From Candidatus Caenarcanales bacterium (GTDB lineage: Bacteria > Cyanobacteriota > Vampirovibrionia > 2-02-FULL-35-15): DNA of 64,000 nt. The notes beneath the pieces are model-generated. The model did not search any database, was not told the DNA's origin, and worked only from the letters and a program-made list of their open reading frames with translations. The stretch is taken from positions 17,305 to 81,304 of the forward strand of contig JAGVKQ010000022.1 in the NCBI GenBank assembly GCA_020050435.1. The letters are read 5' to 3'. Position 1 is the stretch's first letter. The number at the start of each line of letters is the position of its first letter. Below, one piece after another: positions 1 to 64,000 of the stretch. The position numbers and the translations under genes are program-made.

Positions 1-2
1 CA

Positions 3-908
3 ATGACACATTTAGGAACCCACCCACTTTCATCAGCAAGTCCAATAGAAGAAGTAAAAACTGGAGGACCTAAAGGACCCACAGAACCACCTAAACCATC
101 TGGAAATCCTACCGCTACTGTTAAAGGAGCAGCGCACTTATATTCTGTTTTATTTAGAATGTTAGCTGATGCAGATGATTTTGCTAGAAGTACTGGAATA
201 AGTAGAGAAGTCACGACTACAAATAAAACCACACCAGAAGGTTTTGAATTTACAACTAGCCTTAAAGTAAGTGGAAGCAGAGAAGATAGAAATAATGCTC
301 TCAGAAAATTAGCTGATGCTTTACCAGGTTCAGTTGCTAAGATAGATGAAGGAGTTCTTCAAATAGGAAGCCAAACACTAACCTTGAGTGATGCAGCGAA
401 AATATCAGCTGTTTTTGATGAGCGTAATTTAAGTGCAGCTGCTAATGCTTTCGGTAATGCAGTTAAAAGTAGGTTGAATCCAGAAAAAACAGTAGACATG
501 CCTTCTGACTCAGCTACAGAAGTAACAGCCTGCACTCCGGTTAATTCTAATGTTGCTTCAGGTACATTTACAGACATTGCATCTGCTGGACCTGAAGTTC
601 TTTCAGCTCTTCAATTAATACCTACAGAGAGTCGTGATAAAGTTCTACCTTTAATTACTAAAATTGCTTCAGAACCAGATGATAAAATAGCTTCTAAAGT
701 AAGATCTTTAGCTGCAACTGCAGAGACTTTATCTACAGTTGATCCTGAAAATGTAGTTGTTGTATTAAAGCCAGTTCTTGATGCTTTAGTTAAGTGTGAT
801 GATGCAACTATAGTTGCTTTAGTAAAATTAAGCACACAGCTTACAACAAATACAAGTGGTCCAACTATTTACCCTGGACCTGGTAATGATCGTGATCCCG
901 CAGCTTAG
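3..908 (+). CDS. hypothetical protein, 5'-truncated by window edge (Pro/Ser/Thr-rich N-region)
   Basis: The ORF runs from the first base of the window to a stop at 908. No recognisable motifs. Confidence 0.45.
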   Translation: MTHLGTHPLSSASPIEEVKTGGPKGPTEPPKPSGNPTATVKGAAHLYSVLFRMLADADDFARSTGISREVTTTNKTTPEGFEFTTSLKVSGSREDRNNALRKLADALPGSVAKIDEGVLQIGSQTLTLSDAAKISAVFDERNLSAAANAFGNAVKSRLNPEKTVDMPSDSATEVTACTPVNSNVASGTFTDIASAGPEVLSALQLIPTESRDKVLPLITKIASEPDDKIASKVRSLAATAETLSTVDPENVVVVLKPVLDALVKCDDATIVALVKLSTQLTTNTSGPTIYPGPGNDRDPAA

Positions 909-958
909 TTAATTTTAAAATATAAGCTAGGTTCTTTTTGAGATTGCTTCACCCTTTT

Positions 959-987
959 CCGCCGAAGGCGGACCCGCCTTTGGCGGG
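959..987. terminator. twin GC-rich hairpins between convergent genes (ccgccGAAggcgg, cccgccTTTggcggg)
   Basis: Two perfect short inverted repeats sit in an AT-rich intergenic gap between the + ORF ending at 908 and the - ORF ending at 1012. Confidence 0.4.
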
Positions 988-1011
988 CAGGGTTCGCAAT
1001 GACAGTAGTAT

Positions 1012-1665
1012 CTAATGATTTATCCTATAAACAATACTTTGGCTTTTGCTTAAGGTGATTTCAGAGATAGATCCACATTCTGTTTTAATAGACCAGAGTT
1101 TTTCTATTTTTGCATCTAAAGAATGTAAGAGAAAAAGTTGTATGGGTCCAGCGTGACTAACGACTACTATGGTTTTATTCTGATGTTCTTTTAAAAACTT
1201 ATTTTTAACCTTTATTACTCTTTTATGGAGATCTAACATAGACTCTCCATTTTTAGGTCTGAAGCTACTTAGATCACTAAACCATTTTGAAAAATCAAGA
1301 GGATCACTCTTTTCTACTTCATGATAAGTTTTTCCTTCCCAAACCCCTTCTGACTTTTCAATCAAGTTTTTTTCTATAACTATATTTTTAATATTTAATT
1401 TCTTTGAAACTATTTTTGCAGTGTCTTTTGCTCTTTTTAGTGGACTTGAAAAAATGTGATCTATCTTTTCATTTTTTTTCTTTAATAGCTTTAAAAGCTT
1501 TATGGCAGCATTATTTGCCTGGATGATTCCTTTTTTTGTTAGCTCTACATCTAAGTGTCCAAAAATCAATCCACCTCTATTTGCAAGGGTTTCACCATGC
1601 CTAATAAAATAAATCTTTGTTATGGGCTCTGAGTAGTTAAGTATGCTTTCTTTAGGCTTTTTCAT
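1012..1665 (-). CDS. histidine phosphatase family protein (phosphoglycerate-mutase-like)
   Basis: An N-terminal 'IRHGET' (RHG) catalytic motif and a later 'SH' motif (VVSHAGPI), with a size typical of the family. Confidence 0.75.
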   Translation of the reverse strand: MKKPKESILNYSEPITKIYFIRHGETLANRGGLIFGHLDVELTKKGIIQANNAAIKLLKLLKKKNEKIDHIFSSPLKRAKDTAKIVSKKLNIKNIVIEKNLIEKSEGVWEGKTYHEVEKSDPLDFSKWFSDLSSFRPKNGESMLDLHKRVIKVKNKFLKEHQNKTIVVVSHAGPIQLFLLHSLDAKIEKLWSIKTECGSISEITLSKSQSIVYRINH

Positions 1666-1813
1666 ATTTTTTATACTAATAAGATACCAGCTCTGCTAAT
1701 CTTAAATAAAATTAATTAAGTATTACCCAAGCAATACAGATTGATTTACAGAATATTTCATTGATTAAAGAAATCTCATTTGTTATAAATAAAAGATAAT
1801 TTTAAGAACTTGA

Positions 1814-3886
1814 TTGGAGAAAAATAAAATGACTTCAGCCCCTATAGCAGCAATAGCACTATCAGCTACAACCTTACCATCATCTGCACCTTCACCCAAT
1901 AATCTACCATCTGGAAGTGGAATGTCTGTAGGAAATGCCATATTTGCAGCAGCACTAAAACCATTTGATGTAGATGCTGCATTTGCTGAATTAGATAATT
2001 CTGCTGCTGTAGCTGGAGCAAAGACATCTATTTATAAGGATGAATTATTAGCTCAAATTATCAAAACCTCTTTAGCTATAGCAAAAGATGAAAACGGTGG
2101 CAAAGTTACATTTCCCGTTGTATTCATGGCTTTAGAAGTTGTTGGAAAGATAGATTTTGGTTATGAAACTGAAAGTCCAGGGCAAAAAGTTGCAAAAGCA
2201 TTAAATCTTCCGAAAGCAGATACCCATGGTGAACTTGCATCCTTTGTACTGAAAGAAATAAAGGGAAATCCAGAGAAATATGATTTGATTTCCATAGATC
2301 CTGATTTGCAGGCAGCAAAAGCTGAACAAGAAAAAACTAGAGATAGCTGGGTTAAAGCTATTGCGAATAGATTTGATGATGGAACAGAAGTAATAGTTAC
2401 TGTCCTTCCTAGTGACTTGAAAAGAAATGCAGAAGTTTTAGATGCTGGTCAATTAGATGCCTTTGCAAAAGAATTAGGATTTGCCGATAGGTTTAAATTT
2501 GCAACAGCTGTTCGGGCAGAACTTTCAGGAAGAAAATTAGAAAGAAAGAGAAATAGAGAAGCTCAGGAAGCTGCATCAGCAGAAACAGTTAAACAAGAAG
2601 CCATTACTGAATATGGAAAAACTGAATTTCCTAAGCTTGTTGCTGGGTTTGTAGAAGCACATAATGGAACACCTTATAATCTGTCAGAAGATAAAATAGA
2701 AGTAGCTATTAAAACTCTTGGTTATGGATCCAAAGCCCAGTTCTTGGAAAGATCAGGATATAAAGATTTAAAAGAAGTAGGAAAAATCTTAGAAGAAGCA
2801 ATTTTAAAAAATCGTGTTAAAGATGACTTTGAAAAATTAGCAGAACAGTTTAAGGATAAATATAAAGGAAGTCTGTTTACGATACCTGATGATGTTGTTT
2901 CAGAAACAATTAGAGAAAATCATTATTTTGGAATGATGAATGAAAAAGCTTTTGTAAGTTATCTTGGATTTGAATCCTTGGGTAAATTAAAAACAGCATT
3001 GATCGACAAAGTTGTTTCCAGTATGGAGGCTGGTAGTGCTGAAGAAGCCACAAATAACAAAACAATGAAAATTGATGGAGAGCTTTTTGATTTAGTGTTT
3101 TATACAGATATTGCTTGTAGAAGAGAAGGGCATGGATTAGCAACCATTGTAGATTTCTATGAGGCACTAGAAAATCACAAAGCAGAAAATCCTTCAGGGA
3201 AGTTATTAGCACAAAAAAATTCTAATACAAGAGCTCTAGCTGCAAGAGTTTTACAAATAGTTAATCACCAATACATTTATTTTGGTTCTGGTGGTGTAGC
3301 TGGTGAAAGCTACTTTAGATCACAAGGTGTTTCTGATGATTTATTTGATGTGGTTTATAGAGCTCATGAAGTTGCTTCTAAAAGACCAAGAAATAAAAAA
3401 GTAAATCGTGATGATTTACATTCTGCTCACTCTTTTCATACTGCTGTAGAACCTAACTCTTCAGTAAGGGTTAAAGGTACTGAATTTGATGAACTTTTAG
3501 ATAGAGCATTAGTGATAGCAAAGAACCCAGATGTTTATTTATATACAGGAGATATTAAAGAAGAGCAGAAGTTAAGATTAGAAATAAAGAAAATGGAAAC
3601 AGGTAATGAAGCTCTAATTAAAGCTGAATGTAGACAAATGATTGATAACAATCTCTATGACATTGTTTTAAGAGTAAATTCAGTGATGAGAAGAGAAAGA
3701 AGAGAATCAGCTACTTTTAATGATGCGATAGAAGGGTTAGAAAACTTTAGAGCAGAAAAAACTACTGTTAGTATAGAAGAGTTAGGCTTTAAAGATGAAA
3801 AAGCTTTATTAGCAAAAATCTTAAGAATAGCTAATCATCAAGATAGATACACTTACATGAAAAAGAGACCAGCAGCAAAACCTTAA
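1814..3886 (+). CDS. hypothetical protein (690 aa)
   Basis: A long uninterrupted ORF with no recognisable catalytic motifs. Confidence 0.5.
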   Translation: MEKNKMTSAPIAAIALSATTLPSSAPSPNNLPSGSGMSVGNAIFAAALKPFDVDAAFAELDNSAAVAGAKTSIYKDELLAQIIKTSLAIAKDENGGKVTFPVVFMALEVVGKIDFGYETESPGQKVAKALNLPKADTHGELASFVLKEIKGNPEKYDLISIDPDLQAAKAEQEKTRDSWVKAIANRFDDGTEVIVTVLPSDLKRNAEVLDAGQLDAFAKELGFADRFKFATAVRAELSGRKLERKRNREAQEAASAETVKQEAITEYGKTEFPKLVAGFVEAHNGTPYNLSEDKIEVAIKTLGYGSKAQFLERSGYKDLKEVGKILEEAILKNRVKDDFEKLAEQFKDKYKGSLFTIPDDVVSETIRENHYFGMMNEKAFVSYLGFESLGKLKTALIDKVVSSMEAGSAEEATNNKTMKIDGELFDLVFYTDIACRREGHGLATIVDFYEALENHKAENPSGKLLAQKNSNTRALAARVLQIVNHQYIYFGSGGVAGESYFRSQGVSDDLFDVVYRAHEVASKRPRNKKVNRDDLHSAHSFHTAVEPNSSVRVKGTEFDELLDRALVIAKNPDVYLYTGDIKEEQKLRLEIKKMETGNEALIKAECRQMIDNNLYDIVLRVNSVMRRERRESATFNDAIEGLENFRAEKTTVSIEELGFKDEKALLAKILRIANHQDRYTYMKKRPAAKP

Positions 3887-3887
3887 A

Positions 3888-5084
3888 CTATAAGGGTTTT
3901 AATTTTTTCTTCGATATTAAGAGACTCATAATCAGTGCAGTAGCCGGTACTGAAATTATAAGTCCTATTGTTCCAGCCATTGTAGCTGTTATTTCTGACA
4001 CTACCAACTCAAGATTTAAGTACTTTACTGGATTTCTATCGTGACTAATAAGAAGTAAAAGAGGAAGTGCCATTCCCGTATAAGCTAAAACAAGAGTGCT
4101 AGTCATCGTACCCATAATATCTTTTCCAACATTCATTCCAGAGTGGTAAAGCTCTTTTAATGAATAGTTTGGATTTGCTACTTTAATTTCATATATAGAA
4201 CTAGATATAGATATGGCTACATCCATAACTGCACCAAGACATGAAACGATCATCCCTGCTGCAAGTAAGCCTTTAAAATTAATTTCATAAAATTGATTTC
4301 CCCAAAGTATCATGGCTTCTGTGCTGGATAATCCTGACAGTGGAGCTTTGTCGATTACGATAGTAGCTATGAGTCCACTGACAGTAACTCCAATTACTGT
4401 ACCTAATGTGCTAGCTAGAGATTTTATATTTATTCCAGCTACAAGAAGCATAGTCAAAACTGTAGCTAAACAAGAAGCTACTACGGCTCCTAAAAGAGGA
4501 TTCACTCCTTTTTCAATGGATGGAATTAAAATAAAAGCTATGATGGATATAGTACAGGCAAGAGAAATTATTGTTCTAAAGCCTTCCCACCCGCCGATAA
4601 TAATCAGAAGAAGGAAAAAAGCTATACCTAGAACCCAGATAACATTTTCTCTATGGTAATCAATTAAAAAATAATCTTCATTTCCTGTTTCTAGATTTTC
4701 TGTTTTATTGACTAAATATACTTCTCCAACTTTACCAATAATAGAAAAAGCTGGATTATCAGGAATCTCATTAGTAGCTGCTCTTTCTTTTCCTTTGTCT
4801 TTTCCTGTTAATATTTTTAAAACTACATCCTGGGTTCTTTGCTTGTTTCCGCCTGGCAAATCTTCTTTCCTGTCTCCAATTATTTTTATAACTTCAGCAA
4901 GACAATAACTGTCTTCAGTGTTTAATTCACTCTCTCTAGAGGTTTGTGTTAGGGCAGACTTCAAACCTGCTCTTTCTTCGGATTCTTTAGATGAAGATTT
5001 ATCTAAGGCTCTGTGTGTGACTGTTAAGCCTAGACTTTGGAAACTGAGGAAGATTATAAATATTGAGTATAGGACTTTTTTCAT
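3888..5084 (-). CDS. YibE/F-like integral membrane protein
   Basis: An N-terminal signal/TM segment, a soluble segment, then multiple hydrophobic helices, an architecture typical of the YibE/F family. Confidence 0.5.
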   Translation of the reverse strand: MKKVLYSIFIIFLSFQSLGLTVTHRALDKSSSKESEERAGLKSALTQTSRESELNTEDSYCLAEVIKIIGDRKEDLPGGNKQRTQDVVLKILTGKDKGKERAATNEIPDNPAFSIIGKVGEVYLVNKTENLETGNEDYFLIDYHRENVIWVLGIAFFLLLIIIGGWEGFRTIISLACTISIIAFILIPSIEKGVNPLLGAVVASCLATVLTMLLVAGINIKSLASTLGTVIGVTVSGLIATIVIDKAPLSGLSSTEAMILWGNQFYEINFKGLLAAGMIVSCLGAVMDVAISISSSIYEIKVANPNYSLKELYHSGMNVGKDIMGTMTSTLVLAYTGMALPLLLLISHDRNPVKYLNLELVVSEITATMAGTIGLIISVPATALIMSLLISKKKLKPL

Positions 5085-5093
5085 GGTTTTGTT

Positions 5094-5984
5094 TTACCCT
5101 TTGTGAAACTCTTCTGCATGGTATGAGCTTCTTACAAGAGGTCCGCTGAAAACTTTTTTAAATCCAATGTTTTCTGCAATTGCTTTAAGTTCTTGAAATT
5201 CATCAGGGGGTAAATATCTTTTAACGGAAAGACTGTCTCTGTTAGGTTGCATATACTGACCTAGGGTTAGATAGTCACATTTATAATTAACTAAATCTTT
5301 CATGACTTCTATAATCTCTTCTTTTTCTTCTCCTAGACCTAGCATGATACCTGACTTGGTAATAATTTTAGAATTTGTTTCTTTTACAAACTTAATTAAT
5401 TCAAGAGATCGTACATATATGGCTCCTGGTCTAACTTCTTTATAAAGCCTAGGAACTGTTTCTAAATTATGGTTATAAACATCTGGAGTTGCATCTACTA
5501 CATTTTTAATACAATCTTTATCCCCTCTAAAGTCAGGTGTTAGGACTTCTATTGTGATTCCAGGAATTTCTTTTCTTAATTGCTCTATAGTTCTAACAAA
5601 ATGCATAGAACCTTGATCTGGTAAATCATCTCTATTTACTGAAGTCACTACTACGTGTTTAAGATTTAATACTTTTGCAGCTTGAGCAACATTTTCTGGT
5701 TCATCTTTTAATTAATTGCTATCAAGCGGAAGTTCTGGTTTCCCTTTAGGTACACTACAAAAAGTACAACCTCTGGTACAAGTATTTCCAAGAATCATAA
5801 AAGTTGCTGTGCCAGAAGAAAAACATTCATTTCTGTTAGGACAACGAGCACTTTGGCAGACAGTATTTAAATCATATTCTTGTATTAATGAATGAACTTT
5901 TCTAGATTTGTTATTTAATAGAACATCTCTTTGAAGCCACTCTGGCAATCTTAATGGTTTATTTTCTATGGTTTGGTTAGACAT
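5094..5984 (-). pseudogene. lipA: lipoyl synthase LipA interrupted by an in-frame TAA (the two ORFs 5712..5984 and 5094..5648 share one frame)
   Basis: The N-terminal ORF has C-x4-C-x5-C (CQSARCPNRNEC) and a radical-SAM CxxxCxxC (CTRGCTFC). The C-terminal ORF has VVTSVNRDDLPDQG... Both are in the same frame, separated by a single TAA (+ strand 5712-5714). Translating through gives ...PLDSN*LKDEPENVAQAAKVLNLKHVVVTSV..., which is collinear with LipA. Confidence 0.8.
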
Positions 5985-6004
5985 TTATAGGTTAATAATA
6001 GCAT

Positions 6005-7468
6005 TTATGTATCTGCAAGAACCTTCTTATTCTTTGTAAAAATCTTCTTAAGTAGATCCTTGTCACTAGAATTAAATGTTTTTAAAAGAACAAGACATAA
6101 AAAGTAAACAAAGATTAAGAAAATCATTCTTATAAATATATTTATATGATCTAAGCAATAAGCAGTAATAAGTAAGCTTATTGCACCTGACAAAGTTGGT
6201 TTTAAAAATGCTTTTACAGTATCAGAGACCTTCCAGATTAAATATTTTCTTCCTATGCTAATAAGTATAATTACAAAAAATGCTTCACTAACTATCGTGG
6301 CATAGCATGCTCCAAATGATGCAAATCTAGGGATAAGAAGAACATTTAACAATATGTTTAATAAAGTAGTTGAAGCTTGGCAGTAGAGCATGTTTTTATG
6401 TTTATGTAAGCCAATAAAAAACAAACTAAATGGTGTTGCTATGAATCTAAGATAAATAAATAAGCTAAAAATCTGAACTAGAGGAATAGATAGATCATAT
6501 TTCCTTCCGAACAACAAATGAATAATTTGACCTGAAAAGAAGTAGATTAAAATTGCAGAAGGAGTTGCAATGATAATCATATATTTTAGTATGATATCGA
6601 AAACTCTTTTTCTAGAGTCCTTTGAATTCTTGTCATCTAAAATTCTATACACTGTTGGTAGCATTGCAAACTTAACTTGACCAGGAATAATATTGGCTAT
6701 TCTTGTGAATTTAATAGCTGCACTGAAAATCCCTACAACATGTAAGTTTGCAAAGAATGAAAGTAAAACAGTGCTAATTTTTGCATAAATACTTAAGAAG
6801 AAATCGCTAAAACTAAATATTAATGAGTCTTTAAAGAAATCCTTTATTAGAGAAAGTTTTAATTTAGGTCTTAGTAGTAAAACAGAATTAATTAATGAGA
6901 TTATAAATGAAATAAAACTAAGTGTTAAAGTGGCAATAACTAGAGATAAAACAGAATTGTTATAGGAAAGTGCAATGTAAACTATAGTCAGGTATAAAAC
7001 AGTTTTTACTATTCTGAAAAAAGATATAAGTTTAAAATCCCCTAGTATTCTTCTTATGCTACTAAATACAGTGCCGAAGCTATCAAATATAATACTAAGA
7101 GTAAAAATTAAAATTATATTTAATGTTTGTCCTCTATAACCAAAAACATAGCCCAATATCCAAACTAAAAGAAGAGTTGGAATAATTAAAATAGTTTTTA
7201 CAAATAATGCATTTCCAAAGCTGACTTTGGTTTTTTCAATATCCGTGGATCCAAATTTTAAAAGAGTTTTATTTAATCCAAAATCACATAAAAATTCAAA
7301 TAAACCAACAAAAGAAGCTACTGTAGAAAAAAGTCCAAAATCTTCTACTGTAAGTTTTCTTGCAATAAAACCAATTGCAATGGCGCTTAAGCCTATAGAA
7401 ATCATAGAACTACTAAGCAACAAGAAAATGCCATGAGAAAGTTTTCTAGATAAAGATTCTTTTGTCAT
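6005..7468 (-). CDS. polysaccharide biosynthesis protein / MOP-family (Wzx-like) flippase
   Basis: A hydrophobic protein with about 12-14 TM helices. The N-terminal region resembles the polysaccharide-biosynthesis/flippase family. Confidence 0.7.
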   Translation of the reverse strand: MTKESLSRKLSHGIFLLLSSSMISIGLSAIAIGFIARKLTVEDFGLFSTVASFVGLFEFLCDFGLNKTLLKFGSTDIEKTKVSFGNALFVKTILIIPTLLLVWILGYVFGYRGQTLNIILIFTLSIIFDSFGTVFSSIRRILGDFKLISFFRIVKTVLYLTIVYIALSYNNSVLSLVIATLTLSFISFIISLINSVLLLRPKLKLSLIKDFFKDSLIFSFSDFFLSIYAKISTVLLSFFANLHVVGIFSAAIKFTRIANIIPGQVKFAMLPTVYRILDDKNSKDSRKRVFDIILKYMIIIATPSAILIYFFSGQIIHLLFGRKYDLSIPLVQIFSLFIYLRFIATPFSLFFIGLHKHKNMLYCQASTTLLNILLNVLLIPRFASFGACYATIVSEAFFVIILISIGRKYLIWKVSDTVKAFLKPTLSGAISLLITAYCLDHINIFIRMIFLIFVYFLCLVLLKTFNSSDKDLLKKIFTKNKKVLADT

Positions 7469-7498
7469 GAAGAAGGTAGAGTGGCAAACTCTATCTTA

Positions 7499-7837
7499 TT
7501 ACCCTTCTTCTGAATTATCAACTAAAGTCAATTGATTTATTACAAGATCACTAAGTTCACTGCTGGTCATAGCAGCATATTTTGCCCAAGTTGATCTAAT
7601 CCATTGAATCATAAAGTAATCTTTGTTTGTTTTTAAATGGTTGGTTATAAAATCTTCTACATTGGGGAATTTTCTGAAGTAATAAATAGCAGAGACAGTA
7701 TTAGCACATGTAATAGTTTCTTTACTTAAACCATCATTATTTTTTCCTTCATTAGTGTAGGCTAAAACAAATTTAACGAGTAATTCATGTGAGTTAATTA
7801 ATAAACTTTCTTCTTGAATTGGTAAATTGTTATCCAT
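7499..7837 (-). CDS. hypothetical protein
   Basis: An ORF with no overlaps and no recognisable motifs. Confidence 0.4.
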   Translation of the reverse strand: MDNNLPIQEESLLINSHELLVKFVLAYTNEGKNNDGLSKETITCANTVSAIYYFRKFPNVEDFITNHLKTNKDYFMIQWIRSTWAKYAAMTSSELSDLVINQLTLVDNSEEG

Positions 7838-7945
7838 GTCTATCTCCTTGATACTTGTAAATGAAAACCTTGTAATAATAAAAAGAACAACCCGTAGGAA
7901 TCTTGACAGGATATTTCTACTATCTGATTAACAAATGGTTAAGTG

Positions 7946-8716
7946 TTACTTGATTTTAGATAATTTTCTAAGTATTTCAAACATTACTATTCCAAAGGCT
8001 ACTGAAACATTTAAAGACTCTAGTTTTGCACTTATGGGAATCTTTACCAGGAAATCACAATTTTTTTTAATTAAGGGACCAAAACCTTCATGTTCATTAC
8101 CCATTAAAACTGCTACTTGTTCTGGATAAGAAACCTGGTATATAGATTGTGAATCATCTGAACCTTCTGTACCTACTACCCAAAAACCATTTTCTTTTAA
8201 TTCATTTATTGCATTTATGCAATTAACTACTCTGGCAAACTTAACCTGAAAGAGTGTCCCAGCACTTGTTTTAATGGTAGTCCCATTTATTCCTACGTGT
8301 TTTTTTCCTGTTAAAATTATGCCTTCACCACCAGCACCGACAAAAGTTCTAATCATTGCTCCGAGATTATGATTGTCTTCTGTTTCATGTGCTATTAGAA
8401 TAATTTTCTCTTTACTGTTTTTCAAGACATGTTGAATTAAATCGCTAACATGCATATATTCTGTAGGAGAGATGCTTAAAACCACACCTTGATGAATTTT
8501 ATTATTTGTTAATTTGTTTAATTTTTGATCAGGGACAAAATTATATGGAACCTTATTATTCTTAGAGTAGGAAATGACACTGTTTTTAAAGTCACTATCT
8601 TTAATTGACTCACTAATCCAGATTTTATTCACCTGAACATCACTGTTTTCAATTAATTCAAGTACTGGATTTTTTCCAAATACTAAGTCAAATTCTTTTT
8701 TCTCTTCGTCGCCCAT
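7946..8716 (-). CDS. TrmH/SpoU-family RNA 2'-O-methyltransferase (RlmB-like)
   Basis: An N-terminal substrate-binding-like segment and C-terminal SPOUT motifs (…GNEHEGF…, …KIPISAKLESLNVSVAFGIV…). Confidence 0.75.
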   Translation of the reverse strand: MGDEEKKEFDLVFGKNPVLELIENSDVQVNKIWISESIKDSDFKNSVISYSKNNKVPYNFVPDQKLNKLTNNKIHQGVVLSISPTEYMHVSDLIQHVLKNSKEKIILIAHETEDNHNLGAMIRTFVGAGGEGIILTGKKHVGINGTTIKTSAGTLFQVKFARVVNCINAINELKENGFWVVGTEGSDDSQSIYQVSYPEQVAVLMGNEHEGFGPLIKKNCDFLVKIPISAKLESLNVSVAFGIVMFEILRKLSKIK

Positions 8717-8743
8717 TTTCCCTTTCGCCTCACCATTGTTCTA

Positions 8744-11038
8744 TCAAGGTGCAATATTACTATCAACCTCTTTATATTTCTTTTTAAAGAAACCACCCAT
8801 TTTGGGTTGCTCTTCTGTTGGCATTACTGGTTGTGCTGGTTCGGCTGGTTCTTGCTGAATTATATCCATTGGTGTAGGTGGTTCTTCAACCCTTGGTTCT
8901 TGAACCATAATGTTTATATCTTGTTCTAGATTGTCAGGATTTAAGATGACGTCACGTTTTGTTTCTTCTATAATATCTGCTTTGTTTTCATTGTCTTCAG
9001 GATTTTCTTTTTCATCTAAATCATCTTTCAATTCATCTTTATTGAAAAGTGGTCCGCTAAACAATCTTGAGAAAGGTCTAAATCTTTTTGCACCATCTGG
9101 TACTGGTGCAAAGTCAACAGGTTCTGTACCTGGGAAAAATCGACGTTTAACAGGATGTGATGTATAAGGTGTAGCTAAAAGTCCAGTAAGTGGATCTACT
9201 AATAATTCTTTCATAGATGCTTCATCTGGAAATGCGCCCGGCAAAATATCTTTATCTGCATAATATGCCTGGTAGTATTTTTTCCATACCCTGGCTACTA
9301 TAGCTCCTCCAGTTACACCTTTTCCAAAAATTGGTTTAAAGTGGTCATTTCCACCCCATATAGCTGTGGAATAATCAGGAGTAAATCCAATAAACCAAAC
9401 ATCCCTTGATTTATCTGATGTTCCAGTTTTTCCCGCAACAGGTCGATCATCAAGCTTTGCAAGAGTTCCAGTACCTCTTTTTACTACATCTTGAAGTATG
9501 CTAACAAGAACTGATGTTGATCCAGTAGAGGCTGCTCGTATGGGTACAGGATCATTTTTTTCTATGATTCTCTTTTTGGGATCTTCAATTTTTCTAATCA
9601 AAATAGGTTTTATATAAATGCCGCCTCTTGCAAAAGTAGCGTAAGAAGCAGCTGCTTCTAGTGGAGAAATAGCAGCACTACCTAGAGCTAATGATAAGTT
9701 TGGTTTAAGTTCAGTTTCAATACCACATGCTCTTGCCATTTTTATAACATTTTCAATACCAACTTGTTTGGCAACTTTTACGGCTGGAATATTTCTCGAT
9801 TTTACTAAGGCTTCTCTGATAGTAATGGTTCCTAGGAATGAACCATCAAAATTCTTTGGCTCCCAAACCATGTCACCATCGGGGTAAGACACTTTGGCAT
9901 CTTTAATTTTTGTACTTGGATCAATTAACCCCGCTTCAATAGCAGCTAAATAAGTAAATGGTTTAAATGCAGAACCAATGGTGTGCGGATTTGTAGCTCT
10001 GTTCCATTGGTGTTTCCAATAATCTCCAACCCCACCTACAAGAACTCTTATTTGTCCTGTTCTTACATCTACAGAAGCAAGAGCATATTGTGTAACTCCT
10101 GAAGGTGCATTTTTTATTTCTTCGTTTAGTATTCTTTCTGCTTTGATCTGAGCATCAGGATCTAATCCAGTGTAAACTTTATAACCTTTTGCTTTCAATT
10201 TTTGAATATCAAATCTTACTTTTAATTCTTCTAATACATATGAAAAATAGTAAGGGTAAAGTTCAAACTGACCTGGTGCAGATCTAAAGTGAAGCTTTTC
10301 TTTCTTTGCGCTTTCATATTGTTTATTTGTAATGTAACCAAACTCATGCATTTTTTTTAATACAAGATTTTTTCTTACTATGCCCTCATGCCTTTCTCTG
10401 GAAAGCTGACTGGGGGCTTTTAAAAGACCAGCTAAATATGCTGACTCTCCAAGGGTTAAATTGTTTGCACTCTTATTGAAGTATTTTTGAGCTGCTCTTT
10501 GAGCTCCATAAGCTCTACTTCCCCAAAAAACTTGATTCAAGTAAAGTTCTAAGATTTTATCTTTATTAACTTTTTTTTCCAATTCAAGCGAAAGAAGAAT
10601 TTCTTTTATCTTTCTTGAAAATGTTCTTCCTCTCTCATTTTCAGGGATTAAAAGGTTTTTTACTAGCTGTTGAGTAATGGTGCTAGCACCTTCTACAATT
10701 CTTCCGGCCTGGAGATTTACAAAAAATGCTCTTATAATTGCTGGCGGATCAATTCCGGAATGTTCATAAAAATCTTTATCTTCAATTGCTAAAACAGCTC
10801 TTTTTAAATAAGGGGATATTTCACTTAGAGGAACGACTTGTCTGTCTTCTTCCCCTTGTAAGAACCCTACAAAATTATCTTTATAATCATAAAGCTCAAT
10901 AGAACTAATGGGTTCATACTCAGTTATATTATCGAGACTGGGTAAACCAAAATAATCATTTAATGATGGAAGGGCTAAATAAGTACCTATTCCAATCCCT
11001 AAAATAAAAGCTAAAAGAAAAAGAAGTCTATTATTCAT
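8744..11038 (-). CDS. class A penicillin-binding protein (glycosyltransferase + transpeptidase) with a Pro/Glu-rich C-terminal tail
   Basis: GT51 motifs (EDKDFYEHSGID, GASTITQQLVKN) and the transpeptidase SxxK motif (SAFK). The start is placed at MNNRLLFLL (11038) rather than ORF position 11083, because a terminator hairpin lies at 11071-11097. Confidence 0.9.
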   Translation of the reverse strand: MNNRLLFLLAFILGIGIGTYLALPSLNDYFGLPSLDNITEYEPISSIELYDYKDNFVGFLQGEEDRQVVPLSEISPYLKRAVLAIEDKDFYEHSGIDPPAIIRAFFVNLQAGRIVEGASTITQQLVKNLLIPENERGRTFSRKIKEILLSLELEKKVNKDKILELYLNQVFWGSRAYGAQRAAQKYFNKSANNLTLGESAYLAGLLKAPSQLSRERHEGIVRKNLVLKKMHEFGYITNKQYESAKKEKLHFRSAPGQFELYPYYFSYVLEELKVRFDIQKLKAKGYKVYTGLDPDAQIKAERILNEEIKNAPSGVTQYALASVDVRTGQIRVLVGGVGDYWKHQWNRATNPHTIGSAFKPFTYLAAIEAGLIDPSTKIKDAKVSYPDGDMVWEPKNFDGSFLGTITIREALVKSRNIPAVKVAKQVGIENVIKMARACGIETELKPNLSLALGSAAISPLEAAASYATFARGGIYIKPILIRKIEDPKKRIIEKNDPVPIRAASTGSTSVLVSILQDVVKRGTGTLAKLDDRPVAGKTGTSDKSRDVWFIGFTPDYSTAIWGGNDHFKPIFGKGVTGGAIVARVWKKYYQAYYADKDILPGAFPDEASMKELLVDPLTGLLATPYTSHPVKRRFFPGTEPVDFAPVPDGAKRFRPFSRLFSGPLFNKDELKDDLDEKENPEDNENKADIIEETKRDVILNPDNLEQDINIMVQEPRVEEPPTPMDIIQQEPAEPAQPVMPTEEQPKMGGFFKKKYKEVDSNIAP

Positions 11039-11070
11039 TGATTCATTTAATAAAAAGGCCCTTAAAATTA

Positions 11071-11097
11071 AAAACCGGCACAAGAGCGCCGGTTTTT
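11071..11097. terminator. bidirectional rho-independent terminator (aaaaccggcacaagagcgccggttttt)
   Basis: A perfect GC hairpin flanked by A-runs and T-runs, lying between two minus-strand genes. Confidence 0.5.
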
Positions 11098-11129
11098 ATT
11101 ATATCTTTTAGATACGGTAAAGATACTTC

Positions 11130-11594
11130 TTAGGAAAATTCCTTTGAAGCGCCTTCAGCTGTCCACTCGATAGCATCTGGGATACCTTCGAATGCTGAAT
11201 TGAGTGTATTGCAATGTAATGGTTTTTCTAAACCAGCCCATAGACCTTTAGCAGTCCAAAGCAAGCCACCAACTACTGCATGTACTACAGCTCCAGGAGC
11301 AGCACCAAAGATAATACCAGCAAGTGTTTCGCCAGCACCGTCTTCGTCGCCTAATGCGCCTGCTACTGCTTTTGTTCCTTTAACAGCACCACGAACTAAT
11401 CCTGTTGCTGTGCCTACAAGTAAACCTGTAGCACCTGCAAGAGCACCACCAACAAGCTTGAATGGTAATCCAAGTGTCCATTCAATAACTGGTTCTGTTT
11501 TCTTACATCCTGAACTGCTTTCATCTGCTAAAGCAGCTGTAGGAATTAAAATAGTTGCAACTAATAATAGTGCAAGTAATTTTCTTTTTAACAT
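11130..11594 (-). CDS. Gly/Ala-rich putative lipoprotein
   Basis: A signal peptide (LLALLLVATILIPTAALA) and a Cys shortly after, followed by a glycine-rich body. Confidence 0.5.
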   Translation of the reverse strand: MLKRKLLALLLVATILIPTAALADESSSGCKKTEPVIEWTLGLPFKLVGGALAGATGLLVGTATGLVRGAVKGTKAVAGALGDEDGAGETLAGIIFGAAPGAVVHAVVGGLLWTAKGLWAGLEKPLHCNTLNSAFEGIPDAIEWTAEGASKEFS

Positions 11595-11821
11595 TCTTAT
11601 TTTGCTCCTTTTTTTGATTGATTAAAATTACTTAACCTCAACCGATAATTAAAGCAAGTGATTGCCATATTGAGAGCTTGCGAATATGTATTTTTTACAA
11701 AAGTGTATGCTAATGCATTAATGTTTGATATGAAATAGGTCTTTATTTGCGTAAATTTAGTGTTTTTCTATGAATTTTCCTATTCTTTGTTTTAATTGTT
11801 ATAAAACGCATCTTTATACTT

Positions 11822-12892
11822 ATGCTAATACAAACAAAAACCATTCTGATTTTATTTATTGTTTTTTACATGCTTTGTTCTCAAAAAGCATATTCTCAAC
11901 TTTTACTTAAGGGTGGTATCCAAACATCTGTACAAAAAGGAAGTAAATTAGAAATCAAGTTGTCTGCTCCTTTAAATTTTTACTTTAGTGCAGAAGGGGA
12001 TAAAATCCAGGGACTTATAAATGAAGATATTAAAGTCTCAGATGATTTAGTGATTCCAAGAGGAAGTCTAATCTCAGGATATGTAAAAAAAATTATAGAA
12101 CCAAAACATTTCGGAAAAGATGGTTCTTTTGAAGTAGAGTTTGATGAAATTATTACACCCCATAATATTTCTATTCCAATTCAAGCAAGTACAAGTACAG
12201 ATACTAAAAGTGTTTCTGAAAAAACCGCAGATATTGTGACTTATGATTCTGCTCTAATTGCTTACGGTACTTTTAATGGGGCACTTGCTGGGCTTCAATA
12301 TGGTGGGATTCCTTTAGCAGTGTCAAGCCATGGAATTAGTGTACTTGCAGGAGCAAGTGTAGGAGCAGGAGCGGGAATAGTTGGTTCTCTAATAAGGAAA
12401 GGAAAGATTCCTATTACTACATATGGAAGTACTTCGAGCTTTCTTTTGAAAAGCAATCTTTATATATTAGGAAACCAAGATGAGTTAAAAGCGGCAAGCG
12501 GTAAGCGGACAGCGGTAATTCCAGAATACAAAGGGTTTCGATTTAATCCTGTAGTAAATAAACAGCAAGTTGAAGTGAATATTCTAAGTCATTCAAAGCT
12601 CCATGATAAAAAATATGGAAATTATATTGAAATTAAATTAAATATAAAGAATAATTCAAATCGCTCAATAAGCATTTCTGACTTTAAATTGGCAAATATA
12701 AAACAAGCAAAAAAAGAGTACTTGAATCCTGATCTTTTTTTAACAGGTCTTGAATCTTTAAAAACAATTAAACCGGGAAATGAATTAGAAGCTAAAGTCA
12801 CATATTTAATTCCTTCCAAGAAAGAAAACTACTCTATTGTTCTTGTAGATCCTTTAGATATGAATGAGATTGTAACTATAAAACTGATATAA
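11822..12892 (+). CDS. hypothetical secreted protein
   Basis: An N-terminal signal peptide and no recognisable motifs. Confidence 0.5.
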   Translation: MLIQTKTILILFIVFYMLCSQKAYSQLLLKGGIQTSVQKGSKLEIKLSAPLNFYFSAEGDKIQGLINEDIKVSDDLVIPRGSLISGYVKKIIEPKHFGKDGSFEVEFDEIITPHNISIPIQASTSTDTKSVSEKTADIVTYDSALIAYGTFNGALAGLQYGGIPLAVSSHGISVLAGASVGAGAGIVGSLIRKGKIPITTYGSTSSFLLKSNLYILGNQDELKAASGKRTAVIPEYKGFRFNPVVNKQQVEVNILSHSKLHDKKYGNYIEIKLNIKNNSNRSISISDFKLANIKQAKKEYLNPDLFLTGLESLKTIKPGNELEAKVTYLIPSKKENYSIVLVDPLDMNEIVTIKLI

Positions 12893-12899
12893 TACTTTC

Positions 12900-13895
12900 A
12901 TGACTGAAAAAACAATAGAAGAAGCGGAGAAACCTGTGTCAAAAGATTGTAATTATGAAGGAATAGACTTAGATTTAATCTCATATTTTGGTGGGAAATT
13001 TATCCCGCTTCGCGAAGCAAACGTAAATATTATGACTCATGCATTTCAGTATGGTACAGGAGTGTTTGAAGGAATTCGTGGTTACTATAATGCTGAAGAA
13101 AAACAAATGTACATTTTTCGTATGAAAGAACATTATGAAAGATTACATAATAGTTGTAAGTTGATTAGATTAGAGTTAGATAAAACTGTAGATGAGCTTT
13201 GTAAGATTACTGTAGAGCTTATGAAAAGAAATAAGCCTGAATGCGACATGTACATTAGACCGAATGTTTATAAAGCAGGTATCGTTGTGGGTCCTTCATT
13301 AATAAATAAAAATGGTGGAAATCCTACAGGACTTTCTATTTGTACTATGCCAATGGGTGACTATGTAGATATTTCAAAAGGGCTTCATGTTTGCGTTAGT
13401 AGCTGGTTTCGTGTAGAGGATAATGCACTCCCTGCTCGTGGAAAAATTCAGGGAAGTTATGTGAATGCTGCACTCTCTAAGACCGATGCTTTGTTAACTG
13501 GCTTTGATGATTCTATTGTTTTATCTGGTGATGGACATGTGTCAGAAGGCAGTGCCATGAATTTATTTATAGTTCGTGATGGAAAACTAATTACTTCTGG
13601 AGTAGCTTCAAATATTCTTGAAGGAATAACCAGAGCTACTATTATTGAATTAGCTAAAAATGAATTTGGGATAGAGACTATGGAAAGACAAATAGATAGA
13701 ACTGAATTATATGTAGCTGATGAAGCATTTTTCTGTGGTACAGGTGCTCAGGTAAGCCCTATAACTAAAATTGATAATAGAGAAGTGGGTACAGGAAAGC
13801 CTGGAGCTATTTCTAAGAAATTACAAGATCTGTATTTTGATGTAGTTAAAGGTAAAAAGGCTAAGTATAAAAACTGGTGTGAGCCAGTATTTTAA
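12900..13895 (+). CDS. ilvE: branched-chain amino acid aminotransferase (class IV)
   Basis: Collinear with IlvE, and the size fits. Confidence 0.8.
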   Translation: MTEKTIEEAEKPVSKDCNYEGIDLDLISYFGGKFIPLREANVNIMTHAFQYGTGVFEGIRGYYNAEEKQMYIFRMKEHYERLHNSCKLIRLELDKTVDELCKITVELMKRNKPECDMYIRPNVYKAGIVVGPSLINKNGGNPTGLSICTMPMGDYVDISKGLHVCVSSWFRVEDNALPARGKIQGSYVNAALSKTDALLTGFDDSIVLSGDGHVSEGSAMNLFIVRDGKLITSGVASNILEGITRATIIELAKNEFGIETMERQIDRTELYVADEAFFCGTGAQVSPITKIDNREVGTGKPGAISKKLQDLYFDVVKGKKAKYKNWCEPVF

Positions 13896-14012
13896 AATTA
13901 TCCTATCAAGAGTTTCTTTTTATTAATGATTTTTAACATTATTACTAGGAAAAGTACTTTATCTTAAAAGCTTTAAAGTCATATACTTAATAAGTAATAA
14001 GCAGGAGTATGT

Positions 14013-14585
14013 ATGTCAAAAAAAATCAATTTGTTATTTATAGTTTTATTGCTTTCAAGTATTTCACAGGCTTCTTTTTCTCAAGTTTCTCAGAAAAGTG
14101 AAACCACTACTGTAACAACTACTACTATCAATAATGCAGATATAAAACTGGAATGTCCTGGTTATGAAAAACGAATAGAAGAACTAAAGTCTAATATACA
14201 AATCTTAGAACAAAAAATAAGTGAAGAAAAGCTAAAAGGTGAAAATCTAAAGCAAGGTGTAATAGATGCAGCAGAAACTAAGATTAAAGAATTAAATGAA
14301 CAAATTACATACAATCAAGATATCTTAAATGTGTGTAATGGGAAATTAAATAAACCTGATCCTAGCAAATGTACTAATTTTGAAAAAATAATTCAAAACC
14401 TTAATTCAAATAAGCAAATCTTAGAGAAAAGAATAGCTGAAGAAAAAGCAAAAGGTGAAAATGCAATGCCATCAGTTATTGATGTAGCTGAAACTAACAT
14501 TAAAGGACTTGATGAAGAAATTGTTCGTATGCAAAAAGCATTAAACACTTGTATAGAAGTTCAGGATCCTTTAGCTAATAAGTAA
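14013..14585 (+). CDS. secreted coiled-coil protein with an internal tandem duplication
   Basis: A signal peptide, then two roughly 60-aa units that are clearly homologous to each other (…IQILEQKISEEKLKGENLKQGVIDAAETKIKELNEQI… / …KQILEKRIAEEKAKGENAMPSVIDVAETNIKGLDEEI…). Confidence 0.5.
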   Translation: MSKKINLLFIVLLLSSISQASFSQVSQKSETTTVTTTTINNADIKLECPGYEKRIEELKSNIQILEQKISEEKLKGENLKQGVIDAAETKIKELNEQITYNQDILNVCNGKLNKPDPSKCTNFEKIIQNLNSNKQILEKRIAEEKAKGENAMPSVIDVAETNIKGLDEEIVRMQKALNTCIEVQDPLANK

Positions 14586-15762
14586 TTTTAAATATTGGAA
14601 GATCTGAACCTTGAATAAATTCATAGGAATTATCACATCGAAGTTTGTGACCTCCTGATAGAATTTTATAACTTAACCAAGAAGGTGTAATGCCTGTTTT
14701 AGAGCATTCTTCACAAGGACATGCAAGGTGTACTTCTTCTATTCCTTCAAGGTTATTAGATTTTAAGAAGTCTAAGATTCCTTTTTGTACTAGAGTAAGA
14801 AACTCTGATCCTTTTTGACCGGCAATTGTTAGATTCTTAGAGCCAAAATCACTTTTAATTATTACCTCCTTAGGATTATTAACAGGATCAGAACTAAGAC
14901 ATATTACGGAGGGATCAACATCAGTTACATATTTGCCTAGTTTTATTGCTAGAAATGGTATTGAATACCCTTCATGAAAAGTTTTTATTTTCATTGCTGG
15001 ATCTAACTTCTTTTTTGACGTTTCATACAAATGATAAGGTTGATTTATAGGAAAAATAATGTCGTCGCCGTGCTTTATTAGAACATTTAGTTTTTCTAAC
15101 TCACTTATTAGATTATCTACTTCTTCTTTAATTCCTAATTTACTCAAAATGCCAACAAATTCATTTCTGCTGACCTTCACCAACTCTTCTTTGGATCTAC
15201 CTTGGCTGGATGCTTGATTGATAATTCTCATTGCAAGATTACAAAAATAAAAATCTTTTTCTGTTATTTCCTGATTTGGTAAGTCTGTAGCTAATTTAAG
15301 AACTTCATCCCTTAATTCATCAATTCCATCATTAGAGCTACTATCTACATAAAATACATCAACCCCATTTTCTGGTTCTGGACTTTTACCAGGATCACAA
15401 TAACCACCCCTTGCCGTGTTGCAATGAGTGTCCACAGCAATAACATTTGATCTATTCGTAGGGTCAACTATTTTTTTCATTACTAACCATTGAGATCTGG
15501 CATCATCGATGTTAATTTGTTCTCTATTTATAGTTCTAGTTACTAAAAAGAGAGGATGAATTTTTCTTATAGGTTCAATTGAAGGAATAAAATGTTGTAT
15601 TTGCCCACCACAATCTATATAAACTATTCCATTTGCTTTATCTCTTGTTAAAGTCACATTAGGGGTCATAGCAGACCCTTTTTTAAAACCACTACCAGTT
15701 AATCTTCTAATGAGTGAAGTTTTACCAGCATTACCTTGTCCTATTACTGCTATAGGTTTCAT
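14575..15762 (-). CDS. Ras-like small GTPase domain protein with a ~220-aa C-terminal extension
   Basis: A P-loop GQGNAGKT[S] and switch II DCGGQ (Ras: DTAGQ), followed by a domain of unknown function. Confidence 0.55.
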   Translation of the reverse strand: MKPIAVIGQGNAGKTSLIRRLTGSGFKKGSAMTPNVTLTRDKANGIVYIDCGGQIQHFIPSIEPIRKIHPLFLVTRTINREQINIDDARSQWLVMKKIVDPTNRSNVIAVDTHCNTARGGYCDPGKSPEPENGVDVFYVDSSSNDGIDELRDEVLKLATDLPNQEITEKDFYFCNLAMRIINQASSQGRSKEELVKVSRNEFVGILSKLGIKEEVDNLISELEKLNVLIKHGDDIIFPINQPYHLYETSKKKLDPAMKIKTFHEGYSIPFLAIKLGKYVTDVDPSVICLSSDPVNNPKEVIIKSDFGSKNLTIAGQKGSEFLTLVQKGILDFLKSNNLEGIEEVHLACPCEECSKTGITPSWLSYKILSGGHKLRCDNSYEFIQGSDLPIFKITY

Positions 15763-15861
15763 AGATTTATCCTGTCAACTATTCTAGTAAAGAGGTTGAA
15801 AGATAGCAAATCTTTATCATAAGAAAAACATTAAATTTCTCTAATAATACAAATTAAGAAT

Positions 15862-17025
15862 TTATTTAGTAATCACTACTAAAGAGTCAGATATTACTTT
15901 TCCCTGCGCTCCTATAAATCCAGTTTGATTAGGAATAAAACGACCATCTGTATCGATATGTCCTACTCTAACATCAGACATTCTTTTTCCTAGTGATTTT
16001 AAAAATCCATGTAAAAGAGGCATGTTTTCTTTTTGAATAGTTCCTTCTATATCTGAGTGTGTAAAATTACAAAAATTTCTATCTGATGCTGCTGAAATAA
16101 CAACGTTTCCTCCTCTAACAATTAACTTTGACATTTCATCAAACCAAGTTTCTGGTATGTCTGCTACATAATTACCTACATTAGCTAGTCTTATATCGGA
16201 TACACTTTCTGGCGTTCTGAAAATATAAGGTAGATCTAAAATATCTGCTTTAACTAACTGAACATTTGTAGTTTCTGCAAAGCCTATAAAACTTCTATAA
16301 ACCTCTTCTATTAAATCTGACCTATCAACAAATGCAAATTGTCTATTTGGAAATTTTGTTGTTTCTGGAATTTGTCCAAGACCGCTAATTCCTGTGCAAA
16401 GATCTAAATGTATAAGACCATTTCTTCCAGAATTAAATACCGGCATTATTTCTTTTCTACCCTCAGCAATATTAAAGCCAAATTGTAATGATAGTAATCT
16501 AGCAATTTTTTTTCTTAATTCAGTATCATTTTGCATGTCCAAAACTGCACTTGCTATTTCTTCTACAGGTTTGCTTGCTTCTGGATTAAATGCTATGTCC
16601 ATTGCTTTTTGTATTGGGTCAGAGTGTTGTATAACACCGGGAAATTCGCTACTTGCTCTGTTTATAAAATAAGGTGCCATTTTAGAGCTTCCTTGCTGAA
16701 GGCATCTAACAACTAACATTTTTTTGTTTGGTGTAACTATGTTTTGAGAAGTTATATAAAAACAAATTTCCCCAAAGAGAACTTGATAATCTCTTTCAAG
16801 AGTATCAATTGTTTCTTCTATTTCTGTTCTTTTTGATGCTGGAAGTTTTCTTTTAAAATCAGATTTAACTTCTTGACCAAGTGTTATTAGCTCTCTTGCT
16901 AAAGTAACTTCTTTGGAAGCAAGTGTTCTGTGTACATCAGAAGTTGTAACCTGTGCTGATGCTGAAGCACTACTGTGACTAGAATCTGGTGATAAATATA
17001 ATCTTTGATTTAAACTAGTAATCAT
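15862..17025 (-). CDS. hypothetical protein (387 aa)
   Basis: An ORF co-directional with the GTPase and immediately upstream of it. Confidence 0.45.
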   Translation of the reverse strand: MITSLNQRLYLSPDSSHSSASASAQVTTSDVHRTLASKEVTLARELITLGQEVKSDFKRKLPASKRTEIEETIDTLERDYQVLFGEICFYITSQNIVTPNKKMLVVRCLQQGSSKMAPYFINRASSEFPGVIQHSDPIQKAMDIAFNPEASKPVEEIASAVLDMQNDTELRKKIARLLSLQFGFNIAEGRKEIMPVFNSGRNGLIHLDLCTGISGLGQIPETTKFPNRQFAFVDRSDLIEEVYRSFIGFAETTNVQLVKADILDLPYIFRTPESVSDIRLANVGNYVADIPETWFDEMSKLIVRGGNVVISAASDRNFCNFTHSDIEGTIQKENMPLLHGFLKSLGKRMSDVRVGHIDTDGRFIPNQTGFIGAQGKVISDSLVVITK

Positions 17026-17129
17026 GGATAAATATTGTAAATAAAAGTCTTAAATTTGATATTAAATTCCTCTAATAATACCTATTTAAGGTGAGTTGGC
17101 ATTTCTGTGGAATAAAAAATATATAGTAG

Positions 17130-17513
17130 TTAAGCAACTGAAAGTTCTTCAACTAGTTTTGGTAAATTAGCAGCTTGACTGGTTTGTCTGTGAAATAAAG
17201 ACCTAAACTTTTCTAACTCCCCGTCATTAGTACCTACATTTGTAGAGTGTAAAATTAATTGTATCCATGGATAACTGCATAAGGCTTTTCTAGCAAATCG
17301 TCCACCATTTCCACCATGTTCATTAGGCATCTGAAAATCAACTACTACAAGTCCTATATCCCGGTGTTCTTTTAACTTGGCTAGTCCGTCATCAGTATGC
17401 TCAGCTTCTATTACTGTATGCCCAGCTCTTTCCAGAAATCCTTTTGCCATACGTCTTTTAACAAGACTATCATCGACAACTAATATTTTCAACTGTACTT
17501 GTGAAATACTCAT
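17130..17513 (-). CDS. stand-alone response-regulator receiver (CheY-like)
   Basis: Receiver hallmarks are present: an acidic pocket (VVDDS), the phospho-acceptor Asp in VVVDFQMP, and a conserved Thr (ILHST). Confidence 0.7.
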   Translation of the reverse strand: MSISQVQLKILVVDDSLVKRRMAKGFLERAGHTVIEAEHTDDGLAKLKEHRDIGLVVVDFQMPNEHGGNGGRFARKALCSYPWIQLILHSTNVGTNDGELEKFRSLFHRQTSQAANLPKLVEELSVA

Positions 17514-17577
17514 AGGGCGAAAATTATATCTTGAAAAATTTCTTAATTAGAGCATTTTTATAAAAACTTAAGATTTT

Positions 17578-18246
17578 TTATTTCTTCCTAGCCCAGACTA
17601 ATCTGCTTCCATAAGTGTTTTTATCGAATGACAAGATGTCAAAACTGGATAAGAGTCCTTTTAATTCTTCATCTGTAAAATTTCTTAGCATCATTCCTTT
17701 TCTCATGTCATCTGTGTAAACATGAGTAGAATCTTCTAATTCAAAATATTCGCCTTTGCCTGAACCTACTTGATCAAAGCATCCGAAGAAAAATCCTTTA
17801 TCGACTAAAGTTTTACTTATCTTTTCAAAAACTATTTTTGCCTGGTCATATCTAAAATGTTCAAGTGAAGAGTTTAAAACAATGGCATCAAAAGTTTTTT
17901 CTGGGAATGGCATTTCGAAAATATCACCACAAACAAAATCTATGTTTTGAATGTTGTCTTCTTTTTTCCATTGATTAGCTAAAGTTATGGCTGCTTCTGA
18001 AATATCCATACCAGTAACATCAAAATTATATTTAGATAGAAAAACTGATAACCACCCTGAACCACATGCAAGGTCTAATACTTTTTTTAGTTGAAACTTT
18101 TTAAATTTTCTAGCTACTTCGTGAATGTAAGGTAATTTAGGTGGATCTTTGTGAATCTTAGTGACCCTAGTCCATGCAGTATCCCAAAAATTTAAATTAT
18201 CTTTGTAAATCTGTTCTATATCTTGGTTGTTTTGTATTGCACTCAT
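17578..18246 (-). CDS. class I SAM-dependent methyltransferase
   Basis: Motif I VLDLACGSGWLS and later MTase-fold motifs. Confidence 0.75.
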   Translation of the reverse strand: MSAIQNNQDIEQIYKDNLNFWDTAWTRVTKIHKDPPKLPYIHEVARKFKKFQLKKVLDLACGSGWLSVFLSKYNFDVTGMDISEAAITLANQWKKEDNIQNIDFVCGDIFEMPFPEKTFDAIVLNSSLEHFRYDQAKIVFEKISKTLVDKGFFFGCFDQVGSGKGEYFELEDSTHVYTDDMRKGMMLRNFTDEELKGLLSSFDILSFDKNTYGSRLVWARKK

Positions 18247-18373
18247 TACTGGTTTATGGTTGATAGTTTATGGTTTGATGGTGTAAGGATTTCCTTAAGA
18301 TTATTAAATACTAGTATAATTTAACATAGAACAGTAAGTAATAACATGTATCTGGAAGATAATAGGAGTGAAA

Positions 18374-20077
18374 ATGGATAAGAATCTTAAACATCAAAGT
18401 AAAACAGTTTGTGATGGTCCAGAACGTGCACCACATAGAGCTTTCTTTCGTGCAATGGGATTAGGCGATAAAGAAATCAGCCAACCATTTATAGGCGTAG
18501 CTACTACATGGAATGAAGCTACTCCATGTAATTTAACTTTGCATGATCAGGCAGAAGCAATTAAAAAATCAATTTCAAAAAATGGTGGAACACCACGTGA
18601 GTTTACAGCAATTTCAGTTAGTGATGGAATAGCCATGGGACATGAAGGCATGAAATCATCTCTTGTTAGTAGAGAAGTTATTGCTGATTCAGTAGAGCTT
18701 ATGATGCGTGGACATTGCTATGATGCACTCGTAGGAATTGCAGGTTGTGATAAAAGTCTTCCTGGAATGATGATGGTAATGCTTAGACTTAATCACCCAT
18801 CTATTTTTCTTTATGGTGGAACGATTATGCCAGGAAAACATAATGGACAAGATATTACTGTTCAGGAAGTTTATGAAGCTGTCGGTGCGCATAGTGCTGG
18901 AAAAATAAGTGATGAAGAACTTTATGCGATAGAATGCGGAGCTTGTCCTGGAGCGGGTTCGTGTGGTGGTCAATTCACTGCAAATACCATGGCATGTGTA
19001 GCAGAGGCGATAGGGATTGCATATCCTGGAAGTAGTGCATTTCCTGCTATTGATCCGCTTAGAGCTAATATGCATGAAATATTAGGTAAAACCATAATGA
19101 CTCTCTTAAAAGAAGATATTAAACCACGCGATATTATGACTAAAAAAGCATTTGAAAATGCAACTAGAGTAGTAGCTGCTACAGGTGGTTCTACAAATGC
19201 TGTTTTACATTTGCCAGCTATGGCATATGAAGCTGGATTTAAATTCACTGTGGAAGACATTGAAAAAATATTTAATGAAACACCATATTTTGTAGATCTT
19301 AAGCCAGGTGGAAAATACACTGCTTATGATGTTCACAGAGTAGGTGGTGTACCTGTAATTTTAAAAGTTCTATTAGATGCAGGTCTTTTACATGGTGATT
19401 GTTTAACAGTCACTGGTAAAACAATGGCTGAAAATTTGAAAGACATAAAGTTTCCAGAAAACCAAGATGTAGTTCGTCCAATTTCTCAAGCAATGAGTAA
19501 AACTGGTGGAGTGAAAATTCTAAAAGGAAATCTTTCCCCAGATGGTGCAGTAGTAAAAGTAGCAGGATGTAAAAAACTTATTCATCGCGGTCCAGCAAAA
19601 GTATTTGATGGTGAACAAAGTACATTTGAAGCTATTATGAATAAAGAAGTTAAAGCTGGTGATGTTGTAGTAATTCGCTATGAAGGACCACAAGGTGGAC
19701 CTGGTATGCGTGAAATGCTCTCTGTTACAGCAGCACTTTATGGTCAGGGATTAGGTGCTGATTGTGCTCTATTAACTGATGGAAGATTTAGTGGTGCTAC
19801 ACGTGGACTTATGGTGGGTCATGTAGCTCCTGAAGCTTATGTCGGTGGTCCTATTGCTTTACTACAAAATGGAGACATAGTAGAAATCAATGCTGAAAAA
19901 GGAACCATCACAGTAGAACTTTCTGATAGTGAATTAAAATCCAGAAAAACTAAATGGAGAAGACCAGAACCAAATTATAAATCTGGTGTTTTAGCAAAAT
20001 ATGCATCATTAGTAGGAAGTGCTAGAGATGGAGCGGTTACTACTGCTAAGTTTGAGAAAGAACCTTCAATAGTTTAA
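18374..20077 (+). CDS. ilvD: dihydroxy-acid dehydratase
   Basis: Collinear with IlvD/EDD family signatures ([26 protein letters not shown]). The start is placed at MDKNL, behind a GGAG-like RBS. Confidence 0.95.
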
Positions 20078-20101
20078 TAACTTCTTGAACAGGTAATTAA
20101 T

Positions 20102-20635
20102 ATGGAAAAAAGTGAATTTACTCAACTGTTACAAAATGAAAATGAACATATAAGTAAATTGCATAAGATTGTTCTTGATTCAGTAGATGAAGAAAAGCTT
20201 TTAGCAGATAAGGTTTACTCATCTACTGAAAGCCTTTCCTTGGCAGATAAATTAGCAGATAAAGTTGCTGAGTTTGGTGGAAGCTGGAAATTTATTATTT
20301 TATTTCTAGGAATGATCATATTCTGGATTGCTTTAAATGCATATTGGTTAAATAATAAAAGCTTTGATCCTTATCCATTTATTTTATTAAATCTTATTCT
20401 TTCATGTGTCGCAGCTCTACAGGCTCCTATTATTATGATGAGTCAAAACAGAAAAGAAGATCGTGATCGTAAACGTGCTGAAAATGACTATTTGATAAAT
20501 CTTAAATCAGAAATTGAAATTCGTAATTTACATCAAAAATTAGATTTACTTATGATTGAGCAAATGAAAAATCTTCTTGAAACACAGAAAGCACAAATGG
20601 AAAAACTTGAAAAGATTGAAGAAAAACTAAATTAA
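20102..20635 (+). CDS. DUF1003-like small membrane protein
   Basis: Two TM helices followed by …MMSQNRKEDRDRKRAENDYLINLKSEIEIRNLHQKLD…, a pattern typical of DUF1003. Confidence 0.55.
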   Translation: MEKSEFTQLLQNENEHISKLHKIVLDSVDEEKLLADKVYSSTESLSLADKLADKVAEFGGSWKFIILFLGMIIFWIALNAYWLNNKSFDPYPFILLNLILSCVAALQAPIIMMSQNRKEDRDRKRAENDYLINLKSEIEIRNLHQKLDLLMIEQMKNLLETQKAQMEKLEKIEEKLN

Positions 20636-20652
20636 TCACAAAAATAGTTGGC

Positions 20653-21489
20653 TTAAACACCACTAGAAAAATTTGCTTGAAGTTCTTTAAAGGTTAGATA
20701 AGTGCTAACGTAACTAATTCTTCCTGCTGCATTTATATCAAATCTAATTCCAGATCCATCTATTTCACTAACTGCTCTTTCTGCTGTATCAACTGTTTTA
20801 ATAGGGCAAGTTATTTCTCTATTTACAAATACTAAGAAATCTTCAACTGGATCTTTTAAGAAGTGCAAATCATCTAAAAGAAATGGCTTAGAAGAGCTAT
20901 TTACTTCTAATGTTTGTTCAGCAAGCATTTCATCTCTTTTATCTAAATACAATCTTAGTTCTGCTATTTCACCGGGTTCTAATCCTAAGTTATCAAAACT
21001 AATCTCTGCTTGAGGTACGTAAAAAAGTGGAATTTTCCTAGGGTCGTCTAAAATCGTATCCATGTGTAGTTTTATGAAATCTTTAAGAGGTAATGCTGAA
21101 AGTATCCCAGCTGAAAGAGGTTCTATGGTTATACCTTCTAAATCCCCTACTAGAATCATTTCAAATGCCTGAATTTGATCTCTTCTTTGAGTGGCACTTT
21201 GAGAATCTTCTGTTAATGTTACAGGACGATTGTCCTTTAATTTTTCAGTTCTTATACCACAATCAATAAGACTTTCTTTTAAGTTAGGAATTTGTGTTTG
21301 GTCTTGTAATGTACTTATTCTTCCTCTTAAAGATTTTTTGCCTGTTCCTTTTGGAAGAGCATCAAGTGCATCCAAAGTCTGGAGAGTCGTAAGTTCTGAA
21401 ATAGTTTTAGATTCTCTTCTTTCAAGGAGAGCAGCTCTAATGGCTTCAAGAGTCGTTGTTGTTTTTGGACCTATTCGTGTAACGTTCAT
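20653..21489 (-). CDS. hypothetical protein
   Basis: An ORF with no recognisable motifs. Confidence 0.45.
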   Translation of the reverse strand: MNVTRIGPKTTTTLEAIRAALLERRESKTISELTTLQTLDALDALPKGTGKKSLRGRISTLQDQTQIPNLKESLIDCGIRTEKLKDNRPVTLTEDSQSATQRRDQIQAFEMILVGDLEGITIEPLSAGILSALPLKDFIKLHMDTILDDPRKIPLFYVPQAEISFDNLGLEPGEIAELRLYLDKRDEMLAEQTLEVNSSSKPFLLDDLHFLKDPVEDFLVFVNREITCPIKTVDTAERAVSEIDGSGIRFDINAAGRISYVSTYLTFKELQANFSSGV

Positions 21490-21603
21490 ATAATTTCCTA
21501 AAATAAGTTTTTTAATTATAGGCTGTTTTACACGTCCCTTTTATTAATTTTTTCTAATGTTTGAGAAAATCATCCTAAAGATGGAGTAATAATAAGAGAT
21601 TAT

Positions 21604-22473
21604 TTAATAGTTTTTATAAAAAGCTTCAATTGTTATTGTGTCGCCCCACTCATTGCATTTAACTTTTATAAAATCAACTTCACCTGATTTAATCTTTTCA
21701 GTTAGTTCGGTAACTGCTAATTGAGCTTCTGTACTTCTTAAAAGTAAGCTATCTTCTGTAGGATTTATTTCTATATTAAAGTCTTCAAAGATTCTAGCGC
21801 TTTCAATTAAGTCTTTCAAATCTCCAATAATTACTCTTTTATTTTTATCACTAATTCTTATTGTGTTTTCTTCTAGAACTCTTTGTCTAGATTTTATATA
21901 TTCTTTTATTTTTTTTGTAATAAGGTTTTCTTCTCTGTGGAGTAAATTTACTCCATTAATTGAGAGTTTTCTATCATAAGGAATATCACCTAATTGCAAA
22001 TCAGTATTAAACAAATCAATTAAAGCTACTAAATATTTTTCAGAAGATATTTCTTCCCCCGCTAGATGTTTTTTAACGCAATCTTCAGCTTCTTGAAAAA
22101 GCTTTCTGTTACCAAAAGGTGATTCTTCATCTAAAACTAAAACAGCTGATTGTAATCTTCTGTTTCTGGATAAAGAATTTACAAGTACTTTATCATCTAC
22201 TGTAGCAATTTGATTTATTATAGAAAAACCTGTGTCAGCATCCACCTCGCGCCATGATAATGCTTGTTGAAGTTCATCGATTAAATCAAATGTATCGCCT
22301 TGTCTCGATAAAGCAGTATGTGATTTTACGATAGTATTACCAAGAACTGCATTTATCGCAGCTCTTTGAGCTAAAACATCTGCAAGCTCATATACATCAA
22401 AATAAGGACTAATTTTTAAAAGGTTCATAAAATACTTAGTAGCTATTATAAAATGCTTTACATTTTTTCTCAA
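21604..22473 (-). CDS. hypothetical protein
   Basis: An ORF with no recognisable motifs. Confidence 0.45.
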   Translation of the reverse strand: MRKNVKHFIIATKYFMNLLKISPYFDVYELADVLAQRAAINAVLGNTIVKSHTALSRQGDTFDLIDELQQALSWREVDADTGFSIINQIATVDDKVLVNSLSRNRRLQSAVLVLDEESPFGNRKLFQEAEDCVKKHLAGEEISSEKYLVALIDLFNTDLQLGDIPYDRKLSINGVNLLHREENLITKKIKEYIKSRQRVLEENTIRISDKNKRVIIGDLKDLIESARIFEDFNIEINPTEDSLLLRSTEAQLAVTELTEKIKSGEVDFIKVKCNEWGDTITIEAFYKNY

Positions 22474-22690
22474 GTTTAAAGTAAACCGACTTCCCTAAAA
22501 TAGACTATACCTGCTGCAAGCTCCAGAGTGTTATGCCGATTTTTAACTTCACGTCGAAATTGGAAGTCGGTTTGATTTCGCTCGCTTAATCTCTCGTGGC
22601 AAACCACGGAGTATTAAGCTTCGCTCAAATAAGTTATAATAAACTTGCTTTTTTGAATACTGACTATATTTATAATTTTCTGAGCTCTAT

Positions 22691-22767
22691 GGCAGGTGTC
22701 GCCAAGTGGTTAAGGCCCCGGGTTGTGGTTCCGGTATTCGCGGGTTCAAGTCCCGTCATCTGCCCCA
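22691..22767 (+). tRNA. tRNA-His (anticodon GTG) with encoded G-1 and 3' CCA
   Basis: A cloverleaf folded by hand. Acceptor GCAGGTG/CATCTGC (with G-1 before it), U8, a D-arm, anticodon stem CCGGG/TCCGG with loop TTGTGGT (anticodon GTG), a 5-nt variable loop, T-arm GCGGG-TTCAAGT-CCCGT, discriminator C, then CCA. Confidence 0.85.
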
Positions 22768-24348
22768 TATGGGAAGAACAGAGGCACAAGCCTCTTCCTT
22801 CCCTTTATTTAAGCCACTTTCAGCTAGTTCTAACCTAACATTTGCATTATCAAGCTCTTCTTTGTTTTCAAGAATAGGTTTTAGCCAGAAAATAGGCTCT
22901 AGCTTTAGTTTCCTGTCTTTTAAAACAAAGTTCAATCCAAGTGAAGCAAGTACTTCTTTCCTCTTTTGTATATCGCCATTATCAAAGGCTTTCTTAGCGT
23001 TTTCAGCGAAATAAAAAACCCTTTGTGTAAGCTCAATCCAATCTAATGACCTTTTGTGAGTCTGGTCAAGTCTTTGCTTTATATTGACTAGTTCATTCTT
23101 TAAAGTCTCTTGCTCTTTGATAAATTGTTCATCTGTAATCAACTCACGATATCTCATTTGAATCAGATTATCCAATTGCTTTTGAGTTTGTACATAAGAT
23201 TTTTGTTGCATTTCATATTCTTGATTTCTAGCTTTTACTTCATTATCATTTGCTTCTTTTACTTTTCTTACTGCCCATTCTCTAAATTTTGTACTTATAC
23301 CAAATCCACTTATTTCTTTTAATATTTGTTTTTCCATATCACCTAAAGTAATACTTGGTTGATTACATTTATAGTTTTTATTTTTCTTAGTGCATCTGTA
23401 ATAAATATATTTTGCTATATCACCAGTGCTTTTTATATGTTTAAATTTCTCTTCAGCCGTTACATAACATCCACATTCACCACATTTAATCATTCCAGTA
23501 AAAGAAAACTCATGAGTTTTAGCTCTTGGTTTACCTTCTTTTCCTAACAAGAATTGAACCTTATCAAATTCATTTAAAGTAACCATAGCTTCATGCTGAC
23601 CAGGATAATTAAGCCCGCTATAACTAACTATTCCAGTATAAAAAACATTAGTAAATATTCTATATATGCTGCTATTAGATAGAGGTTTATTTCCACCCTT
23701 CTTACCTCTTCTAGTTCTAAATTTCCAATCTTTATTTGCAATCTCTATAATTTTTGGTGGATTATAATTTCCTGTAAGCATTAAATCCCACATTTTGCGT
23801 ACCAAATGACATCTTTCAGGATCATTAACTATAGTTCTAGTAGCAATATCATTTATGTAGCCAGTAGGTGCATAGCAAGGAAGCCAGCCTTTTTTTACTT
23901 TACTTTCTAATCCACGTTTTGTATTTCTTTTTAAATCAATGATAAATTGATTAGCCATTCCACTTTCAACACTAAACAATAAAACATTGTCTTCAGGTTT
24001 ATATTCTCTGGTATAAGTCCTTATAGATTTAATCGTACCTTCTTGAAGTAGCCAACTGATTTTTCCACTATCTATAGGATTTCTGCTTAATCTGTTTATT
24101 TCCCAGCATAAAATACCTTGAGCTTCTCCCTTTTCTATCCTTTGAAGCATATTTTCAAAAATGGGTCTATTGTTTGGCAATTTAGCAGATTTAGCTTCAG
24201 TAAAAGTTTTAACAATTTTTAAATCAAATCTCTTCGCTACTTCTTTAAGTTTATCTAACTGATCTTCAATAGACTGAACCTGCCTATCTTCAGCTTCCTG
24301 AGATTTTCTTACATAAATAAAATATTTAATTTGATTATTTTCTGACAT
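22756..24348 (-). CDS. large serine recombinase (phage-type serine integrase)
   Basis: An N-terminal resolvase catalytic domain (YVRKSQEAEDRQVQSIEDQ…), a recombinase domain, a Cys-rich zinc ribbon (CGECGCY…C…C) and a C-terminal coiled coil. The C-terminal 12 bp overlap the tRNA-His 3' end. Confidence 0.9.
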   Translation of the reverse strand: MSENNQIKYFIYVRKSQEAEDRQVQSIEDQLDKLKEVAKRFDLKIVKTFTEAKSAKLPNNRPIFENMLQRIEKGEAQGILCWEINRLSRNPIDSGKISWLLQEGTIKSIRTYTREYKPEDNVLLFSVESGMANQFIIDLKRNTKRGLESKVKKGWLPCYAPTGYINDIATRTIVNDPERCHLVRKMWDLMLTGNYNPPKIIEIANKDWKFRTRRGKKGGNKPLSNSSIYRIFTNVFYTGIVSYSGLNYPGQHEAMVTLNEFDKVQFLLGKEGKPRAKTHEFSFTGMIKCGECGCYVTAEEKFKHIKSTGDIAKYIYYRCTKKNKNYKCNQPSITLGDMEKQILKEISGFGISTKFREWAVRKVKEANDNEVKARNQEYEMQQKSYVQTQKQLDNLIQMRYRELITDEQFIKEQETLKNELVNIKQRLDQTHKRSLDWIELTQRVFYFAENAKKAFDNGDIQKRKEVLASLGLNFVLKDRKLKLEPIFWLKPILENKEELDNANVRLELAESGLNKGKEEACASVLPIWGR

Positions 24349-24356
24349 CTTCTTTT
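24334..24356. repeat. 23-bp perfect direct repeat (ttattttctgacatcttctttta). Copy 1 spans the integrase start codon; copy 2 is at 24622-24644.
   Basis: Identical 23-mers lie 288 bp apart. Copy 2 encodes a truncated MSENNKKD* duplicate of the integrase N-terminus. Confidence 0.7.
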
Positions 24357-24446
24357 ATCCCTGTGAAATGATCAATGAGTTCATTCATTGGTTTATCTTT
24401 CCTATTCTTTTTGCCTTAGGGAAGTTACCTTTTGGTACTTCCTTTT

Positions 24447-24482
24447 TAGGCTCTTCTTTAGGCTCTTCTTTAGGCTCTTCAG
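24447..24482. repeat. 12-bp tandem repeat x3 (ctcttctttagg), giving EEPK repeats in the small minus-strand ORF 24385..24606
   Basis: Direct tandem copies are visible. Which overlapping small ORF is real is ambiguous. Confidence 0.5.
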
Positions 24483-24621
24483 TATTTCTAGTAATACTTG
24501 TGTGTATTTCTCCTATCACTCCACCGACAATTACAACAAGTATGGGCAAGGCTACAATTGCCATTCCAATGTCTACTAGTTGTCCTATACCTGCTCCTAT
24601 TGTCATATATTAATCCTTTTT

Positions 24622-24796
24622 ATTATTTTCTGACATCTTCTTTTACCACCAACCATGTTTTAGCAATTTTTATTCCCTTCAATGAACCCGCTTTTATCCT
24701 TTCCTTTAATGTTGTTGCATTTGCATAACCTAGCTTTTCAGCATCTGCTAGTGTTATTAATTCTTTCCCTTTTTTGTTAAACACCTTTTCTTGCAT
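24622..24796 (-). pseudogene. Xis/excisionase-like HTH ORF disrupted by a 1-nt frameshift in an A4 run
   Basis: ATG at 24794-24796 gives MQEKVF then a stop. The -1 frame continues …NKKGKELITLADAEKLGYANATTLKERIKAGSLKGIKIAKTWLVVKEDVRK*, an excisionase-type HTH pattern. It lies next to the integrase. Confidence 0.4.
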
Positions 24797-24805
24797 TTAT
24801 TACTA

Positions 24806-25450
24806 TTATACCCTTTCTTGTTCTTGTCGGTATCGACAATTCTTTAATACATAAGAGTTATTTATATATTTTTCAAACTTAGTGAAATTAGCTTTAAACT
24901 TCTGTAGTTTTTTTATGTAAGCATTAAACTTTCTAGTTGTATTATTACGGTATAAAGGTCTCTTTGCTCTTTTCCTTGCTTCTTCTAGCTCTCCTGCACT
25001 TATTTGTTTACCAAATTCCTTCCACTTGCCACTTAAATTACAGGCTTCATAAGTTAAATCATGACAGCTTCTGCAAGCGAAATAATGACTATAATTAGGC
25101 TTATATAAAACAGCACAGAGCTTGTTACAGGGTCCATTATTTGCTTTAATTGAGGAGCATAGGAAGAATGGCCTTATACCCCCAAGACTGCAAGGCAAGT
25201 AAGCAAGCTTAATATCATAATCAACAAACTCCTTTTGACCATAATTATTTTTTGAACAATACTGAAGGTTTATTGATGGATTATCAGCAGCATTTGCAAA
25301 TGAAAAGCTTATTTCATGTATGTCATCATTAATTACCAGCAATACTCCTGAAGAATCATTATCAAGGAATCCTTGCTGATTTAAAGTATAAATAGACAGC
25401 TTTAAACAGTCTTCTACTTCAGTTTTCTTATTCATTTGGTAATTTATCAT
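24806..25450 (-). CDS. Cys-rich hypothetical protein (possible zinc-binding)
   Basis: An ORF with multiple CxxC-like pairs. Confidence 0.45.
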   Translation of the reverse strand: MINYQMNKKTEVEDCLKLSIYTLNQQGFLDNDSSGVLLVINDDIHEISFSFANAADNPSINLQYCSKNNYGQKEFVDYDIKLAYLPCSLGGIRPFFLCSSIKANNGPCNKLCAVLYKPNYSHYFACRSCHDLTYEACNLSGKWKEFGKQISAGELEEARKRAKRPLYRNNTTRKFNAYIKKLQKFKANFTKFEKYINNSYVLKNCRYRQEQERV

Positions 25451-25599
25451 AATTTACTTCTATCTGATTAGCTTAAAGTATCATCCCCTTGCCTAAATAA
25501 TTAGAGATAAGTATTGTTGATAGCCTTTTCAAGGTTTTAGCTTTTTTGAAACTATATGTATAAGAGCAAAAAGCTAAAACCTAACTTTTACATTTAAGA

Positions 25600-27417
25600 C
25601 TATTCATCTTTAACTAAAATATACTTAGTACTATAATCACCTTTCCCACCAGAACCTACTTTTAATATAAGTTCTTGCGTTTGCAGCATTTTCAAAGCTT
25701 TAGTTATTGCATCTTTACTAAACTCTTTTGGAACTAATTGCTCATCTATCTCTTTCCTTAAAAGTCCAAGTGGCACATTTTTTAGAATTTCCATGATTCG
25801 TTTACTGGCTTTTTCAGATTCCTTTGGCTTGCTATCAAACACAAAATTACTAGCACTACCCTCACTCTCAAAAAATATTAAATTATTCTCATCTGTAGCA
25901 CGTCTGATTGCGATAGGCTCAACTTCTGGACCCTCTTTAATCTTATTGGGTGTTAGCTTCAATAAAGGGCCGTCTGTGGCTTTCTCAACTACTAAATGGG
26001 TATCTAGGTAAGAAAGGATATCTGAAGAACCTCTCAATTTTTGAGAAGCTTCTTCCCTTATGTCCTTTACTTTCTTTTTGTGGTGATGTGTAAATATTAC
26101 AGAAATTCCGAAAGTTCTACATTTTGCAATTTGACTGAAAAAATTATTTGTAACTTCTGACTCATTTTCTGATCCTGTTATAAATCGCCTGAAAGAATCC
26201 ATAATCAATACTTTAACGCCTCTTTGAGCTGCTTTCTCTAAAGTCTGATCCCATATCTTACCGTCTTTATGCAGAGTAACTACTTGATCGCATGAAAGAA
26301 TAATATCTTCACTTTCAATAACTTCTTTACCACCTCTCATACATTCAAATCTTTTTTTAAGATTAGATAAAATACTTTCTTTATCTAACATCCATACTTT
26401 TTGTTTTTCACACTGGAATTTATTTAGCCACATCCCGCCAGTAGCAAAACAAATTGCTAAATCTAAAAGCAAGAAAGTTTTATAACTTGCTGGATCACCA
26501 GAAAGCATTGCTATACCTTTTTCTTTCAATAAAGTATCTACTATCCATTTAGGTTCGGGGAAATCTGATCTAAGTAAATCTCTAATAGTAATTGGATTTA
26601 ACCAAGAGCCTGGTTCATGAGCTGATTCATATTGCTCTAATGCTTCAGAAGCAATTCTAGAATTACTAGCACTATTGAAGATAGAACCAAGTTCACCTTT
26701 TATATATGCTTCAGCATAAGTAGAAGCACATTTATCTTTAGCAAATGCTTTGAACATTTCCCATGCAAGTTTTTGTTGTTTAGGGAAACCTGAATGTAAT
26801 TGCTGTGCTATTAAATATAAGTCAGTATTCCTTTGTCCTTCTGGAATCTCTGCTGATTCTAATATATCTTGAATCTTCCCTTTGTTAGCAGAACCATCTT
26901 CAAAACATGATTCTAAAAGTTCGTAAGGTAATTCTGGAATGTCATCCCATGATTCAGGGAACTCAGTAATTTTATAAGCATTGCCATTTGGATGTATTGA
27001 TGGTGGAGCAAGTACATAACCACCTTCACCACGGAAATCTACACCAGGAATTCTCCTGCAGAAGTTAGGAAGTGATTTCCCTTTTGGCATTTTAAAATAA
27101 AAATGTAATCCACCATTTCCAGTTTCTACAGTAAAAGTATATGGAAGCTTAGAAATTAATTCATTTGCTTCTGGTGTTGATTCATCAATGTCTATTACAC
27201 AAATGTTTGATAAATTACCAGTAATGATTGCTATATTTTGAAACTCTTTAAACCATTCAGTTATTTCTTCAATGGTTGGATGTCTTTCTTGGTATTCCTT
27301 CCACTTCATTGAAGGGATTTTAGATTTAGGTGGAAGAGCAAGAATTGATAATCCTTGACTGCAATAATAAGTTACTAAATTTCTAAATGTTTTATACTGC
27401 TCTTCTGATTGTTCCAT
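25600..27417 (-). CDS. bifunctional primase-polymerase (PrimPol) N-domain fused to a RecA-like P-loop ATPase (replicative helicase-like)
   Basis: The N-terminus (…LALPPKSKIPSMKWKEYQ…NIAIITG…VIDIDES…) is prim-pol-like. The middle (…AMLSGDPASYKTFLLLDLAICFATG…) is a P-loop/RepA-like domain. This pairing is typical of integrated elements. Confidence 0.75.
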   Translation of the reverse strand: MEQSEEQYKTFRNLVTYYCSQGLSILALPPKSKIPSMKWKEYQERHPTIEEITEWFKEFQNIAIITGNLSNICVIDIDESTPEANELISKLPYTFTVETGNGGLHFYFKMPKGKSLPNFCRRIPGVDFRGEGGYVLAPPSIHPNGNAYKITEFPESWDDIPELPYELLESCFEDGSANKGKIQDILESAEIPEGQRNTDLYLIAQQLHSGFPKQQKLAWEMFKAFAKDKCASTYAEAYIKGELGSIFNSASNSRIASEALEQYESAHEPGSWLNPITIRDLLRSDFPEPKWIVDTLLKEKGIAMLSGDPASYKTFLLLDLAICFATGGMWLNKFQCEKQKVWMLDKESILSNLKKRFECMRGGKEVIESEDIILSCDQVVTLHKDGKIWDQTLEKAAQRGVKVLIMDSFRRFITGSENESEVTNNFFSQIAKCRTFGISVIFTHHHKKKVKDIREEASQKLRGSSDILSYLDTHLVVEKATDGPLLKLTPNKIKEGPEVEPIAIRRATDENNLIFFESEGSASNFVFDSKPKESEKASKRIMEILKNVPLGLLRKEIDEQLVPKEFSKDAITKALKMLQTQELILKVGSGGKGDYSTKYILVKDE

Positions 27418-27571
27418 TTTCCTTCCCCTTAATCCAAATCCATAATGATCTGCGTTATCCTAATCAATTTATTTGCAGCATCTAAAGCTAGTTCCTTACT
27501 TATTTCTTTTCCGAACTCCTCTTTGTATATAGCTTGAAATTCTTCAAGATCTTCGTCTGTAATCTTCATTG

Positions 27572-27823
27572 TTAGTTTCCGTATACTCTGGACTTGAGCA
27601 TTTTGATATTGTCAAAATAGCTGCGTGCACTCACTTGAAGATTATCCGACCAGTAATCTTCAATAACTTCATCAATACCGTCATCTTTTTGAAATATGAA
27701 TAAAACTTTTTTAGGGTTCAATTTATTTAAATTAATCAATGTGTAATTTGTAGAAATCAAACTAGAAGCTAGCCCAAGATCAGAAGTCGAAAACAGTTTA
27801 TTTTGAGTAATAGTTCTTATCAT
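27572..27823 (-). CDS. hypothetical small protein
   Basis: ORF only. Confidence 0.35.
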   Translation of the reverse strand: MIRTITQNKLFSTSDLGLASSLISTNYTLINLNKLNPKKVLFIFQKDDGIDEVIEDYWSDNLQVSARSYFDNIKMLKSRVYGN

Positions 27824-27918
27824 AGTAATTGCCTAAAAAACAAAAAAGCCAAAGCTGATTTACAACTCTGACTTTAGCTAATTGGTATGTGAATCACATG
27901 AGACTCACGTGACTCACT

Positions 27919-29010
27919 TTAATAGTTTCGTTTTATAGTTTTATCTTTCCAGGTAAAAAGCTCTTGGACAATATTTGAGTTTTCTTTTACCCTGTTGTTA
28001 ATTGCCAAGTAAGTGTCATATACAGATCTTTCATTGGTCTTTACATTGTCTGTAGCAAAGTCTTTTCCTGTCATTTCTTCAAACACCTCTGACCAATCTA
28101 CTGGTACTTGAACTTTACTATTAAACATTACCCTACAAAAACAATGTTCATTTTTGCCATAAGGCAATGTAATTTTATTATCATTTATAGTGATTGTTCC
28201 TTTTTCATTCTCAAAGTTGCTAATTAATTTTTTATCATTTACCCTCATAGCATTTAATCCTTCATTTACAATTGAGGTTTTTAGAAATATATTTTCTAGC
28301 AATTCTAATTCTACATAAATCTCATCTTTATCTTGAAGTTTGTTTCCTTCATTTTTGTAAGAATTAATAAGCCATGATTTTCTTTTATTCCAAATTTTGT
28401 GTAATTTTATTTTTTCATTGGAATCCATTGTAAGTAAAGTTCTTAAAACATCAATTTTTTTATCTTCAACCTCACTTAATGAAATAGGAAATTTTGAAAC
28501 CTTGAGATTTTCATATTCTTTTAAGAGTATTTCTGAAAGAGCTTTTTCTTGTAGCTGAAGGCTATAGTATTTTTTATCAGATTCTCCTCTATCTAGTAAA
28601 TCCATTTTGAAATTGCTTATTTCATTATTAATATCTTCTTCAAGTCTGCTTCTATCTTTAACACTAATACTTACCTGAAGTTCATCTTTATCTATAAGTT
28701 CTTCATTATTGCTAAGGAAATCAGCTTTATTTTTGATGTCTTCTAAATATTTATTTGAATTAGCAACAAAATACTCAATTGTATGTTCTATAAGCTCTCT
28801 GTTTAGATCAAGACCCATCAAATCAAAACTTATTGTTTTATTAATGCTGGACAGTTCACTTAAACAAAATAGAATATCTCCTACAGAATTATTTGAAAAG
28901 GATAGTTTATGTAGAGGAATTAATTCTGATTCATTGAGCCTTAAAAGTATTAATTTAATATATAAGAGGTGATCTAAGAGTCCTAAGTCATATTTATATC
29001 TTGTTTCCAT
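27919..29010 (-). CDS. hypothetical protein (363 aa)
   Basis: ORF only. Confidence 0.45.
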   Translation of the reverse strand: METRYKYDLGLLDHLLYIKLILLRLNESELIPLHKLSFSNNSVGDILFCLSELSSINKTISFDLMGLDLNRELIEHTIEYFVANSNKYLEDIKNKADFLSNNEELIDKDELQVSISVKDRSRLEEDINNEISNFKMDLLDRGESDKKYYSLQLQEKALSEILLKEYENLKVSKFPISLSEVEDKKIDVLRTLLTMDSNEKIKLHKIWNKRKSWLINSYKNEGNKLQDKDEIYVELELLENIFLKTSIVNEGLNAMRVNDKKLISNFENEKGTITINDNKITLPYGKNEHCFCRVMFNSKVQVPVDWSEVFEEMTGKDFATDNVKTNERSVYDTYLAINNRVKENSNIVQELFTWKDKTIKRNY

Positions 29011-29072
29011 CGTAATTTTAATTTATTTTAAAGTACTTTACTTAATAATTTTACTTCAATTAAGGTAAAAAA

Positions 29073-29318
29073 CTATTCTTCCCAGTCTAAAATCCAATTA
29101 GGTTCAATGCAGTAAATATCACATAAAGCCTTAAACTTATCTACATCACAGTTGGACTTCCCCATTTCAACTTTTGATAACTGGGATTTACTCCAGCGTA
29201 TCTTATGAGTTTCATATAAAAGCTTTAACGCTTGGCTAAGAGATAAATCCATTTCTTCCCTAGCCTGTTTAAGCCTTTTATTCCAAGTGTCAGTACTTTT
29301 CTTAGGTTTGGAAGCCAT
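29073..29318 (-). CDS. XRE-family helix-turn-helix transcriptional regulator (cI/Cro-like)
   Basis: An 81-aa protein with an HTH pattern (…LSLSQALKLLYETHKIRWSKSQLSKVEMGKSN…). It is divergent from the rightward cargo operon. Confidence 0.75.
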   Translation of the reverse strand: MASKPKKSTDTWNKRLKQAREEMDLSLSQALKLLYETHKIRWSKSQLSKVEMGKSNCDVDKFKALCDIYCIEPNWILDWEE

Positions 29319-29352
29319 CGTACTTGTAAAGATAAATGGCTCAAGTTATAAT

Positions 29353-29375
29353 CGTTTCGATAAACGAAACGTTTC
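29353..29375. promoter_or_regulatory. operator-like palindromes in the divergent promoter (cgtttcg-ataaa-cgaaacg; the overlapping 10-bp perfect palindrome gaaacgtttc)
   Basis: Perfect inverted repeats are seen in the 86-bp gap between the XRE repressor start and the first + strand cargo gene. Confidence 0.45.
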
Positions 29376-29404
29376 ATTAAAAGAAACAGGATTTTGAAAC
29401 AAAA

Positions 29405-29779
29405 ATGTATAAAACAATCTTTATTTCTATATACTTTTCCTTTATAGCTATTTTTTGCTTACCTATACAGGCAAAAGAAAAACATATATATGAAAATGGT
29501 TATCTGGCAGATATTCAAATCCAACAGAGTTACAGTAGCTCATATGTAGCTGGTATAGGTAGTGGTAGCTCACAAAATATTTTTTATCCCTTAGTGAAAG
29601 TAAATGGGATTACTTATGTTGGTCAGACATCAAGCAAATTAAAAGACTGGATAGTCGGTCAACAAATTAAAGTTAGATTTAATAAAGAGCAAACTACAAT
29701 GTACCTTAAAAGAGATAAGGGTGGAGATTTCGGTATTGAAGTTGTAAAAAGAGTAATGGGAAATGAAATTCACAAATAA
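29405..29779 (+). CDS. small secreted protein
   Basis: An N-terminal signal peptide. It is the first gene of a co-directional run. Confidence 0.45.
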   Translation: MYKTIFISIYFSFIAIFCLPIQAKEKHIYENGYLADIQIQQSYSSSYVAGIGSGSSQNIFYPLVKVNGITYVGQTSSKLKDWIVGQQIKVRFNKEQTTMYLKRDKGGDFGIEVVKRVMGNEIHK

Positions 29780-30266
29780 ACAAAAAACAATCTTAAACTT
29801 GTATGCTCTTACAATTTTTATAGCCTGCTTTTTATATGTTCCAATTAATTATAAGTACCCTAATCCTGAGGTTGTAAAAAACCAACAAAAAACTATTTCT
29901 GAACTAGCCACTCTCTTAAAAAAGAACCCTAATTTAGCCCCAGAAATCATTTCTCTATATTCCAAATATATCACTCCAATTCTTAAAGAAGCAAATAAGA
30001 GTGTGGGAGATTTTAAAATTCACTTTGGTTATTATCCAATTTGGAGTAATGCCTCTGAGGTAATATTAAACAAAATTACAGAGGATTATAATCGACAATA
30101 TGGTGCAAATATACCAAGAGAGAACATTGAAATTATTAAAAAAATAACCTCATCGGCAAAAATAAATTCATCAATAGACTTCAACAAGATTCTCATTGAA
30201 TTGATAGGATTAACAATTATTGCTGGAATTTTATTTATTCAAGCTGGTGAAAAAGATGAGAAGTAA
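29763..30266 (+). CDS. small membrane protein
   Basis: Two hydrophobic helices. Its start overlaps the upstream gene. Confidence 0.45.
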   Translation: MKFTNKQKTILNLYALTIFIACFLYVPINYKYPNPEVVKNQQKTISELATLLKKNPNLAPEIISLYSKYITPILKEANKSVGDFKIHFGYYPIWSNASEVILNKITEDYNRQYGANIPRENIEIIKKITSSAKINSSIDFNKILIELIGLTIIAGILFIQAGEKDEK

Positions 30267-30287
30267 AAATATGGGATTGTGTAGTAA

Positions 30288-30569
30288 TTGTATAGAGGAA
30301 GCGAGGAAATCATGAACGACTTTTTATTTTACTTGCTTCTATTCCTTATTGTAGGATTCCCTGTTAATCTTTGGGTAGTGTTTTCGATATTTCGCATAGT
30401 GTTCCCTGAAAACAGAGTGATAAATAATCCTACATTTATATTAGCTGGTTTTGTAGTCAGCCTAGTTTTGATGTGCTTCCTGTTTAATGCACCATTAGGG
30501 CCAAGTGTCGAGACCATGAAAGAAACTTTAAAGGAATATGAAAGGGAAGAAGAGGCAAGGGAGTTATGA
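30288..30569 (+). CDS. small membrane protein (2 TM)
   Basis: Hydrophobic helices are present. Confidence 0.4.
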   Translation: MYRGSEEIMNDFLFYLLLFLIVGFPVNLWVVFSIFRIVFPENRVINNPTFILAGFVVSLVLMCFLFNAPLGPSVETMKETLKEYEREEEAREL

Positions 30570-30610
30570 ATGATTTAGAAAAAGAAATAGTATATTTTTA
30601 ACTAGCAATT

Positions 30611-30640
30611 CCCCGCTGCTTGCGGCGGGGTTCTTCATTG
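30611..30640 (+). terminator. GC hairpin ccccgc-tgcttgcg-gcgggg followed by a T-rich tract
   Basis: A perfect 6-bp GC stem in AT-rich context, downstream of the small-gene run. Confidence 0.4.
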
Positions 30641-30657
30641 GAGCATATAATAAAAGT

Positions 30658-31137
30658 ATGAAATTCATCGAAAGCGATTTTCTTAAATTTGTTGTAGTTA
30701 TTCTTTCAATATCTTTATGCATGGTTAGCAGTGCTAACGCTCAATTTATTGACACAAAGTGGACTGTTGTTAAATCTGTAGGTGAAGCATGGTTTGAAAA
30801 ACCTAAAAATGTTATTGGAAAAACACAAGAATTTTACAAAGGTTGGGCAGATGGTTACTTTTTTCAGTGTGATTATGAGGGACAATCTGCTACATATACA
30901 AAATATTCTCTAAATCAATTTTTCAATAATCCTGAGTTTGAAATCTTTAAAAAAGAAAAAAACAACTTGTCATTTTCTGGTAAAAATATATTTGTTCATA
31001 GAATATCTTGCAATGGTAACAAAAGAATACTTTATCCCTTTGTTACAGTAGAGCCAGGTAATAAGGCTTATTATTTATTTGAAGGTGCTATATACATTTT
31101 AGAGTACAAAAAAAATTATAAGCAGAGAAAATATTGA
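30658..31137 (+). CDS. secreted hypothetical protein
   Basis: A signal peptide. Confidence 0.45.
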   Translation: MKFIESDFLKFVVVILSISLCMVSSANAQFIDTKWTVVKSVGEAWFEKPKNVIGKTQEFYKGWADGYFFQCDYEGQSATYTKYSLNQFFNNPEFEIFKKEKNNLSFSGKNIFVHRISCNGNKRILYPFVTVEPGNKAYYLFEGAIYILEYKKNYKQRKY

Positions 31138-31233
31138 TCATTTGCGGTTTCTATTTTTATTAACAACTAAAGCCATAATTAAAGCTATTTAAGGCTTATA
31201 ACTAATTAAACATAACCTGTTAAATTTAAACTA

Positions 31234-34113
31234 ATGCTGGAAAGGTTTACAACTGAAAATATAAATAAACTTGGTGATGAGAGTTTTGAGGAGTTATGCA
31301 AAGCTCTTTTATGCAAGGTAATAGGCCCAGGGATTAAGCCATTTGGTGCTGGTAAAGATGGGGCAAGAGAAGCTACATTTGAAGGTAAAGCTTCATACCC
31401 AAATGAACAATCTGCTTGGGGAGGCAAGTGGATATTTCAGGTTAAGTATGCTGACTATTCAGTTGATCCAAGTAAAGCAAGAACAAGAATTAAAGGATAC
31501 ATAGATTCTGAATTAGAAAAGATCAAAGACTATGGATATTTTAAAGATAATAAATGTGATAACTATATTCTTATTACTAATGTTCCCTTTACTGGTGAGA
31601 ATAAGGTGGGAATGCATGACAAAATATCAGAAAAGATACAAGAAATTGAAAATAACTTTCCTGGTAAAAAAATTGATTACTGGGATGGTGAACAAATAAG
31701 AAATTATTTAAGAGCATATCCTGACTTGAAGGAAGAATTTTTTCCATCCATTTCTCAAAAAATACTAGATGAAGTTATTAAGCAGAATCAAACTAGTATT
31801 AGGGTAGAACAAAAGTTAGATGCTACTGGTAACAACAAAGATAAACTTGAATTAATATCTTCACAAATAAGTGAATCAAAGTCATTAATTGATAATAACA
31901 AACCAGGTTCAGCATTGATAATTTTAGAAAAGGTACAAGAAAGGTTTTTAAATGTTTTAGATGATGAAAGTAAGTTTAAATTGTTTACCAATATAGGTGT
32001 AGCAAAATCTAAATTTATCAAAGATGGTTCTGAACTAACATTTAAGAGGCATATAGCACAATGCTTTGATGATGCATTAAAAATTAAACCAAATGATGAA
32101 AAAGCATTATGCAATGCAGCTATTGGAAATCAAATGATAGGAAATGATAAAAGAGCTAATGAGTTAGCTATGAAAGTCTTAGAAATAAACAACTCCTCAG
32201 ATAAGGCTTTTTCAATAATAGTTAATTCCTTAAGTAAGAGAGGAAAACTATTAGAAGATATCCTGAATGAAATTCCTGAAAAATATCATAGCCAACCAAG
32301 AACTGCATGTAGTATAGGTACTTCTCTGTTTATAAAAGATAAAGTAAAGGATGCTAGAGATTGGTATGAAAAATCTATCAATAGCAGAAATGAGTCAGAT
32401 GAAGACTTGGCAAAAAAACTATATTCTACAGCTACTGTTCAATTGGCAATCAATGAAAAGAAACATAAAGGATTTGTTTCTGAAGTTTTAAAAAAAGACT
32501 TAGAAAAGTCAATTAATTATTTAACAGAGATATGGAAAAAGTTTTATAAGACAGAACTAATGCATCTGTATATTGATGTTCTTGGTGAAAGAGCAAATGC
32601 TAAGCACTATTTAGGAGAAACAAAAGAAGCAATTAGAGATATGGATTTTGCATTAGAGCAGGAGCCAGATAATCTCTTAGTTTTAGTTAATAAAGCAAAT
32701 ATGGAGCTTTCAATAGGAGAAATTAGTAATAAGACTATAGAAAAAGTTGAAAAGGTTTACAAAGGTAGTGGGCATGATCAACTCCCACTGTTATTAATAG
32801 ATTTATTGGTTGTTGCAGGAAAAGAAAAAGATGCCATTCCTCTTACTGAACAATATATCTTAGATTACCCAAATAACTTATACATAGAAGACATTAAACA
32901 AAAACTAGTAGTTTTGTATTTAAGAAGGAGTACGAAAGAATCCTTGGAGAAGGCTAAGGCTCTCAACAAAGAATTGATAAAGCAAAATCCAAAGTCTATA
33001 TTACACTTTATTGATGAAGCAGAAATAAAAAGGGTTGAAGGAGCTGATGGTAAAAGCTCGCTGTTAGTAGCAATAAAAAGTGTTAGTGATGAAGCACTAT
33101 CTGGAGAACTGCTTTCACTGGCTGAAACGCTATTTAAGTTTGGCTTATTTAAAGAAGCTGCTGATATTTATAGCAGGATTACAGATTTGAACATTCCTAG
33201 CCCAAATTTGGAAAAATTGTTATCTGCCTTATCAAGATCTGATCAAGGAAATGAAGCTATGAACATATGTAGAAATTTGCGTTTAATTCATGGTCCGCTG
33301 ATTGGATATTCAGATGAAGAAGCAAGACGCTTAATAAATAAAGGTGTAAAAGAAAATAAAAAAGAATTGATTGAAACTGCAAGAGATATTTTTGAAAAAC
33401 TTATAGAGAAGCATGATAATGACATTTGGCTGAAAATTAACAAAGCAACTTGTGATTTTCACTTAGAAGATTTTAGTAAACTCAATACTTTCCTTGAGAG
33501 TGACATTAATATGGATTCATTCGATGAAGAAATGTTTGTTAATCTTTCAGTAATGCTTCTTCAGCGTAACTATTTTGAAAAAGCTGTTCATGTAATTTAT
33601 GAGGGATGGCGTAGATATCCAACTAGCTTAATAATTGGAGATAAATACAATGCAATATTTCTGTATTCATCTAGTCATTTAAATATTGAAGAATTTAGAA
33701 AAATCCAAAAAGCTAATTATGGTTGTGCCATATGTATAGAAGGGGAGAGGAATAAAGATCAATGGTTCTTAATTGAAAATAGGCAGGATATAAGACAAGA
33801 GATTAATGAAATAAATATGAGTAAAAGTAAAAGTTTAGTTGAGCAATTTTTAGGAAAGTCTATTGGCGATGAAGTTACTATAGGTGGAACTCTTGGATTA
33901 TCTAATAAAAGAAAAATTAAAGATATAATCCATAAATATGCTTATGCTTTTGACAAATGTGTGGAATATACAGATATTCATAATCCATCTGGCACTCAAA
34001 TGGTAAGAGCACATATAGATGAGAATATTACACCAGAGGACTTTATTTCACTATTAAATCAATCTGTGGAAGAAATGAAGAAAAGAACATCAAGCAACGA
34101 AGATATTGAATAA
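31234..34113 (+). CDS. Mrr-type restriction endonuclease (PD-(D/E)xK) N-domain fused to a long TPR-like repeat array (959 aa)
   Basis: The N-terminal ~160 aa are collinear with the Mrr catalytic-domain pattern (GDESFEELCKALL…GAGKDGAREATFEG…WIFQVKY…NYILITNVPFTGENK…IDYWDGEQI). The remainder is helical repeat sequence with TPR-like periodicity. No Walker A motif was found. Confidence 0.6.
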   Translation: MLERFTTENINKLGDESFEELCKALLCKVIGPGIKPFGAGKDGAREATFEGKASYPNEQSAWGGKWIFQVKYADYSVDPSKARTRIKGYIDSELEKIKDYGYFKDNKCDNYILITNVPFTGENKVGMHDKISEKIQEIENNFPGKKIDYWDGEQIRNYLRAYPDLKEEFFPSISQKILDEVIKQNQTSIRVEQKLDATGNNKDKLELISSQISESKSLIDNNKPGSALIILEKVQERFLNVLDDESKFKLFTNIGVAKSKFIKDGSELTFKRHIAQCFDDALKIKPNDEKALCNAAIGNQMIGNDKRANELAMKVLEINNSSDKAFSIIVNSLSKRGKLLEDILNEIPEKYHSQPRTACSIGTSLFIKDKVKDARDWYEKSINSRNESDEDLAKKLYSTATVQLAINEKKHKGFVSEVLKKDLEKSINYLTEIWKKFYKTELMHLYIDVLGERANAKHYLGETKEAIRDMDFALEQEPDNLLVLVNKANMELSIGEISNKTIEKVEKVYKGSGHDQLPLLLIDLLVVAGKEKDAIPLTEQYILDYPNNLYIEDIKQKLVVLYLRRSTKESLEKAKALNKELIKQNPKSILHFIDEAEIKRVEGADGKSSLLVAIKSVSDEALSGELLSLAETLFKFGLFKEAADIYSRITDLNIPSPNLEKLLSALSRSDQGNEAMNICRNLRLIHGPLIGYSDEEARRLINKGVKENKKELIETARDIFEKLIEKHDNDIWLKINKATCDFHLEDFSKLNTFLESDINMDSFDEEMFVNLSVMLLQRNYFEKAVHVIYEGWRRYPTSLIIGDKYNAIFLYSSSHLNIEEFRKIQKANYGCAICIEGERNKDQWFLIENRQDIRQEINEINMSKSKSLVEQFLGKSIGDEVTIGGTLGLSNKRKIKDIIHKYAYAFDKCVEYTDIHNPSGTQMVRAHIDENITPEDFISLLNQSVEEMKKRTSSNEDIE

Positions 34114-34131
34114 CTAATATAGGTATTAATT

Positions 34132-35484
34132 ATGGATGACAAAGAAAAATTTATAAATAGAATTATTAATAGCATTCTTAAGCCAATAGAAGAAAGACAT
34201 AAAGAAAATATATATAGTGAAATATTTGAAGTGGTTTGCTATGACTTAGGATTAAATGCTAATGATTTAATTGCAGAAGAAAATAAGTTCAATTTGGGAG
34301 GAGTTTTCACTCACATACCTTCTTTATCAGACATAGCAAATGGTGATTTTAATACTGTTCTAGAAATAATTGAATCAATTTATGCATATTTCAACTTTTC
34401 TCCTGAAATTCAATCGGAAATATCCTCCAAAGTATTTTCTGCACTAGAACTTGCTAAAGATGCTTTGGGTATTAAATGGAAAAATGGAAGCTTTATAAGA
34501 GAAAGTACAAGTAATGCAATTAAAGAAGAAATATCCTTTATTGTTAACAACGAAAGAAACAAGTTTATTGAAAGAGTAGCATCAAAGATATTTGAAGAAA
34601 TTCAAAGAAGACCAAACTACAAAGAATTGCTAAGTGAAGCTTGTTTCTATTTAGGGATAAATTTAAAAAGTAAGATAAAAAAAAGATTTACAGGGTTAGG
34701 GACTAATACTTATTACCCTCATTTAGTAGATTTAGTTAAAAGTAATTTTGTAGAGGCAGTAAAGTTAATTATTTTTTTGTTAGAATATTTTGAAGATGAC
34801 AAAACTACAAAAGATAAAATACTACAATATTTAGATCTATCTTTATCTCTTTCGCCAATTGATATAGGCATTAAACTAAAAGATTTTAAATTGCTTTTTT
34901 CAGGCTCAGATGAAGTTATAAATATTAAAAATATTAATAATTTAGATAGAATCCAAGATATAACAATAGACGAATTCAGTAGAAAGGCAAACGAAAAACC
35001 TTTAAGATTACATATAGATGACATCTTTTCATTTGCCCAAGTAAAAAATATTAAAGTAAGCGATATTAAGGATCTACTTCCTATATCTCTACTTGAAGAT
35101 GAAATTCAAAAGCATTTTGAAGATATTATTGCTGAGCCTGACCATAAAAAAGATTGGGGTGGTGAAATTAATGATTTATACACATCTCGTTTACAAATTA
35201 TAGAAGGGAAAAGAGTTACAGCTGCCTTTGCTTTGAAAGGACGTGGAACTCCTGGAAGATTACGAATAAAAAATTGTGGTAAAAATGGAGATCAGCTTTT
35301 AAGACTTTTTGAATCGCCAGCTATACTTTTTGTAATTCAACATATAGGTGTAATAACAGAAGAAGTTATAAAGGATGTAGAAGGCAAAACAGCACTTTTA
35401 AGATACAAAGGTATTGAGGCATATTATTGTATTATTGATGGACATGATACGGTAAGAATTTTGAAAGCCTACAATAAACTATAA
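34132..35484 (+). CDS. hypothetical protein (450 aa), tightly linked to the Mrr-TPR gene
   Basis: It starts 18 bp after the upstream stop. The C-terminal region has a weak D…ExK-like arrangement (…EINDLYTSRLQIIEGKR…); no confident domain call. Confidence 0.5.
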   Translation: MDDKEKFINRIINSILKPIEERHKENIYSEIFEVVCYDLGLNANDLIAEENKFNLGGVFTHIPSLSDIANGDFNTVLEIIESIYAYFNFSPEIQSEISSKVFSALELAKDALGIKWKNGSFIRESTSNAIKEEISFIVNNERNKFIERVASKIFEEIQRRPNYKELLSEACFYLGINLKSKIKKRFTGLGTNTYYPHLVDLVKSNFVEAVKLIIFLLEYFEDDKTTKDKILQYLDLSLSLSPIDIGIKLKDFKLLFSGSDEVINIKNINNLDRIQDITIDEFSRKANEKPLRLHIDDIFSFAQVKNIKVSDIKDLLPISLLEDEIQKHFEDIIAEPDHKKDWGGEINDLYTSRLQIIEGKRVTAAFALKGRGTPGRLRIKNCGKNGDQLLRLFESPAILFVIQHIGVITEEVIKDVEGKTALLRYKGIEAYYCIIDGHDTVRILKAYNKL

Positions 35485-35851
35485 ATATCCTCAGTCAAGG
35501 AAATACCCTATGCTACCAAGCCATCCAAATGACCCCTTGCACCCAAATACCCTGGGGTGATTTATGTTCATAAGGACTTTAAATAGTGTAAGCAGAAGTA
35601 GGGTAGAAAATTAAACAAATTACTATTTACCATCTCAAGTCTCAAGCGGGGACTCTATAACCGAAGCCCGCTATATCAAACCCAATACCCAAATACCTGG
35701 GGGGCTGTTATATCCATAGTGTTTGAAAAGTAACCTGTTTCAAAGCAATAGTAATGGACTGCTACTCCTAAAAACACTATGCTTTTTAGGAGTAAGGTAG
35801 GAGACTTAAGCCACATCTCTATAATCAGGAATATACAAATGCCCCTTATGA

Positions 35852-35901
35852 TTTATAATTGCAGTTCTAACACGTTCTAGGGTGTTGCCCATTTTTTATT
35901 C
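35852..35901 (+). promoter_or_regulatory. conserved ~50-bp upstream element, copy A (…ataattg…ttctaacacgttctagggtgttgcccattttttattc)
   Basis: A homologous copy B lies at 38041-38101. Both lie 80-120 bp upstream of + strand genes (36019, 38184). Confidence 0.45.
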
Positions 35902-36018
35902 TTTATGATGTTTTACTGTTTCATTAAAAAATGTAATCTAAATATCTAAATTTCTTAATATTTATAGCTTGACTTTGTATTTTTTATTGTTTATTCTCAA
36001 ATTAAATGACCATATATT

Positions 36019-37041
36019 ATGAGTAAATTAACTATATTACCTTTGGATAGGTATCTTTCATTGGCATGGTTTCATCTGGTAAGGAGTTGTGAACCATCCA
36101 CTAATCGTGTAGCTGTTGATTTTGACCAGACTTTTCCATCTGAAAGATTGGAAGAATTGGTTAGTCATACGCAAAGTGGAGGTAATGATGGAATGTTACC
36201 TTTTCGAGCGGTGGGTTATACAAAAGCAGACTATGCAAACTTAGTAGGAGTGGAAAGCTTTAGACAATTAAGAGAAACTCTTGCTAAATTAGCAAATCCA
36301 AATGAAACAGAAGAAATACTATCTTTAATTTTAGAAACAAAAGCAGCAGCAAGAAACATTGAACCTAAAACATTTTTCTCAACTAATGGAACTCCTATTA
36401 ATACTTGGGAATTTGTTGAGATGTTTCCTCAATTTACAGATTTACGCTATATTGAATATCTTGACCCTAATACTATTTTGCGAATACAAGAGCATGCAAG
36501 AAGATATTTGTTTCGTGAATATAAAATAGATAAAACTGGAGAACCCTCTGGAGCTGAAAGATTACTTCTTGCAAATGAAGGTGATGAGGGTTTGTATAAA
36601 TCTGCTGCAGTTGGTTTTAAAAGAAGTGTGCCTCTAGATACGCAGCAATTTTTTTTAGACTTAAATTACAATTTAAAATATGCTCAAGATATTCTTACTA
36701 GCAGGATTCATAAGAGAAAAGATGGAGTCATGGTAGATTCAATAATGACAGGACCTCTTTTTGGTGATGATACGAATTCAGATATTAGGTGGATTAGTCT
36801 TTGGGTAAAGAATGATCTCCTGGCATTATTTAAGAACATTCAATTTAAAAGAAAAGAAGAATTAGCTGATGAAATCACTTCTACTATTTGGAGAATAACA
36901 GCAGAAGTAGATTTAGAACAAGCAACCCAACTCGCAGATAGAGAAATGAGGGGTCAAATTGAAAGATTCGATATAGATCAAGCCAGTATTTATATACTCA
37001 GGGAGTTATACAATATTGTTCTAAAAATGAAACAAGCATAA
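36019..37041 (+). CDS. hypothetical protein (340 aa), locally higher GC
   Basis: ORF with no motifs. Confidence 0.5.
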   Translation: MSKLTILPLDRYLSLAWFHLVRSCEPSTNRVAVDFDQTFPSERLEELVSHTQSGGNDGMLPFRAVGYTKADYANLVGVESFRQLRETLAKLANPNETEEILSLILETKAAARNIEPKTFFSTNGTPINTWEFVEMFPQFTDLRYIEYLDPNTILRIQEHARRYLFREYKIDKTGEPSGAERLLLANEGDEGLYKSAAVGFKRSVPLDTQQFFLDLNYNLKYAQDILTSRIHKRKDGVMVDSIMTGPLFGDDTNSDIRWISLWVKNDLLALFKNIQFKRKEELADEITSTIWRITAEVDLEQATQLADREMRGQIERFDIDQASIYILRELYNIVLKMKQA

Positions 37042-37071
37042 TATAAGTAAAACTAGTTTTTAGCAATTAAT

Positions 37072-37965
37072 TCAACTCTTCTGTCCTACACCATGAGATG
37101 ACATCATCTCTATCAAACACTGAGTGGGCACAGCAGCAGGAGTAAAATCCACATCAGATATTCTAATAGCGCCATGTTGCAACCCAACTACATTTCCATT
37201 TATATCTACTAATGGACCACCACTAAATCCTGCACTGCTAAATGCATTATGAATAATATGTTCTGTTGATTCTTTTTTCTGCATTTTTTCAAAAGAACCA
37301 ATTGTAATTAATTGTTCACCTTGCATAAGAATTGGATTTCCAATTAAGAATAAAGGCTCCTCTCTATCAGTAGGAATTTGTGGTGAAATTGACAGATGTT
37401 CATTTGTTATATCAGCAATTTCTGGAATTCTAATTAAAGCCATATCAGGTTTATAGGAGTCCATATAAAATGCTCTTTCTGCTAAATGGATAAGCTTTGC
37501 TCCATTGATTTTAACTTTTCTTTTTCCACCGATAATAATTTCAGTCTGCAATTTTGAAAGTAGTTCTCTATCTCTTTCAAAATTATTTTCACATCTAGTT
37601 TCAAATCTTGTATGACCTGGGCGAGTATCTATAAGATCACTTATTACATGGCTGTTTGTAATAATGTATCCATTTTCTGCTGCAATAAATCCTGTTCCAT
37701 ACCAATTATGGTTACTATGATCTCCACAAAACCGAACACTTAAATCATGTGCTCTGCATACATTTTGAAATGCTTTATCGCCGGCTAAATCCTCTCTTCT
37801 GAAAAAGTAAAACCCTATATTTTTATTTGCTAAATCACTTTCTTTTAAAGCTCTTGGTGCATATTGAGGTCTCATAGCGACATGACTTTTTCTAAGTGAT
37901 CCTTGTAAAAAATCAGCATTGGTAGTGGGTCCTGCTGTTCTAATTGTAGGTCTTTGAATTTTCAT
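37072..37965 (-). CDS. trypsin-like (S1 family) serine peptidase without a recognisable signal peptide
   Basis: A His-motif region (TNSHVISD) and the Ser motif GFSGGPLV (GDSGGP-like). The N-terminus is hydrophilic. Confidence 0.65.
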   Translation of the reverse strand: MKIQRPTIRTAGPTTNADFLQGSLRKSHVAMRPQYAPRALKESDLANKNIGFYFFRREDLAGDKAFQNVCRAHDLSVRFCGDHSNHNWYGTGFIAAENGYIITNSHVISDLIDTRPGHTRFETRCENNFERDRELLSKLQTEIIIGGKRKVKINGAKLIHLAERAFYMDSYKPDMALIRIPEIADITNEHLSISPQIPTDREEPLFLIGNPILMQGEQLITIGSFEKMQKKESTEHIIHNAFSSAGFSGGPLVDINGNVVGLQHGAIRISDVDFTPAAVPTQCLIEMMSSHGVGQKS

Positions 37966-38040
37966 ATTAAATTAGCCGTTCAATTCCATTGAAGCAAAAA
38001 CTTAAAGTCTTAATCAAGTTTTTAAGATTAAATTCTTTTA

Positions 38041-38101
38041 ATAATTGAACTCGCTGCCGCCGCTGCTCTAACAAGCTCTACAGTGTTGCCCATATTTATT
38101 C
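38041..38101 (+). promoter_or_regulatory. conserved upstream element, copy B (ataattg…gctctaacaagctctacagtgttgcccatatttattc)
   Basis: Matches copy A in three blocks: ataattg, ctctaaca, gtgttgcccat…tttattc. Confidence 0.45.
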
Positions 38102-38183
38102 ATTTACTTATAAATTTGTCAAATCTTCAACACAGTTTAGTAATTAATACTAAGGGGTAGAACTACCTTGGAGGGTTATACCT

Positions 38184-38834
38184 ATGTTTATATTAGAAGT
38201 ATCGCTAAATGGAAACGGAAATGGAAAATCACAGGCCGACTACAATAGAGAATCAGATCAGGGATTAAGAATTCTTAAAGAAGCTACACAAGAATCATCA
38301 ATTTTAAAATGCAAAACCAATTCTTCTAAGATATATAATTTTGCTAAAGAATTTAAAAATCTTCCAACAGATGCACAATTAACTGTTGCAAAATTAATGC
38401 AATGCAGTGTATTGAAAAATAAAGGACTCTCCGCAGAAGAGATTATAGAAAACCCAGAGTTGATTGAAAGAACTCTTTCTGCACCACAGGAACAAGCTCC
38501 TAATGCTGACACTGAAACATGTAATAAGATGAAGCTAATAAATGTAGATAGAAAATTACACAACTTGAAAAAGTATAAGACTTCATTACAAGCATATTAC
38601 AATATGCATGATACTAAGGAAGTTCCTTTTTCATTACCCCAGATAGAGATGCAGATTAGAATGTTTGAAACACTTGAGGAATCAGGTGTAAAAGATATAA
38701 ATCTTCCCTTAAAATCTGTTGAGCAGGAATTAAATGAAGCATCTAAGATATTAAGATCATTGGAAAGGCAAAATGAAGCTCAGGCAAAGGTTATAAGTGA
38801 AATGAAAAAAGCTTTGCTAGAGTACAACTTATAG
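38184..38834 (+). CDS. hypothetical coiled-coil protein
   Basis: ORF only. Confidence 0.45.
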   Translation: MFILEVSLNGNGNGKSQADYNRESDQGLRILKEATQESSILKCKTNSSKIYNFAKEFKNLPTDAQLTVAKLMQCSVLKNKGLSAEEIIENPELIERTLSAPQEQAPNADTETCNKMKLINVDRKLHNLKKYKTSLQAYYNMHDTKEVPFSLPQIEMQIRMFETLEESGVKDINLPLKSVEQELNEASKILRSLERQNEAQAKVISEMKKALLEYNL

Positions 38835-39159
38835 ATTCTAAGCCAACTCGTTTAATATTCCTTTGATGCTTCCAAAAAAGGAGCTTCTAGTTTGTTTGCC
38901 TTTAAGTTCTTCTTTTATGGCAAATTTCGCCCCATCACAAAGCTTCTTAGCTAATGGTTTTGTGGTAAATAGCCTTTTTGTTATTAAGCCAGCCAATTTT
39001 AAAAATGCATTCATATTTTGAGCATAATAAATTATTTTTAAGGAGTTATTAAGCTAAATACTAAATTAAAAAAAATTAATCTTTATGTAGATTGCTTGCC
39101 CCATGTTAATACTTGTCAATATTTTAAGACTCCATCCCTTTTATAAGCAGGGGTGAATT

Positions 39160-39960
39160 ATGGGAAATACTTTAATTGCTGGAAAAGAACCAGGAACAGT
39201 TTTTAAATCTAGTGTTGTTAGAACTGAGGCTGATAATGCTCCTCAAATAGAACTTGCTTTTGCTGAAGATGCTAAAGATAAGGTAGTTCTTCAAAAAGAA
39301 GAAAAAAAGGATTCAGATCCTAAAGGTGATTTGAACAAACTATTAACTGACGCTTCTGAAGGAAAGATTTCTCCTGATATATTGAAAAAAATTGATGAGT
39401 TATTTCCTGCAATTAGCAATCAAATAATAAATAGACTTGCTCAAGAGGAAGGAAAGAAAGCTAATCCCTCTAAACTTGGAATTTTAAAGAGCTATACAAA
39501 AGAGGAAATAGAAGCTATTGATGTTATCTTGAAAGATTTAGAAAAAGTTATTAAAAAATTAGATGGAAATAACCAGGAAGAAGCTATTGAATTAAATACT
39601 AGTTTGAAATTACGGTATCACAGATATCAGGGCTTGAAAGCTTCTTTTTCAATGGCTAAAGATTTTAAAGATGTTAAAGATGGAAAAGGTAAAGTAGAAG
39701 AAAAAATACTTACTGTTTTTCCAAAAAGAAATCGTCTCCGTAGACTAGTTGAAGAAACTACTGGGAAATTAGCTACTGCTGAGGGTAAAGAAAAGAAAGA
39801 CCTTGAAGAAGAACTTCTTAAGAGTAAACTTGATTTGAGTAATTCTTTAGGTGAATTAGAAGGATTAAAGTCAGTTGGAATATTTGTTGATATTCAGGTT
39901 TTAGAGATGAGGCTACCTCCTCCTCAACCAAAACCTAAAGCTCCTAATACCTGCGAATAG
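39160..39960 (+). CDS. hypothetical Lys/Glu-rich coiled-coil protein with a Pro-rich C-terminus
   Basis: ORF only. Confidence 0.45.
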   Translation: MGNTLIAGKEPGTVFKSSVVRTEADNAPQIELAFAEDAKDKVVLQKEEKKDSDPKGDLNKLLTDASEGKISPDILKKIDELFPAISNQIINRLAQEEGKKANPSKLGILKSYTKEEIEAIDVILKDLEKVIKKLDGNNQEEAIELNTSLKLRYHRYQGLKASFSMAKDFKDVKDGKGKVEEKILTVFPKRNRLRRLVEETTGKLATAEGKEKKDLEEELLKSKLDLSNSLGELEGLKSVGIFVDIQVLEMRLPPPQPKPKAPNTCE

Positions 39961-40145
39961 TTAAATTTCATTATATTTATTGATAATAGATTGTCTTTAT
40001 AATTAAAAAAAGATAAATTTCCTTCTTATTGCTTTAAATTTTACTCTTTTTGTACATTAAAGAAAATTAACCTTTTGACCCTTTATATACAGATTAATGG
40101 ATGTTAAAATCCTATACTTAAAGCTTTATATAAAGGAAATTATAA

Positions 40146-41432
40146 ATGAAATTGAAACTACACACAAAAATATTTATAGCAATAGCTCTTGGTATAGCTA
40201 CTGGATACTTCTTAAAAGACATAACACCAGTTTATATAGCTCCATTTGGTCAGATATTTATGAGGTTATTAAAGCTTCTTGTTATTCCTATAGTTTTTAC
40301 TTCTATTACTCTTGGTGTTTATTCTATCGGTGATACTAAGCATCTTGGCACCATTAGCTCAAAAGCATTTATTTACTTTATTTCTACAGGATTTATAGCT
40401 ACTACGATTGGGCTTATTTTAGTTAATTTGATTAAACCTGGAGTTGGTTCCAGTCTCTCTACAGTAGGTTTAGAAAAAGCAGTTAAAGAGACACCATCTA
40501 TAACTGAGTTGTTTGTTACTATCGCCCCTCAAAATATTTTTGAATCTTTATCAAATGGTGAAATACTTCCTGTAATTATCTTTGCCATGTTATTAGGTAC
40601 GGCACTTATTAAAATAGGTGAAAAAGCAAAGCCAGTTGTTGCATTTTTTGACTCAATGTCAGATGCAGTTATGCAAATTACAGAGTGGATTATTTCACTT
40701 ACTCCTATAGGCGTTTTTGCACTTTCAGCAAACATTGTCGCTACAATGGGATTATCCAGCCTTGTTTCAGTAGTTTCTTATTTCTTTACTGTTGTTCTGG
40801 GATTGGTAATTCATGCATTTATTGTTCTTCCTATCGTACTTAGTGTTTTTGGTGGATATTCACCAGTGGCTATGTTTAGAAATCTTTTACCAGCTTTAGC
40901 TATAGCTTTGCCTACAGCTAGTAGTGCAGCTGCACTTCCTGTAACCATAGAGTGCTTAACTAAAAAAGTTGGAGTGCCTTCTAAGATAGCTAGCTTTATA
41001 GTTTCACTAGGTACTACGATTGATATGAATGGTACAGCCCTTTATCAGGGTGTTGCAGTAATGTTTATAGCTCAGGTATATGGAATCCATTTAGATTTAG
41101 TTCAGCAAGGGATTATCGTAGTAACAGCGTTCTTAGCTTCAGCAGGTGCAGCAGCAGTTCCTGGAGCAGGTCTTGTAACTATGGTTATCATTTTAAATGC
41201 AGTAGGAGTCCCTATAGAAGGTTTAAGTTTGATTCTTCCTGTAGATAGACTTCTTGATTCATGTAGAACACCTGTAAATCTTTGGAGTAATTCAATAGCT
41301 ACAGTTGTAGTTGCTAAGGCTGAAGGTGAACCTCTCGTACCACATTTAGAAGGTACTGATGAAGATCCATTTGTTGGTATTTCAAAAGAAGAAATTGAAA
41401 TGCTTGAAAAGAAGCTAGAAAGAGTTCATTAA
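40146..41432 (+). CDS. dicarboxylate/amino acid:cation symporter (DAACS/GltP family)
   Basis: A polytopic protein collinear with the sodium:dicarboxylate symporter family. Confidence 0.85.
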   Translation: MKLKLHTKIFIAIALGIATGYFLKDITPVYIAPFGQIFMRLLKLLVIPIVFTSITLGVYSIGDTKHLGTISSKAFIYFISTGFIATTIGLILVNLIKPGVGSSLSTVGLEKAVKETPSITELFVTIAPQNIFESLSNGEILPVIIFAMLLGTALIKIGEKAKPVVAFFDSMSDAVMQITEWIISLTPIGVFALSANIVATMGLSSLVSVVSYFFTVVLGLVIHAFIVLPIVLSVFGGYSPVAMFRNLLPALAIALPTASSAAALPVTIECLTKKVGVPSKIASFIVSLGTTIDMNGTALYQGVAVMFIAQVYGIHLDLVQQGIIVVTAFLASAGAAAVPGAGLVTMVIILNAVGVPIEGLSLILPVDRLLDSCRTPVNLWSNSIATVVVAKAEGEPLVPHLEGTDEDPFVGISKEEIEMLEKKLERVH

Positions 41433-42148
41433 TAATAACTTCCAGCTTTTATGACTTTGTTTATAACTGAAACCTGCTTGTCGTAAGCTTGAGATAGGCT
41501 TTTAAAAATTATATCTATTTTTTCTTTTCTTTGAATCTGTTGAACAGAAGATAGATTTAATTTAATCGCTTCATTTAGACCTTGGATGATACTTTCTTTA
41601 TTGATTTTTCCATAATCCCCTGCTTTTATCTTTTTTACAATACTGCTTAATTCTTTTACAGATTTAAAAATATCCTTATTTATAAGATTTAAATCTGTCT
41701 TTGGATTATGTATGTTTGATCTTATTCTTTCCTGTAAAAGTAATAGATTCGATAGTTTTTGAAGAAGTGGAGAAGCATTTTCATATTTTATTACTCTACC
41801 TTCACCACAATCAATCGTTTCACCACTAAAAATATCTAATATACTTCCTTTAAAATAATTAAGCTTTCCCATACATATAGAATCTGGTGGATTGATTTTT
41901 CCATGTGCATTTGTGATTTGGTTTAATTTTTGATCTATTATGTTTTCTGATTCTTTTGAACTGTTAATAATTAATCCAATGCCAACCCCGTCTATGATAA
42001 TCCACTTTTTAGATTTACCTTTTATAAGTTCTTTAGTCTTCGTATCTAGTAAGATTTTCTCCACTTGTGTGTTCGCTATACAGTCTCCAAGGAAGAAAAT
42101 ATTTAGCAGTATTATTAATACAACTTCTTTCATTAGATAAGTAATCAT
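41429..42148 (-). CDS. hypothetical secreted protein
   Basis: A signal peptide. Confidence 0.45.
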   Translation of the reverse strand: MITYLMKEVVLIILLNIFFLGDCIANTQVEKILLDTKTKELIKGKSKKWIIIDGVGIGLIINSSKESENIIDQKLNQITNAHGKINPPDSICMGKLNYFKGSILDIFSGETIDCGEGRVIKYENASPLLQKLSNLLLLQERIRSNIHNPKTDLNLINKDIFKSVKELSSIVKKIKAGDYGKINKESIIQGLNEAIKLNLSSVQQIQRKEKIDIIFKSLSQAYDKQVSVINKVIKAGSYY

Positions 42149-42741
42149 TTAGTTTTTGATTTAGCGACAAGGGCTTGTTTTTTTTCTTTAACAAGATTCT
42201 TATCTATAAATAGATTTTTAACAAACTTGCCTTCTTTAAATTCTGTTCTCATCTTTAAAGAACCCTTTTCATCATAATAATTAGCAATTCCATTTAATTT
42301 ATTATTTTTGTAAGGAATCTCAAATTGTAATTTACCATTTGTATAATAAGCATGACTGATGCCATCTTGCTCATTATTTTTAAAGTTCACAGTTAGCCTT
42401 GTCTTACCATTTGGATGATAATTTCTATGTAGTCCTTCTCTAGCACCATTTTTAAAACCTTCTTCACTTTTCAAAGAGCCATTTTGATTATAAGTTTTTA
42501 CTATTCCATTTATTTTTCCGTTTAAGTAATTACCTTCTTCTTTTAATTTCTTATTCTCATAAAACTTTTTATAAGGACCGTTTAATTTTTCATTTTGAAA
42601 AGTGACTTGTTCTTTTGTCGCACCATTCTTATAGGTAATCTTATGGAGTCCATCTTTTCTCTGAGTTGAGGCATAAGATGGATTACAGATAGCTAAAAAA
42701 TTTAAAAGTAATATTGTAATTGATTTTTTCATATTTTTCAT
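42145..42741 (-). CDS. MORN-repeat (YwqK-like) secreted protein
   Basis: A signal peptide followed by repeated Y-x-NGK…G…-x-Y-NG units. Confidence 0.6.
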   Translation of the reverse strand: MKNMKKSITILLLNFLAICNPSYASTQRKDGLHKITYKNGATKEQVTFQNEKLNGPYKKFYENKKLKEEGNYLNGKINGIVKTYNQNGSLKSEEGFKNGAREGLHRNYHPNGKTRLTVNFKNNEQDGISHAYYTNGKLQFEIPYKNNKLNGIANYYDEKGSLKMRTEFKEGKFVKNLFIDKNLVKEKKQALVAKSKTK

Positions 42742-42745
42742 CTCT

Positions 42746-43669
42746 CTATTTTAACAGGTAGCCCATTTCTTTCATTACTGGCTCTATGACTGGATATGTC
42801 TTTTCAATTAAGTGAATGTTTTTTTTCCACTTTTCTTTGTCAGGCTTACTTATATAGTTCACTTCTGGTAACTTTTTAGAAAACTTATTTAAACCGCTAC
42901 AAAGTGGGATATCGATAAAATCCGCCATTTCTTTTATATATTTTGCAGGATTTTCAATTAAGTCTTCATATTTTAGTATGTATTTTCTTTTGTCTTCAAT
43001 ACTATTTAAGCTATTCATAGCTGCTTTATTTGACTCTGCCCATTGAAAAGCAGCTATCTCTTCTACTGAATGTTTTCTATAGTTTTCCCATTCGGGAGGC
43101 AAGATAAAACTCCAGTTTTTTACTTCTTTTCTTCTGTATTTTTCAGAACGTTTCCACCCTTCTATTAGAGAGTTAATATTACTTCTACCATCCCGTTTTA
43201 AGAAAATGAATTTACAATCAGGAAAAAGCTTGTTTATAAATGGAATTCGGAAGCATGTCTTGGGAGACTTTTCTATAATTCTATAATTTTGAACAAATAA
43301 ACTCTTGAATATTAAATTCTCTTGCCCAATAAAATCTAATAGCACTTCATTGTTTAAGCTATATTGCCTAACAAATGAGCCCAGATAGTAGTTGTTAAAA
43401 GTAAACTTATGAAATTCATTAAGTAAAAATTCTTTATTTGAGGTGTTTAAGTCTGATTCTGTTAATTGATCGTTCTTAAACTCTATTTCAGAAAAACTAT
43501 AAAATCTTTCCCATATGTCAATAGTTTCTCTATATTGAGACCAAAGCTCTTTACTGTTACTCAAAACAGTTAGCAGTAAACTGGTCCCAGAACGCGGAGC
43601 ACCTATGATTATTACTGGTTTTTTTATTTGTACATTAACCATTCTTTTACCGAGGCTTAACAATATCAA
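42746..43669 (-). CDS. sulfotransferase family protein
   Basis: An N-terminal PAPS-binding 5'-PSB-like motif (IIIGAPRSGTSLL) and the family size. Confidence 0.65.
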   Translation of the reverse strand: MILLSLGKRMVNVQIKKPVIIIGAPRSGTSLLLTVLSNSKELWSQYRETIDIWERFYSFSEIEFKNDQLTESDLNTSNKEFLLNEFHKFTFNNYYLGSFVRQYSLNNEVLLDFIGQENLIFKSLFVQNYRIIEKSPKTCFRIPFINKLFPDCKFIFLKRDGRSNINSLIEGWKRSEKYRRKEVKNWSFILPPEWENYRKHSVEEIAAFQWAESNKAAMNSLNSIEDKRKYILKYEDLIENPAKYIKEMADFIDIPLCSGLNKFSKKLPEVNYISKPDKEKWKKNIHLIEKTYPVIEPVMKEMGYLLK

Positions 43670-43725
43670 ATTTAAGTCAAATTTTCCCTAATATCTCCTT
43701 TTATTCTATTACAGGGGACAAAATA

Positions 43726-44784
43726 ATGACTGTAGAGTTATCGGCAGATAAAGCAAATTCCACTTTTAAATCCAAGGTTGTATATACTAGCGAGAAAATA
43801 GCAGTACCAAATAATAAAAATGAAGATCAAGGTGAAGGTGAAGATATCTTTATTTCAAAACCATCTAACCCTACTCTTGTAAAAGCAAAGTCTACTGGTA
43901 TTTTTGCAATGTTTTCTATGGCTGTAAAAAACTTTGTTTGGGTATTTATCAGTCCTGTTGTTAAACTTTTAAGTTTCATTGAACAATGCAGATGTTCATG
44001 GGCTTTGGAAAAAGTGAAAAATAGAAATAATGCTAAGACCAATGAAGAGATTGAAAAATATCACAACTCAGTTTTATTTGATGAAAATAATCCTGATGAG
44101 AAAAAAATATTTAAATATTTTTTATCTGATAAAAAAGGAGAAAAGCCTTTAATTGTTTTATTTATGGGGAATGCACAAACTCATTTATGGTCTGATTCTG
44201 ATGCAGGAATGATAAAGCTTTATGAGAAGTTAAAAAAGGATAATGAGGCTGATGTCTTACTTTTTAGAGTAGGAAATGCTATAGATGATGTTAAACATAA
44301 ATTATTTTTATCAAATGATTGTTCACTTAGTACAGATATTGTTTATCAGCACTCAGTAAATGTTTTAGAGGATGCTATTTCTGGAAAAGGAATTTTTGCT
44401 GGTCATAGTAAACCATCTAAGGTTTCTTTTGTAGGTTATAGCTGGGGTGGCGGTACTGTGGATAAGCTTTTAAAAGAAGATTGGAAAAGAATAGGACAAA
44501 ATATTCCAGTGGCAGCTACTGTCCAAATTGATGCAGTAAATCTGGGTCTATATAATCTTAGTACTCCTGTATTAAACAGACCATTTCATTCTAGAAGTCA
44601 TTTAAATATTTTTCAAAATAAATATGATTTTTTAAACGGATGTAATCAATCAATTAACGTTGCAGTTGATCAGTCTATGGTTATTGCTGATGAGAGTTCT
44701 ATACATAATGGAGTAGATGACAATCTTGAGGTTTTATCAACAACTTACAGCTTTGTTAAGGAAAGAGTTATTGGAAATAAATAG
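43726..44784 (+). CDS. hypothetical protein with a lipase-like GYSWG nucleophile-elbow motif
   Basis: A GxSxG motif (FVGYSWGGG); no other domain evidence. Confidence 0.4.
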   Translation: MTVELSADKANSTFKSKVVYTSEKIAVPNNKNEDQGEGEDIFISKPSNPTLVKAKSTGIFAMFSMAVKNFVWVFISPVVKLLSFIEQCRCSWALEKVKNRNNAKTNEEIEKYHNSVLFDENNPDEKKIFKYFLSDKKGEKPLIVLFMGNAQTHLWSDSDAGMIKLYEKLKKDNEADVLLFRVGNAIDDVKHKLFLSNDCSLSTDIVYQHSVNVLEDAISGKGIFAGHSKPSKVSFVGYSWGGGTVDKLLKEDWKRIGQNIPVAATVQIDAVNLGLYNLSTPVLNRPFHSRSHLNIFQNKYDFLNGCNQSINVAVDQSMVIADESSIHNGVDDNLEVLSTTYSFVKERVIGNK

Positions 44785-44824
44785 CTTATAGTCAAAAATG
44801 GTATTATGATCTATAATTTAAAAC

Positions 44825-45223
44825 ATGTCAGAAAAGATGAAAAAATCTAATGATGAGTGGAAGTCAATGCTTTCAGGAGAAGAATTTTACGTAACACGTT
44901 TGAAAGGTACAGAAAGAGCATTTACTGGGAAATATCATGACTGTAAAGATGAAGGCATTTATAAATGTGTTTGTTGTGGAGTTGAACTTTTTTCTTCAGA
45001 AACAAAATATGATTCAGGTAGTGGGTGGCCTAGTTTCTATGCTCCAGCGAAAGAAACAAATATTCAATCAGAAGTTGATAGTAGTAATAATATGATTAGA
45101 ACAGAGGTTAAATGTAGCAATTGTGAAGCACATTTAGGGCATGTTTTTACTGATGGACCAAAACCTACTGGATTACGTTATTGCATTAATTCCGCATCTT
45201 TAAATCTTGAAATAAATATCTAG
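44825..45223 (+). CDS. msrB: peptide-methionine (R)-S-oxide reductase
   Basis: The zinc CxxC pairs and catalytic motifs (GWPSF, HLGHVF…RYCINS) are present. Confidence 0.9.
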
Positions 45224-46011
45224 TTGATAAATTCTGAGCTAGTAATTTGATCGTTTAAATTATCTATATTTTCTGAGATTGTATCTGCTCCTGATGTAAT
45301 TTTTGTTACGCCATGAGAAATTGAAATTGCTTGTTCAAATATTTCTCTTATCATATAGTCTTTCTCATTACTTTTATAGTCTCTCCGTAGCATTAGTTCT
45401 GAAAATCCAACTATTATTGTGAGAGAGTTGTTTATATCACAAATAATGCTATATAGGTCTTCTTGGCTTAAGTTGGCTACTGGTTTAGATACAAACAGTG
45501 GCATGGTGCTTGAATACGAAACTATATTATTTGCTTCAATAACTCTTTTATTGTGGATGTAAATTAGAGAAATTGCAAAAACATAAGAACTCATAAAGAA
45601 TGCAAGTTGAAATCCAGTTAAAAGTGCAAAGCTTGAAAATCCATAAAATAATATATAAGTAACTATTATTGCTGTTCCTACCAGTTGGTTTACTATTACA
45701 CATTTCTTAAGTCTGATATTTTTTATTTGTTTGTCTTTTATATAAACTGCACTGACAGCAAAAAGAATTGATGTTACGAAGTATAGTATTTGCCAGCTGG
45801 CTAAAACTAAATTAGCTGTAACTCCATACACTGCACAATATATAAATAGCAGCCCTGCACCAATTACTTGATTTCTTAAAAGATTGCTTTTTAAGTGCTT
45901 TAAATAAATATCTCTGTCTGCTATGTTTTTTTGATGCATTGTGAAACCCTTATGTTTAGTACTTCCTGTTAAAGTAATATGGTAGAAAACTCCTAAAAAA
46001 TATTGTGGCAA
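45220..46011 (-). CDS. polytopic membrane protein with a degenerate HisKA-like C-terminal segment (Cys in place of the expected His)
   Basis: About 6 TM helices, then …[20 protein letters not shown]…, which resembles an H-box with Cys at the His position. Confidence 0.35.
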
Positions 46012-46153
46012 TTTCGACGTAATAGAAGATTATCTTAAGTAAATCCTTGGGTAACCCTGAAAGTATGGGTCTAGGTCTAGATGTTGCTACTTAAAGTTGC
46101 TTAAGGGTAGTGTTAGTACCCTTGAATTTTGCTTTACTACCTAGTTCTTATAT

Positions 46154-48493
46154 TTATAAACCACTGCTAGAAGATGAGCTTTTTAATTGATCTGCTCCAT
46201 CTTGTGGCGGATCAGAAAAACTCATTCCATCTATTCTTGTGCCGGGGGAAAATTTAGAAGTTGATTTTAAGAGCTTATCGTGAGGGGTAAATAGAGTGAA
46301 ATTTAAATCTCCTATTCTGTTTTGTGATGTACCCTGAAGGTTAATGTTATCGAAAACTATTTGATCGATGACTAATCCATCCTGAGTAGAGATAGTGATT
46401 TGTTCTTGCCCACTGTTATTTATCCCTATAGTTCCTGTATCTGCTATTTGTGATTTTATTGAGCTTGAGAAATTAGAATTGCTCCCACCACCAAAAATTA
46501 CAATTGATTCAAATCCCTGAAGAATGGTGTTTGGTGGCATGGTGTGTCTGACTCTTGTATTGTCTGATATTAAAAGATCACTAATATCTAGTGGGCTTGA
46601 TGTTACATTAACAATTTCTATAAACTCATCTTGATCACTTTTGAAAATACTATCTTTATTTGTGTCAGAGGTTGGGGCTGCTAAAACTTCATTAATTATC
46701 AATTGTTTTTCTAATACTGGACTTTTAATATTTACAGTAGTAGATAATTCTATAGATTTGTCCTGATAAGAAATCTCAATGGTTACAGAACCGTTTTTTA
46801 AAGGCTTTATTAGTCCTTTCTCTGCAGTAATTACACTAGTTGTTCCTGTTATTTTATATGTAGCATCTTGTGTGATTTCAATCTTAGTGTTGTCGCTATA
46901 CTCTGCAAAAACTTGAATCTGTTTTTCACTTCTATCTGAAAAATTTAAGATGTCAGGCGTAACTGATAAAGCTATTAGTTGATTGCTTTCAGGAGTACTA
47001 TCTGGGGTAAGTGTTGTTGTTGAAGATGGTGTGGGTGTAGACATTGAGCTGCTTGATGAAGTGGATGGTAATGAAGATATGGGGGTGGGAGCTTGGGGGG
47101 ATGGGGAAGGAAGAACAGGTGGAGCTTCACCAGGAGAAAATAGTTTACCAGGGTGCTTTATAAAACCACTTAAATCATCTTTTCTTTGCCATGAGGGATC
47201 ACCGCTTTTACCCGTAGGATATGCAATATAATCAATACTACTACCATTGCATTTAAAGTCCACCACTGCTCCGGAATTACTTAAATTAAATTTATTCTTT
47301 TCATTGCTAAAAATAACTAATCGAGAAAGTGCTTCTATGAAAGAGTCTTTTTCAAATTCAAAAATAGGCTTTTCAACTTCATTAACAATAAACTTGCATT
47401 TGCTTAAATCAAACCTTTGATCTTTTAGGTTTTTTAACTCTATAAATTCATCTTCATTTACTTTAGGAAATCCATCCATATTAGCGTCAGTTTCTTTAAT
47501 AAATCCTGAAGCAAAAGGGAAAATCTCATCAATAGCAACTTCATTAAAAAAAGGATTTCTTGGGGTTTGAACTAATATTTCTACAATATAATCTAATTTT
47601 AAATTGGTAGGCTTCCATATAAACTCTGCTTTTAAATTTGTTCTTCCATTAGAAATAGATTCTATCGCGTTGTCTTTTTTGATAATTTGTACGATACTTT
47701 CATCTTGAGAGGTCGTATCACAAAATTCCGTTATATCTTTTTTCTCTCCACTGTCAAAAAACAACATAACTTTATATTTGCTGTTTTCATTTAGCATTTC
47801 AAAAACACTTTTAAATAAATCAATTACTATAAAAATTGGCTTACCTGAAGAAGTGTTAAAAAGAGTGATTTCTTTGCTGGGGGCAGAATCTAAGTTATGC
47901 TTTCTGTAAAATGAATATATTTTAAAAGGACCAATTTCTATATCTTGAGGAAGCTTTAATTTACATGATGTATTTGATAATATATCTGCTTTAATATCTT
48001 TATTATTTAGGTGAAAGAAAAGATCATATTTTTTATTGAAGTCTCCTTTGAATACAATTTCCATGCCTGGGCTTGCAGAAACATCAATGGGCTCAAAAAT
48101 ATTAGGTGAATTGAAAGTTACTTTTAGAAATGACTCCTCAGGGAAAATCACCTCTTTACTCTTATATCCAAGATATTCAGTATATAGTTTGATTTGTGCA
48201 TCTTTTTGAAGTGCTATGTTTGGTGTAGTGAAAACTAGTAAGTTTTTCTTAGCTGAGACTATTCGACATGGATAATTGTTTATAAATATTTTATTTGCAT
48301 TTATAGGGGTCTCGAAAAAATTCTTACCAAATATTTTTACTTTTTGTCCTGGTATTAAGTAATTTGGTTCTATTCGAGAAATCTCTGGATCTTTACCAAG
48401 GCTATCTATATCAGGAATTGAAAAAGCTAATCCTTTCAATCCTATTAGTAGCACTAACAATGCAATAAGAATAATATTTTTACTTCTTTTCAT
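46154..48493 (-). CDS. large secreted protein with lamin-tail-like (LTD) segments, a Ser/Thr/Pro-rich linker and Ig-like regions
   Basis: A signal peptide (start chosen at MKRSKNIILIALLVL), LTD-like patterns (IINEVLAAPTSD…DEFIEIVNVTSSPLDISDLLISDN), and an STP-rich low-complexity linker. Confidence 0.5.
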   Translation of the reverse strand: MKRSKNIILIALLVLLIGLKGLAFSIPDIDSLGKDPEISRIEPNYLIPGQKVKIFGKNFFETPINANKIFINNYPCRIVSAKKNLLVFTTPNIALQKDAQIKLYTEYLGYKSKEVIFPEESFLKVTFNSPNIFEPIDVSASPGMEIVFKGDFNKKYDLFFHLNNKDIKADILSNTSCKLKLPQDIEIGPFKIYSFYRKHNLDSAPSKEITLFNTSSGKPIFIVIDLFKSVFEMLNENSKYKVMLFFDSGEKKDITEFCDTTSQDESIVQIIKKDNAIESISNGRTNLKAEFIWKPTNLKLDYIVEILVQTPRNPFFNEVAIDEIFPFASGFIKETDANMDGFPKVNEDEFIELKNLKDQRFDLSKCKFIVNEVEKPIFEFEKDSFIEALSRLVIFSNEKNKFNLSNSGAVVDFKCNGSSIDYIAYPTGKSGDPSWQRKDDLSGFIKHPGKLFSPGEAPPVLPSPSPQAPTPISSLPSTSSSSSMSTPTPSSTTTLTPDSTPESNQLIALSVTPDILNFSDRSEKQIQVFAEYSDNTKIEITQDATYKITGTTSVITAEKGLIKPLKNGSVTIEISYQDKSIELSTTVNIKSPVLEKQLIINEVLAAPTSDTNKDSIFKSDQDEFIEIVNVTSSPLDISDLLISDNTRVRHTMPPNTILQGFESIVIFGGGSNSNFSSSIKSQIADTGTIGINNSGQEQITISTQDGLVIDQIVFDNINLQGTSQNRIGDLNFTLFTPHDKLLKSTSKFSPGTRIDGMSFSDPPQDGADQLKSSSSSSGL

Positions 48494-50123
48494 ATCTTGC
48501 CAAGTACTTTTTCCTTTTCTCAATTTCTTTTGTAAACCAGCCCCCAGTCCTCGAGTCTATTTGACTAGTGAGCTCTGCTATTTCAAGATCTCGTTTTATC
48601 TTCTCATTAACTGAAAGATTTTCTAAGTACAGATTTTCAAGTTGTGCTTTTCTTCTTTGAAAGTAAATCCTAGTAATGTCATCTAATAAATTTTCTTTTA
48701 TATTTGCAGTAAGTCTAGCCTGACTTAAAACATTATTTATTTCATCATCATATATAAGCTGATCAGTGTTCCAAAATACAGATACCTGCTTATAATTCCG
48801 ACCATCTCTTTGAAGCTGTAAAGTCTTATCGGAATTAAATTTATTGTCTAAAGAAATATCTGTAGAAATGCCTTTTTGAAGTTCGGAATAATTAGAATTA
48901 GTATCAGTAGAATTTAGATCGAAAGAAACTCTAGGGACTATGTTTCTCAACCTTGCCTGTGTTCTATATCGTTTGAAATCGTGGCTTGTGGGTAATGAAG
49001 AAAATTTCAAAGCTTGTTTTTGCACTTCAATGGCTGATGGTTCTAGCTCTTGTAGATAGGTAAATGATTTCTCTATCTCACCCTTTAGGACAAGGGTTGA
49101 TGGTTTCTCTTGCCCTAATCCAAACAATCCTTCATCTGTAGCCGCATAAATAGTTTCATTGGATGAATTTAGGAAATAAACGTTTTTATTGTTTTCTTTT
49201 GTTCTTATTCCACCTGCTAGCTCATTCCAGAAATCATCTTTTAATTCAAAAATACCGCTGGCAGTAGCAGCATATAAATTGTTTTTATCTTCTAATAAAT
49301 AATAAGCTTCATTAAAGCCATCAATGTTTTCTTTTATTCCTTGGCTTATATTTTCCCAGGAGTTTTCTTCATATTTATATATTCCTCTTCCGCAGGCAGC
49401 CAAGAGGTTGTTTCTATTATCAATTAACAAATGCCTACAGTTAGTTCTGTTGTCAGGGAGTCTGCTTATGCCATCACTTCTGTCTTCCCAGGACTGGTCT
49501 ATTGAATTTAACTTGTAAACCCCATTTGATGTACTAAGGTATAAATCCTCTCCATTTTTTAAAATAAACAATGCTTCATAATTACCTGATTCTATGTTTG
49601 GCTCTAGACCTTTATTTGATCTTTCGCAGTTTCCCCCATTACAGATCCATAAACCATCATTACTGCAAAAATATTTTTTATTGTTGTCTACAAAAACTGA
49701 GTTTATATTAAATGAATCAGATTTAGCACGTTCAAACACTTTCTCCCATTTTGCTTTTTCAAGACTTGATTCATATGCGCCAAAACTTGTAGCAATGTAT
49801 ATTTTGTCTTCATAAATTTCTATCCAGTTAACAAGAGCATTTCCATTTTCATCTTTCTCTAAATCTTTAGTTCCAAAGTCTTTCCAGGTCTTTCCTTTAT
49901 CTTTGCTTACTTTCACTCCATTTCCAGTCCCTATAAACATTTGCTCATCTTTAAGAGCTATGCTTTTTACTACTCTTTGTCGTGGCTGATAAACTAGCTT
50001 CCAGGCTTCATTTGAGCTTCCTTTTGTCTGTAAGCATGAAATAAAGAATAAATGCAAAAAGCATAAAGTAAAAGACATTTGTACTACTTTTATCGTCCAT
50101 ATTTTTCTCTTTCCTTTAAACAT
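48480..50123 (-). CDS. secreted BNR/Asp-box repeat protein
   Basis: A signal peptide (possibly starting at the internal MSFTLCFL…) and an Asp-box SxDxGxTW (SKDKGKTW), with further degenerate copies. Confidence 0.5.
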   Translation of the reverse strand: MFKGKRKIWTIKVVQMSFTLCFLHLFFISCLQTKGSSNEAWKLVYQPRQRVVKSIALKDEQMFIGTGNGVKVSKDKGKTWKDFGTKDLEKDENGNALVNWIEIYEDKIYIATSFGAYESSLEKAKWEKVFERAKSDSFNINSVFVDNNKKYFCSNDGLWICNGGNCERSNKGLEPNIESGNYEALFILKNGEDLYLSTSNGVYKLNSIDQSWEDRSDGISRLPDNRTNCRHLLIDNRNNLLAACGRGIYKYEENSWENISQGIKENIDGFNEAYYLLEDKNNLYAATASGIFELKDDFWNELAGGIRTKENNKNVYFLNSSNETIYAATDEGLFGLGQEKPSTLVLKGEIEKSFTYLQELEPSAIEVQKQALKFSSLPTSHDFKRYRTQARLRNIVPRVSFDLNSTDTNSNYSELQKGISTDISLDNKFNSDKTLQLQRDGRNYKQVSVFWNTDQLIYDDEINNVLSQARLTANIKENLLDDITRIYFQRRKAQLENLYLENLSVNEKIKRDLEIAELTSQIDSRTGGWFTKEIEKRKKYLARYEKK

Positions 50124-50321
50124 AAGGAAAAGAATTTATAGAAAATAAATAAAATCTGCAACTCGTAATATGATACCTACGGTTACATTTGTTACGTTCT
50201 TGATACCCTGGGTTACATTTAAATATTAAGATTTGGTTAAATAGTAAATTTTTCCTATAATCTATCAAAAAACCTTTCTCCGTGACTTTATATAAGCACA
50301 AGGAATTAAGGAGAGTGAGCG

Positions 50322-50891
50322 ATGACACAATTAACAAATATATTAGAAAACAAATCAATATCAAATGAAATAATTCAAATTAGTCATATCAAAGGTGAGT
50401 CAGTATTTATGACTGATCCAGAAGGTAAAAGAATTGAAGTTAAATACACAGAGCAAGGATCAAAAATAGTTTTTACAAGAGACTCAGAAGGCAGAGCAAT
50501 AGCTATTGAAGAAAGAGTAAATGGAACTAAGCTTTATCATATATCCAGCGACAGCTCAGGTTTACCATCATCACATGAAATTAAAGATGATCAAAATGAA
50601 ATTGTTTACTTCTATGATGTAGTAGGTAAACTTCAACATTTCGTAGAATTAAAAAATAACGGTGATAGAATCAGCACAATTCTTGATACTGGTTGTATGT
50701 ATTCAATTGAACAAAAACAACTCGGTGGAATAGTTTTCAAAGCATGGAAAGTAACTGCAGAAGAAACATTTGAAGCAATGGTTTGGTTGCATCAAGATGG
50801 TGAAATTACTGAATATGGTACTGAAGATGTAATCGCTGATATTTATGCAAAGTTTTCAAGATTTTTAGATGGCGCTCGTGTTAAATCCTAG
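50322..50891 (+). CDS. hypothetical protein
   Basis: An ORF followed by a strong terminator. Confidence 0.5.
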   Translation: MTQLTNILENKSISNEIIQISHIKGESVFMTDPEGKRIEVKYTEQGSKIVFTRDSEGRAIAIEERVNGTKLYHISSDSSGLPSSHEIKDDQNEIVYFYDVVGKLQHFVELKNNGDRISTILDTGCMYSIEQKQLGGIVFKAWKVTAEETFEAMVWLHQDGEITEYGTEDVIADIYAKFSRFLDGARVKS

Positions 50892-50931
50892 TAGAAGTTG
50901 CGTTGATTTCTACTATCTCCTCCTTGCAAAG

Positions 50932-50958
50932 AACCCCTCCTAACCGAGGGGTTTTTTG
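50932..50958 (+). terminator. rho-independent terminator (cccctc-ctaacc-gagggg + T6)
   Basis: A perfect GC stem and T-tract immediately after the stop codon. Confidence 0.65.
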
Positions 50959-50959
50959 T

Positions 50960-51262
50960 TTATTATATTGCCACCAGACAAGCTGGTGGCTTCCTATGAT
51001 CAATTCTATGCCCTTGTACGGATCCACCAAATAAATTGGATGGATCCTTTATTTGTGAATAAGTTTTTGTTTCTTTATAAAAGGTATAGGTTCAAACAAG
51101 TTGAACCTTTTCGCTAAAATATGAATTCAATGGGTCGGATCCACCGAATCCATCCTTCGGGAAACTTCGTTTCCTCTTCGGATGGCAGGAAATCGGATGG
51201 ATCCTCTATGTGCGAGTAAGTTATAAATAGCTTTCTGAACTGGTCACAATTTGTGACCAGTT
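50960..51262. repeat. cluster of palindromic repeats (GGATCCACC…GGATGGATCC family plus further hairpins) in a 430-bp intergenic region
   Basis: Hairpins at 50971-50989, 51020-51047, 51088-51108, 51132-51204 and 51240-51260. Three contain GGATCC/GGATGGATCC arms. Confidence 0.55.
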
Positions 51263-51323
51263 CGTATTTCTGTCTCTACAAATACTTTCTGCTATCATAT
51301 TACAGGTATTTGGGAGGATATTT

Positions 51324-52382
51324 ATGAGTAAAAGATTAGCGATTCTAACTGGTGGCGGAGACTGTCCAGGATTAAATAATGTAATTAGAGCAGTAGTATT
51401 TCAAGCAGTAAAAAAATACGGTGATGAAGTTATTGCCTTTGAGTATGGATGGAAAGGTCCCATCCAAAATATCACTAGATCGTTAACTCTTAAAGATGTA
51501 GATCATATATTTAATGAAGGTGGAACGATAATTAAAAGCTCCAGAACAAATCCTTATAAAGTAGAAGGCGGTCCACAAAAAGTAATGGATACCCTCAAGG
51601 CAAATAAAATTGATGCATTAATAGCTGTGGGTGGAGAAGATACATGTGGAGTAGCAGATAAGTTGGTAAATGATTTTAAAGCTCCTATTGTTTGTGTACC
51701 TAAAACTATCGATAACGACTTAAATGCTACAGATCAAACCTTTGGTTTTGATACATCTATTTCTATAGTTTGTGATGCCTTGGATAGATTACATACGACT
51801 GCTAAATCTCATGACAGAGTTTTAGTTCTTGAAGTTATGGGACGCCATGCAGGATGGATAGCTACTATGGGCGGAATGGCTGGAGCAGCAGATTATATCT
51901 TAATTCCAGAAGAACCATTTGATATTAAAAAAGTAGCTGAAGCAATTAAGATTAGAAAAAAAGAAGCTGGTTACGCCATTATCGTAGTTGCTGAAGGTGC
52001 AAAGTTTGCTGAAGGCGAAGTTTTAAAAGATCAGGAACTCGATGCTTTTGGTCACGTAAAACTTGGTGGAATTGGCGATAGAGTAGCAAAAAATATTGAA
52101 GAGCTTACAGGCTTTGAAACCAGATCTACTACCTTAGGTCATATTCAAAGAGGTGGATCACCTACAGCTTATGATAGAGTTCTTGGAACTAGATATGGAC
52201 TTGCTGCTGTAGATCTTATTCATAACAATAAACTAGGAAGAATGGTTTCACTTCAAGGTATTAAGATTACTGATGTAGCTATTAGAGAAGCTGTTGGTAC
52301 CCTTAAAACTGTAGAAATGACTATTTATGATCAGACTAGGGTTTTCTTTGGTGATGAAGTAAGACCAAAAGCAAAAGCGTGA
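51324..52382 (+). CDS. 6-phosphofructokinase, PPi-type donor-site signature (GGEDT, PKTIDND)
   Basis: PFK family collinearity. The GGDGS position reads GGEDT, and the Gly124-equivalent is Lys (VPKTIDNDL). Confidence 0.8.
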   Translation: MSKRLAILTGGGDCPGLNNVIRAVVFQAVKKYGDEVIAFEYGWKGPIQNITRSLTLKDVDHIFNEGGTIIKSSRTNPYKVEGGPQKVMDTLKANKIDALIAVGGEDTCGVADKLVNDFKAPIVCVPKTIDNDLNATDQTFGFDTSISIVCDALDRLHTTAKSHDRVLVLEVMGRHAGWIATMGGMAGAADYILIPEEPFDIKKVAEAIKIRKKEAGYAIIVVAEGAKFAEGEVLKDQELDAFGHVKLGGIGDRVAKNIEELTGFETRSTTLGHIQRGGSPTAYDRVLGTRYGLAAVDLIHNNKLGRMVSLQGIKITDVAIREAVGTLKTVEMTIYDQTRVFFGDEVRPKAKA

Positions 52383-52440
52383 AATTCAGGAAGGTGAGGT
52401 TTGCAAAACTCACCTTCACAGACCATAATGTATAAATGAA

Positions 52441-52470
52441 AAGACGTCTTACAGGGCGTCTTTTTTTTTG
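52441..52470 (+). terminator. rho-independent terminator between the two pfk genes (agacgtc-ttaca-gggcgtct + T9), preceded by a second hairpin at 52390-52417
   Basis: The stems and the long T-run are seen directly. Confidence 0.6.
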
Positions 52471-52483
52471 CTAAAATTAGCTC

Positions 52484-53575
52484 ATGCCTAAAAATAAAAA
52501 AATAGGAATATTAACTGGTGGTGGAGATTGTCCAGGATTAAATGCTGTAATTCGTGCAGTAACTAAATCTGCTCACGAAAATGGATATGATGTCATTGGT
52601 TTTAAAGATGGTTTTAAAGGACTAGTTGAAAATGATTTTATTGAATTAACTGATTGTATGGTTTCAAATATCTTAACTCAAGGGGGAACGATTCTTGGGA
52701 CTTCTAATACTGCTAATCCATATAGGTGGGCAAAAAAAGATAAAAAAGGAAATCTAATATTTGAAGATCTGTCAGAAAAAGCCATTTCAAATTTTAAAAA
52801 AAATAAATTAGAAGCATTGGTTGTTTTGGGTGGTGATGGTTCCATGGCAATTGCAAATGATTTAGTGAATGATGGACTTAGTATAGTAGGTGTCCCAAAA
52901 ACCATTGATAATGATCTTCCCCATACTGATATGACTTTTGGATTTAATACTGCTGTTAGAACTGCTACTGGAGCTATTGATAAAATTCATACTACAGCTC
53001 AGTCGCATCATAGAGCCATGGTTGTAGAAGTAATGGGACGGTATACAGGCTGGATAGCACTTTATAGTGGTGTAGCTGGTGGTGGTGACATAATTTTAAT
53101 TCCTGAGATTCCATATGAAATAAAATCCATTTATAAAACAATAAAAGAAAGAAAAGAAAATGGTAAGAACTTTACTATTATTGTTGTTGCTGAAGGTGCA
53201 AAACCTAAAGGTGGAGATTTAACGGTTAGGAAAGTAATTAAAAATTCTCCTGATCCCATTAGACTTGGTGGTATTGGAATGAAATTAGCAAATGAAATAG
53301 AAGAGAATACTGGCATTGAATCCAGAGCTACGATATTAGGTCATATTCAAAGAGGGGGTGTGCCTACTCCATTTGATCGTGTACTTGCTACAAGATTTGG
53401 TGTAGAAGCTGTGAATCATGTTTTAAATAAAAGATATGGAAAAATGGTTGTTTTAAAAAATAATGAAATATCTTCTGTGCTTATATCCAGTGTTACCAGT
53501 GAAGTTAAAAATGTGCCAAAAAATTATAGTTTGATAAAAGCTGCAAGAGCTGTTGGAACGTGTTTCGGAGACTGA
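52484..53575 (+). CDS. 6-phosphofructokinase, ATP-type GGDGS signature but Lys at the 124-equivalent
   Basis: PFK family collinearity with VLGGDGSMAIA and VPKTIDNDL. Confidence 0.8.
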   Translation: MPKNKKIGILTGGGDCPGLNAVIRAVTKSAHENGYDVIGFKDGFKGLVENDFIELTDCMVSNILTQGGTILGTSNTANPYRWAKKDKKGNLIFEDLSEKAISNFKKNKLEALVVLGGDGSMAIANDLVNDGLSIVGVPKTIDNDLPHTDMTFGFNTAVRTATGAIDKIHTTAQSHHRAMVVEVMGRYTGWIALYSGVAGGGDIILIPEIPYEIKSIYKTIKERKENGKNFTIIVVAEGAKPKGGDLTVRKVIKNSPDPIRLGGIGMKLANEIEENTGIESRATILGHIQRGGVPTPFDRVLATRFGVEAVNHVLNKRYGKMVVLKNNEISSVLISSVTSEVKNVPKNYSLIKAARAVGTCFGD

Positions 53576-54326
53576 TATGACGATTCTGGAATCATTTCAA
53601 AACTCATTACTTTTTTTACCAGATAAAAATAAATATGGTTCGCCTGAAGGTTGTGGCTTTCCATATGAAGAAGTCTATATGAATACTTCTGATGATGAGA
53701 AATTGAATGGATATTTTTTTTCATCCCCATCCGATAAAGTAATTCTCTATCTACATGGAAATGCGCAGAACATAAGTGCTTGGTATGAAGCAGGAGTGGA
53801 GATAAGAAAAAAAATAGATGTAAATGTTTTAATTGCTGATTATAGAGGCTATGGGAAAAGTACAGGAAAACCTAGTTTGGAAGGCGTAGTAGAAGATGCT
53901 TTAGCTATGTATGATTATTTGATTCAAAGAGGATTTAAAGAAGAAAATATTTCTCTTTATGGAAGATCTCTTGGTGGTGGAATAGCATTAGAATTAGCTA
54001 ATAGAAAAAAAGTAAAGTCTGTAACTTTAGTTTCTGCATTTACATCTCTTTTAGATATGGCTCGTGAGCATTATCCACTAATTCCAGCTAATGTCATTAG
54101 AAATGACTTCTTAAACTCTAGAGAATTAATAAAAAAATTAACCTGCCCAATCTTTATAGTTCAGGGTGATAAAGACAGTATTGTTATGCCGAGTCATGCT
54201 TTTAACCTTTATGAAGCAGCACCTGAACCTAAAAAGATTTTAATCTTGAAAGGTGCTGGACATAATGATTTACTGCCTTTTTACAATGATGAATACTATG
54301 AAACTTTAAGAGAATTGGTGTTGTGA
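53553..54326 (+). CDS. alpha/beta-hydrolase fold protein
   Basis: A GxSxG motif (GRSLGGG) and terminal Asp/His regions. Its start overlaps the end of pfk. Confidence 0.65.
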   Translation: MERVSETDMTILESFQNSLLFLPDKNKYGSPEGCGFPYEEVYMNTSDDEKLNGYFFSSPSDKVILYLHGNAQNISAWYEAGVEIRKKIDVNVLIADYRGYGKSTGKPSLEGVVEDALAMYDYLIQRGFKEENISLYGRSLGGGIALELANRKKVKSVTLVSAFTSLLDMAREHYPLIPANVIRNDFLNSRELIKKLTCPIFIVQGDKDSIVMPSHAFNLYEAAPEPKKILILKGAGHNDLLPFYNDEYYETLRELVL

Positions 54327-54409
54327 ATTAATTAGGTATTACAGAAAAGTCTACTTGAAATTAAGATTTCTAATTGATAATATTTATCCAATTAATTTAA
54401 GAAGGTTAT

Positions 54410-55351
54410 ATGATTTTATCTATTTCTGTTAGTACTGCTCAAAGTAGATTTTTACCACAAATTCCAATGAAATCGGTGAGATCATTGTTAGGAAACAGAG
54501 CTATTTCAACGATTGCTACTCTGTTTGGGCATGCTATTCATCCCTTAGATGCAGCAGTAATTAGTACAAAGTTTTTTAGACAGATTTCAGATAAAATTGG
54601 TGATGCTTCTATACTTAATACAAGAGCAATTCAGGAAGTAAATTTCCCAACTTCGGATGGAAGACTTTTACATGGTTACTATATTCCTGCTGAAGAGAAA
54701 ACTGATAATGTGGTTTTGTTTTCCCATGGAAGAAGTGGGGATGTGAACTTCTGGTGTCCTTCAATGCTTTCATTACAAAAGGGCTTACAAGGACAAGACA
54801 AAAATACCAACTTATTTTTATTTGACTATAGAGGGTATGGAAAAAGTGAGGGGAATAGACCTACAAGATTAACTGCACCTAAAGATGCATATGCTGCTTG
54901 GTGTTTTTTAAGAGCTGCAAATTTCAAACCTGAAAACATTCATATGGTTGGTCATTCTACCGGGTCTGCTGTAGCTCTTAAAACAACTATAATGTTAGAA
55001 AAATACAGAGGAGAAAAACCAGCATCTTTAATTCTTGCTTCTTCTTATGAATCCCCCAGGCAAGCTGCAATTTGTGCTAAACCTGGGATTGGTCCTTTGA
55101 AAGTTTTTGTCGTTGGTAAAACAATCTTAAATCCAGAAGTAATGATACGTAAAATTAGTCCTGCAGTTCCCGTGAGATTTATTCATGGAACTGGTGATAA
55201 ATACTTTCCACATGAACACTCAGAAACTTTATTTGAACGATCAGTAGCTTATGATAAAGATATAATTTTACGTGAAGATGGGCAGCATGTTGAAATTTTT
55301 ACCGAACTTGGTCCTGCTGAATTTGCAAGGTTAACTTCTTTATTCAATTAA
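54410..55351 (+). CDS. alpha/beta-hydrolase fold protein
   Basis: A GHSTG nucleophile elbow, and paralogy with the upstream hydrolase (YRGYGKS motif shared). Confidence 0.6.
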   Translation: MILSISVSTAQSRFLPQIPMKSVRSLLGNRAISTIATLFGHAIHPLDAAVISTKFFRQISDKIGDASILNTRAIQEVNFPTSDGRLLHGYYIPAEEKTDNVVLFSHGRSGDVNFWCPSMLSLQKGLQGQDKNTNLFLFDYRGYGKSEGNRPTRLTAPKDAYAAWCFLRAANFKPENIHMVGHSTGSAVALKTTIMLEKYRGEKPASLILASSYESPRQAAICAKPGIGPLKVFVVGKTILNPEVMIRKISPAVPVRFIHGTGDKYFPHEHSETLFERSVAYDKDIILREDGQHVEIFTELGPAEFARLTSLFN

Positions 55352-56422
55352 TAAAGCCAATTTTTTATTTATTATTACTTCAGGTCTGTCTAATTCTTCT
55401 TTAAAGTGATATCCAAAACCTACATCGCTAAATTGAATCTTTCCCATCTTTTCTTTATTAGTTAAAGTTATTGGCATATTGATTTCAAGATTTGAAAGCT
55501 TGAAAGAAAATACTGGAGTGTGTCCAATAATCTGATAAACATTTGGAATGTCGATGTCATCTAGGTTTGTAGGGTAGATCTTAAGTGCAGAAATTCCTGT
55601 TCTCCTCCAGATGAAAGAAGTATTTATATCGTTTTTCTTAGAGTACATGTTAAATAAAGGATCATCTGTAAATGATTTCATCATTAGTTTCCAGTCAATT
55701 CTATTTGTTTTTTTGAATTCAATGAACATATCATATGCAAACTTTCCATGTTCTTTTAGTCTTTCATTTAATTTGTGAGCAAAGTCATAAATATCGCTAT
55801 TTTTTTCTAATCCAAGTTCTATAAAATCATCATTAATTGCAAAGCTGTGAATATATAAAATAGGGAAGTCCTGTAATTTATCATCTGCTACGTAAGCCGC
55901 TAATATCTCTCCATCAGCAATATTTTTTAATAAGCTTTCTGTAACTTGATAATTATTATTTATATCTATTACTGAATCCTGCGCTGGAAAAATCAAAGGG
56001 TATCCATTTGGATCTCTTTCAAAGAAAGCCATTTCATGGTTTCCTATTAATCTGTAGATCTTTACTTCATTCTCAATTTGTTTATTTACCCAAAAATCAA
56101 CACAGTCACTATTTTGCCCTCTGTCATAAAAATCTCCCAGAAAAATATAATCATGTGTTTTTTTGAGATTTAAGTCACTATCTAAGAGTCCATGTCTATA
56201 TAGAGTAGTTATCATGTGAACTATATCTCCATGAATATCAGGGATATACACAGTTTCTCCATTTGAAAAAGATAAGTGAGGGTCTTTTTTTATAGTCTTT
56301 AAATGCTCTTTGAGCTTTTCAATTAACTTATTTGTTTTTTCTTCAATTAAAACGCTGTCTGCATACTGCATTTTCCCAGCAGTTTGAAATGTCTTTTTTG
56401 ATTGTTTTAAAGATTGTGTCAT
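55340..56422 (-). CDS. calcineurin-like metallophosphoesterase (PPP-family phosphatase-like)
   Basis: The motifs DIHGD, GDFYDRG and GNHE appear in the correct order. Confidence 0.7.
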   Translation of the reverse strand: MTQSLKQSKKTFQTAGKMQYADSVLIEEKTNKLIEKLKEHLKTIKKDPHLSFSNGETVYIPDIHGDIVHMITTLYRHGLLDSDLNLKKTHDYIFLGDFYDRGQNSDCVDFWVNKQIENEVKIYRLIGNHEMAFFERDPNGYPLIFPAQDSVIDINNNYQVTESLLKNIADGEILAAYVADDKLQDFPILYIHSFAINDDFIELGLEKNSDIYDFAHKLNERLKEHGKFAYDMFIEFKKTNRIDWKLMMKSFTDDPLFNMYSKKNDINTSFIWRRTGISALKIYPTNLDDIDIPNVYQIIGHTPVFSFKLSNLEINMPITLTNKEKMGKIQFSDVGFGYHFKEELDRPEVIINKKLALLIE

Positions 56423-56454
56423 AAGCTCTGGCTTATATGTGCCAGATATATTGT

Positions 56455-57663
56455 TTATATCTTATCACTTATCTCTTTAATTATGTTCTGGGCTATTACT
56501 ATCCTCTGGATTTCTGACGTGCCTTCGTAAATCTCAGTAATTTTTGCATCTCTTAGGAATCTTTCCGCGTCATATTCCGTAGTATAGCCGTAACCACCTA
56601 AGATTTGAAGTGCTTTATTTGCAGCTTTTGATGCTAGTTCACTACAGAAAAGTTTTGCTTCTGCTGCCGATTTTGTAAATTTTTCACCAGTATCATGTAA
56701 GTTCGCTGCTTGGTAAGTTAATAATCTTCCTACTTCAATTTCAGTAGCCATTTCAGTTAGCATAAACTGAATAGCCTGAAAATCTGAAATCTTTTTTCCA
56801 AATGCTTCTCTTTGTTTTGCATATGAAGATGCTAAATCAAAACAAGCTTGTGCTATTCCCAAAGCTTGAGATGCTATTCCTATACGTCCTCCATCGAGAG
56901 TAACCATTGCAATTTTAAAACCTTCTCCAGTGCTTCCAAGTAAATTTTCTTTAGGTACTTTTACATTATCTAAAATTACCTGACAAGTAGAACTAGCTCT
57001 AATTCCTAATTTATCTTCTAGTTTTCCAAAGGAAACTCCAGCCATATTTTTTTCTACAATAAAAGCACTAACACCTTTGTGTTTAGCTAATCCTTTTTCT
57101 TTTAAAGTATCCAGGGGGATTTCTTGAGCAAGAACTACATAAACATCTGCTTCTTTTCCATTTGTAATCCATGCTTTTGTCCCATTTAAAAGATAGTAAT
57201 CACCTTTGTCTTCAGCTTTTGTAAGCATAGCCTGAGCATCTGAACCATTTCCTGGTTCTGATAAACAAAATGCTCCTAAGAACTCACCCCTAGCTAATTT
57301 TTTAAGATATTTTTCTTTTATAAAATCAGAACCAAAAATATTGATAGGTATGGAGCAAAGAGATAAGTGTGCAGCTAAAATTACGCTGGTTGTAGCACAA
57401 ACTTTGGCTAATTCTTCTATAACTATGGAGTAAGAAACATAGTCCATTCCTCCGCCACCGTACTTTTCAGGTAAAGTTAGTCCTGTCATTTCCAGCTGTG
57501 ATAGTAATTCAAAATTTTCTCTGGGAAACCTATGTGTCTTATCTATTTCTCTGGCTTTCTCTTTAAAGTTTTCTTCTGCTACATCACGTATTGTTTTTCT
57601 TAAGAGTTCTTGGTCTTCAGTAAGCTTAAAGGTCTGAAAGTCTTTTTCTAGTACTTTTTCCAT
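56455..57663 (-). CDS. acyl-CoA dehydrogenase
   Basis: Collinear with the ACAD family, including the C-terminal catalytic Glu region (YEGTSEIQ). Confidence 0.9.
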   Translation of the reverse strand: MEKVLEKDFQTFKLTEDQELLRKTIRDVAEENFKEKAREIDKTHRFPRENFELLSQLEMTGLTLPEKYGGGGMDYVSYSIVIEELAKVCATTSVILAAHLSLCSIPINIFGSDFIKEKYLKKLARGEFLGAFCLSEPGNGSDAQAMLTKAEDKGDYYLLNGTKAWITNGKEADVYVVLAQEIPLDTLKEKGLAKHKGVSAFIVEKNMAGVSFGKLEDKLGIRASSTCQVILDNVKVPKENLLGSTGEGFKIAMVTLDGGRIGIASQALGIAQACFDLASSYAKQREAFGKKISDFQAIQFMLTEMATEIEVGRLLTYQAANLHDTGEKFTKSAAEAKLFCSELASKAANKALQILGGYGYTTEYDAERFLRDAKITEIYEGTSEIQRIVIAQNIIKEISDKI

Positions 57664-57739
57664 GTTTTTATTTTAACATTAAAAAAAAATAATGAATCTA
57701 TCTTGATTTTTTAGGTGATTTATCTGAGAATAAAGCTTA

Positions 57740-58474
57740 ATGCTTTCTATATCCCCTACGACTTTAACAACTCAAATAAAAATTCCAATCCCAAAGAAAG
57801 AATTTATTGCTCTTTCACATTCAAAAACTATTGATAATAAAGCTTGCTTTAATTCAAATATAGTGAGATTTGGTTATGAATTAATCTTAAATCAAGAACC
57901 TGGATTAACTGGGCATCACTTTTTAGAAGAATGTAGAGAAATGATTGCTGATGTAGCCAAAGCTCAATGTGATCAAAACCCTAGCATGGGTAATATTCAA
58001 CTTCCTGAAGCAGAGATAGTAGACTTGTCAAAAACGGTTACTGATATGGGATATTCTAGAGATATTGTAGAGCCTATTGTGGAATGTGCTTATGATTTTT
58101 TAAAATCTCATGATGAAAAGACTGCTCAATCATTTTTACTTAAATGTGATTATAGTGTAGCTAAAAGGGTTTTAAGAGCAAAATATATTAGAGATGGAAA
58201 CCAACTAAATGAACTGGACAATTCGACCTGTCGGGCTTTAATGAAACACAAACTAATTGAATGTGCAACATCTATTTCAAATAAATCCCTTGTATCTTGC
58301 GATGAAAAAACAAGAAAAAAAGCTCTTGAAGATTTTGAAACTATATTAGAAGTCGTAGGATTAGGAATCCCTGAAAATGTTATTGATTTTAATGTGATCT
58401 CTCATTTACAAGATCCAGGGAAGGTGTTTTTTATAGGCGATCGTGTCAATTTTGGTAGGTATTTAGCAGCTTAA
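57740..58474 (+). CDS. hypothetical protein
   Basis: ORF only. Confidence 0.45.
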   Translation: MLSISPTTLTTQIKIPIPKKEFIALSHSKTIDNKACFNSNIVRFGYELILNQEPGLTGHHFLEECREMIADVAKAQCDQNPSMGNIQLPEAEIVDLSKTVTDMGYSRDIVEPIVECAYDFLKSHDEKTAQSFLLKCDYSVAKRVLRAKYIRDGNQLNELDNSTCRALMKHKLIECATSISNKSLVSCDEKTRKKALEDFETILEVVGLGIPENVIDFNVISHLQDPGKVFFIGDRVNFGRYLAA

Positions 58475-59436
58475 TTTTTTCTCTTAATAACTTCTTTTGC
58501 TGCTTCTGCAATTTTTTCTTTAGATAAACCGTAGTGAATTAAAAGCTCATCGCCTTTTCCACTTTGACCGAATATATCCATCACACCAATTTTCTTAAGT
58601 GGTGATGGTAATTCTTCTGATAAAACTCCTGCTACAGCATCACCTAATCCAGCGATTACATTATGCTCTTCACAAGTTACTGCGCAGCCTGTTTTTCTAA
58701 CTGAAGCTAAAATCGTTTCTTTGTCGAGTGGTTTAATAGTAGAAACATTTATGATTTCTGCACTGATGCCTTCTTTTTGAAGAAGCTCTTGTGCCCATAA
58801 TGCACGACTGACCATAACTCCACATGCAAAAATAGATACATCAATTCCAGGTTTAATAACCTGTGCTTTTCCTATTTCAAACTTATATTCTTTTTCATCA
58901 AATAGAACAGGGACATTAGATCTGCCTAATCTCATATAAACAGGTCCGACAAACTTTGCAATTTCAAAAGTAGCAAGCTTTGCTTCTGTAGCATCAGCAG
59001 GGACAATAACTGTCATTCCTGGAATTACTCTCATAAGTGCAAGGTCTTCAATGATTTGATGTGATGCACCGTCTTCCCCTACTGTTAAACCAGCATGAGT
59101 AGCGCATATTTTTACATTAAACTTATTATGGCAAACAGCGTTACGAACAAATTCCCATGCACGTCCAGCTGCAAACATAGCAAAGCTAGATGCAAAAGGA
59201 ATCTTGCCGCATGTAGAAAGTCCTGCTGCTACACCGATCATATTTTGTTCAGCAATTCCCATATTGAAAAATCTATCTGGAAATTCTTTAGCAAAAAATT
59301 TAGTCTGTGTAGATCCACATAAGTCAGCATCTAAAACAACTACATTAGGATTTGTTTTCCCTAGCTCAGCAAGTGCTTTTCCATATGCCACTCTGGTAGC
59401 AATCATTTCTTTAGATTCAACTACTGTTGCTCCCAT
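58471..59436 (-). CDS. transketolase, C-terminal subunit (pyrimidine-binding + C-terminal domains)
   Basis: Collinear with the Tkt C-half. It is adjacent to, and overlaps by 1 bp, the N-half gene. Confidence 0.9.
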   Translation of the reverse strand: MGATVVESKEMIATRVAYGKALAELGKTNPNVVVLDADLCGSTQTKFFAKEFPDRFFNMGIAEQNMIGVAAGLSTCGKIPFASSFAMFAAGRAWEFVRNAVCHNKFNVKICATHAGLTVGEDGASHQIIEDLALMRVIPGMTVIVPADATEAKLATFEIAKFVGPVYMRLGRSNVPVLFDEKEYKFEIGKAQVIKPGIDVSIFACGVMVSRALWAQELLQKEGISAEIINVSTIKPLDKETILASVRKTGCAVTCEEHNVIAGLGDAVAGVLSEELPSPLKKIGVMDIFGQSGKGDELLIHYGLSKEKIAEAAKEVIKRKN

Positions 59437-60269
59437 TAAACTAGCTCCTTAAGTGCATTAGCCAGCTCTTCATCATTTGGTGCTACACCATGCCATTTGA
59501 CTTGGTCTTCCATGAATGTTACGCCTTTGCCTTTAATAGTGTGAGCAATAATTACACAAGGTTTATTTTCTTTTGGTCCTATTTCATGAGTCTTTAAAAT
59601 AGCGTCATTGAGCTGATTTAAGTCATGTCCATCTACTTCCTGAACATGCCAATTAAAAGCTTCAAACTTTTTACCTATAGGCTCAAGTGCCATGGTTTCT
59701 TCAGTCCAGCCGTCAAGTTGAATTCTGTTTCTATCTAAAATTGTAGTTAGATTTCCTAAATGATAATGCCCTGCTGACATAATTGCTTCCCATGATGAAC
59801 CTTCTTGAAGTTCGCCATCACTTTGAAGTAAGTAAATTCTGTTTTTAAATTTGTTTAATCTGGATCCTAATGCAGCACCGACTGCAAAAGTAGAACCTTG
59901 TCCGAGTGATCCTGTAGAAGTTTCTACACCAGGAACGCGGAGTCTGTCTGTGTGACCTTGGTAAGGAGAACCTAATTGTCTAAAAGTTAAAAGATCATCA
60001 CCTTTAAAATATCCAGCTTTTGCAAGAATAGAATAAACAAGTGGAGTTGCATGTCCTTTACTGACTACAAGCCTGTCCCTGTCTGGTTTCTCAGGATTCT
60101 TCGGATCATAATTCATCACTGCAAAATATAAAACAGCAGCAATTTCGCATGCAGACATAGAACCTCCAGGATGGCCTGAGGCTTGAGCATTTACCATTTT
60201 AAGGATGGTTTTACGGAGATCTTTACAGATTTCTGTGAGTTCTTTATGTTTTTTCTCGCTAAGTGGCAT
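59436..60269 (-). CDS. transketolase, N-terminal subunit (TPP-binding)
   Basis: A TPP-binding GDG-type motif region (…LQSDGELQEGS…). Split transketolase arrangement. Confidence 0.9.
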   Translation of the reverse strand: MPLSEKKHKELTEICKDLRKTILKMVNAQASGHPGGSMSACEIAAVLYFAVMNYDPKNPEKPDRDRLVVSKGHATPLVYSILAKAGYFKGDDLLTFRQLGSPYQGHTDRLRVPGVETSTGSLGQGSTFAVGAALGSRLNKFKNRIYLLQSDGELQEGSSWEAIMSAGHYHLGNLTTILDRNRIQLDGWTEETMALEPIGKKFEAFNWHVQEVDGHDLNQLNDAILKTHEIGPKENKPCVIIAHTIKGKGVTFMEDQVKWHGVAPNDEELANALKELV

Positions 60270-60382
60270 GAGATAAATATTTTAACAAATGAAAGGACTC
60301 TCTGAGGCGTCTTTACCTCTTTCATATCACTGTTGAGACTTGCCAAGGCAAGTCTTTACGGGCGGACTTGCTTAACGGTTTT

Positions 60383-61624
60383 CTAATCCCAACTCCTTAT
60401 CTTCATTGCATCACGCACTCTGTGCAATGTTTCTTTTACGGTTTTTCTTGCTCTTTTATTTCCTATATCTAGTATTTCAAGAATTTCTTTTTCATTTTTC
60501 AAAGATTGTCTTTTTTCTCTAATGGGGTGGAAATAATCATTCATGATATTTGCTAATCTGGTTTTACAGTCCATACATCCTATAGCAGCAGAGTGACATT
60601 CTTTTTTTACGGTTTCCAAAGTGTTTTTATCTGCAAATATCTCATAGTGTTTATATGCTACCTGACAATTTTCTACATTTCCTGGATCTGTTTTTTTCAT
60701 TCTGGCAGGATCTGTAATCATTTGTTTTACTTTTTTCAATGTCTCTTCAGGACTGTCTTCCATCTTTATGTCATTCCCATAAGACTTACTCATTTTTCTT
60801 CCATCAACTCCAGGAACTGATGGTGTTTCAGTAAGTAAATGCTGTGGTTCAGGAAATAAATCTGTTTTGTAAATGTGATTAAATCTTCTGGCAATATCTC
60901 TGCTCATTTCTAAATGTGCTACCTGATCTTTTCCTACTGGTACAGATTCCCCCAGGACACTTAAAATATCTGCTGTTTGTAAAACTGGGTAGCCTAAAAG
61001 ACCATATGTAATCTCTTCATTTTGCTTTTCTGATCTATATTTAATAAAAAGATTTAAGATTTCTTCCACTTTTTTTATATCATCTCGACAACAAGCAATA
61101 AATCCGCTATGTGACAAAGGTATATCATTTGCGTTTAGTTGGACAATGTAAGATGTTATAAATTTTATTTCATCATCTAACATTGCAATGCTCATACTAT
61201 GGATAAAATTAACTAATTCTCTCTCTGCGCCAAGTTCCTTTAGTCTTTTACTTAATTGAAATAAAGCTTGATTACTTGGTAGATTTTCTTTTAAAGTAGG
61301 ATCTCTCTCCACCCAGTTTTGGTAAGTAATCATAGAAAGTAAAAGATGCAGTTCTGCTACTTCTGGAATGGCTGATTGAACGTAGAGAGTACATTTATTC
61401 GGGTCTATGCCAGAAGCTAAAATATCTTTTGCTACTTCTATAGTATTTTGATTTAATTCATGAGTGTCTTTATATTTAGTAGTTAATGTGTGCCAGTCAG
61501 CTATGAAATAAAAACATTCATGCTCATCTTGGAGTTTTGCCCAGTTCCTAAGTACACCTAAATAATGTCCGATATGGAGTGAACCTGTAGGTCTTATGCC
61601 TGAGAGTAATCTTTTTTTAGCCAC
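60383..61624 (-). CDS. trpS: tryptophan--tRNA ligase (long form with an internal insertion)
   Basis: HIGH motif (HIGHYLG), KMSKS (KMSKSYGN) and the Trp-specific region. At 413 aa it is longer than the usual ~330 aa. Confidence 0.9.
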   Translation of the reverse strand: MAKKRLLSGIRPTGSLHIGHYLGVLRNWAKLQDEHECFYFIADWHTLTTKYKDTHELNQNTIEVAKDILASGIDPNKCTLYVQSAIPEVAELHLLLSMITYQNWVERDPTLKENLPSNQALFQLSKRLKELGAERELVNFIHSMSIAMLDDEIKFITSYIVQLNANDIPLSHSGFIACCRDDIKKVEEILNLFIKYRSEKQNEEITYGLLGYPVLQTADILSVLGESVPVGKDQVAHLEMSRDIARRFNHIYKTDLFPEPQHLLTETPSVPGVDGRKMSKSYGNDIKMEDSPEETLKKVKQMITDPARMKKTDPGNVENCQVAYKHYEIFADKNTLETVKKECHSAAIGCMDCKTRLANIMNDYFHPIREKRQSLKNEKEILEILDIGNKRARKTVKETLHRVRDAMKIRSWD

Positions 61625-61629
61625 GAAAT

Positions 61630-61765
61630 TTATTATATCGTAACAACGTCATTGCGAGGAGTGTAACGACGAAGCAATCTCACAATCGTCACACGTTAAT
61701 AGATTGCCACGCCTCATTTCATTCGGCTCGCAATGACGTGTTGCGTCTCTTACGATATAATTGCT
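61630..61765. repeat. long imperfect inverted repeat between the divergent trpS and nitrilase genes (arms …attatatcgtaa…acgtcattgcgag / ctcgcaatgacgt…ttacgatataat…)
   Basis: Arms of about 35-45 bp are separated by about 45 bp. They contain the TCGCAATGAC motif, which also occurs at 996-1009. Confidence 0.55.
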
Positions 61766-61767
61766 TT

Positions 61768-62640
61768 ATGACTGAAAATAAAAAACTAAAAGTAGCAGTT
61801 ATTCAAATGACTAGTGGTTCTGACAAAGAAAAGAACTTAGAATCAGCTACTAGCCTAATAAACTACGCTATAAAAAAGGGAGCTGAATTTATTGCTCTTC
61901 CCGAAGTCTTTAATTTCAGAGGACATTTAGATGAAGCAGCAAATGCTGCAGAAGAAATACCTGGACCTTCTACTGATAAGCTTTCAAAAGTTGCTAAAGA
62001 AAATAAAGTTTGGATTTTAATCGGCAGCATGATGGAAATAATTCGAGCTGAGAGCCGAGAATTGAGAGCTGAGAAGAAAAATCGCAGCTCGCAGCTCGCA
62101 GCTTGCAGCTCAAAACCTTATAACACATCTGTTCTTATTGATCCAAAAGGAAATATCGTCGCCAAGTATAGCAAAATGCATTTGTTCGACATCAAGTTAA
62201 AAGGAAAAGAAATATTAGAATCCAGCAGAAATCAAGCGGGTGCAAAACCATGTTTAACAGAAGTCCATGGTATAAAAACTGCCCTCAGTATTTGTTATGA
62301 TTTACGATTCCCAGAATTATTTAGAGATCATTCAGAAAATGGTGCAGAAATAATTTGTGTGCCATCTTCATTTACAAAAGTTACTGGTGAAGCTCATTGG
62401 GAAACATTACTGAGAGCTAGAGCCATTGAAAACCAATGTTTTGTTCTAGCACCGAACCAGGCTGGCATAGGATCTGGCGGAGTGAAAACTTATGGTCACA
62501 GTATGATTATAGATCCGTGGGGAAAAATCTTAGCAGAAGCACCAGATACAGGTGAAGCAGTAATTACTGCAGATTTGGATTTTACTTACTTAAAAAAAAT
62601 TAGAGAAAACTTACCTTGTTTAAAACATAGGAAGATGTAG
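61768..62640 (+). CDS. carbon-nitrogen hydrolase (nitrilase superfamily) with a low-complexity insertion
   Basis: E-K-C triad context (…KMHLFD…, …SICYDLRFPELF…). The start is placed at MTENKKLKVAVIQM. Confidence 0.85.
   Translation: MTENKKLKVAVIQMTSGSDKEKNLESATSLINYAIKKGAEFIALPEVFNFRGHLDEAANAAEEIPGPSTDKLSKVAKENKVWILIGSMMEIIRAESRELRAEKKNRSSQLAACSSKPYNTSVLIDPKGNIVAKYSKMHLFDIKLKGKEILESSRNQAGAKPCLTEVHGIKTALSICYDLRFPELFRDHSENGAEIICVPSSFTKVTGEAHWETLLRARAIENQCFVLAPNQAGIGSGGVKTYGHSMIIDPWGKILAEAPDTGEAVITADLDFTYLKKIRENLPCLKHRKM
62044..62111 (+). repeat. GC-rich simple-sequence repeats inside the nitrilase CDS ((gagagc/tgagag)n and (cgcagct)x3-4)
   Basis: The tandem units are visible. They encode an extra ~20-aa segment (ESRELRAEKKNRSSQLAACSS) in frame. 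Confidence 0.6.
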
Positions 62641-62650
62641 AGAATATAAA

Positions 62651-63277
62651 TTAAGCAGCACTCTTTGCCTGAGCTATTAAAAAAGGAATAAGTCTGTTTA
62701 TTTCATCAATTTCTAATGGGGTAAACTCTTTATGATCATAAGGTAATGTAAGTCGAGCAGTAGGCCTATCACCATCATCATGGGCATCCAGGTTACTTAA
62801 AACCCAATGCTTATCTAGTCCTTCAGCTTGATAGACATTATCTAATTCACATTCAGCAGACATTCCCATAGTATCCTCTATTACTAAAGGAAGAAAAATC
62901 CCGCCTTCACTTGCATCGATAGCAATATTTCCTTTATAATCAACTTGTTGTTTAAAAGAAACATTGGACAAATCAGAAACCCCCCTTCTAGCAATTTCCA
63001 AAGAATCTCCATCCCCAGAAGATATTATTATTTTTGCAATTGAAGGATTAGCTGCTAACATTTTCACGAAATCTTCACTTCCAGGAAATAATTCATCTTT
63101 AAGATTAATTAAGGTTCTGCCACAGTCTATAACTGCAATAGCTTTGTCACTTGAAAAAGTAGGCTCTTCAGGTAACTTTAAGTAGGATTTTCCTAGTGAT
63201 CTAAATCCCGCCCACGGATAAGTGGCATCTTTAATTGGAATTGTAAAACCTGGAATATCTCTAACTGATAATGTCAT
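62651..63277 (-). CDS. hypothetical protein
   Basis: ORF only. Confidence 0.4.
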   Translation of the reverse strand: MTLSVRDIPGFTIPIKDATYPWAGFRSLGKSYLKLPEEPTFSSDKAIAVIDCGRTLINLKDELFPGSEDFVKMLAANPSIAKIIISSGDGDSLEIARRGVSDLSNVSFKQQVDYKGNIAIDASEGGIFLPLVIEDTMGMSAECELDNVYQAEGLDKHWVLSNLDAHDDGDRPTARLTLPYDHKEFTPLEIDEINRLIPFLIAQAKSAA

Positions 63278-63372
63278 TTGTGATTTCCTTAAAATGTTTT
63301 TATCATAGTATTATTTATTTTTTTATTAATCAAGTAAAGTGGATTAAATTTCTCTAATAATACGGATTTGGA

Positions 63373-63948
63373 TTAACTGACTACCGTCTCTTGTTTATTT
63401 GCGCCGAACAATGTACTTACTTCTTTGTTTTGAATAACAGCCATCATTAAGATATCTCCACCTGGATAGCCGTAATAGCCATCTATTAAAAAACCATTGT
63501 CATGAATTTGATCTTGTAAAACTTTTGGTTTTATTTTTTGAACTGAATTATCTATTTCTTCTTTCTTGAAACCCGAAAACATTTTTTCAATAAATCCAAT
63601 TTCCGTATTTGCTGAAATAATCAACATGCCAGTTGGAAGAAGAAGCCTTCTTGCTTCATTATAGAAAGGTGCTGTGCTGTGTGGTGTACTGGCTTGTTGC
63701 AACAAGCCAGTACGATCGCATAACGAATAATCTATCACTATGCGTGTAAATGTATTGTCTTTTAAATCTTCTATTGTGGGTGAATTTACAATCGAATTGT
63801 TTTCTTTTATTTGATTAATAAATTCTTCTTCCCATTTACCGACAATAAGAACTGATTGTCCTTTACCAATAGCTTTCAATATTCTTTTTTTTATTTTCTC
63901 TGGTTTTGTAATCATTCCTTCTCCCTTACTTGCAATTAAAGGATCCAT
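63373..63948 (-). CDS. putative SAM-dependent methyltransferase-fold or aminopropyltransferase-like protein
   Basis: A weak resemblance to a spermidine-synthase/MTase region (…APFYNEARRLLLPTGMLII…). The start codon is embedded in a GGATCC palindrome. Confidence 0.35.
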   Translation of the reverse strand: MDPLIASKGEGMITKPEKIKKRILKAIGKGQSVLIVGKWEEEFINQIKENNSIVNSPTIEDLKDNTFTRIVIDYSLCDRTGLLQQASTPHSTAPFYNEARRLLLPTGMLIISANTEIGFIEKMFSGFKKEEIDNSVQKIKPKVLQDQIHDNGFLIDGYYGYPGGDILMMAVIQNKEVSTLFGANKQETVVS

Positions 63949-64000
63949 TCGATTTACTCGATGGATCCGAACAGACTGTTGGTACAGTCCAGGGAGGTTT

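What the first reader, a model, noticed from the sequence alone, without database searches (positions are those of the whole stretch)
22691..39112. Integrative element at tRNA-His: serine integrase overlapping the tRNA 3' end, Xis-like remnant, PrimPol-ATPase, XRE switch, unknown cargo
tRNA-His(GTG) is directly followed by a large serine recombinase on the opposite strand whose last 12 bp overlap the tRNA 3' end, so the element reconstitutes the tRNA end. Behind it lie an excisionase-like HTH ORF, a primase-polymerase/P-loop ATPase, and an XRE repressor divergent from an operator-bearing promoter. Then come about 10 kb of genes with no recognisable homologues. Core-type genes resume near 40.1 kb. 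The right boundary is not identifiable with confidence. The element may be composite, with long non-coding gaps at 35485-36018 and 38835-39159.
Basis: partly seen in the sequence, partly recalled or inferred. Interest (0 to 1): 0.6.

Follow-up and report, generated by a model that had tools for sequence, protein, structure and literature searches.

The report
Serine-integrase defence island at tRNA-His
A 13-kb mobile element sits at the 3' end of a tRNA-His gene in a Melainabacteria genome; its serine integrase belongs to a large, apparently undescribed family that targets tRNA 3' ends and loses its own C-terminal tail on integration.

Summary
tRNA-His(GTG) at 22692-22767 overlaps by 12 bp the stop end of a 530-aa large serine integrase on the opposite strand. 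Behind the integrase lie a small HTH gene, a PrimPol-AAA_25 replication gene, DUF5659 and an XRE regulator with palindromic operators.

I could fix the right boundary. A P-arm plus an orphan 28-codon "integrase tail" lies at 35806-35892. Joining it to attL in silico restores an in-frame 555-aa integrase. The same holds for six unrelated family members. The element is therefore about 13.1 kb, from core TGCCC at 22761-22765 to core TGCCC at 35886-35890. It does not run to 39.1 kb. A second, degenerate attR-like site at 38062-38093 marks an older remnant.

Of 84 related loci, at least 54 have a tRNA gene of nine isoacceptor types overlapping the integrase end. The tRNA T-loop motif GTTCRA lies 23 nt from the CCA end in attB. 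Its mimic GTTCTAA lies 28 nt away in attP. This is the 5-bp zinc-ribbon-domain offset published for serine integrases. The element also supplies a covarying terminator hairpin just after the tRNA.

The cargo looks like defence genes. Mobility has not been demonstrated.

The parts
22691..22767 (+). tRNA-His(GTG) with encoded G-1 and CCA. It forms the B arm of attL. The T-loop motif GTTCAAGT lies at 22744-22751, 23 nt from A76.
   Evidence: ARAGORN; Rfam tRNA 54 bits; motif offset
22761..22765 (+). attL common core TGCCC (tRNA positions 70-74). The crossover must lie here. Site geometry suggests G71-C72.
   Evidence: attL/attR comparison and in-silico excision; offsets read against the LI integrase model in PMC3783163
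22771..22810 (+). Two-part hairpin (22771-22803) followed by UUUAUUU, directly after the tRNA and antisense to the integrase C-terminal codons. Proposed intrinsic terminator for the tRNA, supplied by the element.
   Evidence: dG -19.1 kcal/mol, z -4.6. Across 48 family sequences the stem is 81.9% paired against 28-55% in slid controls, with covariation 0.346 against <=0.133.
22756..24348 (-). Large serine integrase in its integrated (truncated) form, 530 aa, ending ...LPIWGR*. The last 4 codons are antisense to tRNA positions 65-76, and W528 (TGG) is antisense to CCA.
   Evidence: Pfam; invariant catalytic-region columns R14, S16, R22, Q23 and W528; sequence
24385..24606 (-). 73-aa ORF with EEPK repeats and no homologues. 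It lies in a 288-bp segment flanked by a 41-nt duplication of the integrase RBS and first 5 codons (24317-24357 / 24605-24645).
24623..24796 (-). 57-aa small protein, candidate recombination directionality factor. It is conserved immediately upstream of the integrase in L084, L085, L086 and L087 (49-67% identity).
   Evidence: tblastn. Only a faint HTH_17 match, in the L086 orthologue (E 0.037). The function is inferred.
24806..25450 (-). 214-aa Cys-rich backbone protein of unknown function, conserved in 28 of the related loci.
   Evidence: no Pfam or NCBIfam family
25600..27417 (-). PrimPol + AAA_25 (primase-polymerase/helicase-type ATPase), the replication module. This module differs in relatives.
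   Evidence: Pfam 4e-30 and 2e-25; PHROGs primase families; variants
27572..27823 (-). DUF5659 protein, a backbone gene found in 32 related loci.
27919..29010 (-). 363-aa backbone protein of unknown function, with weak relatives in L089 and L099.
29073..29318 (-). XRE-type HTH regulator, 63% identical to the one in L084.
29354..29387 (.). Two adjacent palindromes, GTTTCG-N5-CGAAAC and GTTTC-N7-GAAAC, in the divergent promoter region. Candidate operators.
   Evidence: a promoter-like site at 29324-29352
29405..31137 (+). Four small genes (124, 167, 93 and 159 aa) with signal-peptide or transmembrane-like N-termini. No homologues in related elements.
   Evidence: sequence inspection
31234..34113 (+). 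959-aa cargo protein. The N-terminal ~175-aa domain is shared with nSTAND3 NTPase proteins and carries a GKDGAREA...FQxK motif. The ~700-aa TPR array is related to TPR-GreAB-C-PIN conflict-system proteins, but the GreAB-C and PIN parts are absent.
   Evidence: AF2 model pLDDT 84, with no significant PDB match.
34132..35484 (+). 450-aa cargo protein. Its C-terminal ~180 aa form a conserved uncharacterised domain (DWGGE..D...AFxLKG...GDQ) found in ~290-aa proteins of many phyla, often after a large partner gene or in integrase islands.
   Evidence: AF2 pLDDT 85.5, with no significant PDB match.
35485..35805 (.). Non-coding stretch inside the element: three CCAAATACC-type repeats and a perfect 12-bp hairpin (35763-35794) just past the tail stop codon. 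Candidate origin and/or terminator.
35806..35892 (-). Orphan integrase tail (GNTLERVRTAIINHKGHLYIPDYRDVA*) plus the P arm of attR1. GTTCTAAC lies at 35864-35871, core TGCCC at 35886-35890 and A at 35891. This is the distal end of the element.
   Evidence: Repeat D2. An independent nhmmer profile gives E 1.2e-4 here as the only significant hit in the window. Tails of 4 unrelated elements have their best hit here. In-frame restoration. Offset 28.
36019..37965 (.). Segment between attR1 and attR2. It holds a 340-aa ORFan (36019-37041, +) and a trypsin-like peptidase (37072-37965, -). Probably left over from an earlier element.
38062..38093 (+). attR2, a second, degenerate P-arm. GCTCTAAC lies at 38065-38072 and core TGCCC at 38087-38091. 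Its tail, GNTVELVRAAAAASSIIKRI*, has lost the IPD motif.

Best explanation
A ~13.1-kb integrative element (core to core 22761-35890) is inserted at the 3' end of tRNA-His by a large serine integrase.

Attachment sites. The integrase's attP lies inside its own gene, about 27 codons before the stop. In the free form the gene would encode a 555-aa protein ending W-GNTLERVRTAIINHKGHLYIPDYRDVA. The attP P arm carries a T-loop mimic (GTTCTAAC) 28 nt from the CCA-like end, plus a copy of the last few nucleotides of the target tRNA. attB is the tRNA itself. Its real T-loop (GTTCAAGT) lies 23 nt from A76, 5 bp closer to the crossover. This is the offset by which the zinc-ribbon domain of serine integrases distinguishes attB from attP.

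Consequences of strand exchange within TGCCC (probably at G71-C72):
- The tRNA body is joined to element-supplied C72-A76.
- The integrase tail is replaced by 2 codons read antisense from the tRNA (WGR*).
- An orphan tail is left at attR.
- A covarying hairpin plus T-run, encoded antisense in the integrase 3' end, is placed directly behind the tRNA as a replacement terminator.

Other modules. The backbone comprises the 57-aa candidate RDF, a 214-aa protein, PrimPol-ATPase, DUF5659 and an XRE switch, and would provide excision control and replication of the circle. The divergent arm carries cargo that is most likely an anti-phage or conflict module (REase-like-TPR protein plus a 450-aa partner).

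What is shown: the anatomy, the att junctions, in-frame restoration, family-wide recurrence, the motif offsets and hairpin covariation.

What is inferred: the actual recombination chemistry, the exact dinucleotide, recognition of the T-loop by the zinc-ribbon domain, the roles of the tail, of o57 and of the cargo, and present-day mobility.
For: Anatomy.

The same tRNA-His/integrase 12-bp overlap occurs in L084, L085, L086 and L158, and with read-through in L087.

Family recurrence. 50 of 84 loci have an ARAGORN tRNA of 9 isoacceptor types overlapping the integrase end. Four more are tRNA genes split by group I introns. Eighteen contigs end within 90 nt of the integrase. W528 is invariant and is the antisense of CCA. 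Of the 120 closest database homologues, 54 read into tRNA-antisense xSNP/ELNP peptides and 41 stop <=6 aa after W.

Free-form genes. Integrases without a tRNA continue with W-x6-VRT...IPD tails over GTTCTAAC-N18-CCA.

Distal junctions. A profile of these P arms finds distal, correctly oriented copies 8.4-11 kb from the integrase in 8 integrated elements. Built without window or L002 sequences, it hits window 35800-35871(+) at E 1.2e-4 as the only significant match.

In-silico excision restores an in-frame conserved tail in the window and in 6 other elements.

Motif offsets. The offset is 23 in 41 of 43 tRNAs. It is 28 in 6 of 6 P arms and in the reconstructed window attP. The 5-bp shift is the published LI integrase model (PMC3783163).

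Hairpin.

Variable content among relatives.

Defence-type cargo in sister elements: type I and III R-M, and NACHT. Window cargo links to nSTAND3 and TPR-GreAB-C-PIN proteins.
Against: - No empty attB and no circular attP junction of this particular element was found. An exact search for the tRNA 3' half in metagenome contigs returned nothing, and no related contig was circular.
- The common core is only 5 nt, and the B' arms of seven reconstructed attB sites share no motif. The B' half-site is therefore unexplained.
- No clear mirror of the GTTCTAA motif was seen in the P' arm (sequence inspection; inverted-repeat scan negative).
- A second attR-like site (38062-38093) with a similar B'-like T-rich flank has no worked-out origin.
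- A 288-bp insertion separates o57 from the integrase start. This could have disturbed expression.
- The cargo function rests on remote similarity only. Both fold searches were non-significant.
Confidence: 0.85

Rival explanations
1. The element is real but is now a fixed, vertically inherited island. It would have been integrated in an ancestor of this Melainabacteria clade, be no longer mobile, and have diverged in place by cargo replacement.
For: Integrase homologues occupy the identical IlvD-tRNA-His site in at least four relatives whose IlvD is 76-79% identical. The acceptor-stem halves covary across these genomes. A 288-bp insertion sits between o57 and the integrase. No empty site or circle was found.
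Against: The integrase ORF, o57, the P arm and the tail ORF are all intact, and the tail is restored in frame. Integrase identity (64-81%) does not track IlvD identity. Replication modules and cargo differ completely between relatives. L002 lacks the integrase but keeps orphan tails. This argues for repeated gain and loss at the site.
Confidence: 0.2
2. The active unit is the larger 15.3-kb composite from attL to attR2 (38087-38091), or tandem elements. The 35.9-kb site would then be an internal relic.
For: attR2 has the P-arm motif at the same spacing and the same TGCCC-A junction. It also gives an in-frame, though divergent, tail if aligned on TGCCC. A T-rich B'-like flank recurs at 35891, 35979 and 38092.
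Against: Only attR1 keeps the full conserved tail (VRT...YIPDYR) and scores with the independent profile. The attR2 tail is degenerate. The genes between the two sites are an ORFan and a protease whose upstream region looks disrupted. The delimited sister elements are 8.4-11 kb.
Confidence: 0.12
3. It is a phage satellite (PICI-like) or a small prophage rather than a cargo-carrying integrative element.
For: Integrase + regulator switch + primase is also the PICI/satellite backbone. PHROGs matches are to phage primases and repressors. The means of cell-to-cell transfer is unknown.
Against: No capsid, terminase, portal, packaging-redirection or lysis gene was found in Pfam or PHROGs. Only 3 distant (36-40%) integrase relatives occur in 2.9 million viral contigs, against >560 in metagenome contigs. 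Sister elements consist of backbone plus R-M systems.
Confidence: 0.1
4. The tRNA/integrase overlap is incidental. The recombinase would be a resolvase or invertase acting elsewhere, and the region a non-mobile genomic island extending to ~40 kb.
For: There is no long direct repeat of the tRNA in the window and no compositional contrast with the flanks.
Against: The family-wide tRNA overlap, the invariant W/CCA, the P-arm/tail at the distal end of 9 elements and the in-frame restoration cannot be incidental.
Confidence: 0.02

Closest known systems
Large serine integrases of phages (LI/A118, Bxb1, phiC31; att-site model of Rutherford et al. 2013, PMC3783163)
   Same: Same Resolvase-Recombinase-zinc-ribbon architecture with conserved catalytic-region residues. 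The att sites are short with a tiny common core. A shared outer motif lies 5 bp closer to the crossover in attB than in attP.
   Different: [quoted passage not shown] The attB outer motif is the universal T-loop. attP lies inside the integrase ORF. The carriers are small non-viral elements in Melainabacteria and Patescibacteria/CPR-type genomes. No activity data exist.
rumA-targeting single serine integrases of streptococcal ICEs (PMC4701971)
   Same: One repeat lies in the target gene and the other in the integrase gene. Integration reciprocally exchanges the 3' ends, so the integrase C-terminus changes in sequence and length.
   Different: There the partner is a protein-coding gene whose product also changes, and the element is conjugative. 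Here the partner is a tRNA that is restored, the lost tail is a conserved motif (VRT...IPD), and no conjugation genes are present.
Tycheposons of Prochlorococcus and marine bacteria (bioRxiv 10.1101/2020.12.28.424599)
   Same: Small elements next to tRNA genes with a site-specific integrase, a variable primase/helicase replication module, regulators and a swappable cargo arm. Remnants accumulate distal to the tRNA, building an island.
   Different: 910 of 937 elements in that survey use tyrosine recombinases and leave partial-tRNA repeats of about 40 nt. Here the integrase is a large serine recombinase, the repeat is 5-9 nt, and the remnant left behind is an orphan integrase tail.
SSV-type archaeal integrases, with attP inside the int gene (from my own knowledge; review PMC8371274 surfaced but was not read)
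   Same: attP lies within the integrase gene and attB within a tRNA gene, so integration partitions the integrase gene.
   Different: Those are tyrosine recombinases and the gene is split into two large, inactive parts. Here only ~27 C-terminal codons are removed, and the catalytic and DNA-binding domains stay intact.
TPR-GreAB-C-PIN and nSTAND3 predicted conflict systems (Pfam PF20698, PF20720)
   Same: The TPR array of the 959-aa cargo protein aligns over ~700 aa with TPR-GreAB-C-PIN proteins. Its N-terminal domain is 40-58% identical to the N-terminal domains of nSTAND3 proteins.
   Different: The window protein has no GreA/B-C, PIN or STAND NTPase domain. It is followed by a 450-aa protein with a different conserved C-terminal domain.

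Membership tests
Large serine integrase (LSI/LSR) | N-terminal Resolvase catalytic domain with the catalytic Ser and Arg residues, followed by Recombinase and zinc-ribbon domains | tested here: met
   PF00239 4e-19, PF07508 6e-9, PF13408 1e-11. R14, S16, R22, Q23, R86, L87 and R89 are invariant in the alignment.
Large serine integrase (LSI/LSR) | attP and attB share an outer (zinc-ribbon-domain) motif that lies 5 bp closer to the crossover in attB | tested here: met
   GTTCRA lies at offset 23 in 41 of 43 tRNAs. GTTCTAA lies at offset 28 in 6 of 6 P arms and in the window's reconstructed attP. Model from PMC3783163. This is sequence evidence only.
Large serine integrase (LSI/LSR) | Unidirectional attP x attB recombination with a 2-bp staggered cut; excision needs an RDF | not testable with these tools
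   Needs biochemistry. The common core TGCCC brackets the crossover.
Integrated mobile element (genomic island with attL/attR) | Two hybrid junctions whose recombination regenerates an intact attB and attP | tested here: met
   In-silico excision gives a tRNA-His ending CTGCCC-A, like the integrase-free relative L002, and an in-frame 555-aa integrase.
Integrated mobile element (genomic island with attL/attR) | Presence/absence polymorphism among related genomes | tested here: met
   L002 has the same IlvD-tRNA-His locus without an integrase. L084, L086 and L087 carry different modules. No same-species empty site was found.
Tycheposon | tRNA-adjacent, site-specific integrase + replication module + cargo | tested here: met
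Tycheposon | Tyrosine recombinase of the tycheposon clade; flanking partial-tRNA repeats | tested here: not met
   The integrase is a serine recombinase. There is no tRNA-fragment repeat, only a 5-nt core.
PICI / phage satellite or prophage | Packaging, capsid-redirection or virion genes | tested here: not met
   None found in Pfam or PHROGs for any ORF. The family is nearly absent from IMG/VR.
ICE / IME | Relaxase, coupling protein, T4SS or oriT | tested here: not met
   No such Pfam family found in any ORF of 22.7-39.9 kb. oriT was not searched.
TPR-GreAB-C-PIN conflict system (PF20698 context) | TPR array followed by GreA/B C-terminal domain and PIN nuclease in one protein | tested here: not met
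   The TPR part aligns with relatives at E 1e-62 to 1e-80. The window protein ends before the GreAB-C/PIN region and has no such Pfam hit.
Known anti-phage defence systems (PADLOC) | Match to a defined system's protein models | tested here: inconclusive
   Only weak partial hits: the REase part of an Aga model (E 1e-4) for the TPR protein, and the protease part of RT-Protease_XI for the trypsin-like peptidase.

The most novel reading that the evidence does not exclude
This integrase family is a distinct, widespread class of serine integrases, found here in Melainabacteria, Patescibacteria/CPR and Caldisericia-type genomes. It uses the universal tRNA T-loop as the attB zinc-ribbon-domain motif. 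It retargets between tRNA species simply by changing the 5-9 nt acceptor-end copy in its P arm. Because attP lies inside the gene, integration removes a conserved C-terminal tail (W-x6-VRT...YIPD). The free and integrated forms therefore make different enzymes. The tail swap itself would be part of the directionality switch: the full-length enzyme integrates, and the truncated enzyme is excision-competent or silent. This would be a self-encoded way to sense the integration state, and a naturally modular scaffold for tRNA-directed genome insertion.
Probability: 0.2. Interest if true: 0.85.

Novelty: new variant of a known kind. Interest (0 to 1): 0.62.

Why it matters
tRNA genes are the classic targets of tyrosine integrases. 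In the papers I could search, I found no description of serine integrases with systematic tRNA targeting, a T-loop mimic in attP, or an attP inside the integrase gene. This family is large.

It appears to be a main vehicle of R-M and other defence genes in small-genome lineages such as Patescibacteria and Melainabacteria, whose mobile elements are poorly known.

The att-site logic is readable directly from sequence: a universal outer motif, a short copy of the target's end, and a 5-bp offset. That makes a long-standing question testable, namely how serine integrases choose and change targets. It also offers candidates for integration at conserved tRNA loci.

The orphan tail is a practical marker for delimiting such elements at single-base precision, and for reading the history of tRNA-linked islands.

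Tried and rejected
- Direct repeats of the tRNA 3' end in the window: none.
- TGCCCCAT at 39097 as attR: rejected. It is 1 of 4 copies in the window and has no P-arm motif.
- Longest exact repeats between the attL region and element interiors in 37 loci: no better than the reverse-strand control.
- Inverted copy of the P' arm: no better than shuffles.
- tRNA-like nature of the D2 repeat: not supported by alignment or Rfam.
- GC, skew or composition as a boundary marker: uninformative.
- Exact look-ups of window proteins in the contig index: not on record.
- Cluster look-up: gave no names.
- Exact tRNA 3'-half search in metagenomes: no hits.
- Circular contigs among related loci: none.
- RNAalifold on the post-tRNA region: no structure until the helix was specified by hand.
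- Consensus terminator scan: missed the bipartite hairpin.
- Cargo identification through NCBIfam, PDB sequence search and two AF2 + Foldseek-PDB runs: only non-significant nuclease-like hints such as MUS81/XPF, Avs3, Shedu and RPB5.
- The 340-aa protein: an ORFan in 5.8 billion sequences.
- o57 as excisionase: only a faint HTH_17 hit in one orthologue.

Full report
**1. Check of the observation**

ARAGORN and Rfam place one tRNA in the window, tRNA-His(GTG), at 22692-22767 on the + strand. The encoded G-1 is at 22691. The ORF at 22756-24348 on the - strand (530 aa) has Resolvase, Recombinase and Zn_ribbon_recom domains. Its stop codon is the complement of TCA at 22756-22758, inside the tRNA. 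The last four codons (W-G-R-stop) are therefore antisense to tRNA positions 65-76, giving 12 bp of overlap.

Behind the integrase, on the same strand, lie:
- a 73-aa ORF;
- a 57-aa ORF;
- a 214-aa ORF;
- PrimPol+AAA_25 (25600-27417);
- a DUF5659 protein;
- a 363-aa ORF;
- an XRE-type HTH (29073-29318).

The spacer to the divergent + strand genes carries two palindromes, GTTTCG-N5-CGAAAC and GTTTC-N7-GAAAC, at 29354-29387.

The + strand arm holds four small genes, a 959-aa TPR protein and a 450-aa protein. After a 534-bp gap come a 340-aa ORF, a trypsin-like peptidase on the - strand, and 216-aa and 266-aa ORFs. An SDF symporter follows at 40146. Base composition does not separate element from flanks.

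**2. Host and relatives**

IlvD (18368-20077) is 79% and 78% identical to IlvD of two Melainabacteria MAGs (L001, L002). Nothing else exceeds 61%. Both MAGs also have tRNA-His downstream of ilvD.

The integrase has more than 3000 database homologues at E<=1e-10. The closest are 65-81% identical, followed by a dense cloud at about 55% whose named members are Patescibacteria, Parcubacteria and Caldisericia.

Contigs of the closest homologues (L084/L085, L086, L087, later L158) show the same locus: ilvD, tRNA-His, then the integrase overlapping the tRNA by 12 bp. In L087 the stop codon is lost and the ORF reads on through the tRNA. IlvD of these genomes is 76-79% identical to the window's.

Their backbones share the 57-aa gene, the 214-aa gene, DUF5659 and, in L084, the XRE. 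The replication genes and the cargo differ:
- L084 has a DnaG-type primase, and a 2047-aa NACHT/AAA_16 protein plus TonB as cargo.
- L086 has a split PrimPol, and a type I R-M system as cargo.
- L087 has a Toprim protein.

L002 has no integrase after its tRNA-His.

**3. A family that targets tRNA 3' ends**

An alignment-based scan of metagenome contigs returned 80 more loci at 49-64% identity. Of the 84 loci in all:
- 50 have a tRNA gene on the opposite strand whose CCA end overlaps the integrase end. These are His 16, Asn 14, Trp 5, Gln 4, Ser 4, Lys 2, Arg 2, Glu 2 and Asp 1.
- 18 more contigs end within 90 nt of the integrase.
- 4 apparent exceptions (L097, L103, L108, L110) are tRNA genes interrupted by group I introns. 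L093 and L159 look alike but were not tested.

The only invariant residue in the C-terminal 40 positions is W528, whose codon TGG is the antisense of CCA.

Among the 120 closest database homologues, 54 continue after W into peptides such as WDSNPR or RELNP. These are the antisense translation of a T-arm. A further 41 stop within 6 residues of W. Most database copies are thus in the integrated state next to a tRNA.

Only 3 distant relatives (36-40%) occur in 2.9 million viral contigs.

**4. The free form, and the right boundary**

In loci without a tRNA (L098, L104, L120, L131, L160 and others) the integrase runs 25-35 residues past W. These tails are conserved (W-x6-VRT...IPD). The DNA, read in tRNA orientation, is GTTCTAAC-N18-CCA followed by the usual integrase 3' sequence. 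I take these to be attP-state genes.

The 45-nt direct repeat that the repeat finder reported in the window (35861-35905 and 38062-38106) has exactly this form: GCAGTTCTAACACGTTCTAGGGTGTTGCCCA|T. The - strand ORF at 35806-35892 reads (M)GNTLERVRTAIINHKGHLYIPDYRDVA*.

A nucleotide profile of such P arms finds further copies on the correct strand, 8.4-11 kb from the integrase, in eight integrated elements: L093, L094, L107, L133, L138, L154, L164 and L167. Rebuilt from 13 loci without any window or L002 sequence, the profile hits window 35800-35871(+) at E 1.2e-4. This is the only significant hit in the window. Tail peptides of four unrelated elements each have their best tblastn hit at 35809-35889(-), and there is no other integrase fragment in the window.

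Joining the distal P arm to the proximal P' arm at the shared core restores an in-frame tail with the conserved motif. This works in the window and in six other elements. For the window the core is TGCCC (22761-22765 and 35886-35890). The element is 13,125 bp core to core, and the free-form integrase would be 555 aa.

I reject it.

**5. Where the crossover is, and what the element gives the tRNA**

Acceptor-stem positions 5-7 and 66-68 covary between host genomes: GTG/CAT, GTA/TAC, TTG/CAG and GCG/CGC. Positions 66-68 are therefore host sequence.

Identity between attL and attR1 begins at T70 and ends after the C run. attL has CCCC-A and attR1 has CCC-A. The same one-C difference appears in L093, L138 and L164. 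L154 keeps the full CCA at both ends. The integrase-free relative L002 ends CTGCCCAGG, without an encoded CCA.

The simplest reading is this. The empty attB lacks a complete CCA. The attP carries ...TGCCCCA. Exchange occurs at or just left of the C run, and the element donates C72-A76. Only this reading keeps the tail in frame.

The T-loop motif GTTCRA starts 23 nt from A76 in 41 of 43 target tRNAs. GTTCTAA starts 28 nt from the equivalent A in all six P arms with an intact CCA, and in the window's reconstructed attP. In the LI integrase model, the zinc-ribbon-domain motif occupies bp 16-24 of an attP half-site and bp 11-19 of an attB half-site (PMC3783163). With those numbers the centre falls at about G71-C72, inside the core. 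This agreement is sequence-level inference, not a binding experiment.

The reconstructed B' arms of seven elements share no motif. I could not find a convincing mirror of the outer motif in P'.

**6. A terminator supplied to the tRNA**

Directly after the CCA, on the tRNA strand and antisense to the integrase's last ~15 codons, the window has a bipartite hairpin at 22771-22803. Its free energy is -19.1 kcal/mol and its z-score -4.6. UUUAUUU follows it.

In 48 distinct family sequences the equivalent 9-bp stem is 81.9% paired, against 28-55% when the 3' partner is slid by 1-3 columns. There are 47 double-change cells (0 of 500 shuffles reach this), and the covariation score is 0.346 against <=0.133. 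Most members follow the stem with a T run.

Integration displaces whatever followed the tRNA by 13 kb, so I infer that the element carries a replacement terminator. The hairpin would also block antisense transcription into the integrase gene.

**7. The second site, and the island**

The site at 38062-38093 has the P-arm motif (GCTCTAAC) at the same spacing and the same TGCCC-A junction. Its tail (GNTVELVRAAAAASSIIKRI*) has lost the IPD part.

Between the two sites lie an ORFan with no homologue in 5.8 billion proteins and a trypsin-like peptidase. The peptidase matches the protease part of PADLOC RT-Protease models.

L002 shows the same pattern without an integrase: two orphan tails flank an MNT/HEPN toxin-antitoxin pair downstream of tRNA-His.

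I read these as leftovers of earlier insertions, as proposed for tycheposon islands (bioRxiv 10.1101/2020.12.28.424599). How a serine integrase re-uses an occupied site is not explained by my data.

Whether 38.1-40.1 kb (the 216-aa and 266-aa ORFs) is older island or host DNA remains open.

**8. Cargo**

*The 959-aa protein.* It is modular.
- Residues 5-180 are 40-58% identical to the N-termini of proteins that carry nSTAND3 NTPase domains. This domain has a GKDGAREA...W.FQxK...DNY.L.TN signature and a weak PADLOC hit to an REase module.
- Residues ~210-910 align with ~1300-aa proteins of the TPR-GreAB-C-PIN type (PF20698), but the protein lacks their GreAB-C and PIN parts.

*The 450-aa protein.* It ends in a ~180-aa domain that is about 50% identical to domains in ~290-aa proteins from Flavobacterium, cyanobacteria, Nitrospina and others. 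One of these follows a 1447-aa SMI1_KNR4 protein. Another lies in a tyrosine-integrase/HicAB island. The invariant residues are E, D-W-G-G-E..D, A-F..K-G and G...D-Q.

*Structure.* AF2 models of both domains are confident (pLDDT 85.5 and 84.3). Foldseek against the PDB gives nothing below E 0.02. The top rows include MUS81/XPF, Avs3, Shedu and RPB5. A nuclease fold is therefore only a hint.

*Sister elements.* Delimited sister elements carry type I-like and type III R-M systems or modification-type enzymes. The close relatives carry a NACHT protein or type I R-M.

A defence or conflict role for the window's cargo is the best inference. I put it at roughly 0.6.

**9. Comparison with known systems**

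The enzyme meets the tested criteria of a large serine integrase: domains, catalytic-region residues and the attP/attB motif offset.

An attP inside a serine integrase gene, with reciprocal exchange of 3' ends, has a precedent in rumA-targeting streptococcal ICEs (PMC4701971). An attP inside the integrase gene combined with a tRNA attB is known for archaeal SSV-type tyrosine integrases (my own knowledge).

The element architecture parallels tycheposons, which are overwhelmingly tyrosine-recombinase elements.

Four full-text searches found no description of this family, of tRNA targeting by serine integrases through a T-loop mimic, or of the conserved tail. Island databases such as TIGER/Islander may already list members (PMC12884075). 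I cannot exclude that.

**10. Verdict**

The element is shorter than proposed, with its distal junction at 35.89 kb, and it sits proximal to an older remnant.

It is ordinary in being a tRNA-linked island with integrase, replication, regulation and cargo modules. It is unusual in its recombination module, which belongs to a large family with a readable and apparently undescribed att-site logic.

Present-day mobility, the exact crossover, and the roles of the tail, of o57 and of the cargo remain untested.

Noticed in passing
L097 3132-3367, L103 7431-7692, L108 5541-5797, L110 3112-3372 (all - strand): Group I catalytic introns (RF00028, 68-104 bits) interrupt the tRNA genes (Asn-like 3' halves) that serve as integration targets in these CPR-type contigs. 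ARAGORN misses these genes for this reason.
   Followed up: partly
L103 1868-1991 (-): A LOOT RNA (RF03000, 88 bits) lies on the element side of a related integrase locus.
   Followed up: no
window ~7964 and ~42745; L001 1-1400: In the closest relative (L001), the homologue of the sulfotransferase at window 42746-43669 lies directly next to the homologue of window ~7964. This is consistent with an inversion of ~35 kb that contains ilvD, tRNA-His and the whole island.
   Followed up: partly
window 24317-24357 and 24605-24645: A 41-nt direct repeat (83%) duplicates the integrase RBS and its first five codons (MSENN). The 288 bp between the copies carry an ORFan of 73 aa with EEPK repeats. In relatives the 57-aa gene overlaps the integrase start directly, so this is a small insertion or duplication.
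   Followed up: partly
window 35501-35705 and 35763-35794: The non-coding end of the element holds three CCAAATACC-type repeats with CCCAGG/CCTGGGG palindromes. A perfect 12-bp hairpin lies just past the orphan-tail stop codon. These are candidate origin and terminator sequences.
   Followed up: no
L002 5493-5582 and 6598-6687: Two orphan integrase-tail/P-arm remnants flank a nucleotidyltransferase/HEPN toxin-antitoxin pair downstream of tRNA-His, in a relative that has no integrase there.
   Followed up: partly
window 39160-39960 and 39096-39104: The 266-aa coiled-coil ORF starts MGNTL, like the orphan tails, and TTGCCCCAT lies 56 nt upstream of it. Both were judged coincidental: there is no P-arm motif, and the 8-mer occurs 4 times in the window.
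   Followed up: yes
window 35891-35906, 35979-35994, 38092-38106: The T-rich string ATTTTTTATT(C/G)TTTAT that follows attR1 recurs 88 nt downstream and, with indels, after attR2. It is unclear whether this is a duplicated B' arm or a common AT-rich promoter-like sequence.
   Followed up: no
L001 10917-11083: In L001 the tRNA-His (with encoded CCA) is followed after 45 nt by the 3' end of an unrelated - strand ORF (...GKEIGRWII*). The contig ends there, so whether this site is empty or occupied by another element is unknown.
   Followed up: no
window 6001-8000: GC drops to 0.28 here, against ~0.32-0.33 for the window. It was not examined.
   Followed up: no
L167 2804-7614: The cargo of one delimited sister element is a 1014-aa fusion of a class-V aminotransferase (cysteine-desulfurase-like) with a methyltransferase, plus a second methyltransferase and a 320-aa protein. 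This may be a DNA-modification system.
   Followed up: no

Follow-up and report, generated by a model that had tools for sequence, protein, structure and literature searches.

Two open reading frames lie on the same strand, separated by an 18-bp gap, within the 64,000-nucleotide stretch of DNA that was analyzed (the window), as the initial annotation had proposed. The first (31234-34113, + strand) encodes a protein of 959 aa (protein 1) and the second (34132-35484, + strand) a protein of 450 aa (protein 2). The view that both genes belong to a tRNA-inserted island is well founded. The left end of the island is marked by a tRNA-His gene (22692-22767, + strand; ARAGORN and Rfam), whose 3' end is overlapped by the gene of a large serine recombinase (22756-24348, - strand; Pfam Resolvase, Recombinase, and Zn_ribbon_recom), and the island also carries HTH genes and a replication gene encoding Prim-Pol and AAA_25 domains (25600-27417, - strand; Pfam). 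The product of the latter is 26% identical over its full length (E 3e-46) to that of a gene located beside P0113, the closest relative of protein 1 (L089:10610-12448). A second copy of the tRNA 3' end, which would mark the right boundary of the island, was not found. We found no support for a repressor-controlled promoter ahead of the pair: a strong terminator-like hairpin (30611-30630) intervenes between the HTH-divergent region and the gene of protein 1.

The N-terminal region of protein 1 (residues 1 to ~179; 31234..31770, + strand) had been read as an Mrr-type nuclease domain on the strength of five short signatures, all of which are present (at residues 18, 40, 66, 110, and 147). The expected match to Pfam Mrr_cat (PF04471) was missing from protein 1 at E≤1, an outcome that the initial annotation had also listed as speaking against its reading, and PDB sequence searches with this domain, as a single sequence or as a profile, returned no match. 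Mrr_cat matches below the threshold were seen in 5 of 16 homologues of the domain (best E 0.029). Residues E19, D42, G43, R45, E46, Q69, K71, and N116 are invariant among the aligned homologues, and with them the D…QxK motif. We therefore retain the Mrr-type assignment because of the predicted fold, the conserved residues, and the sub-threshold matches of the homologues, structure having rescued what the Pfam model did not detect. According to the predicted model, the domain has a PD-(D/E)xK fold with D…(Q/E)xK catalytic residues and would be the effector of protein 1.

The same nuclease domain, with 41-58% identity, is found at the N-terminus of nSTAND3 (Avs5-type) and NACHT STAND proteins, which makes the earlier comparison with the Avs logic of a nuclease effector joined to a repeat-based sensor an apt one. 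The reported lack of an NTPase was also confirmed: neither protein 1 nor protein 2 contains a Walker A/B pattern, and a Pfam scan of protein 1 gave no NTPase match. In PADLOC-DB v2, protein 1 only weakly matched one REase-domain model (Aga_REase-TIR, E 1.2e-4), protein 2 had no match, and a known defense system was not found.

The remainder of protein 1 had been described as a TPR array of ~800 aa. TPRs are present, but they account for ~570 aa only and are followed by a GreA/B-C-like domain and a short tail. The linker and TPR core (residues ~180-822; 31771..33700, + strand) has TPR Pfam matches at residues 275-790 and is presumed to be the sensor or scaffold. The GreA/B-C-like domain (residues ~823-905; 33701..33948, + strand) was delimited by alignment to the corresponding segment of the family and contains the stretches '...YGCAICIEG...WFLIENRQD...LVEQFLGKSIGDEVTIGG...KIKDIIHKYAYA'; the C-terminal tail (residues ~906-959, ~55 aa) extends to the stop codon (33949..34113, + strand). 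Pfam and NCBIfam scans of both proteins detected nothing beyond the TPRs of protein 1. A word-index homologue search with full-length protein 1 missed every relative that belongs to the family described below, which only an exhaustive HMMER search brought to light; the word-index search with the C-terminal tail alone retrieved no homologue. Using residues 190-959 as phmmer query, we obtained 653 representatives at E≤1e-3, 91 of them at E≤1e-30, with ~700 residues aligned. No relatives of protein 1 were found on viral contigs.

Judging by these alignments, protein 1 belongs, except for the PIN domain, to the TPR-GreA/B-C-PIN (TGP) family, a conflict system whose PIN domain is Pfam PF20698 (Kaur, Iyer, Burroughs & Aravind, 2021, eLife 10:e70394; PMC8195603) and whose members are predicted bacterial anti-virus sensors (PMC8195603). 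The published PIN domain is present in 122 of the 150 top matches to the core of protein 1. The curated PF20698 model matches long relatives only (P0115, P0116, P0117, and P0141), the last of which combines the PIN domain with the same N-terminal domain as protein 1. A profile built from the family segment corresponding to residues ~823-905 had GreA (1grj, E 9.5e-4) and GreB (2p4v, E 0.021) as its top PDB matches, and 30 of 33 family segments matched Pfam GreA_GreB (PF01272; best 5e-10), while the segment of protein 1 itself stayed below the threshold. At the profile level, this segment can be assigned as a diverged GreA/B-C domain. As the family to which protein 1 belongs had already been described in 2021 (PMC8195603), the suggestion of an undescribed system does not hold.

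Most relatives have a PIN module, which would follow the GreA/B-C domain, the point from which protein 1 continues for only ~55 aa. PF20698 did not match protein 1 at E≤1, an HMM made from the published PIN alignment scored ≤3 bits against protein 1 and protein 2, and the PIN domain was absent from all six frames of the window, with no remnant downstream of protein 1. The two closest relatives of protein 1, P0113 and P0114 (31-39% identical), also lack the PIN domain, and a further relative, P0120, is independently PIN-less. Protein 1, P0113, and P0114 share a common end point and a conserved tail, have more than 200 invariant columns over their whole length, and retain intact catalytic residues. 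From this pattern of sequence conservation, the PIN-less form appears to be stable in these three proteins. In two disrupted TGP loci (L094 and L095) an ORF for the PIN module lies downstream; frameshift or nonsense mutations seem to have disrupted the genes at the junctions, making these loci a weak precedent for a two-gene design.

Protein 2 had been described as lacking a recognizable domain beyond a weak nuclease-like pattern. The hint of a PD-(D/E)xK-like fold was justified, but the protein does contain a conserved domain, which occupies its C-terminal ~160 residues (~290-450; 34999..35484, + strand) and adopts a restriction-endonuclease-like fold in the predicted structure (pLDDT ~95). 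Invariant positions are E322, D341-W-G-G-E345, D348, F366, K369-G370, G383, Q388, and L392, and N385, G386, D387, R391, and Q403 are near-invariant (≥87%). D348 and K369 would fit a canonical D…(D/E)xK triad, but all 70 aligned family members have L or A at position 367; the acid may have been relocated to E345, D341, or D387. The family to which this domain belongs is not covered by a Pfam model and is represented at 401 loci among ~185,000 species genomes, in bacteria and archaea. Its ordinary members have ~290 aa and consist of a variable N-domain and the C-terminal nuclease. Most are solitary, and small HTH proteins are the only conserved neighbors, at a minority of loci. Some family genes are flanked by an N6/N4 DNA methylase gene on one side and a ResIII or UvrD helicase gene on the other (L010 and L076), where their products presumably serve as the nuclease subunit.

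The N-terminal half of protein 2 (residues 1 to ~289; 34132..34998, + strand) is an internally duplicated helical region, residues 3-118 resembling residues 143-253 (self-BLAST, 27% identity, E 3e-11). Its predicted model is helical and of low confidence, and searches for homologues found none, even within the protein 2 family. Foldseek gave no significant PDB match for protein 2. A profile-profile comparison of the nuclease domains of protein 1 and protein 2 yielded a probability of 12%, and no relationship between the two is demonstrable at the sequence level. We also considered that protein 2 might be a diverged or split-off PIN module and rejected this idea, as HMMs of the PIN domain and of the whole TGP tail both scored ~0 bits (-0.2 bits for the tail profile).

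The initial annotation had treated the two genes as a cassette. The N-terminal domain of protein 1 was found at none of 80 loci of the protein 2 family, and the protein 2 domain at none of 25 loci carrying the N-terminal domain of protein 1. A protein-2-type domain was also absent from the examined TGP loci, including those of the closest relatives, P0113 (L096) and P0114. P0113 is followed by an unrelated gene of 415 aa; this was considered as an analogue of protein 2 and dismissed, because it shows no similarity to protein 2 and matches DzbB. After P0114 there is no listed ORF longer than 89 aa in the ~890 bp to the contig end, ORFs running off the contig being unlisted. With no co-occurrence, the cassette cannot be regarded as conserved, the very outcome that had been named in advance as speaking against it. 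Since protein 1 belongs to a described family and protein 2 is its neighbor in this genome only, we conclude that the pair does not constitute a new two-gene system. TGP genes are mostly standalone, without conserved neighbors (PMC8195603).

We consider it moderately probable that the pair consists of two separate defense-type genes carried as cargo by an integrative element, with protein 1 a PIN-less TGP protein and no dedicated system formed by the two. The 18-bp gap and the common orientation would also fit a real two-component system in which protein 2 docks onto protein 1 and replaces the missing PIN domain in trans: protein 2 is placed exactly as the PIN-module ORF is in L094 and L095, its unique N-terminal half could be a dedicated adaptor, and TGP proteins can use an adjacent partner, as Bab/Agp does. 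We nevertheless think this unlikely, given that the gene at the equivalent position is DzbB-like next to P0113 and no listed ORF longer than 89 aa follows P0114, that no TGP or protein-1-type gene lies next to the family gene at any of the 80 protein-2-family loci, that protein 2 resembles neither the TGP tail nor the PIN domain in sequence, and that the splits in L094 and L095 are apparent disruptions and not designed two-gene forms. A particular form of this idea, a two-DNase TGP variant in which protein 2 is recruited via its duplicated helical half and functionally replaces the PIN domain of the sensor, seems quite unlikely; in its broader sense, it would have the conserved PIN-less clade show that the TPR-GreA/B-C core is by itself a sufficient phage sensor.

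Protein 1 could instead be a decaying, non-functional TGP remnant beside unrelated cargo, as it lacks a domain that most relatives have and as truncated or disrupted TGP genes do exist (L094 and L095). The shared stop position, the conserved tail, and the invariant columns and intact catalytic residues at 31-39% identity argue against decay, as does the absence of a downstream PIN remnant in all frames, and we regard this reading as very unlikely. The earlier idea of an undescribed, ATPase-less Avs-like defense system draws on the shared effector domain of nSTAND3 and NACHT STANDs, the absent NTPase motif, and the failure of PADLOC to yield a known system; it is highly improbable in view of the ~700-residue homology of the TPR-GreA/B-C core to the 2021 family, the Pfam entry for the PIN part of that family, and the lack of conservation of the pair. 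We rate as equally improbable the idea that the pair stabilizes the integrative element as an addiction or toxin module, one protein neutralizing the other, and has no role against phages. Such a module would suit a tandem pair of nuclease-fold proteins on a mobile element beside recombinase and replication genes, but neither protein is similar to known antitoxins, members of both families are found mainly as single genes in diverse surroundings, and one TGP member is experimentally anti-phage.

For the favored reading, two separate defense-type genes, the published TGP model and the experiments on Agp suggest, by analogy, how protein 1 might work. In the TGP model, the PIN domain acts in the first line, by cleaving phage transcripts as they emerge from RNA polymerase (PMC8195603). 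The tested TGP member is the anti-phage protein Agp of the Bab/Agp system of E. coli ECOR25; defense by Bab/Agp requires the GreA/B-C domain, and nothing could be learned from the only PIN mutant tested, an Agp variant, since the altered protein was unstable (bioRxiv 10.1101/2024.11.07.622273). Protein 1 would combine an Mrr-type DNase effector with a TPR core of ~570 aa and the GreA/B-C domain, the latter two monitoring RNA polymerase or a phage factor that targets it. Upon infection, protein 1 may change its state or oligomerize, whereupon the fused nuclease would be set free to cleave DNA; this would stop the phage, and the cell would probably be lost as well (abortive infection). Protein 2 would act as an independent nuclease in vivo, its duplicated helical half presumably serving in target recognition or regulation.

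The PIN-less clade, with 31-39% identity and an intact fused DNase, offers a natural means of finding out whether infection sensing and effector activation require more than the TPR-GreA/B-C core. As its genes are at times located between a methylase and a helicase, the protein 2 family is a candidate for an uncharacterized restriction nuclease module. Both points are incremental additions to known kinds of systems and no large surprise.

The position of some protein-2-family genes between methylase and helicase genes (L010 and L076) recalls type III-like restriction-modification systems, although no methylase or helicase gene adjoins that of protein 2 in the window. Like Mrr, type IV, and type IIS-like enzymes (AF1548, 1y88; AspBHI; MspJI; the FokI cleavage domain), both nuclease domains are predicted to adopt the alpha-beta-beta-beta-alpha-beta fold, and both finish with an 'xDGxx(I/L)xxxL' segment; protein 1 has the D…QxK residues, and the ~290-aa members of the protein 2 family pair a variable N-domain with a C-terminal nuclease in an Mrr-like layout. 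In contrast to these enzymes, neither domain passes Pfam Mrr_cat, and in the protein 2 family the acid of the (D/E/Q)xK motif is missing and an unusual, invariant D-W-G-G-E…D…K…G-D-Q signature of its own is present. Avs/AVAST proteins (Avs4, PDB 8dgf; nSTAND3 proteins P0002-P0009; NACHT proteins P0010-P0016) also carry N-terminal nucleases, but protein 1 is without a STAND NTPase or Walker motifs; the TGP core covers this region completely and, with its GreA/B-C domain, takes the place of the Avs repeat domain as sensor. Protein 1 also resembles the TGP proteins themselves: the TPR core and GreA/B-C domain of protein 1 are homologous to theirs over ~700 residues, and the variable N-terminal effector slot is filled, REase being among the 13 effector types in the authors' list (PMC8195603). 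Protein 1, P0113, and P0114 differ from other TGP proteins in lacking the C-terminal module of ~360 aa (linker, PIN domain, and tail). In Agp, the N-terminus bears an amyloid motif and the signal goes to Bab, a separate effector; in protein 1, the nuclease is fused to the sensor.

The two open reading frames lie exactly where the initial annotation had placed them, at 31234-34113 (+ strand, 959 aa; protein 1) and 34132-35484 (+ strand, 450 aa; protein 2), 18 bp apart. All five signature strings quoted for protein 1 were found, at residues 18, 40, 66, 110, and 147, and the statement that no NTPase motif is present was confirmed, Walker A and Walker B being absent from both proteins. A word-index search returned no relative spanning residues 180-959 of protein 1, giving the impression of a unique architecture. 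That impression was dispelled by an exhaustive HMMER search using residues 190-959, in which 653 cluster representatives passed E ≤ 1e-3 and 91 passed E ≤ 1e-30; the alignments span about 700 residues, and most of the proteins are about 1300 aa long. Kaur et al. (2021; PMC8195603) described a conflict system, TPR-GreA/B-C-PIN (TGP), whose core of TPRs, GreA/B-C and a novel PIN is constant but evolves rapidly, and whose variable N-terminal effector is one of 13 types, REase among them. A PIN HMM made from their alignment (supplement 13) matched 122 of the 150 best TGP-core relatives (E 1e-8 to 1e-27) at about 130 residues past the GreA/B-C-like segment, and Pfam PF20698 ("PIN domain associated with the TPR-GreAB-C-PIN system") matched the relatives P0115, P0116, P0117, and P0141. 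For the GreA/B-C domain, we used a profile of the family segment equivalent to residues 806-905 of protein 1; its two best PDB matches were E. coli GreA (1grj, E 9.5e-4) and GreB (2p4v, E 0.021), both over the C-terminal domains. Singly, 30 of 33 family segments matched Pfam GreA_GreB (best E 5e-10), the diverged segment of protein 1 itself giving no match. Core homology, the PIN domain of the relatives and the GreA/GreB profile matches together place protein 1, on sequence grounds, in the TGP family. The region first annotated as an array of about 800 residues of TPRs does contain TPRs, and also encloses a GreA/B-C domain; the suggestion of an undescribed system did not survive, the core of protein 1 being that of the family published in 2021.

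The N-terminal domain of protein 1 formally failed the Mrr_cat HMM check, with no Pfam match at E ≤ 1. Among the libraries only PADLOC gave a signal, a weak match (E 1.2e-4) to the REase portion of a protein associated with pAgo. Residues 8-180 share 41-58% identity with the N-termini of ~710-aa nSTAND3 and ~1380-aa NACHT proteins, nSTAND3 being the NTPase of Avs5-type defence proteins. E19, D42, G43, R45, E46, Q69, K71, and N116 are invariant in the alignment of 16 sequences, and the Pfam family seen most often across the homologues was Mrr_cat, at sub-threshold level only (5/16, best E 0.029).

Protein 1 ends about 55 residues past its GreA/B-C domain. Even with every filter disabled, the PIN HMM scored neither protein 1 nor protein 2 above 3 bits, and no reading frame of the window encodes a PIN. 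Closest to protein 1 are P0113 (924 aa; 36-39% identity) and P0114 (950 aa; 31-34% identity); both have its N-domain, stop at the same point and carry its C-terminal tail in conserved form, and the three proteins have more than 200 invariant columns spread over their whole length. The common end point and conserved tail rule out a one-off truncation of protein 1. P0120, which has a different Mrr-like N-domain and a convergent downstream gene, is independently PIN-less, and P0141 combines a protein-1-type N-domain with a PIN domain. Two apparent short TGP forms, P0202 and P0190, have a PF20698 ORF directly downstream. At these two split loci (L094:4029-8055 and L095:5001-9135), the effector-TPR-GreA/B-C ORF is accompanied by a separate PIN ORF that resumes the family tail profile exactly at the upstream stop; the ORFs overlap in L095, which is a nanopore assembly. 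From their sequence these junctions look like disrupted full-length genes, with a frameshift in L095 and an in-frame stop in L094.

The relatives of protein 2 (95 clusters) cover residues ~290-450 only. They are mostly ~290 aa long with the domain always C-terminal, and a few are fused to pentapeptide repeats. Scanning one genome per GTDB species confirmed 401 loci, spread over many phyla of both bacteria and archaea, and no model in Pfam, NCBIfam, or PADLOC covers the domain. Invariant in the family are E322, D341-W-G-G-E345, D348, F366, K369-G370, G383, Q388, and L392, while N385, G386, D387, R391, and Q403 are each kept by 87% or more of the family; all of these residues are present in protein 2. 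Position 367, the acid site of the canonical (D/E)xK, is occupied by L or A throughout the family, whose active site is therefore non-canonical. The N-terminal half of protein 2 (window 34132-34998, residues 1-289) is an internal tandem duplication of a helical unit of ~125 aa (residues 3-118 against 143-253, 27% identity, E 3e-11), without a detectable homologue among 5.8 billion clusters or elsewhere in the protein 2 family. Genomic context is heterogeneous. At L010:5698-10756 and L076:4519-10603 the relative lies between an N6/N4 methylase and a helicase (ResIII and UvrD, respectively), the intergenic distances being -43 to +32 bp; these operons resemble Type III-like restriction-modification with the nuclease encoded separately. 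Elsewhere an Eco57I/MmeI-type methylase lies upstream (L019) or a HEPN/Toprim protein downstream (L029). The family is best read as having a restriction-type DNA nuclease role.

The integrative element proposed initially was borne out by a tRNA-His gene (22692-22767), a large serine recombinase ORF (22756-24348, - strand; Resolvase, Recombinase, and Zn_ribbon_recom domains) whose end lies 12 nt within it at the tRNA 3' end (22756-22767) and, past the recombinase, a replication gene (Prim-Pol/AAA_25) and an HTH gene. A search of the 64-kb window for a repeat of the tRNA 3' end, which would mark the far end of the island, found none. A 12-nt unit repeated three times in tandem (24440-24480) lies inside overlapping small ORFs (24368-24613, +; 24385-24606, -) and reads as an EEPK repeat on the minus strand. 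A repressor-controlled promoter ahead of the cassette found no support: a strong terminator-like hairpin (30611-30630; 8-bp stem, 7 G-C pairs) lies between the HTH-divergent promoter region and protein 1, flanked by small membrane/secreted-protein genes on one side and an ORF at 30658 on the other; promoter-like matches around it are rarer than in shuffled sequence. Directly after protein 2, a 534-bp stretch without ORFs (35485-36018) has higher local G+C, the motif CCCAAATACCCTGGGG at 35542 and a near-copy around 35684; nothing in Rfam matches it, and it may represent either a non-coding RNA or a boundary of the island. A 45-nt direct repeat (35861-35905 and 38062-38106, 76% identical) lies just 5' of two + strand ORFs of unknown function (36019-37041 and 38184-38834) and may be a regulatory element common to two cargo modules. 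The cargo ORFs around a trypsin-like peptidase gene (37072-37965, - strand; Trypsin_2, E 1.8e-15) downstream of the cassette could not be annotated.

The adjacency and position of protein 2 are the basis for the main rival reading, that it stands in, in trans, for the PIN missing from protein 1. We consider this improbable. Against the two-gene cassette first proposed, the genes co-occurred nowhere outside the window in any set searched: the protein 1 N-domain profile found nothing within 8 kb on either side of 80 protein-2-family genes, the protein 2 C-domain profile nothing at 25 loci with a protein-1-type N-domain or the other fetched TGP loci, and the protein 2 domain is missing from all 150 of the best TGP relatives. 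As a TGP tail module, protein 2 was rejected for lack of similarity (-0.2 bits). Beginning 120 bp after P0113 in L089, and likewise where its element occurs in L096, is a gene for an unrelated 415-aa protein (L089:8896-10143; L096:7872-9131), which matches PADLOC DzbB (Dazbog system; E 1.9e-9). No DzbA partner was noted beside it, and the element there is of the same integrase/Prim-Pol type. After P0114 no ORF above 89 aa is listed in the ~890 bp to the contig end, a weak negative in that ORFs running off the end are not listed. The element of P0113 has a Prim-Pol/AAA_25 gene homologous to that of the window (E 3e-46). The theme common to both is a cargo slot gathering varied defence-type genes, and the pairing of proteins 1 and 2 is locus-specific.

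Two independent defence-type genes are the best-supported reading. For protein 1 we model the mechanism on the published TGP model and on Agp, the tested member from E. coli ECOR25: the Agp/Bab system gives protection from phage T5, which is lost when GreA/B-C carries point mutations (bioRxiv 10.1101/2024.11.07.622273). By analogy, the TPR-GreA/B-C core may sense phage interference with RNA polymerase, which would release the fused Mrr-type DNase and lead to abortive infection; the architecture is observed, and we infer sensing, activation, and DNase activity from these counterparts. Protein 2 would be a stand-alone restriction-type nuclease, its unique N-terminal half presumably setting specificity or regulation. 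Mildly interesting are the conserved PIN-less clade, which bears on the need for PIN in TGP function, and the protein 2 family, a widespread nuclease-fold family without a Pfam model. The architecture of protein 1 is a PIN-less form of the family described in 2021, and its effector-shuffling logic is already well known.

Follow-up and report, generated by a model that had tools for sequence, protein, structure and literature searches.

A bipartite, strand-asymmetric hairpin module in intergenic regions of a Melainabacteria-like genome: a possible REP/BIME-like repeat

The loci and the window copies of the module

The window, i.e. the whole 64-kb stretch of DNA that was analysed, is of low G+C content (33 %) and belongs to an uncultivated, Melainabacteria-like host; the named homologues come from MAGs of Candidatus Melainabacteria or Obscuribacterales. 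Three copies of a hairpin-containing repeat are situated in two of its intergenic regions. Copies A and B are found between a gene encoding a 189-aa protein and pfk1, 3′ of the terminator at 50926–50959 and 5′ of the pfk −10 box, while copy C immediately precedes a methyltransferase-like gene on the opposite strand. The features of both regions are collected in Table 1.

Table 1. Features of the two intergenic regions. Positions are those of the window; CM, covariance model.
Feature	Position	Strand	Description
Intrinsic terminator T1 of the upstream 189-aa gene	50926..50959	+	14-bp stem then TTTTTTGT; conserved in L162 and L201; bounds the repeat cluster on its 5′ side
Hairpin 1, unit 1	50970..50990	+	GCCACCAG-ACAAG-CTGGTGGC
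Hairpin E, copy A	51020..51047	+	GGAUCCA-CCAA-AUAAA-UUGG-A-UGGAUCC; bulged A 51040; CM score 73.9 bits
Conserved 16-nt tail, copy A	51048..51063	+	TTTATTTGTGAATAAG
Hairpin 1, unit 2	51088..51108	+	AGGTTCAA-ACAAG-TTGAACCT
Hairpin E, copy B	51137..51204	+	Arms as in copy A; bulged A 51197; CM score 61.1 bits
5′ arm of copy B	51137–51145	+	GGATCCACC
Nested extra hairpin in copy B loop	51147–51186	+	40 nt
Conserved tail, copy B	51205..51220	+	TCTATGTGCGAGTAAG
Palindrome H5	51236..51264	+	13 bp, terminator-like; outside the family; absent from L162, L164 and L201
Putative extended −10 promoter box of pfk1	51290..51301	+	TGCTATCATATT; conserved, with constant spacing to the Shine–Dalgarno sequence, in three relatives (alignment A4)
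Translation start of the methyltransferase-like gene, from homologue alignment	63913..63925	−	Strong Shine–Dalgarno sequence GGGAGAAGGA (63925–63916); ATG 63915–63913
Conserved tail, copy C	63925..63940	−	TTTAATTGCAAGTAAG; final G overlaps the Shine–Dalgarno sequence
Hairpin E, copy C	63941..63968	−	GGAUCCA-UCGA-GUAAA-UCGA-A-UGGAUCC; bulged A 63948 is the A of the spurious ATG; CM score 71.6 bits
Spacer of unit C	63969–63994	−	Local hairpin GGACTGT-ACCA-ACAGTCT; aligns with the L164 spacer (alignment A2)
Window-edge end of unit C	63969..64000, last 6 nt	−	AAACCT; aligns with the hairpin 1 3′ arm

The 3′ arm of the hairpin, ATGGATCC, followed by the tail pattern TYTAWNTGYRARTAAG, has exactly three matches in the window, at 51040–51063 (+), 51197–51220 (+) and 63925–63948 (−), as compared with the 0.01 expected from the mean of dinucleotide-preserving shuffles. 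The 49-nt match between copies A and C is the longest inverted repeat of the entire window, and folding predicted the same hairpin, termed E, in 3/3 copies. The three GGATCC-centred copies described in the first-pass annotation are therefore borne out, as is the hairpin that it proposed for each of them. Hairpin E comprises 11 bp, i.e. a 7-bp outer stem (GGAUCCA/UGGAUCC) and a 4-bp inner stem. One A bulges out on the 3′ side of the hairpin, and the pentaloop reads AUAAA in copy A and GUAAA in copy C (family form RUAAA). The inner stems of the window copies vary, yet all of them pair (CCAA/UUGG, CCGA/UCGG and UCGA/UCGA).

Some details of the original description require amendment. The spacing GGATCCAYC-N8-12 that it gave as common to all copies is wrong for copy B, whose arms are 51 nt apart, because a nested 40-nt hairpin occupies the loop; no second copy of this insert was found within the window. 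The interval formerly assigned to copy B (51179–51230) covers its 3′ half only, since the 5′ arm is at 51137–51145. The element does consist of a hairpin plus tail, as had been suggested, but it also reaches further in the 5′ direction, to a second hairpin located at 50970–50990 in unit A and at 51088–51108 in unit B.

This second hairpin, referred to as hairpin 1, has 8 bp, an ACAAG loop (ACAAA in the related contig L001) and no bulge. It begins 46–49 nt before hairpin E in copies A and B and in the copies of L164 and L001, two of the related loci introduced below. The complete module is approximately 115 nt long, and consists of hairpin 1, a spacer of 25–28 nt without sequence conservation, hairpin E and the 16-nt tail; folding indicates that its hairpins are stable as single-stranded DNA as well as RNA. 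Upstream of pfk, four hairpins of the two types alternate in the order H2-A-X-B, with start-to-start spacings of 49–50, 68 and 48–49 nt. The alignment of AAACCT at the window edge suggests that copy C probably has a hairpin 1 as well, cut off by that edge.

Related copies, covariation and insertion polymorphism

Three further copies are present in related metagenomic contigs, so that the motif is not confined to the window. One of them (L001–L003) is situated between rnpB and the methyltransferase-like gene; another (L163/L164, both loci carrying the same copy) is upstream of the pfk1 orthologue; and the last was recovered by a pattern scan of metagenomes, on a 2.3-kb JGI contig (L071). A search of 173 kb of Melainabacteria loci with a covariance model, R1, returned seven matches representing six distinct copies (one copy being shared by L163 and L164), with no intermediate scores and no copy in L004, L157, L158, L160 or L162. 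The model found none in L201/L202 or in the viral loci either. Over approximately 190 kb of related sequence, a covariance model likewise retrieved exactly six distinct copies and nothing weaker. Hairpins of 8 bp with an ACAAG or ACAAA loop occurred, in 166 kb of related sequence, in these units only.

Broader searches yielded little more. A scan for the 3′ arm and tail in one genome for each of 185,579 species, the source genome not being among them, gave 43 chance matches, none accompanied by a 5′ arm. The scan of JGI metagenomes with exact arms gave 107 matches, one of which (L071) is real, and exact-pattern scans of viral contigs gave no real copy. When the window was compared with Rfam 15, tRNA alone passed the gathering thresholds and no family matched the element. 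No Rfam match overlapped the element at E<=1 in L071, and those in the pfk intergenic region at E<=10 were weak and far below threshold. A search of the literature on Melainabacteria non-coding RNAs or repeats found nothing relevant, and we know of no catalogue of the non-coding repertoire or repeat families of Melainabacteria-like bacteria.

An alignment of the six copies (A3) revealed that the stem base GGAU...AUCC, the bulged A, the AAA of the loop, and the tail residues U, A, UG, A and U, in set positions, are invariant in 6/6 copies. The consensus of the conserved, single-stranded 16-nt tail is UNUAWKUGYRARUAAG. The remainder of the stem varies in a compensated manner: the outer stem reads GGAUCCA/UGGAUCC, GGAUUUG/CAAAUCC or GGAUUCA/UGAAUCC, and CCGG/CCGG is added to the inner stems listed above. 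Over the six copies, 97 % of the cells are paired, changes on both sides are observed at 7 of the 11 pairs and one-sided changes at none; there is no G-U pair in 66 cells. These statistics were matched by 0 of 500 shuffles, and pairing fell to 36–52 % when the partner was shifted by one column. As 7/11 pairs are fully compensated, hairpin E is real, maintained and under selection. The possibility, raised at the outset, that the copies might lack covariation is answered by the same compensatory changes. In hairpin 1, both-side changes were found at six of eight pairs (six copies). The L164 stem (AGGTTCAG/CTGAACCT) differs from that of unit 2 by one compensatory pair, and the L001 stem is AGCTTCAA/TTGAAGCT; hairpin 1 is degenerate in L071, and in L201 it occurs without hairpin E.

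Hairpin E plus tail is 80–96 % identical among the three window copies and L071, while the sequences from L164 and L001 share only 58–67 % identity with all others, copies of the corresponding locus among them. The sequence of the element therefore follows the genome group and not the locus. Similarity between spacers is at noise level; the absence of any spacer resemblance between copies of the same genome shows that recent transposition did not produce them.

The positions occupied by the module are polymorphic between relatives. At the pfk site, L162 is empty, its terminator abutting the promoter; L164 contains one unit; L201 contains hairpin 1 plus an unrelated insertion carrying a 77-aa ORF; and the window contains two units followed by the unrelated palindrome H5. 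The arms of H5 resemble an intragenic palindrome at 63685–63714. When the sequences 5′ of pfk1 in the window, L164 and L162 are aligned, a conserved TG(C/G)TATCATATT box appears at a fixed distance from the Shine–Dalgarno sequence, and from its TGnTATCAT form and its conservation we infer that it is an extended −10 promoter. The layout in L071 is that of the pfk site, with an upstream gene, a unit, a canonical terminator (1151–1174, beginning 14 nt past the tail) and, for the next gene, a promoter matching at 11 of 12 positions. In relatives, the methyltransferase-like gene is directly 3′ of the RNase P RNA gene (Rfam score 203.6 bits in L003); this second site is filled in the window and L001, and empty in L004, L158 and L160. 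At every site, the copy has the same orientation as the genes on either side of it. Copy C is 13 kb from A and B and on the other strand, with no GC-skew switch in between, and GC skew was uninformative as a means of relating copy orientation to replication.

The translation start of the methyltransferase-like gene

The ORF at 63373..63948 (−) opens with MDPLIASK, the ATG at 63948 being the start of the longest ORF, and a 191-aa product 100 % identical to its translation is present in public records (P0001). The methyltransferase-like gene also contains perfect palindromes kept at one codon position. It had been claimed that copy C supplies a real start codon, and this is contradicted by the homologues. 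In alignment A1, which comprises the window protein and 19 homologues, conservation begins at M12 (MITKPEKI; ATG 63915); this residue is the first one in 12 of the 19 homologues, and the remaining seven carry N-terminal extensions that bear no relation to one another. M12 is preceded by the Shine–Dalgarno sequence GGGAGAAGGA, whereas none is found upstream of ATG 63948, which is inside the stem. Judged from these homologues and ribosome-binding sequences, the MDPLIASK start is an ORF-extension artefact and not the true start of the gene. The hairpin ATG consists of the bulged A and the first two bases of the stem, and is without a coding role. What had been regarded as capture of the element as a gene start reflects the extension of ORFs into the element by gene callers. 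The same has occurred in a relative, where protein P0015 opens with MNPTSANK...; on its contig the corresponding site is also occupied by a copy, whose 3′ arm contains ATGAATCC.

Nor is an AUG in the 3′ arm a constant feature, as had been supposed. It is present in all three window copies, but in the L164 copy ACAAAUCC replaces AUGGAUCC and the arm reads A-CAAAUCC, without an AUG; the AUG is therefore not a conserved feature of the family. The short MDPL peptides ascribed to the intergenic copies do exist as ORFs (MDPLFVNK..., 25 aa; MDPLCASKL, 9 aa), and any coding potential for them was ruled out on the basis of their lengths, of changes that do not fall at third positions and of the missing ATG in L164.

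These observations bear directly on the proposal that the element is a mobile or duplicated 5′ leader, in which a start codon held in the 3′ arm would confer translational control on the downstream gene. The AUG common to the window copies is in its favour, and in copy C and the L001 copy the downstream ORF can be read in the frame of this AUG. As L001 was found via its in-frame extension, however, its AUG represents ascertainment rather than independent evidence. The conserved start at M12 and the L164 copy both contradict the proposal. Copies A and B, moreover, are upstream of the pfk promoter, where they open unrelated peptides of 25 and 9 aa; being located between a canonical terminator and the extended −10 box, they are not in the pfk 5′ UTR. 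Variation within the supposed codons does not favour third positions. The idea of start-codon sequestration is essentially refuted, and a leader of this kind is highly improbable.

Possible nature of the module

The data reveal a structured, strand-asymmetric module that has been gained, lost, duplicated and homogenised within genome groups, and that is situated mostly between a terminator and the next promoter. Such behaviour is that of REP/BIME-type repeats. Among dispersed intergenic hairpin repeats, a broad class, the module is a new representative peculiar to its lineage, and its host has been little studied. We tentatively favour its interpretation as a REP/BIME-like structured intergenic repeat, lineage-restricted and of apparently low copy number, although the chance that this is correct is somewhat less than even. 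The earlier suggestion of a REP/MITE-like element is upheld in broad terms by the dispersed, covarying copies, the filled and empty orthologous sites, the tandem mosaic and the likeness of copies within a group, though not in respect of capture as a gene start. REP transposases need a bulge and strand-specific, single-stranded features (PMC8266576). The corresponding REP trait, a short imperfect palindrome that forms a single-stranded stem-loop with a conserved bulge, is present here, with the bulged A in 6/6 copies. REP types also combine into mosaics (PMC8266576; PMC2817692).

Under the REP/BIME-like interpretation, the module would act in single-stranded, folded form, and a single trans-acting factor would recognise it. 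Such recognition would fix the loop, the bulge, the base of the stem and the tail, while the rest of the stem would need only to pair; it would also account for one stem sequence within the group of the window and for compensated variants in relatives. Units might be gained, lost and duplicated in safe intergenic spots, giving rise to alternating mosaics of the two hairpin types. Mobilisation or maintenance could take place at the DNA level, through an HUH/Y1-type enzyme for example, and copies may be passively transcribed with their neighbours, in which case the hairpins could also stabilise or end transcripts.

Several observations weigh against the REP/BIME-like interpretation. The module is outside the REP/BIME family as that family is defined, with no GTAG, an apparently low copy number and no Y1 transposase in the window. 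In the 4 nt that precede the stem, the six copies read GTAC, GGTC, GTTC, AATC, GATC and GGTA, with the consensus GNTC in place of the defining REP GTAG. No Y1/HUH transposase, RAYT or TnpB was detected in the window or among the called genes of the related loci, nor did a Pfam scan reveal a Y1 transposase domain in window ORFs of at least 110 aa. In the sequence covered, three copies are present in 64 kb and none in several related loci of 10–20 kb, and the exact arms have a single real match in the JGI metagenomes; this looks low beside the more than 100 copies per genome of classical REPs (PMC2817692). The unlike spacers within one genome speak against recent transposition, yet every stem is intact, which resembles purifying selection at each locus, as for a host-functional RNA. 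Co-orientation with the flanking genes, on opposite strands 13 kb apart, would fit a constraint linked to transcription better than a lagging-strand bias.

The latter points lead to a serious rival, namely that the module is an undescribed structured RNA. It might be a small-RNA gene with paralogues, built from a 5′ hairpin, the conserved single-stranded tail, which would serve as a seed or as a binding site, and a terminator, in that order; or it might be a cis-element, transcribed together with its neighbours and bound by a specific RNA-binding protein or RNase. Its role would lie in transcript stability, processing or termination, or in target pairing via the tail. Two covarying hairpins, with loop, bulge and tail invariant and the spacers free, are what such an RNA would display, and the L164 and L001 copies occupy the same intergenic positions as those of the window though the surrounding intergenic DNA is unalignable. 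Each locus is co-oriented with both neighbours; a terminator-like hairpin follows the tail by 14–24 nt in three copies (L071, at 1151–1174; B, H5; A, hairpin X); a −35/−10-like pair, TTCAAA-18-TAAAAT, is found upstream of copy B; and the additional hairpin within the copy B loop is an expansion of a type known from structured RNAs. A promoter is not consistently placed, however, as a −10-like box accompanies about three of the six copies, in a genome of 67 % A+T, and none accompanies C or L164; L164, L001 and copy C are also without a terminator. The lack of G-U pairs in hairpin E, the patchy occurrence at orthologous sites, the dependence of sequence on genome group and the retention in L201 of hairpin 1 without E are likewise unfavourable. 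The absence of an Rfam match neither supports this alternative nor settles the matter. A structured RNA is a genuine possibility, albeit one that we consider on balance doubtful.

If the hairpins were ordinary intrinsic terminators or stabilisers of transcript ends, alike through chance or local duplication, their co-oriented position downstream of genes would be expected, and so would the U-rich first 8 nt after the stem in four of the six copies (UUUAUUUG, UUUUAUUU, UUUAAUUG and UAUAUUUG, each with at least five U). Yet hairpin E was not called by a terminator scan, the U-tracts of copies B and L001 are poor, and a terminator would have no need of a bulge, a loop and a 16-nt tail that stay the same from locus to locus and from genome to genome. 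Copy C, furthermore, is 9 nt before the gene start, and rnpB abuts the gene in relatives with no obvious room for a separate promoter, so that an efficient terminator there would silence the methyltransferase-like gene. This explanation is very unlikely. It is less credible still that a dimeric transcription factor uses the inverted repeat as an operator in double-stranded DNA. The arms are palindromic and intergenic, and co-variation of half-sites can mimic that of a stem, but the inner stem varies within one genome (CCAA/TTGG, CCGA/TCGG and TCGA/TCGA), the bulge and tail are one-sided and the loop asymmetric, and copy B tolerates a 40-nt insertion between the half-sites.

Other candidates were discarded along the way. 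A promoter inside the unit, with its −35 in hairpin 1 and its −10 in the spacer, is found in only about three of six copies; the tail as a −35 box (TTGYRA) has a matching −10 at 17 nt after copy A only; and a loop-tail pseudoknot (AUAAA with UUUAU) does not covary in copies B, L164 and L001. RAT antiterminators, preQ1-I, CsrA-binding GGA loops, boxA/boxB, attC and small ribozymes were dropped on sequence or architecture, and none is among the Rfam matches.

A wider reading may also be considered: that the module is either a structured RNA of a new, bipartite class confined to one Melainabacteria clade, with two covarying hairpins 46–49 nt apart, a conserved single-stranded tail and a dedicated protein that would bind it, or the substrate of an unrecognised hairpin-directed single-stranded DNA mobilisation system lacking the REP GTAG. 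This is unlikely, though not to a degree that would make it negligible. Such a mobilisation system could be linked to the palindromes in the neighbouring methyltransferase-like gene. Should the module prove to be an RNA that has its own partner, or to be acted on by a new mobilisation enzyme directed by hairpins, it would constitute a modest but real addition; as a REP-like repeat, the module would be ordinary biology in an unusual host. In either case, a structured intergenic module, with a usable covariance model, has been defined in non-photosynthetic relatives of cyanobacteria. The practical consequence is a corrected gene start for an entry in public records; the orthologue of a relative has a similar unconserved extension from the ATG of the element. 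Where a repeat includes an ATG, false extensions of N-termini can thus arise from it.

Comparison with known systems

Leader hairpins that sequester a start codon or Shine–Dalgarno sequence share with copy C alone the presence of an AUG in the 3′ arm of a stable hairpin near a gene start; here, however, the AUG is neither the conserved start nor a constant of the family, and the other copies lie outside any 5′ UTR. The Correia elements of Neisseria, the ERIC sequences of enterobacteria and the BOX and RUP elements of pneumococci are modular, co-transcribed intergenic repeats of about 100–150 nt with stable hairpins; promoters, terminators and processing sites can be gained or lost through them. 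The module resembles them in its modularity, intergenic position, approximate length and stable hairpins. In contrast to those repeats, which have terminal inverted repeats and usually target duplications, its left end (AGGTTCAA...) is unrelated to the reverse complement of its right end (CTTACTCG...), and its copy number is apparently far lower. As for target duplications, none was convincing, only AT-rich 4-nt matches flanking the L001 unit. Lacking terminal inverted repeats, the module fails the tests for a classical MITE of the Correia/ERIC type.

Non-autonomous derivatives of the IS200/IS605 group, known as palindrome-associated transposable elements (PMC3201880), and the ends of IS608-type elements resemble the module in several ways. 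Neither terminal inverted repeats nor an evident target duplication is present; each end has a hairpin close to it; one base bulges from the 3′ arm of the stem; the conserved sequence between the foot of the hairpin and the end of homology is of constant length; and relatives have clean empty sites. They differ in that the two hairpins of the module are unlike, hairpin 1, with an ACAAG loop and no bulge, and hairpin E, with a RUAAA loop and a bulged A, being unrelated in sequence; no tnpA/tnpB is nearby, and copies are on opposite strands within 13 kb. The tail ends read TAAG four times, GCAA and TAAA, and in alignment A3 the 4-nt guides 5′ of the stem do not covary with them; guide/cleavage complementarity of the IS608 type was therefore not seen. 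Because of the unlike hairpins and the lack of this complementarity, the module fails the tests for a non-autonomous element derived from IS200/IS605.

The REP sequences and BIME mosaics of proteobacteria (the REP/RAYT system, or REPtron) are the counterpart to the interpretation tentatively favoured here. The module departs from them in being without the 5′ GTAG and in apparently having few copies, against more than 100; in hairpins that all face one way rather than alternating in orientation; in its 16-nt conserved 3′ tail; in that no RAYT gene, which REPs usually flank, was seen with it among the window ORFs and related loci; and in its host, which is Melainabacteria-like and not a proteobacterium. 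It shares with them the nature of short, intergenic, imperfect palindromes that fold as single strands, and the conserved bulge and single-stranded features on which strand-specific recognition depends (PMC8266576). Its two hairpin types appear to alternate at regular spacing, like the y and z REPs within BIMEs, and, as with REPs, its sequences are genome-specific and its copies may be tolerated inside transcripts (PMC8266576, PMC2817692).

Palindromes within the methyltransferase-like gene

Perfect palindromes occupy the same codon position in the methyltransferase-like gene at the end of the window and in its orthologues at the related loci L004 and L157 (see table). Their sequences differ, with a GTTGT/ACAAC core common to all three, and the arms are fully compensated. 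The window palindrome falls in a hypervariable loop of the protein. No palindrome was found at that codon position in the L001 and L160 orthologues. The palindrome looks like an in-frame palindromic insertion whose perfection would have been maintained across long divergence.

The terminator-like palindrome near pfk, H5, was not present in L162, L164 or L201. Its arms (ACTGG...CCAGT) are similar to those of the intragenic palindrome in the window, a resemblance which suggests a second palindromic repeat family. As regards pfk itself, the window carries a tandem pair of 6-phosphofructokinase paralogues (51324-52382 and 52484-53575), the N-terminal coding regions of which are 82% identical across 67 nt. 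At L201, hairpin E (the 11-bp hairpin with a bulged A in the two-hairpin intergenic repeat) is absent, and the pfk intergenic region has instead a 77-aa ORF (MLDEIDKFRVQIFQISGFALMTPFGKIFLEPW...; 6793-7026, minus strand), whose product has a hydrophobic core.

Features located in the window and in related loci
Feature	Position	Strand	Remarks
tRNA gene	window 22692-22764		adjoins large serine recombinase ORF
Large serine recombinase ORF	window 22756-24348	-	9-nt overlap with tRNA gene, opposite strand
Prim-Pol/AAA_25 protein gene	window 25600-27417	-	after serine recombinase ORF
RNase P RNA gene (rnpB)	L001 9573-9921; L004 about 8835-9215; also L158, L160		beside methyltransferase-like gene
Perfect 28-nt palindrome, GTACTGGCTTGTTG/CAACAAGCCAGTAC	window 63685-63714		inside CDS 63373-63915 (minus strand)
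Perfect 30-nt palindrome, GGTAGAGCCGTTGTA/TACAACGGCTCTACC	L004 9440-9469		orthologue, codon position as in window
Perfect 22-nt palindrome, GAGACGTTGTG/CACAACGTCTC	L157 2009-2030		orthologue, codon position as in window
H5, 13-bp palindrome, TGAACTGGTCACA-ATT-TGTGACCAGTTCG	window 51236-51264		between repeat copy B and pfk promoter
21-26 nt motif, GTATTATTAGAGAAATTTAAT (minus-strand reading)	window 15830-15855, 17061-17086, 63343-63368		3 copies, 88-100% identity

Start and upstream neighbourhood of the methyltransferase-like gene

The public record of the window protein (P0001, 191 aa) starts at the ATG inside the repeat, as does the called product of the L001 orthologue (P0015, 187 aa); the N-terminal stretches concerned are 63913-63948 (minus strand) in the window and 10001-10039 in L001. 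The conserved start of this gene lies 11-13 codons downstream of the repeat ATG.

At L001, L004, L158 and L160, only 11-40 nt separate rnpB from the adjoining methyltransferase-like gene, and no terminator or promoter is visible in that gap. So tight a junction implies that the two genes are co-transcribed, or that a promoter sits within rnpB. The window's own rnpB is very probably located just beyond position 64000.

Other repeats and a probable integrated element

Three minus-strand genes, with starts at 15762, 17025 and 63277, each have a copy of the GTATTATTAGAGAAATTTAAT motif 36-70 nt upstream, and the motif is possibly an operator or promoter element common to them. A 155-nt direct repeat (14152-14306 and 14368-14522; 74% identity) is an internal duplication within the protein of a 190-aa ORF (14013-14585), the product of which had no Pfam match. 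Several ORFs in the region from the tRNA gene through the Prim-Pol/AAA_25 gene (22692-27417) likewise had no Pfam match; this region is probably an integrated mobile element.
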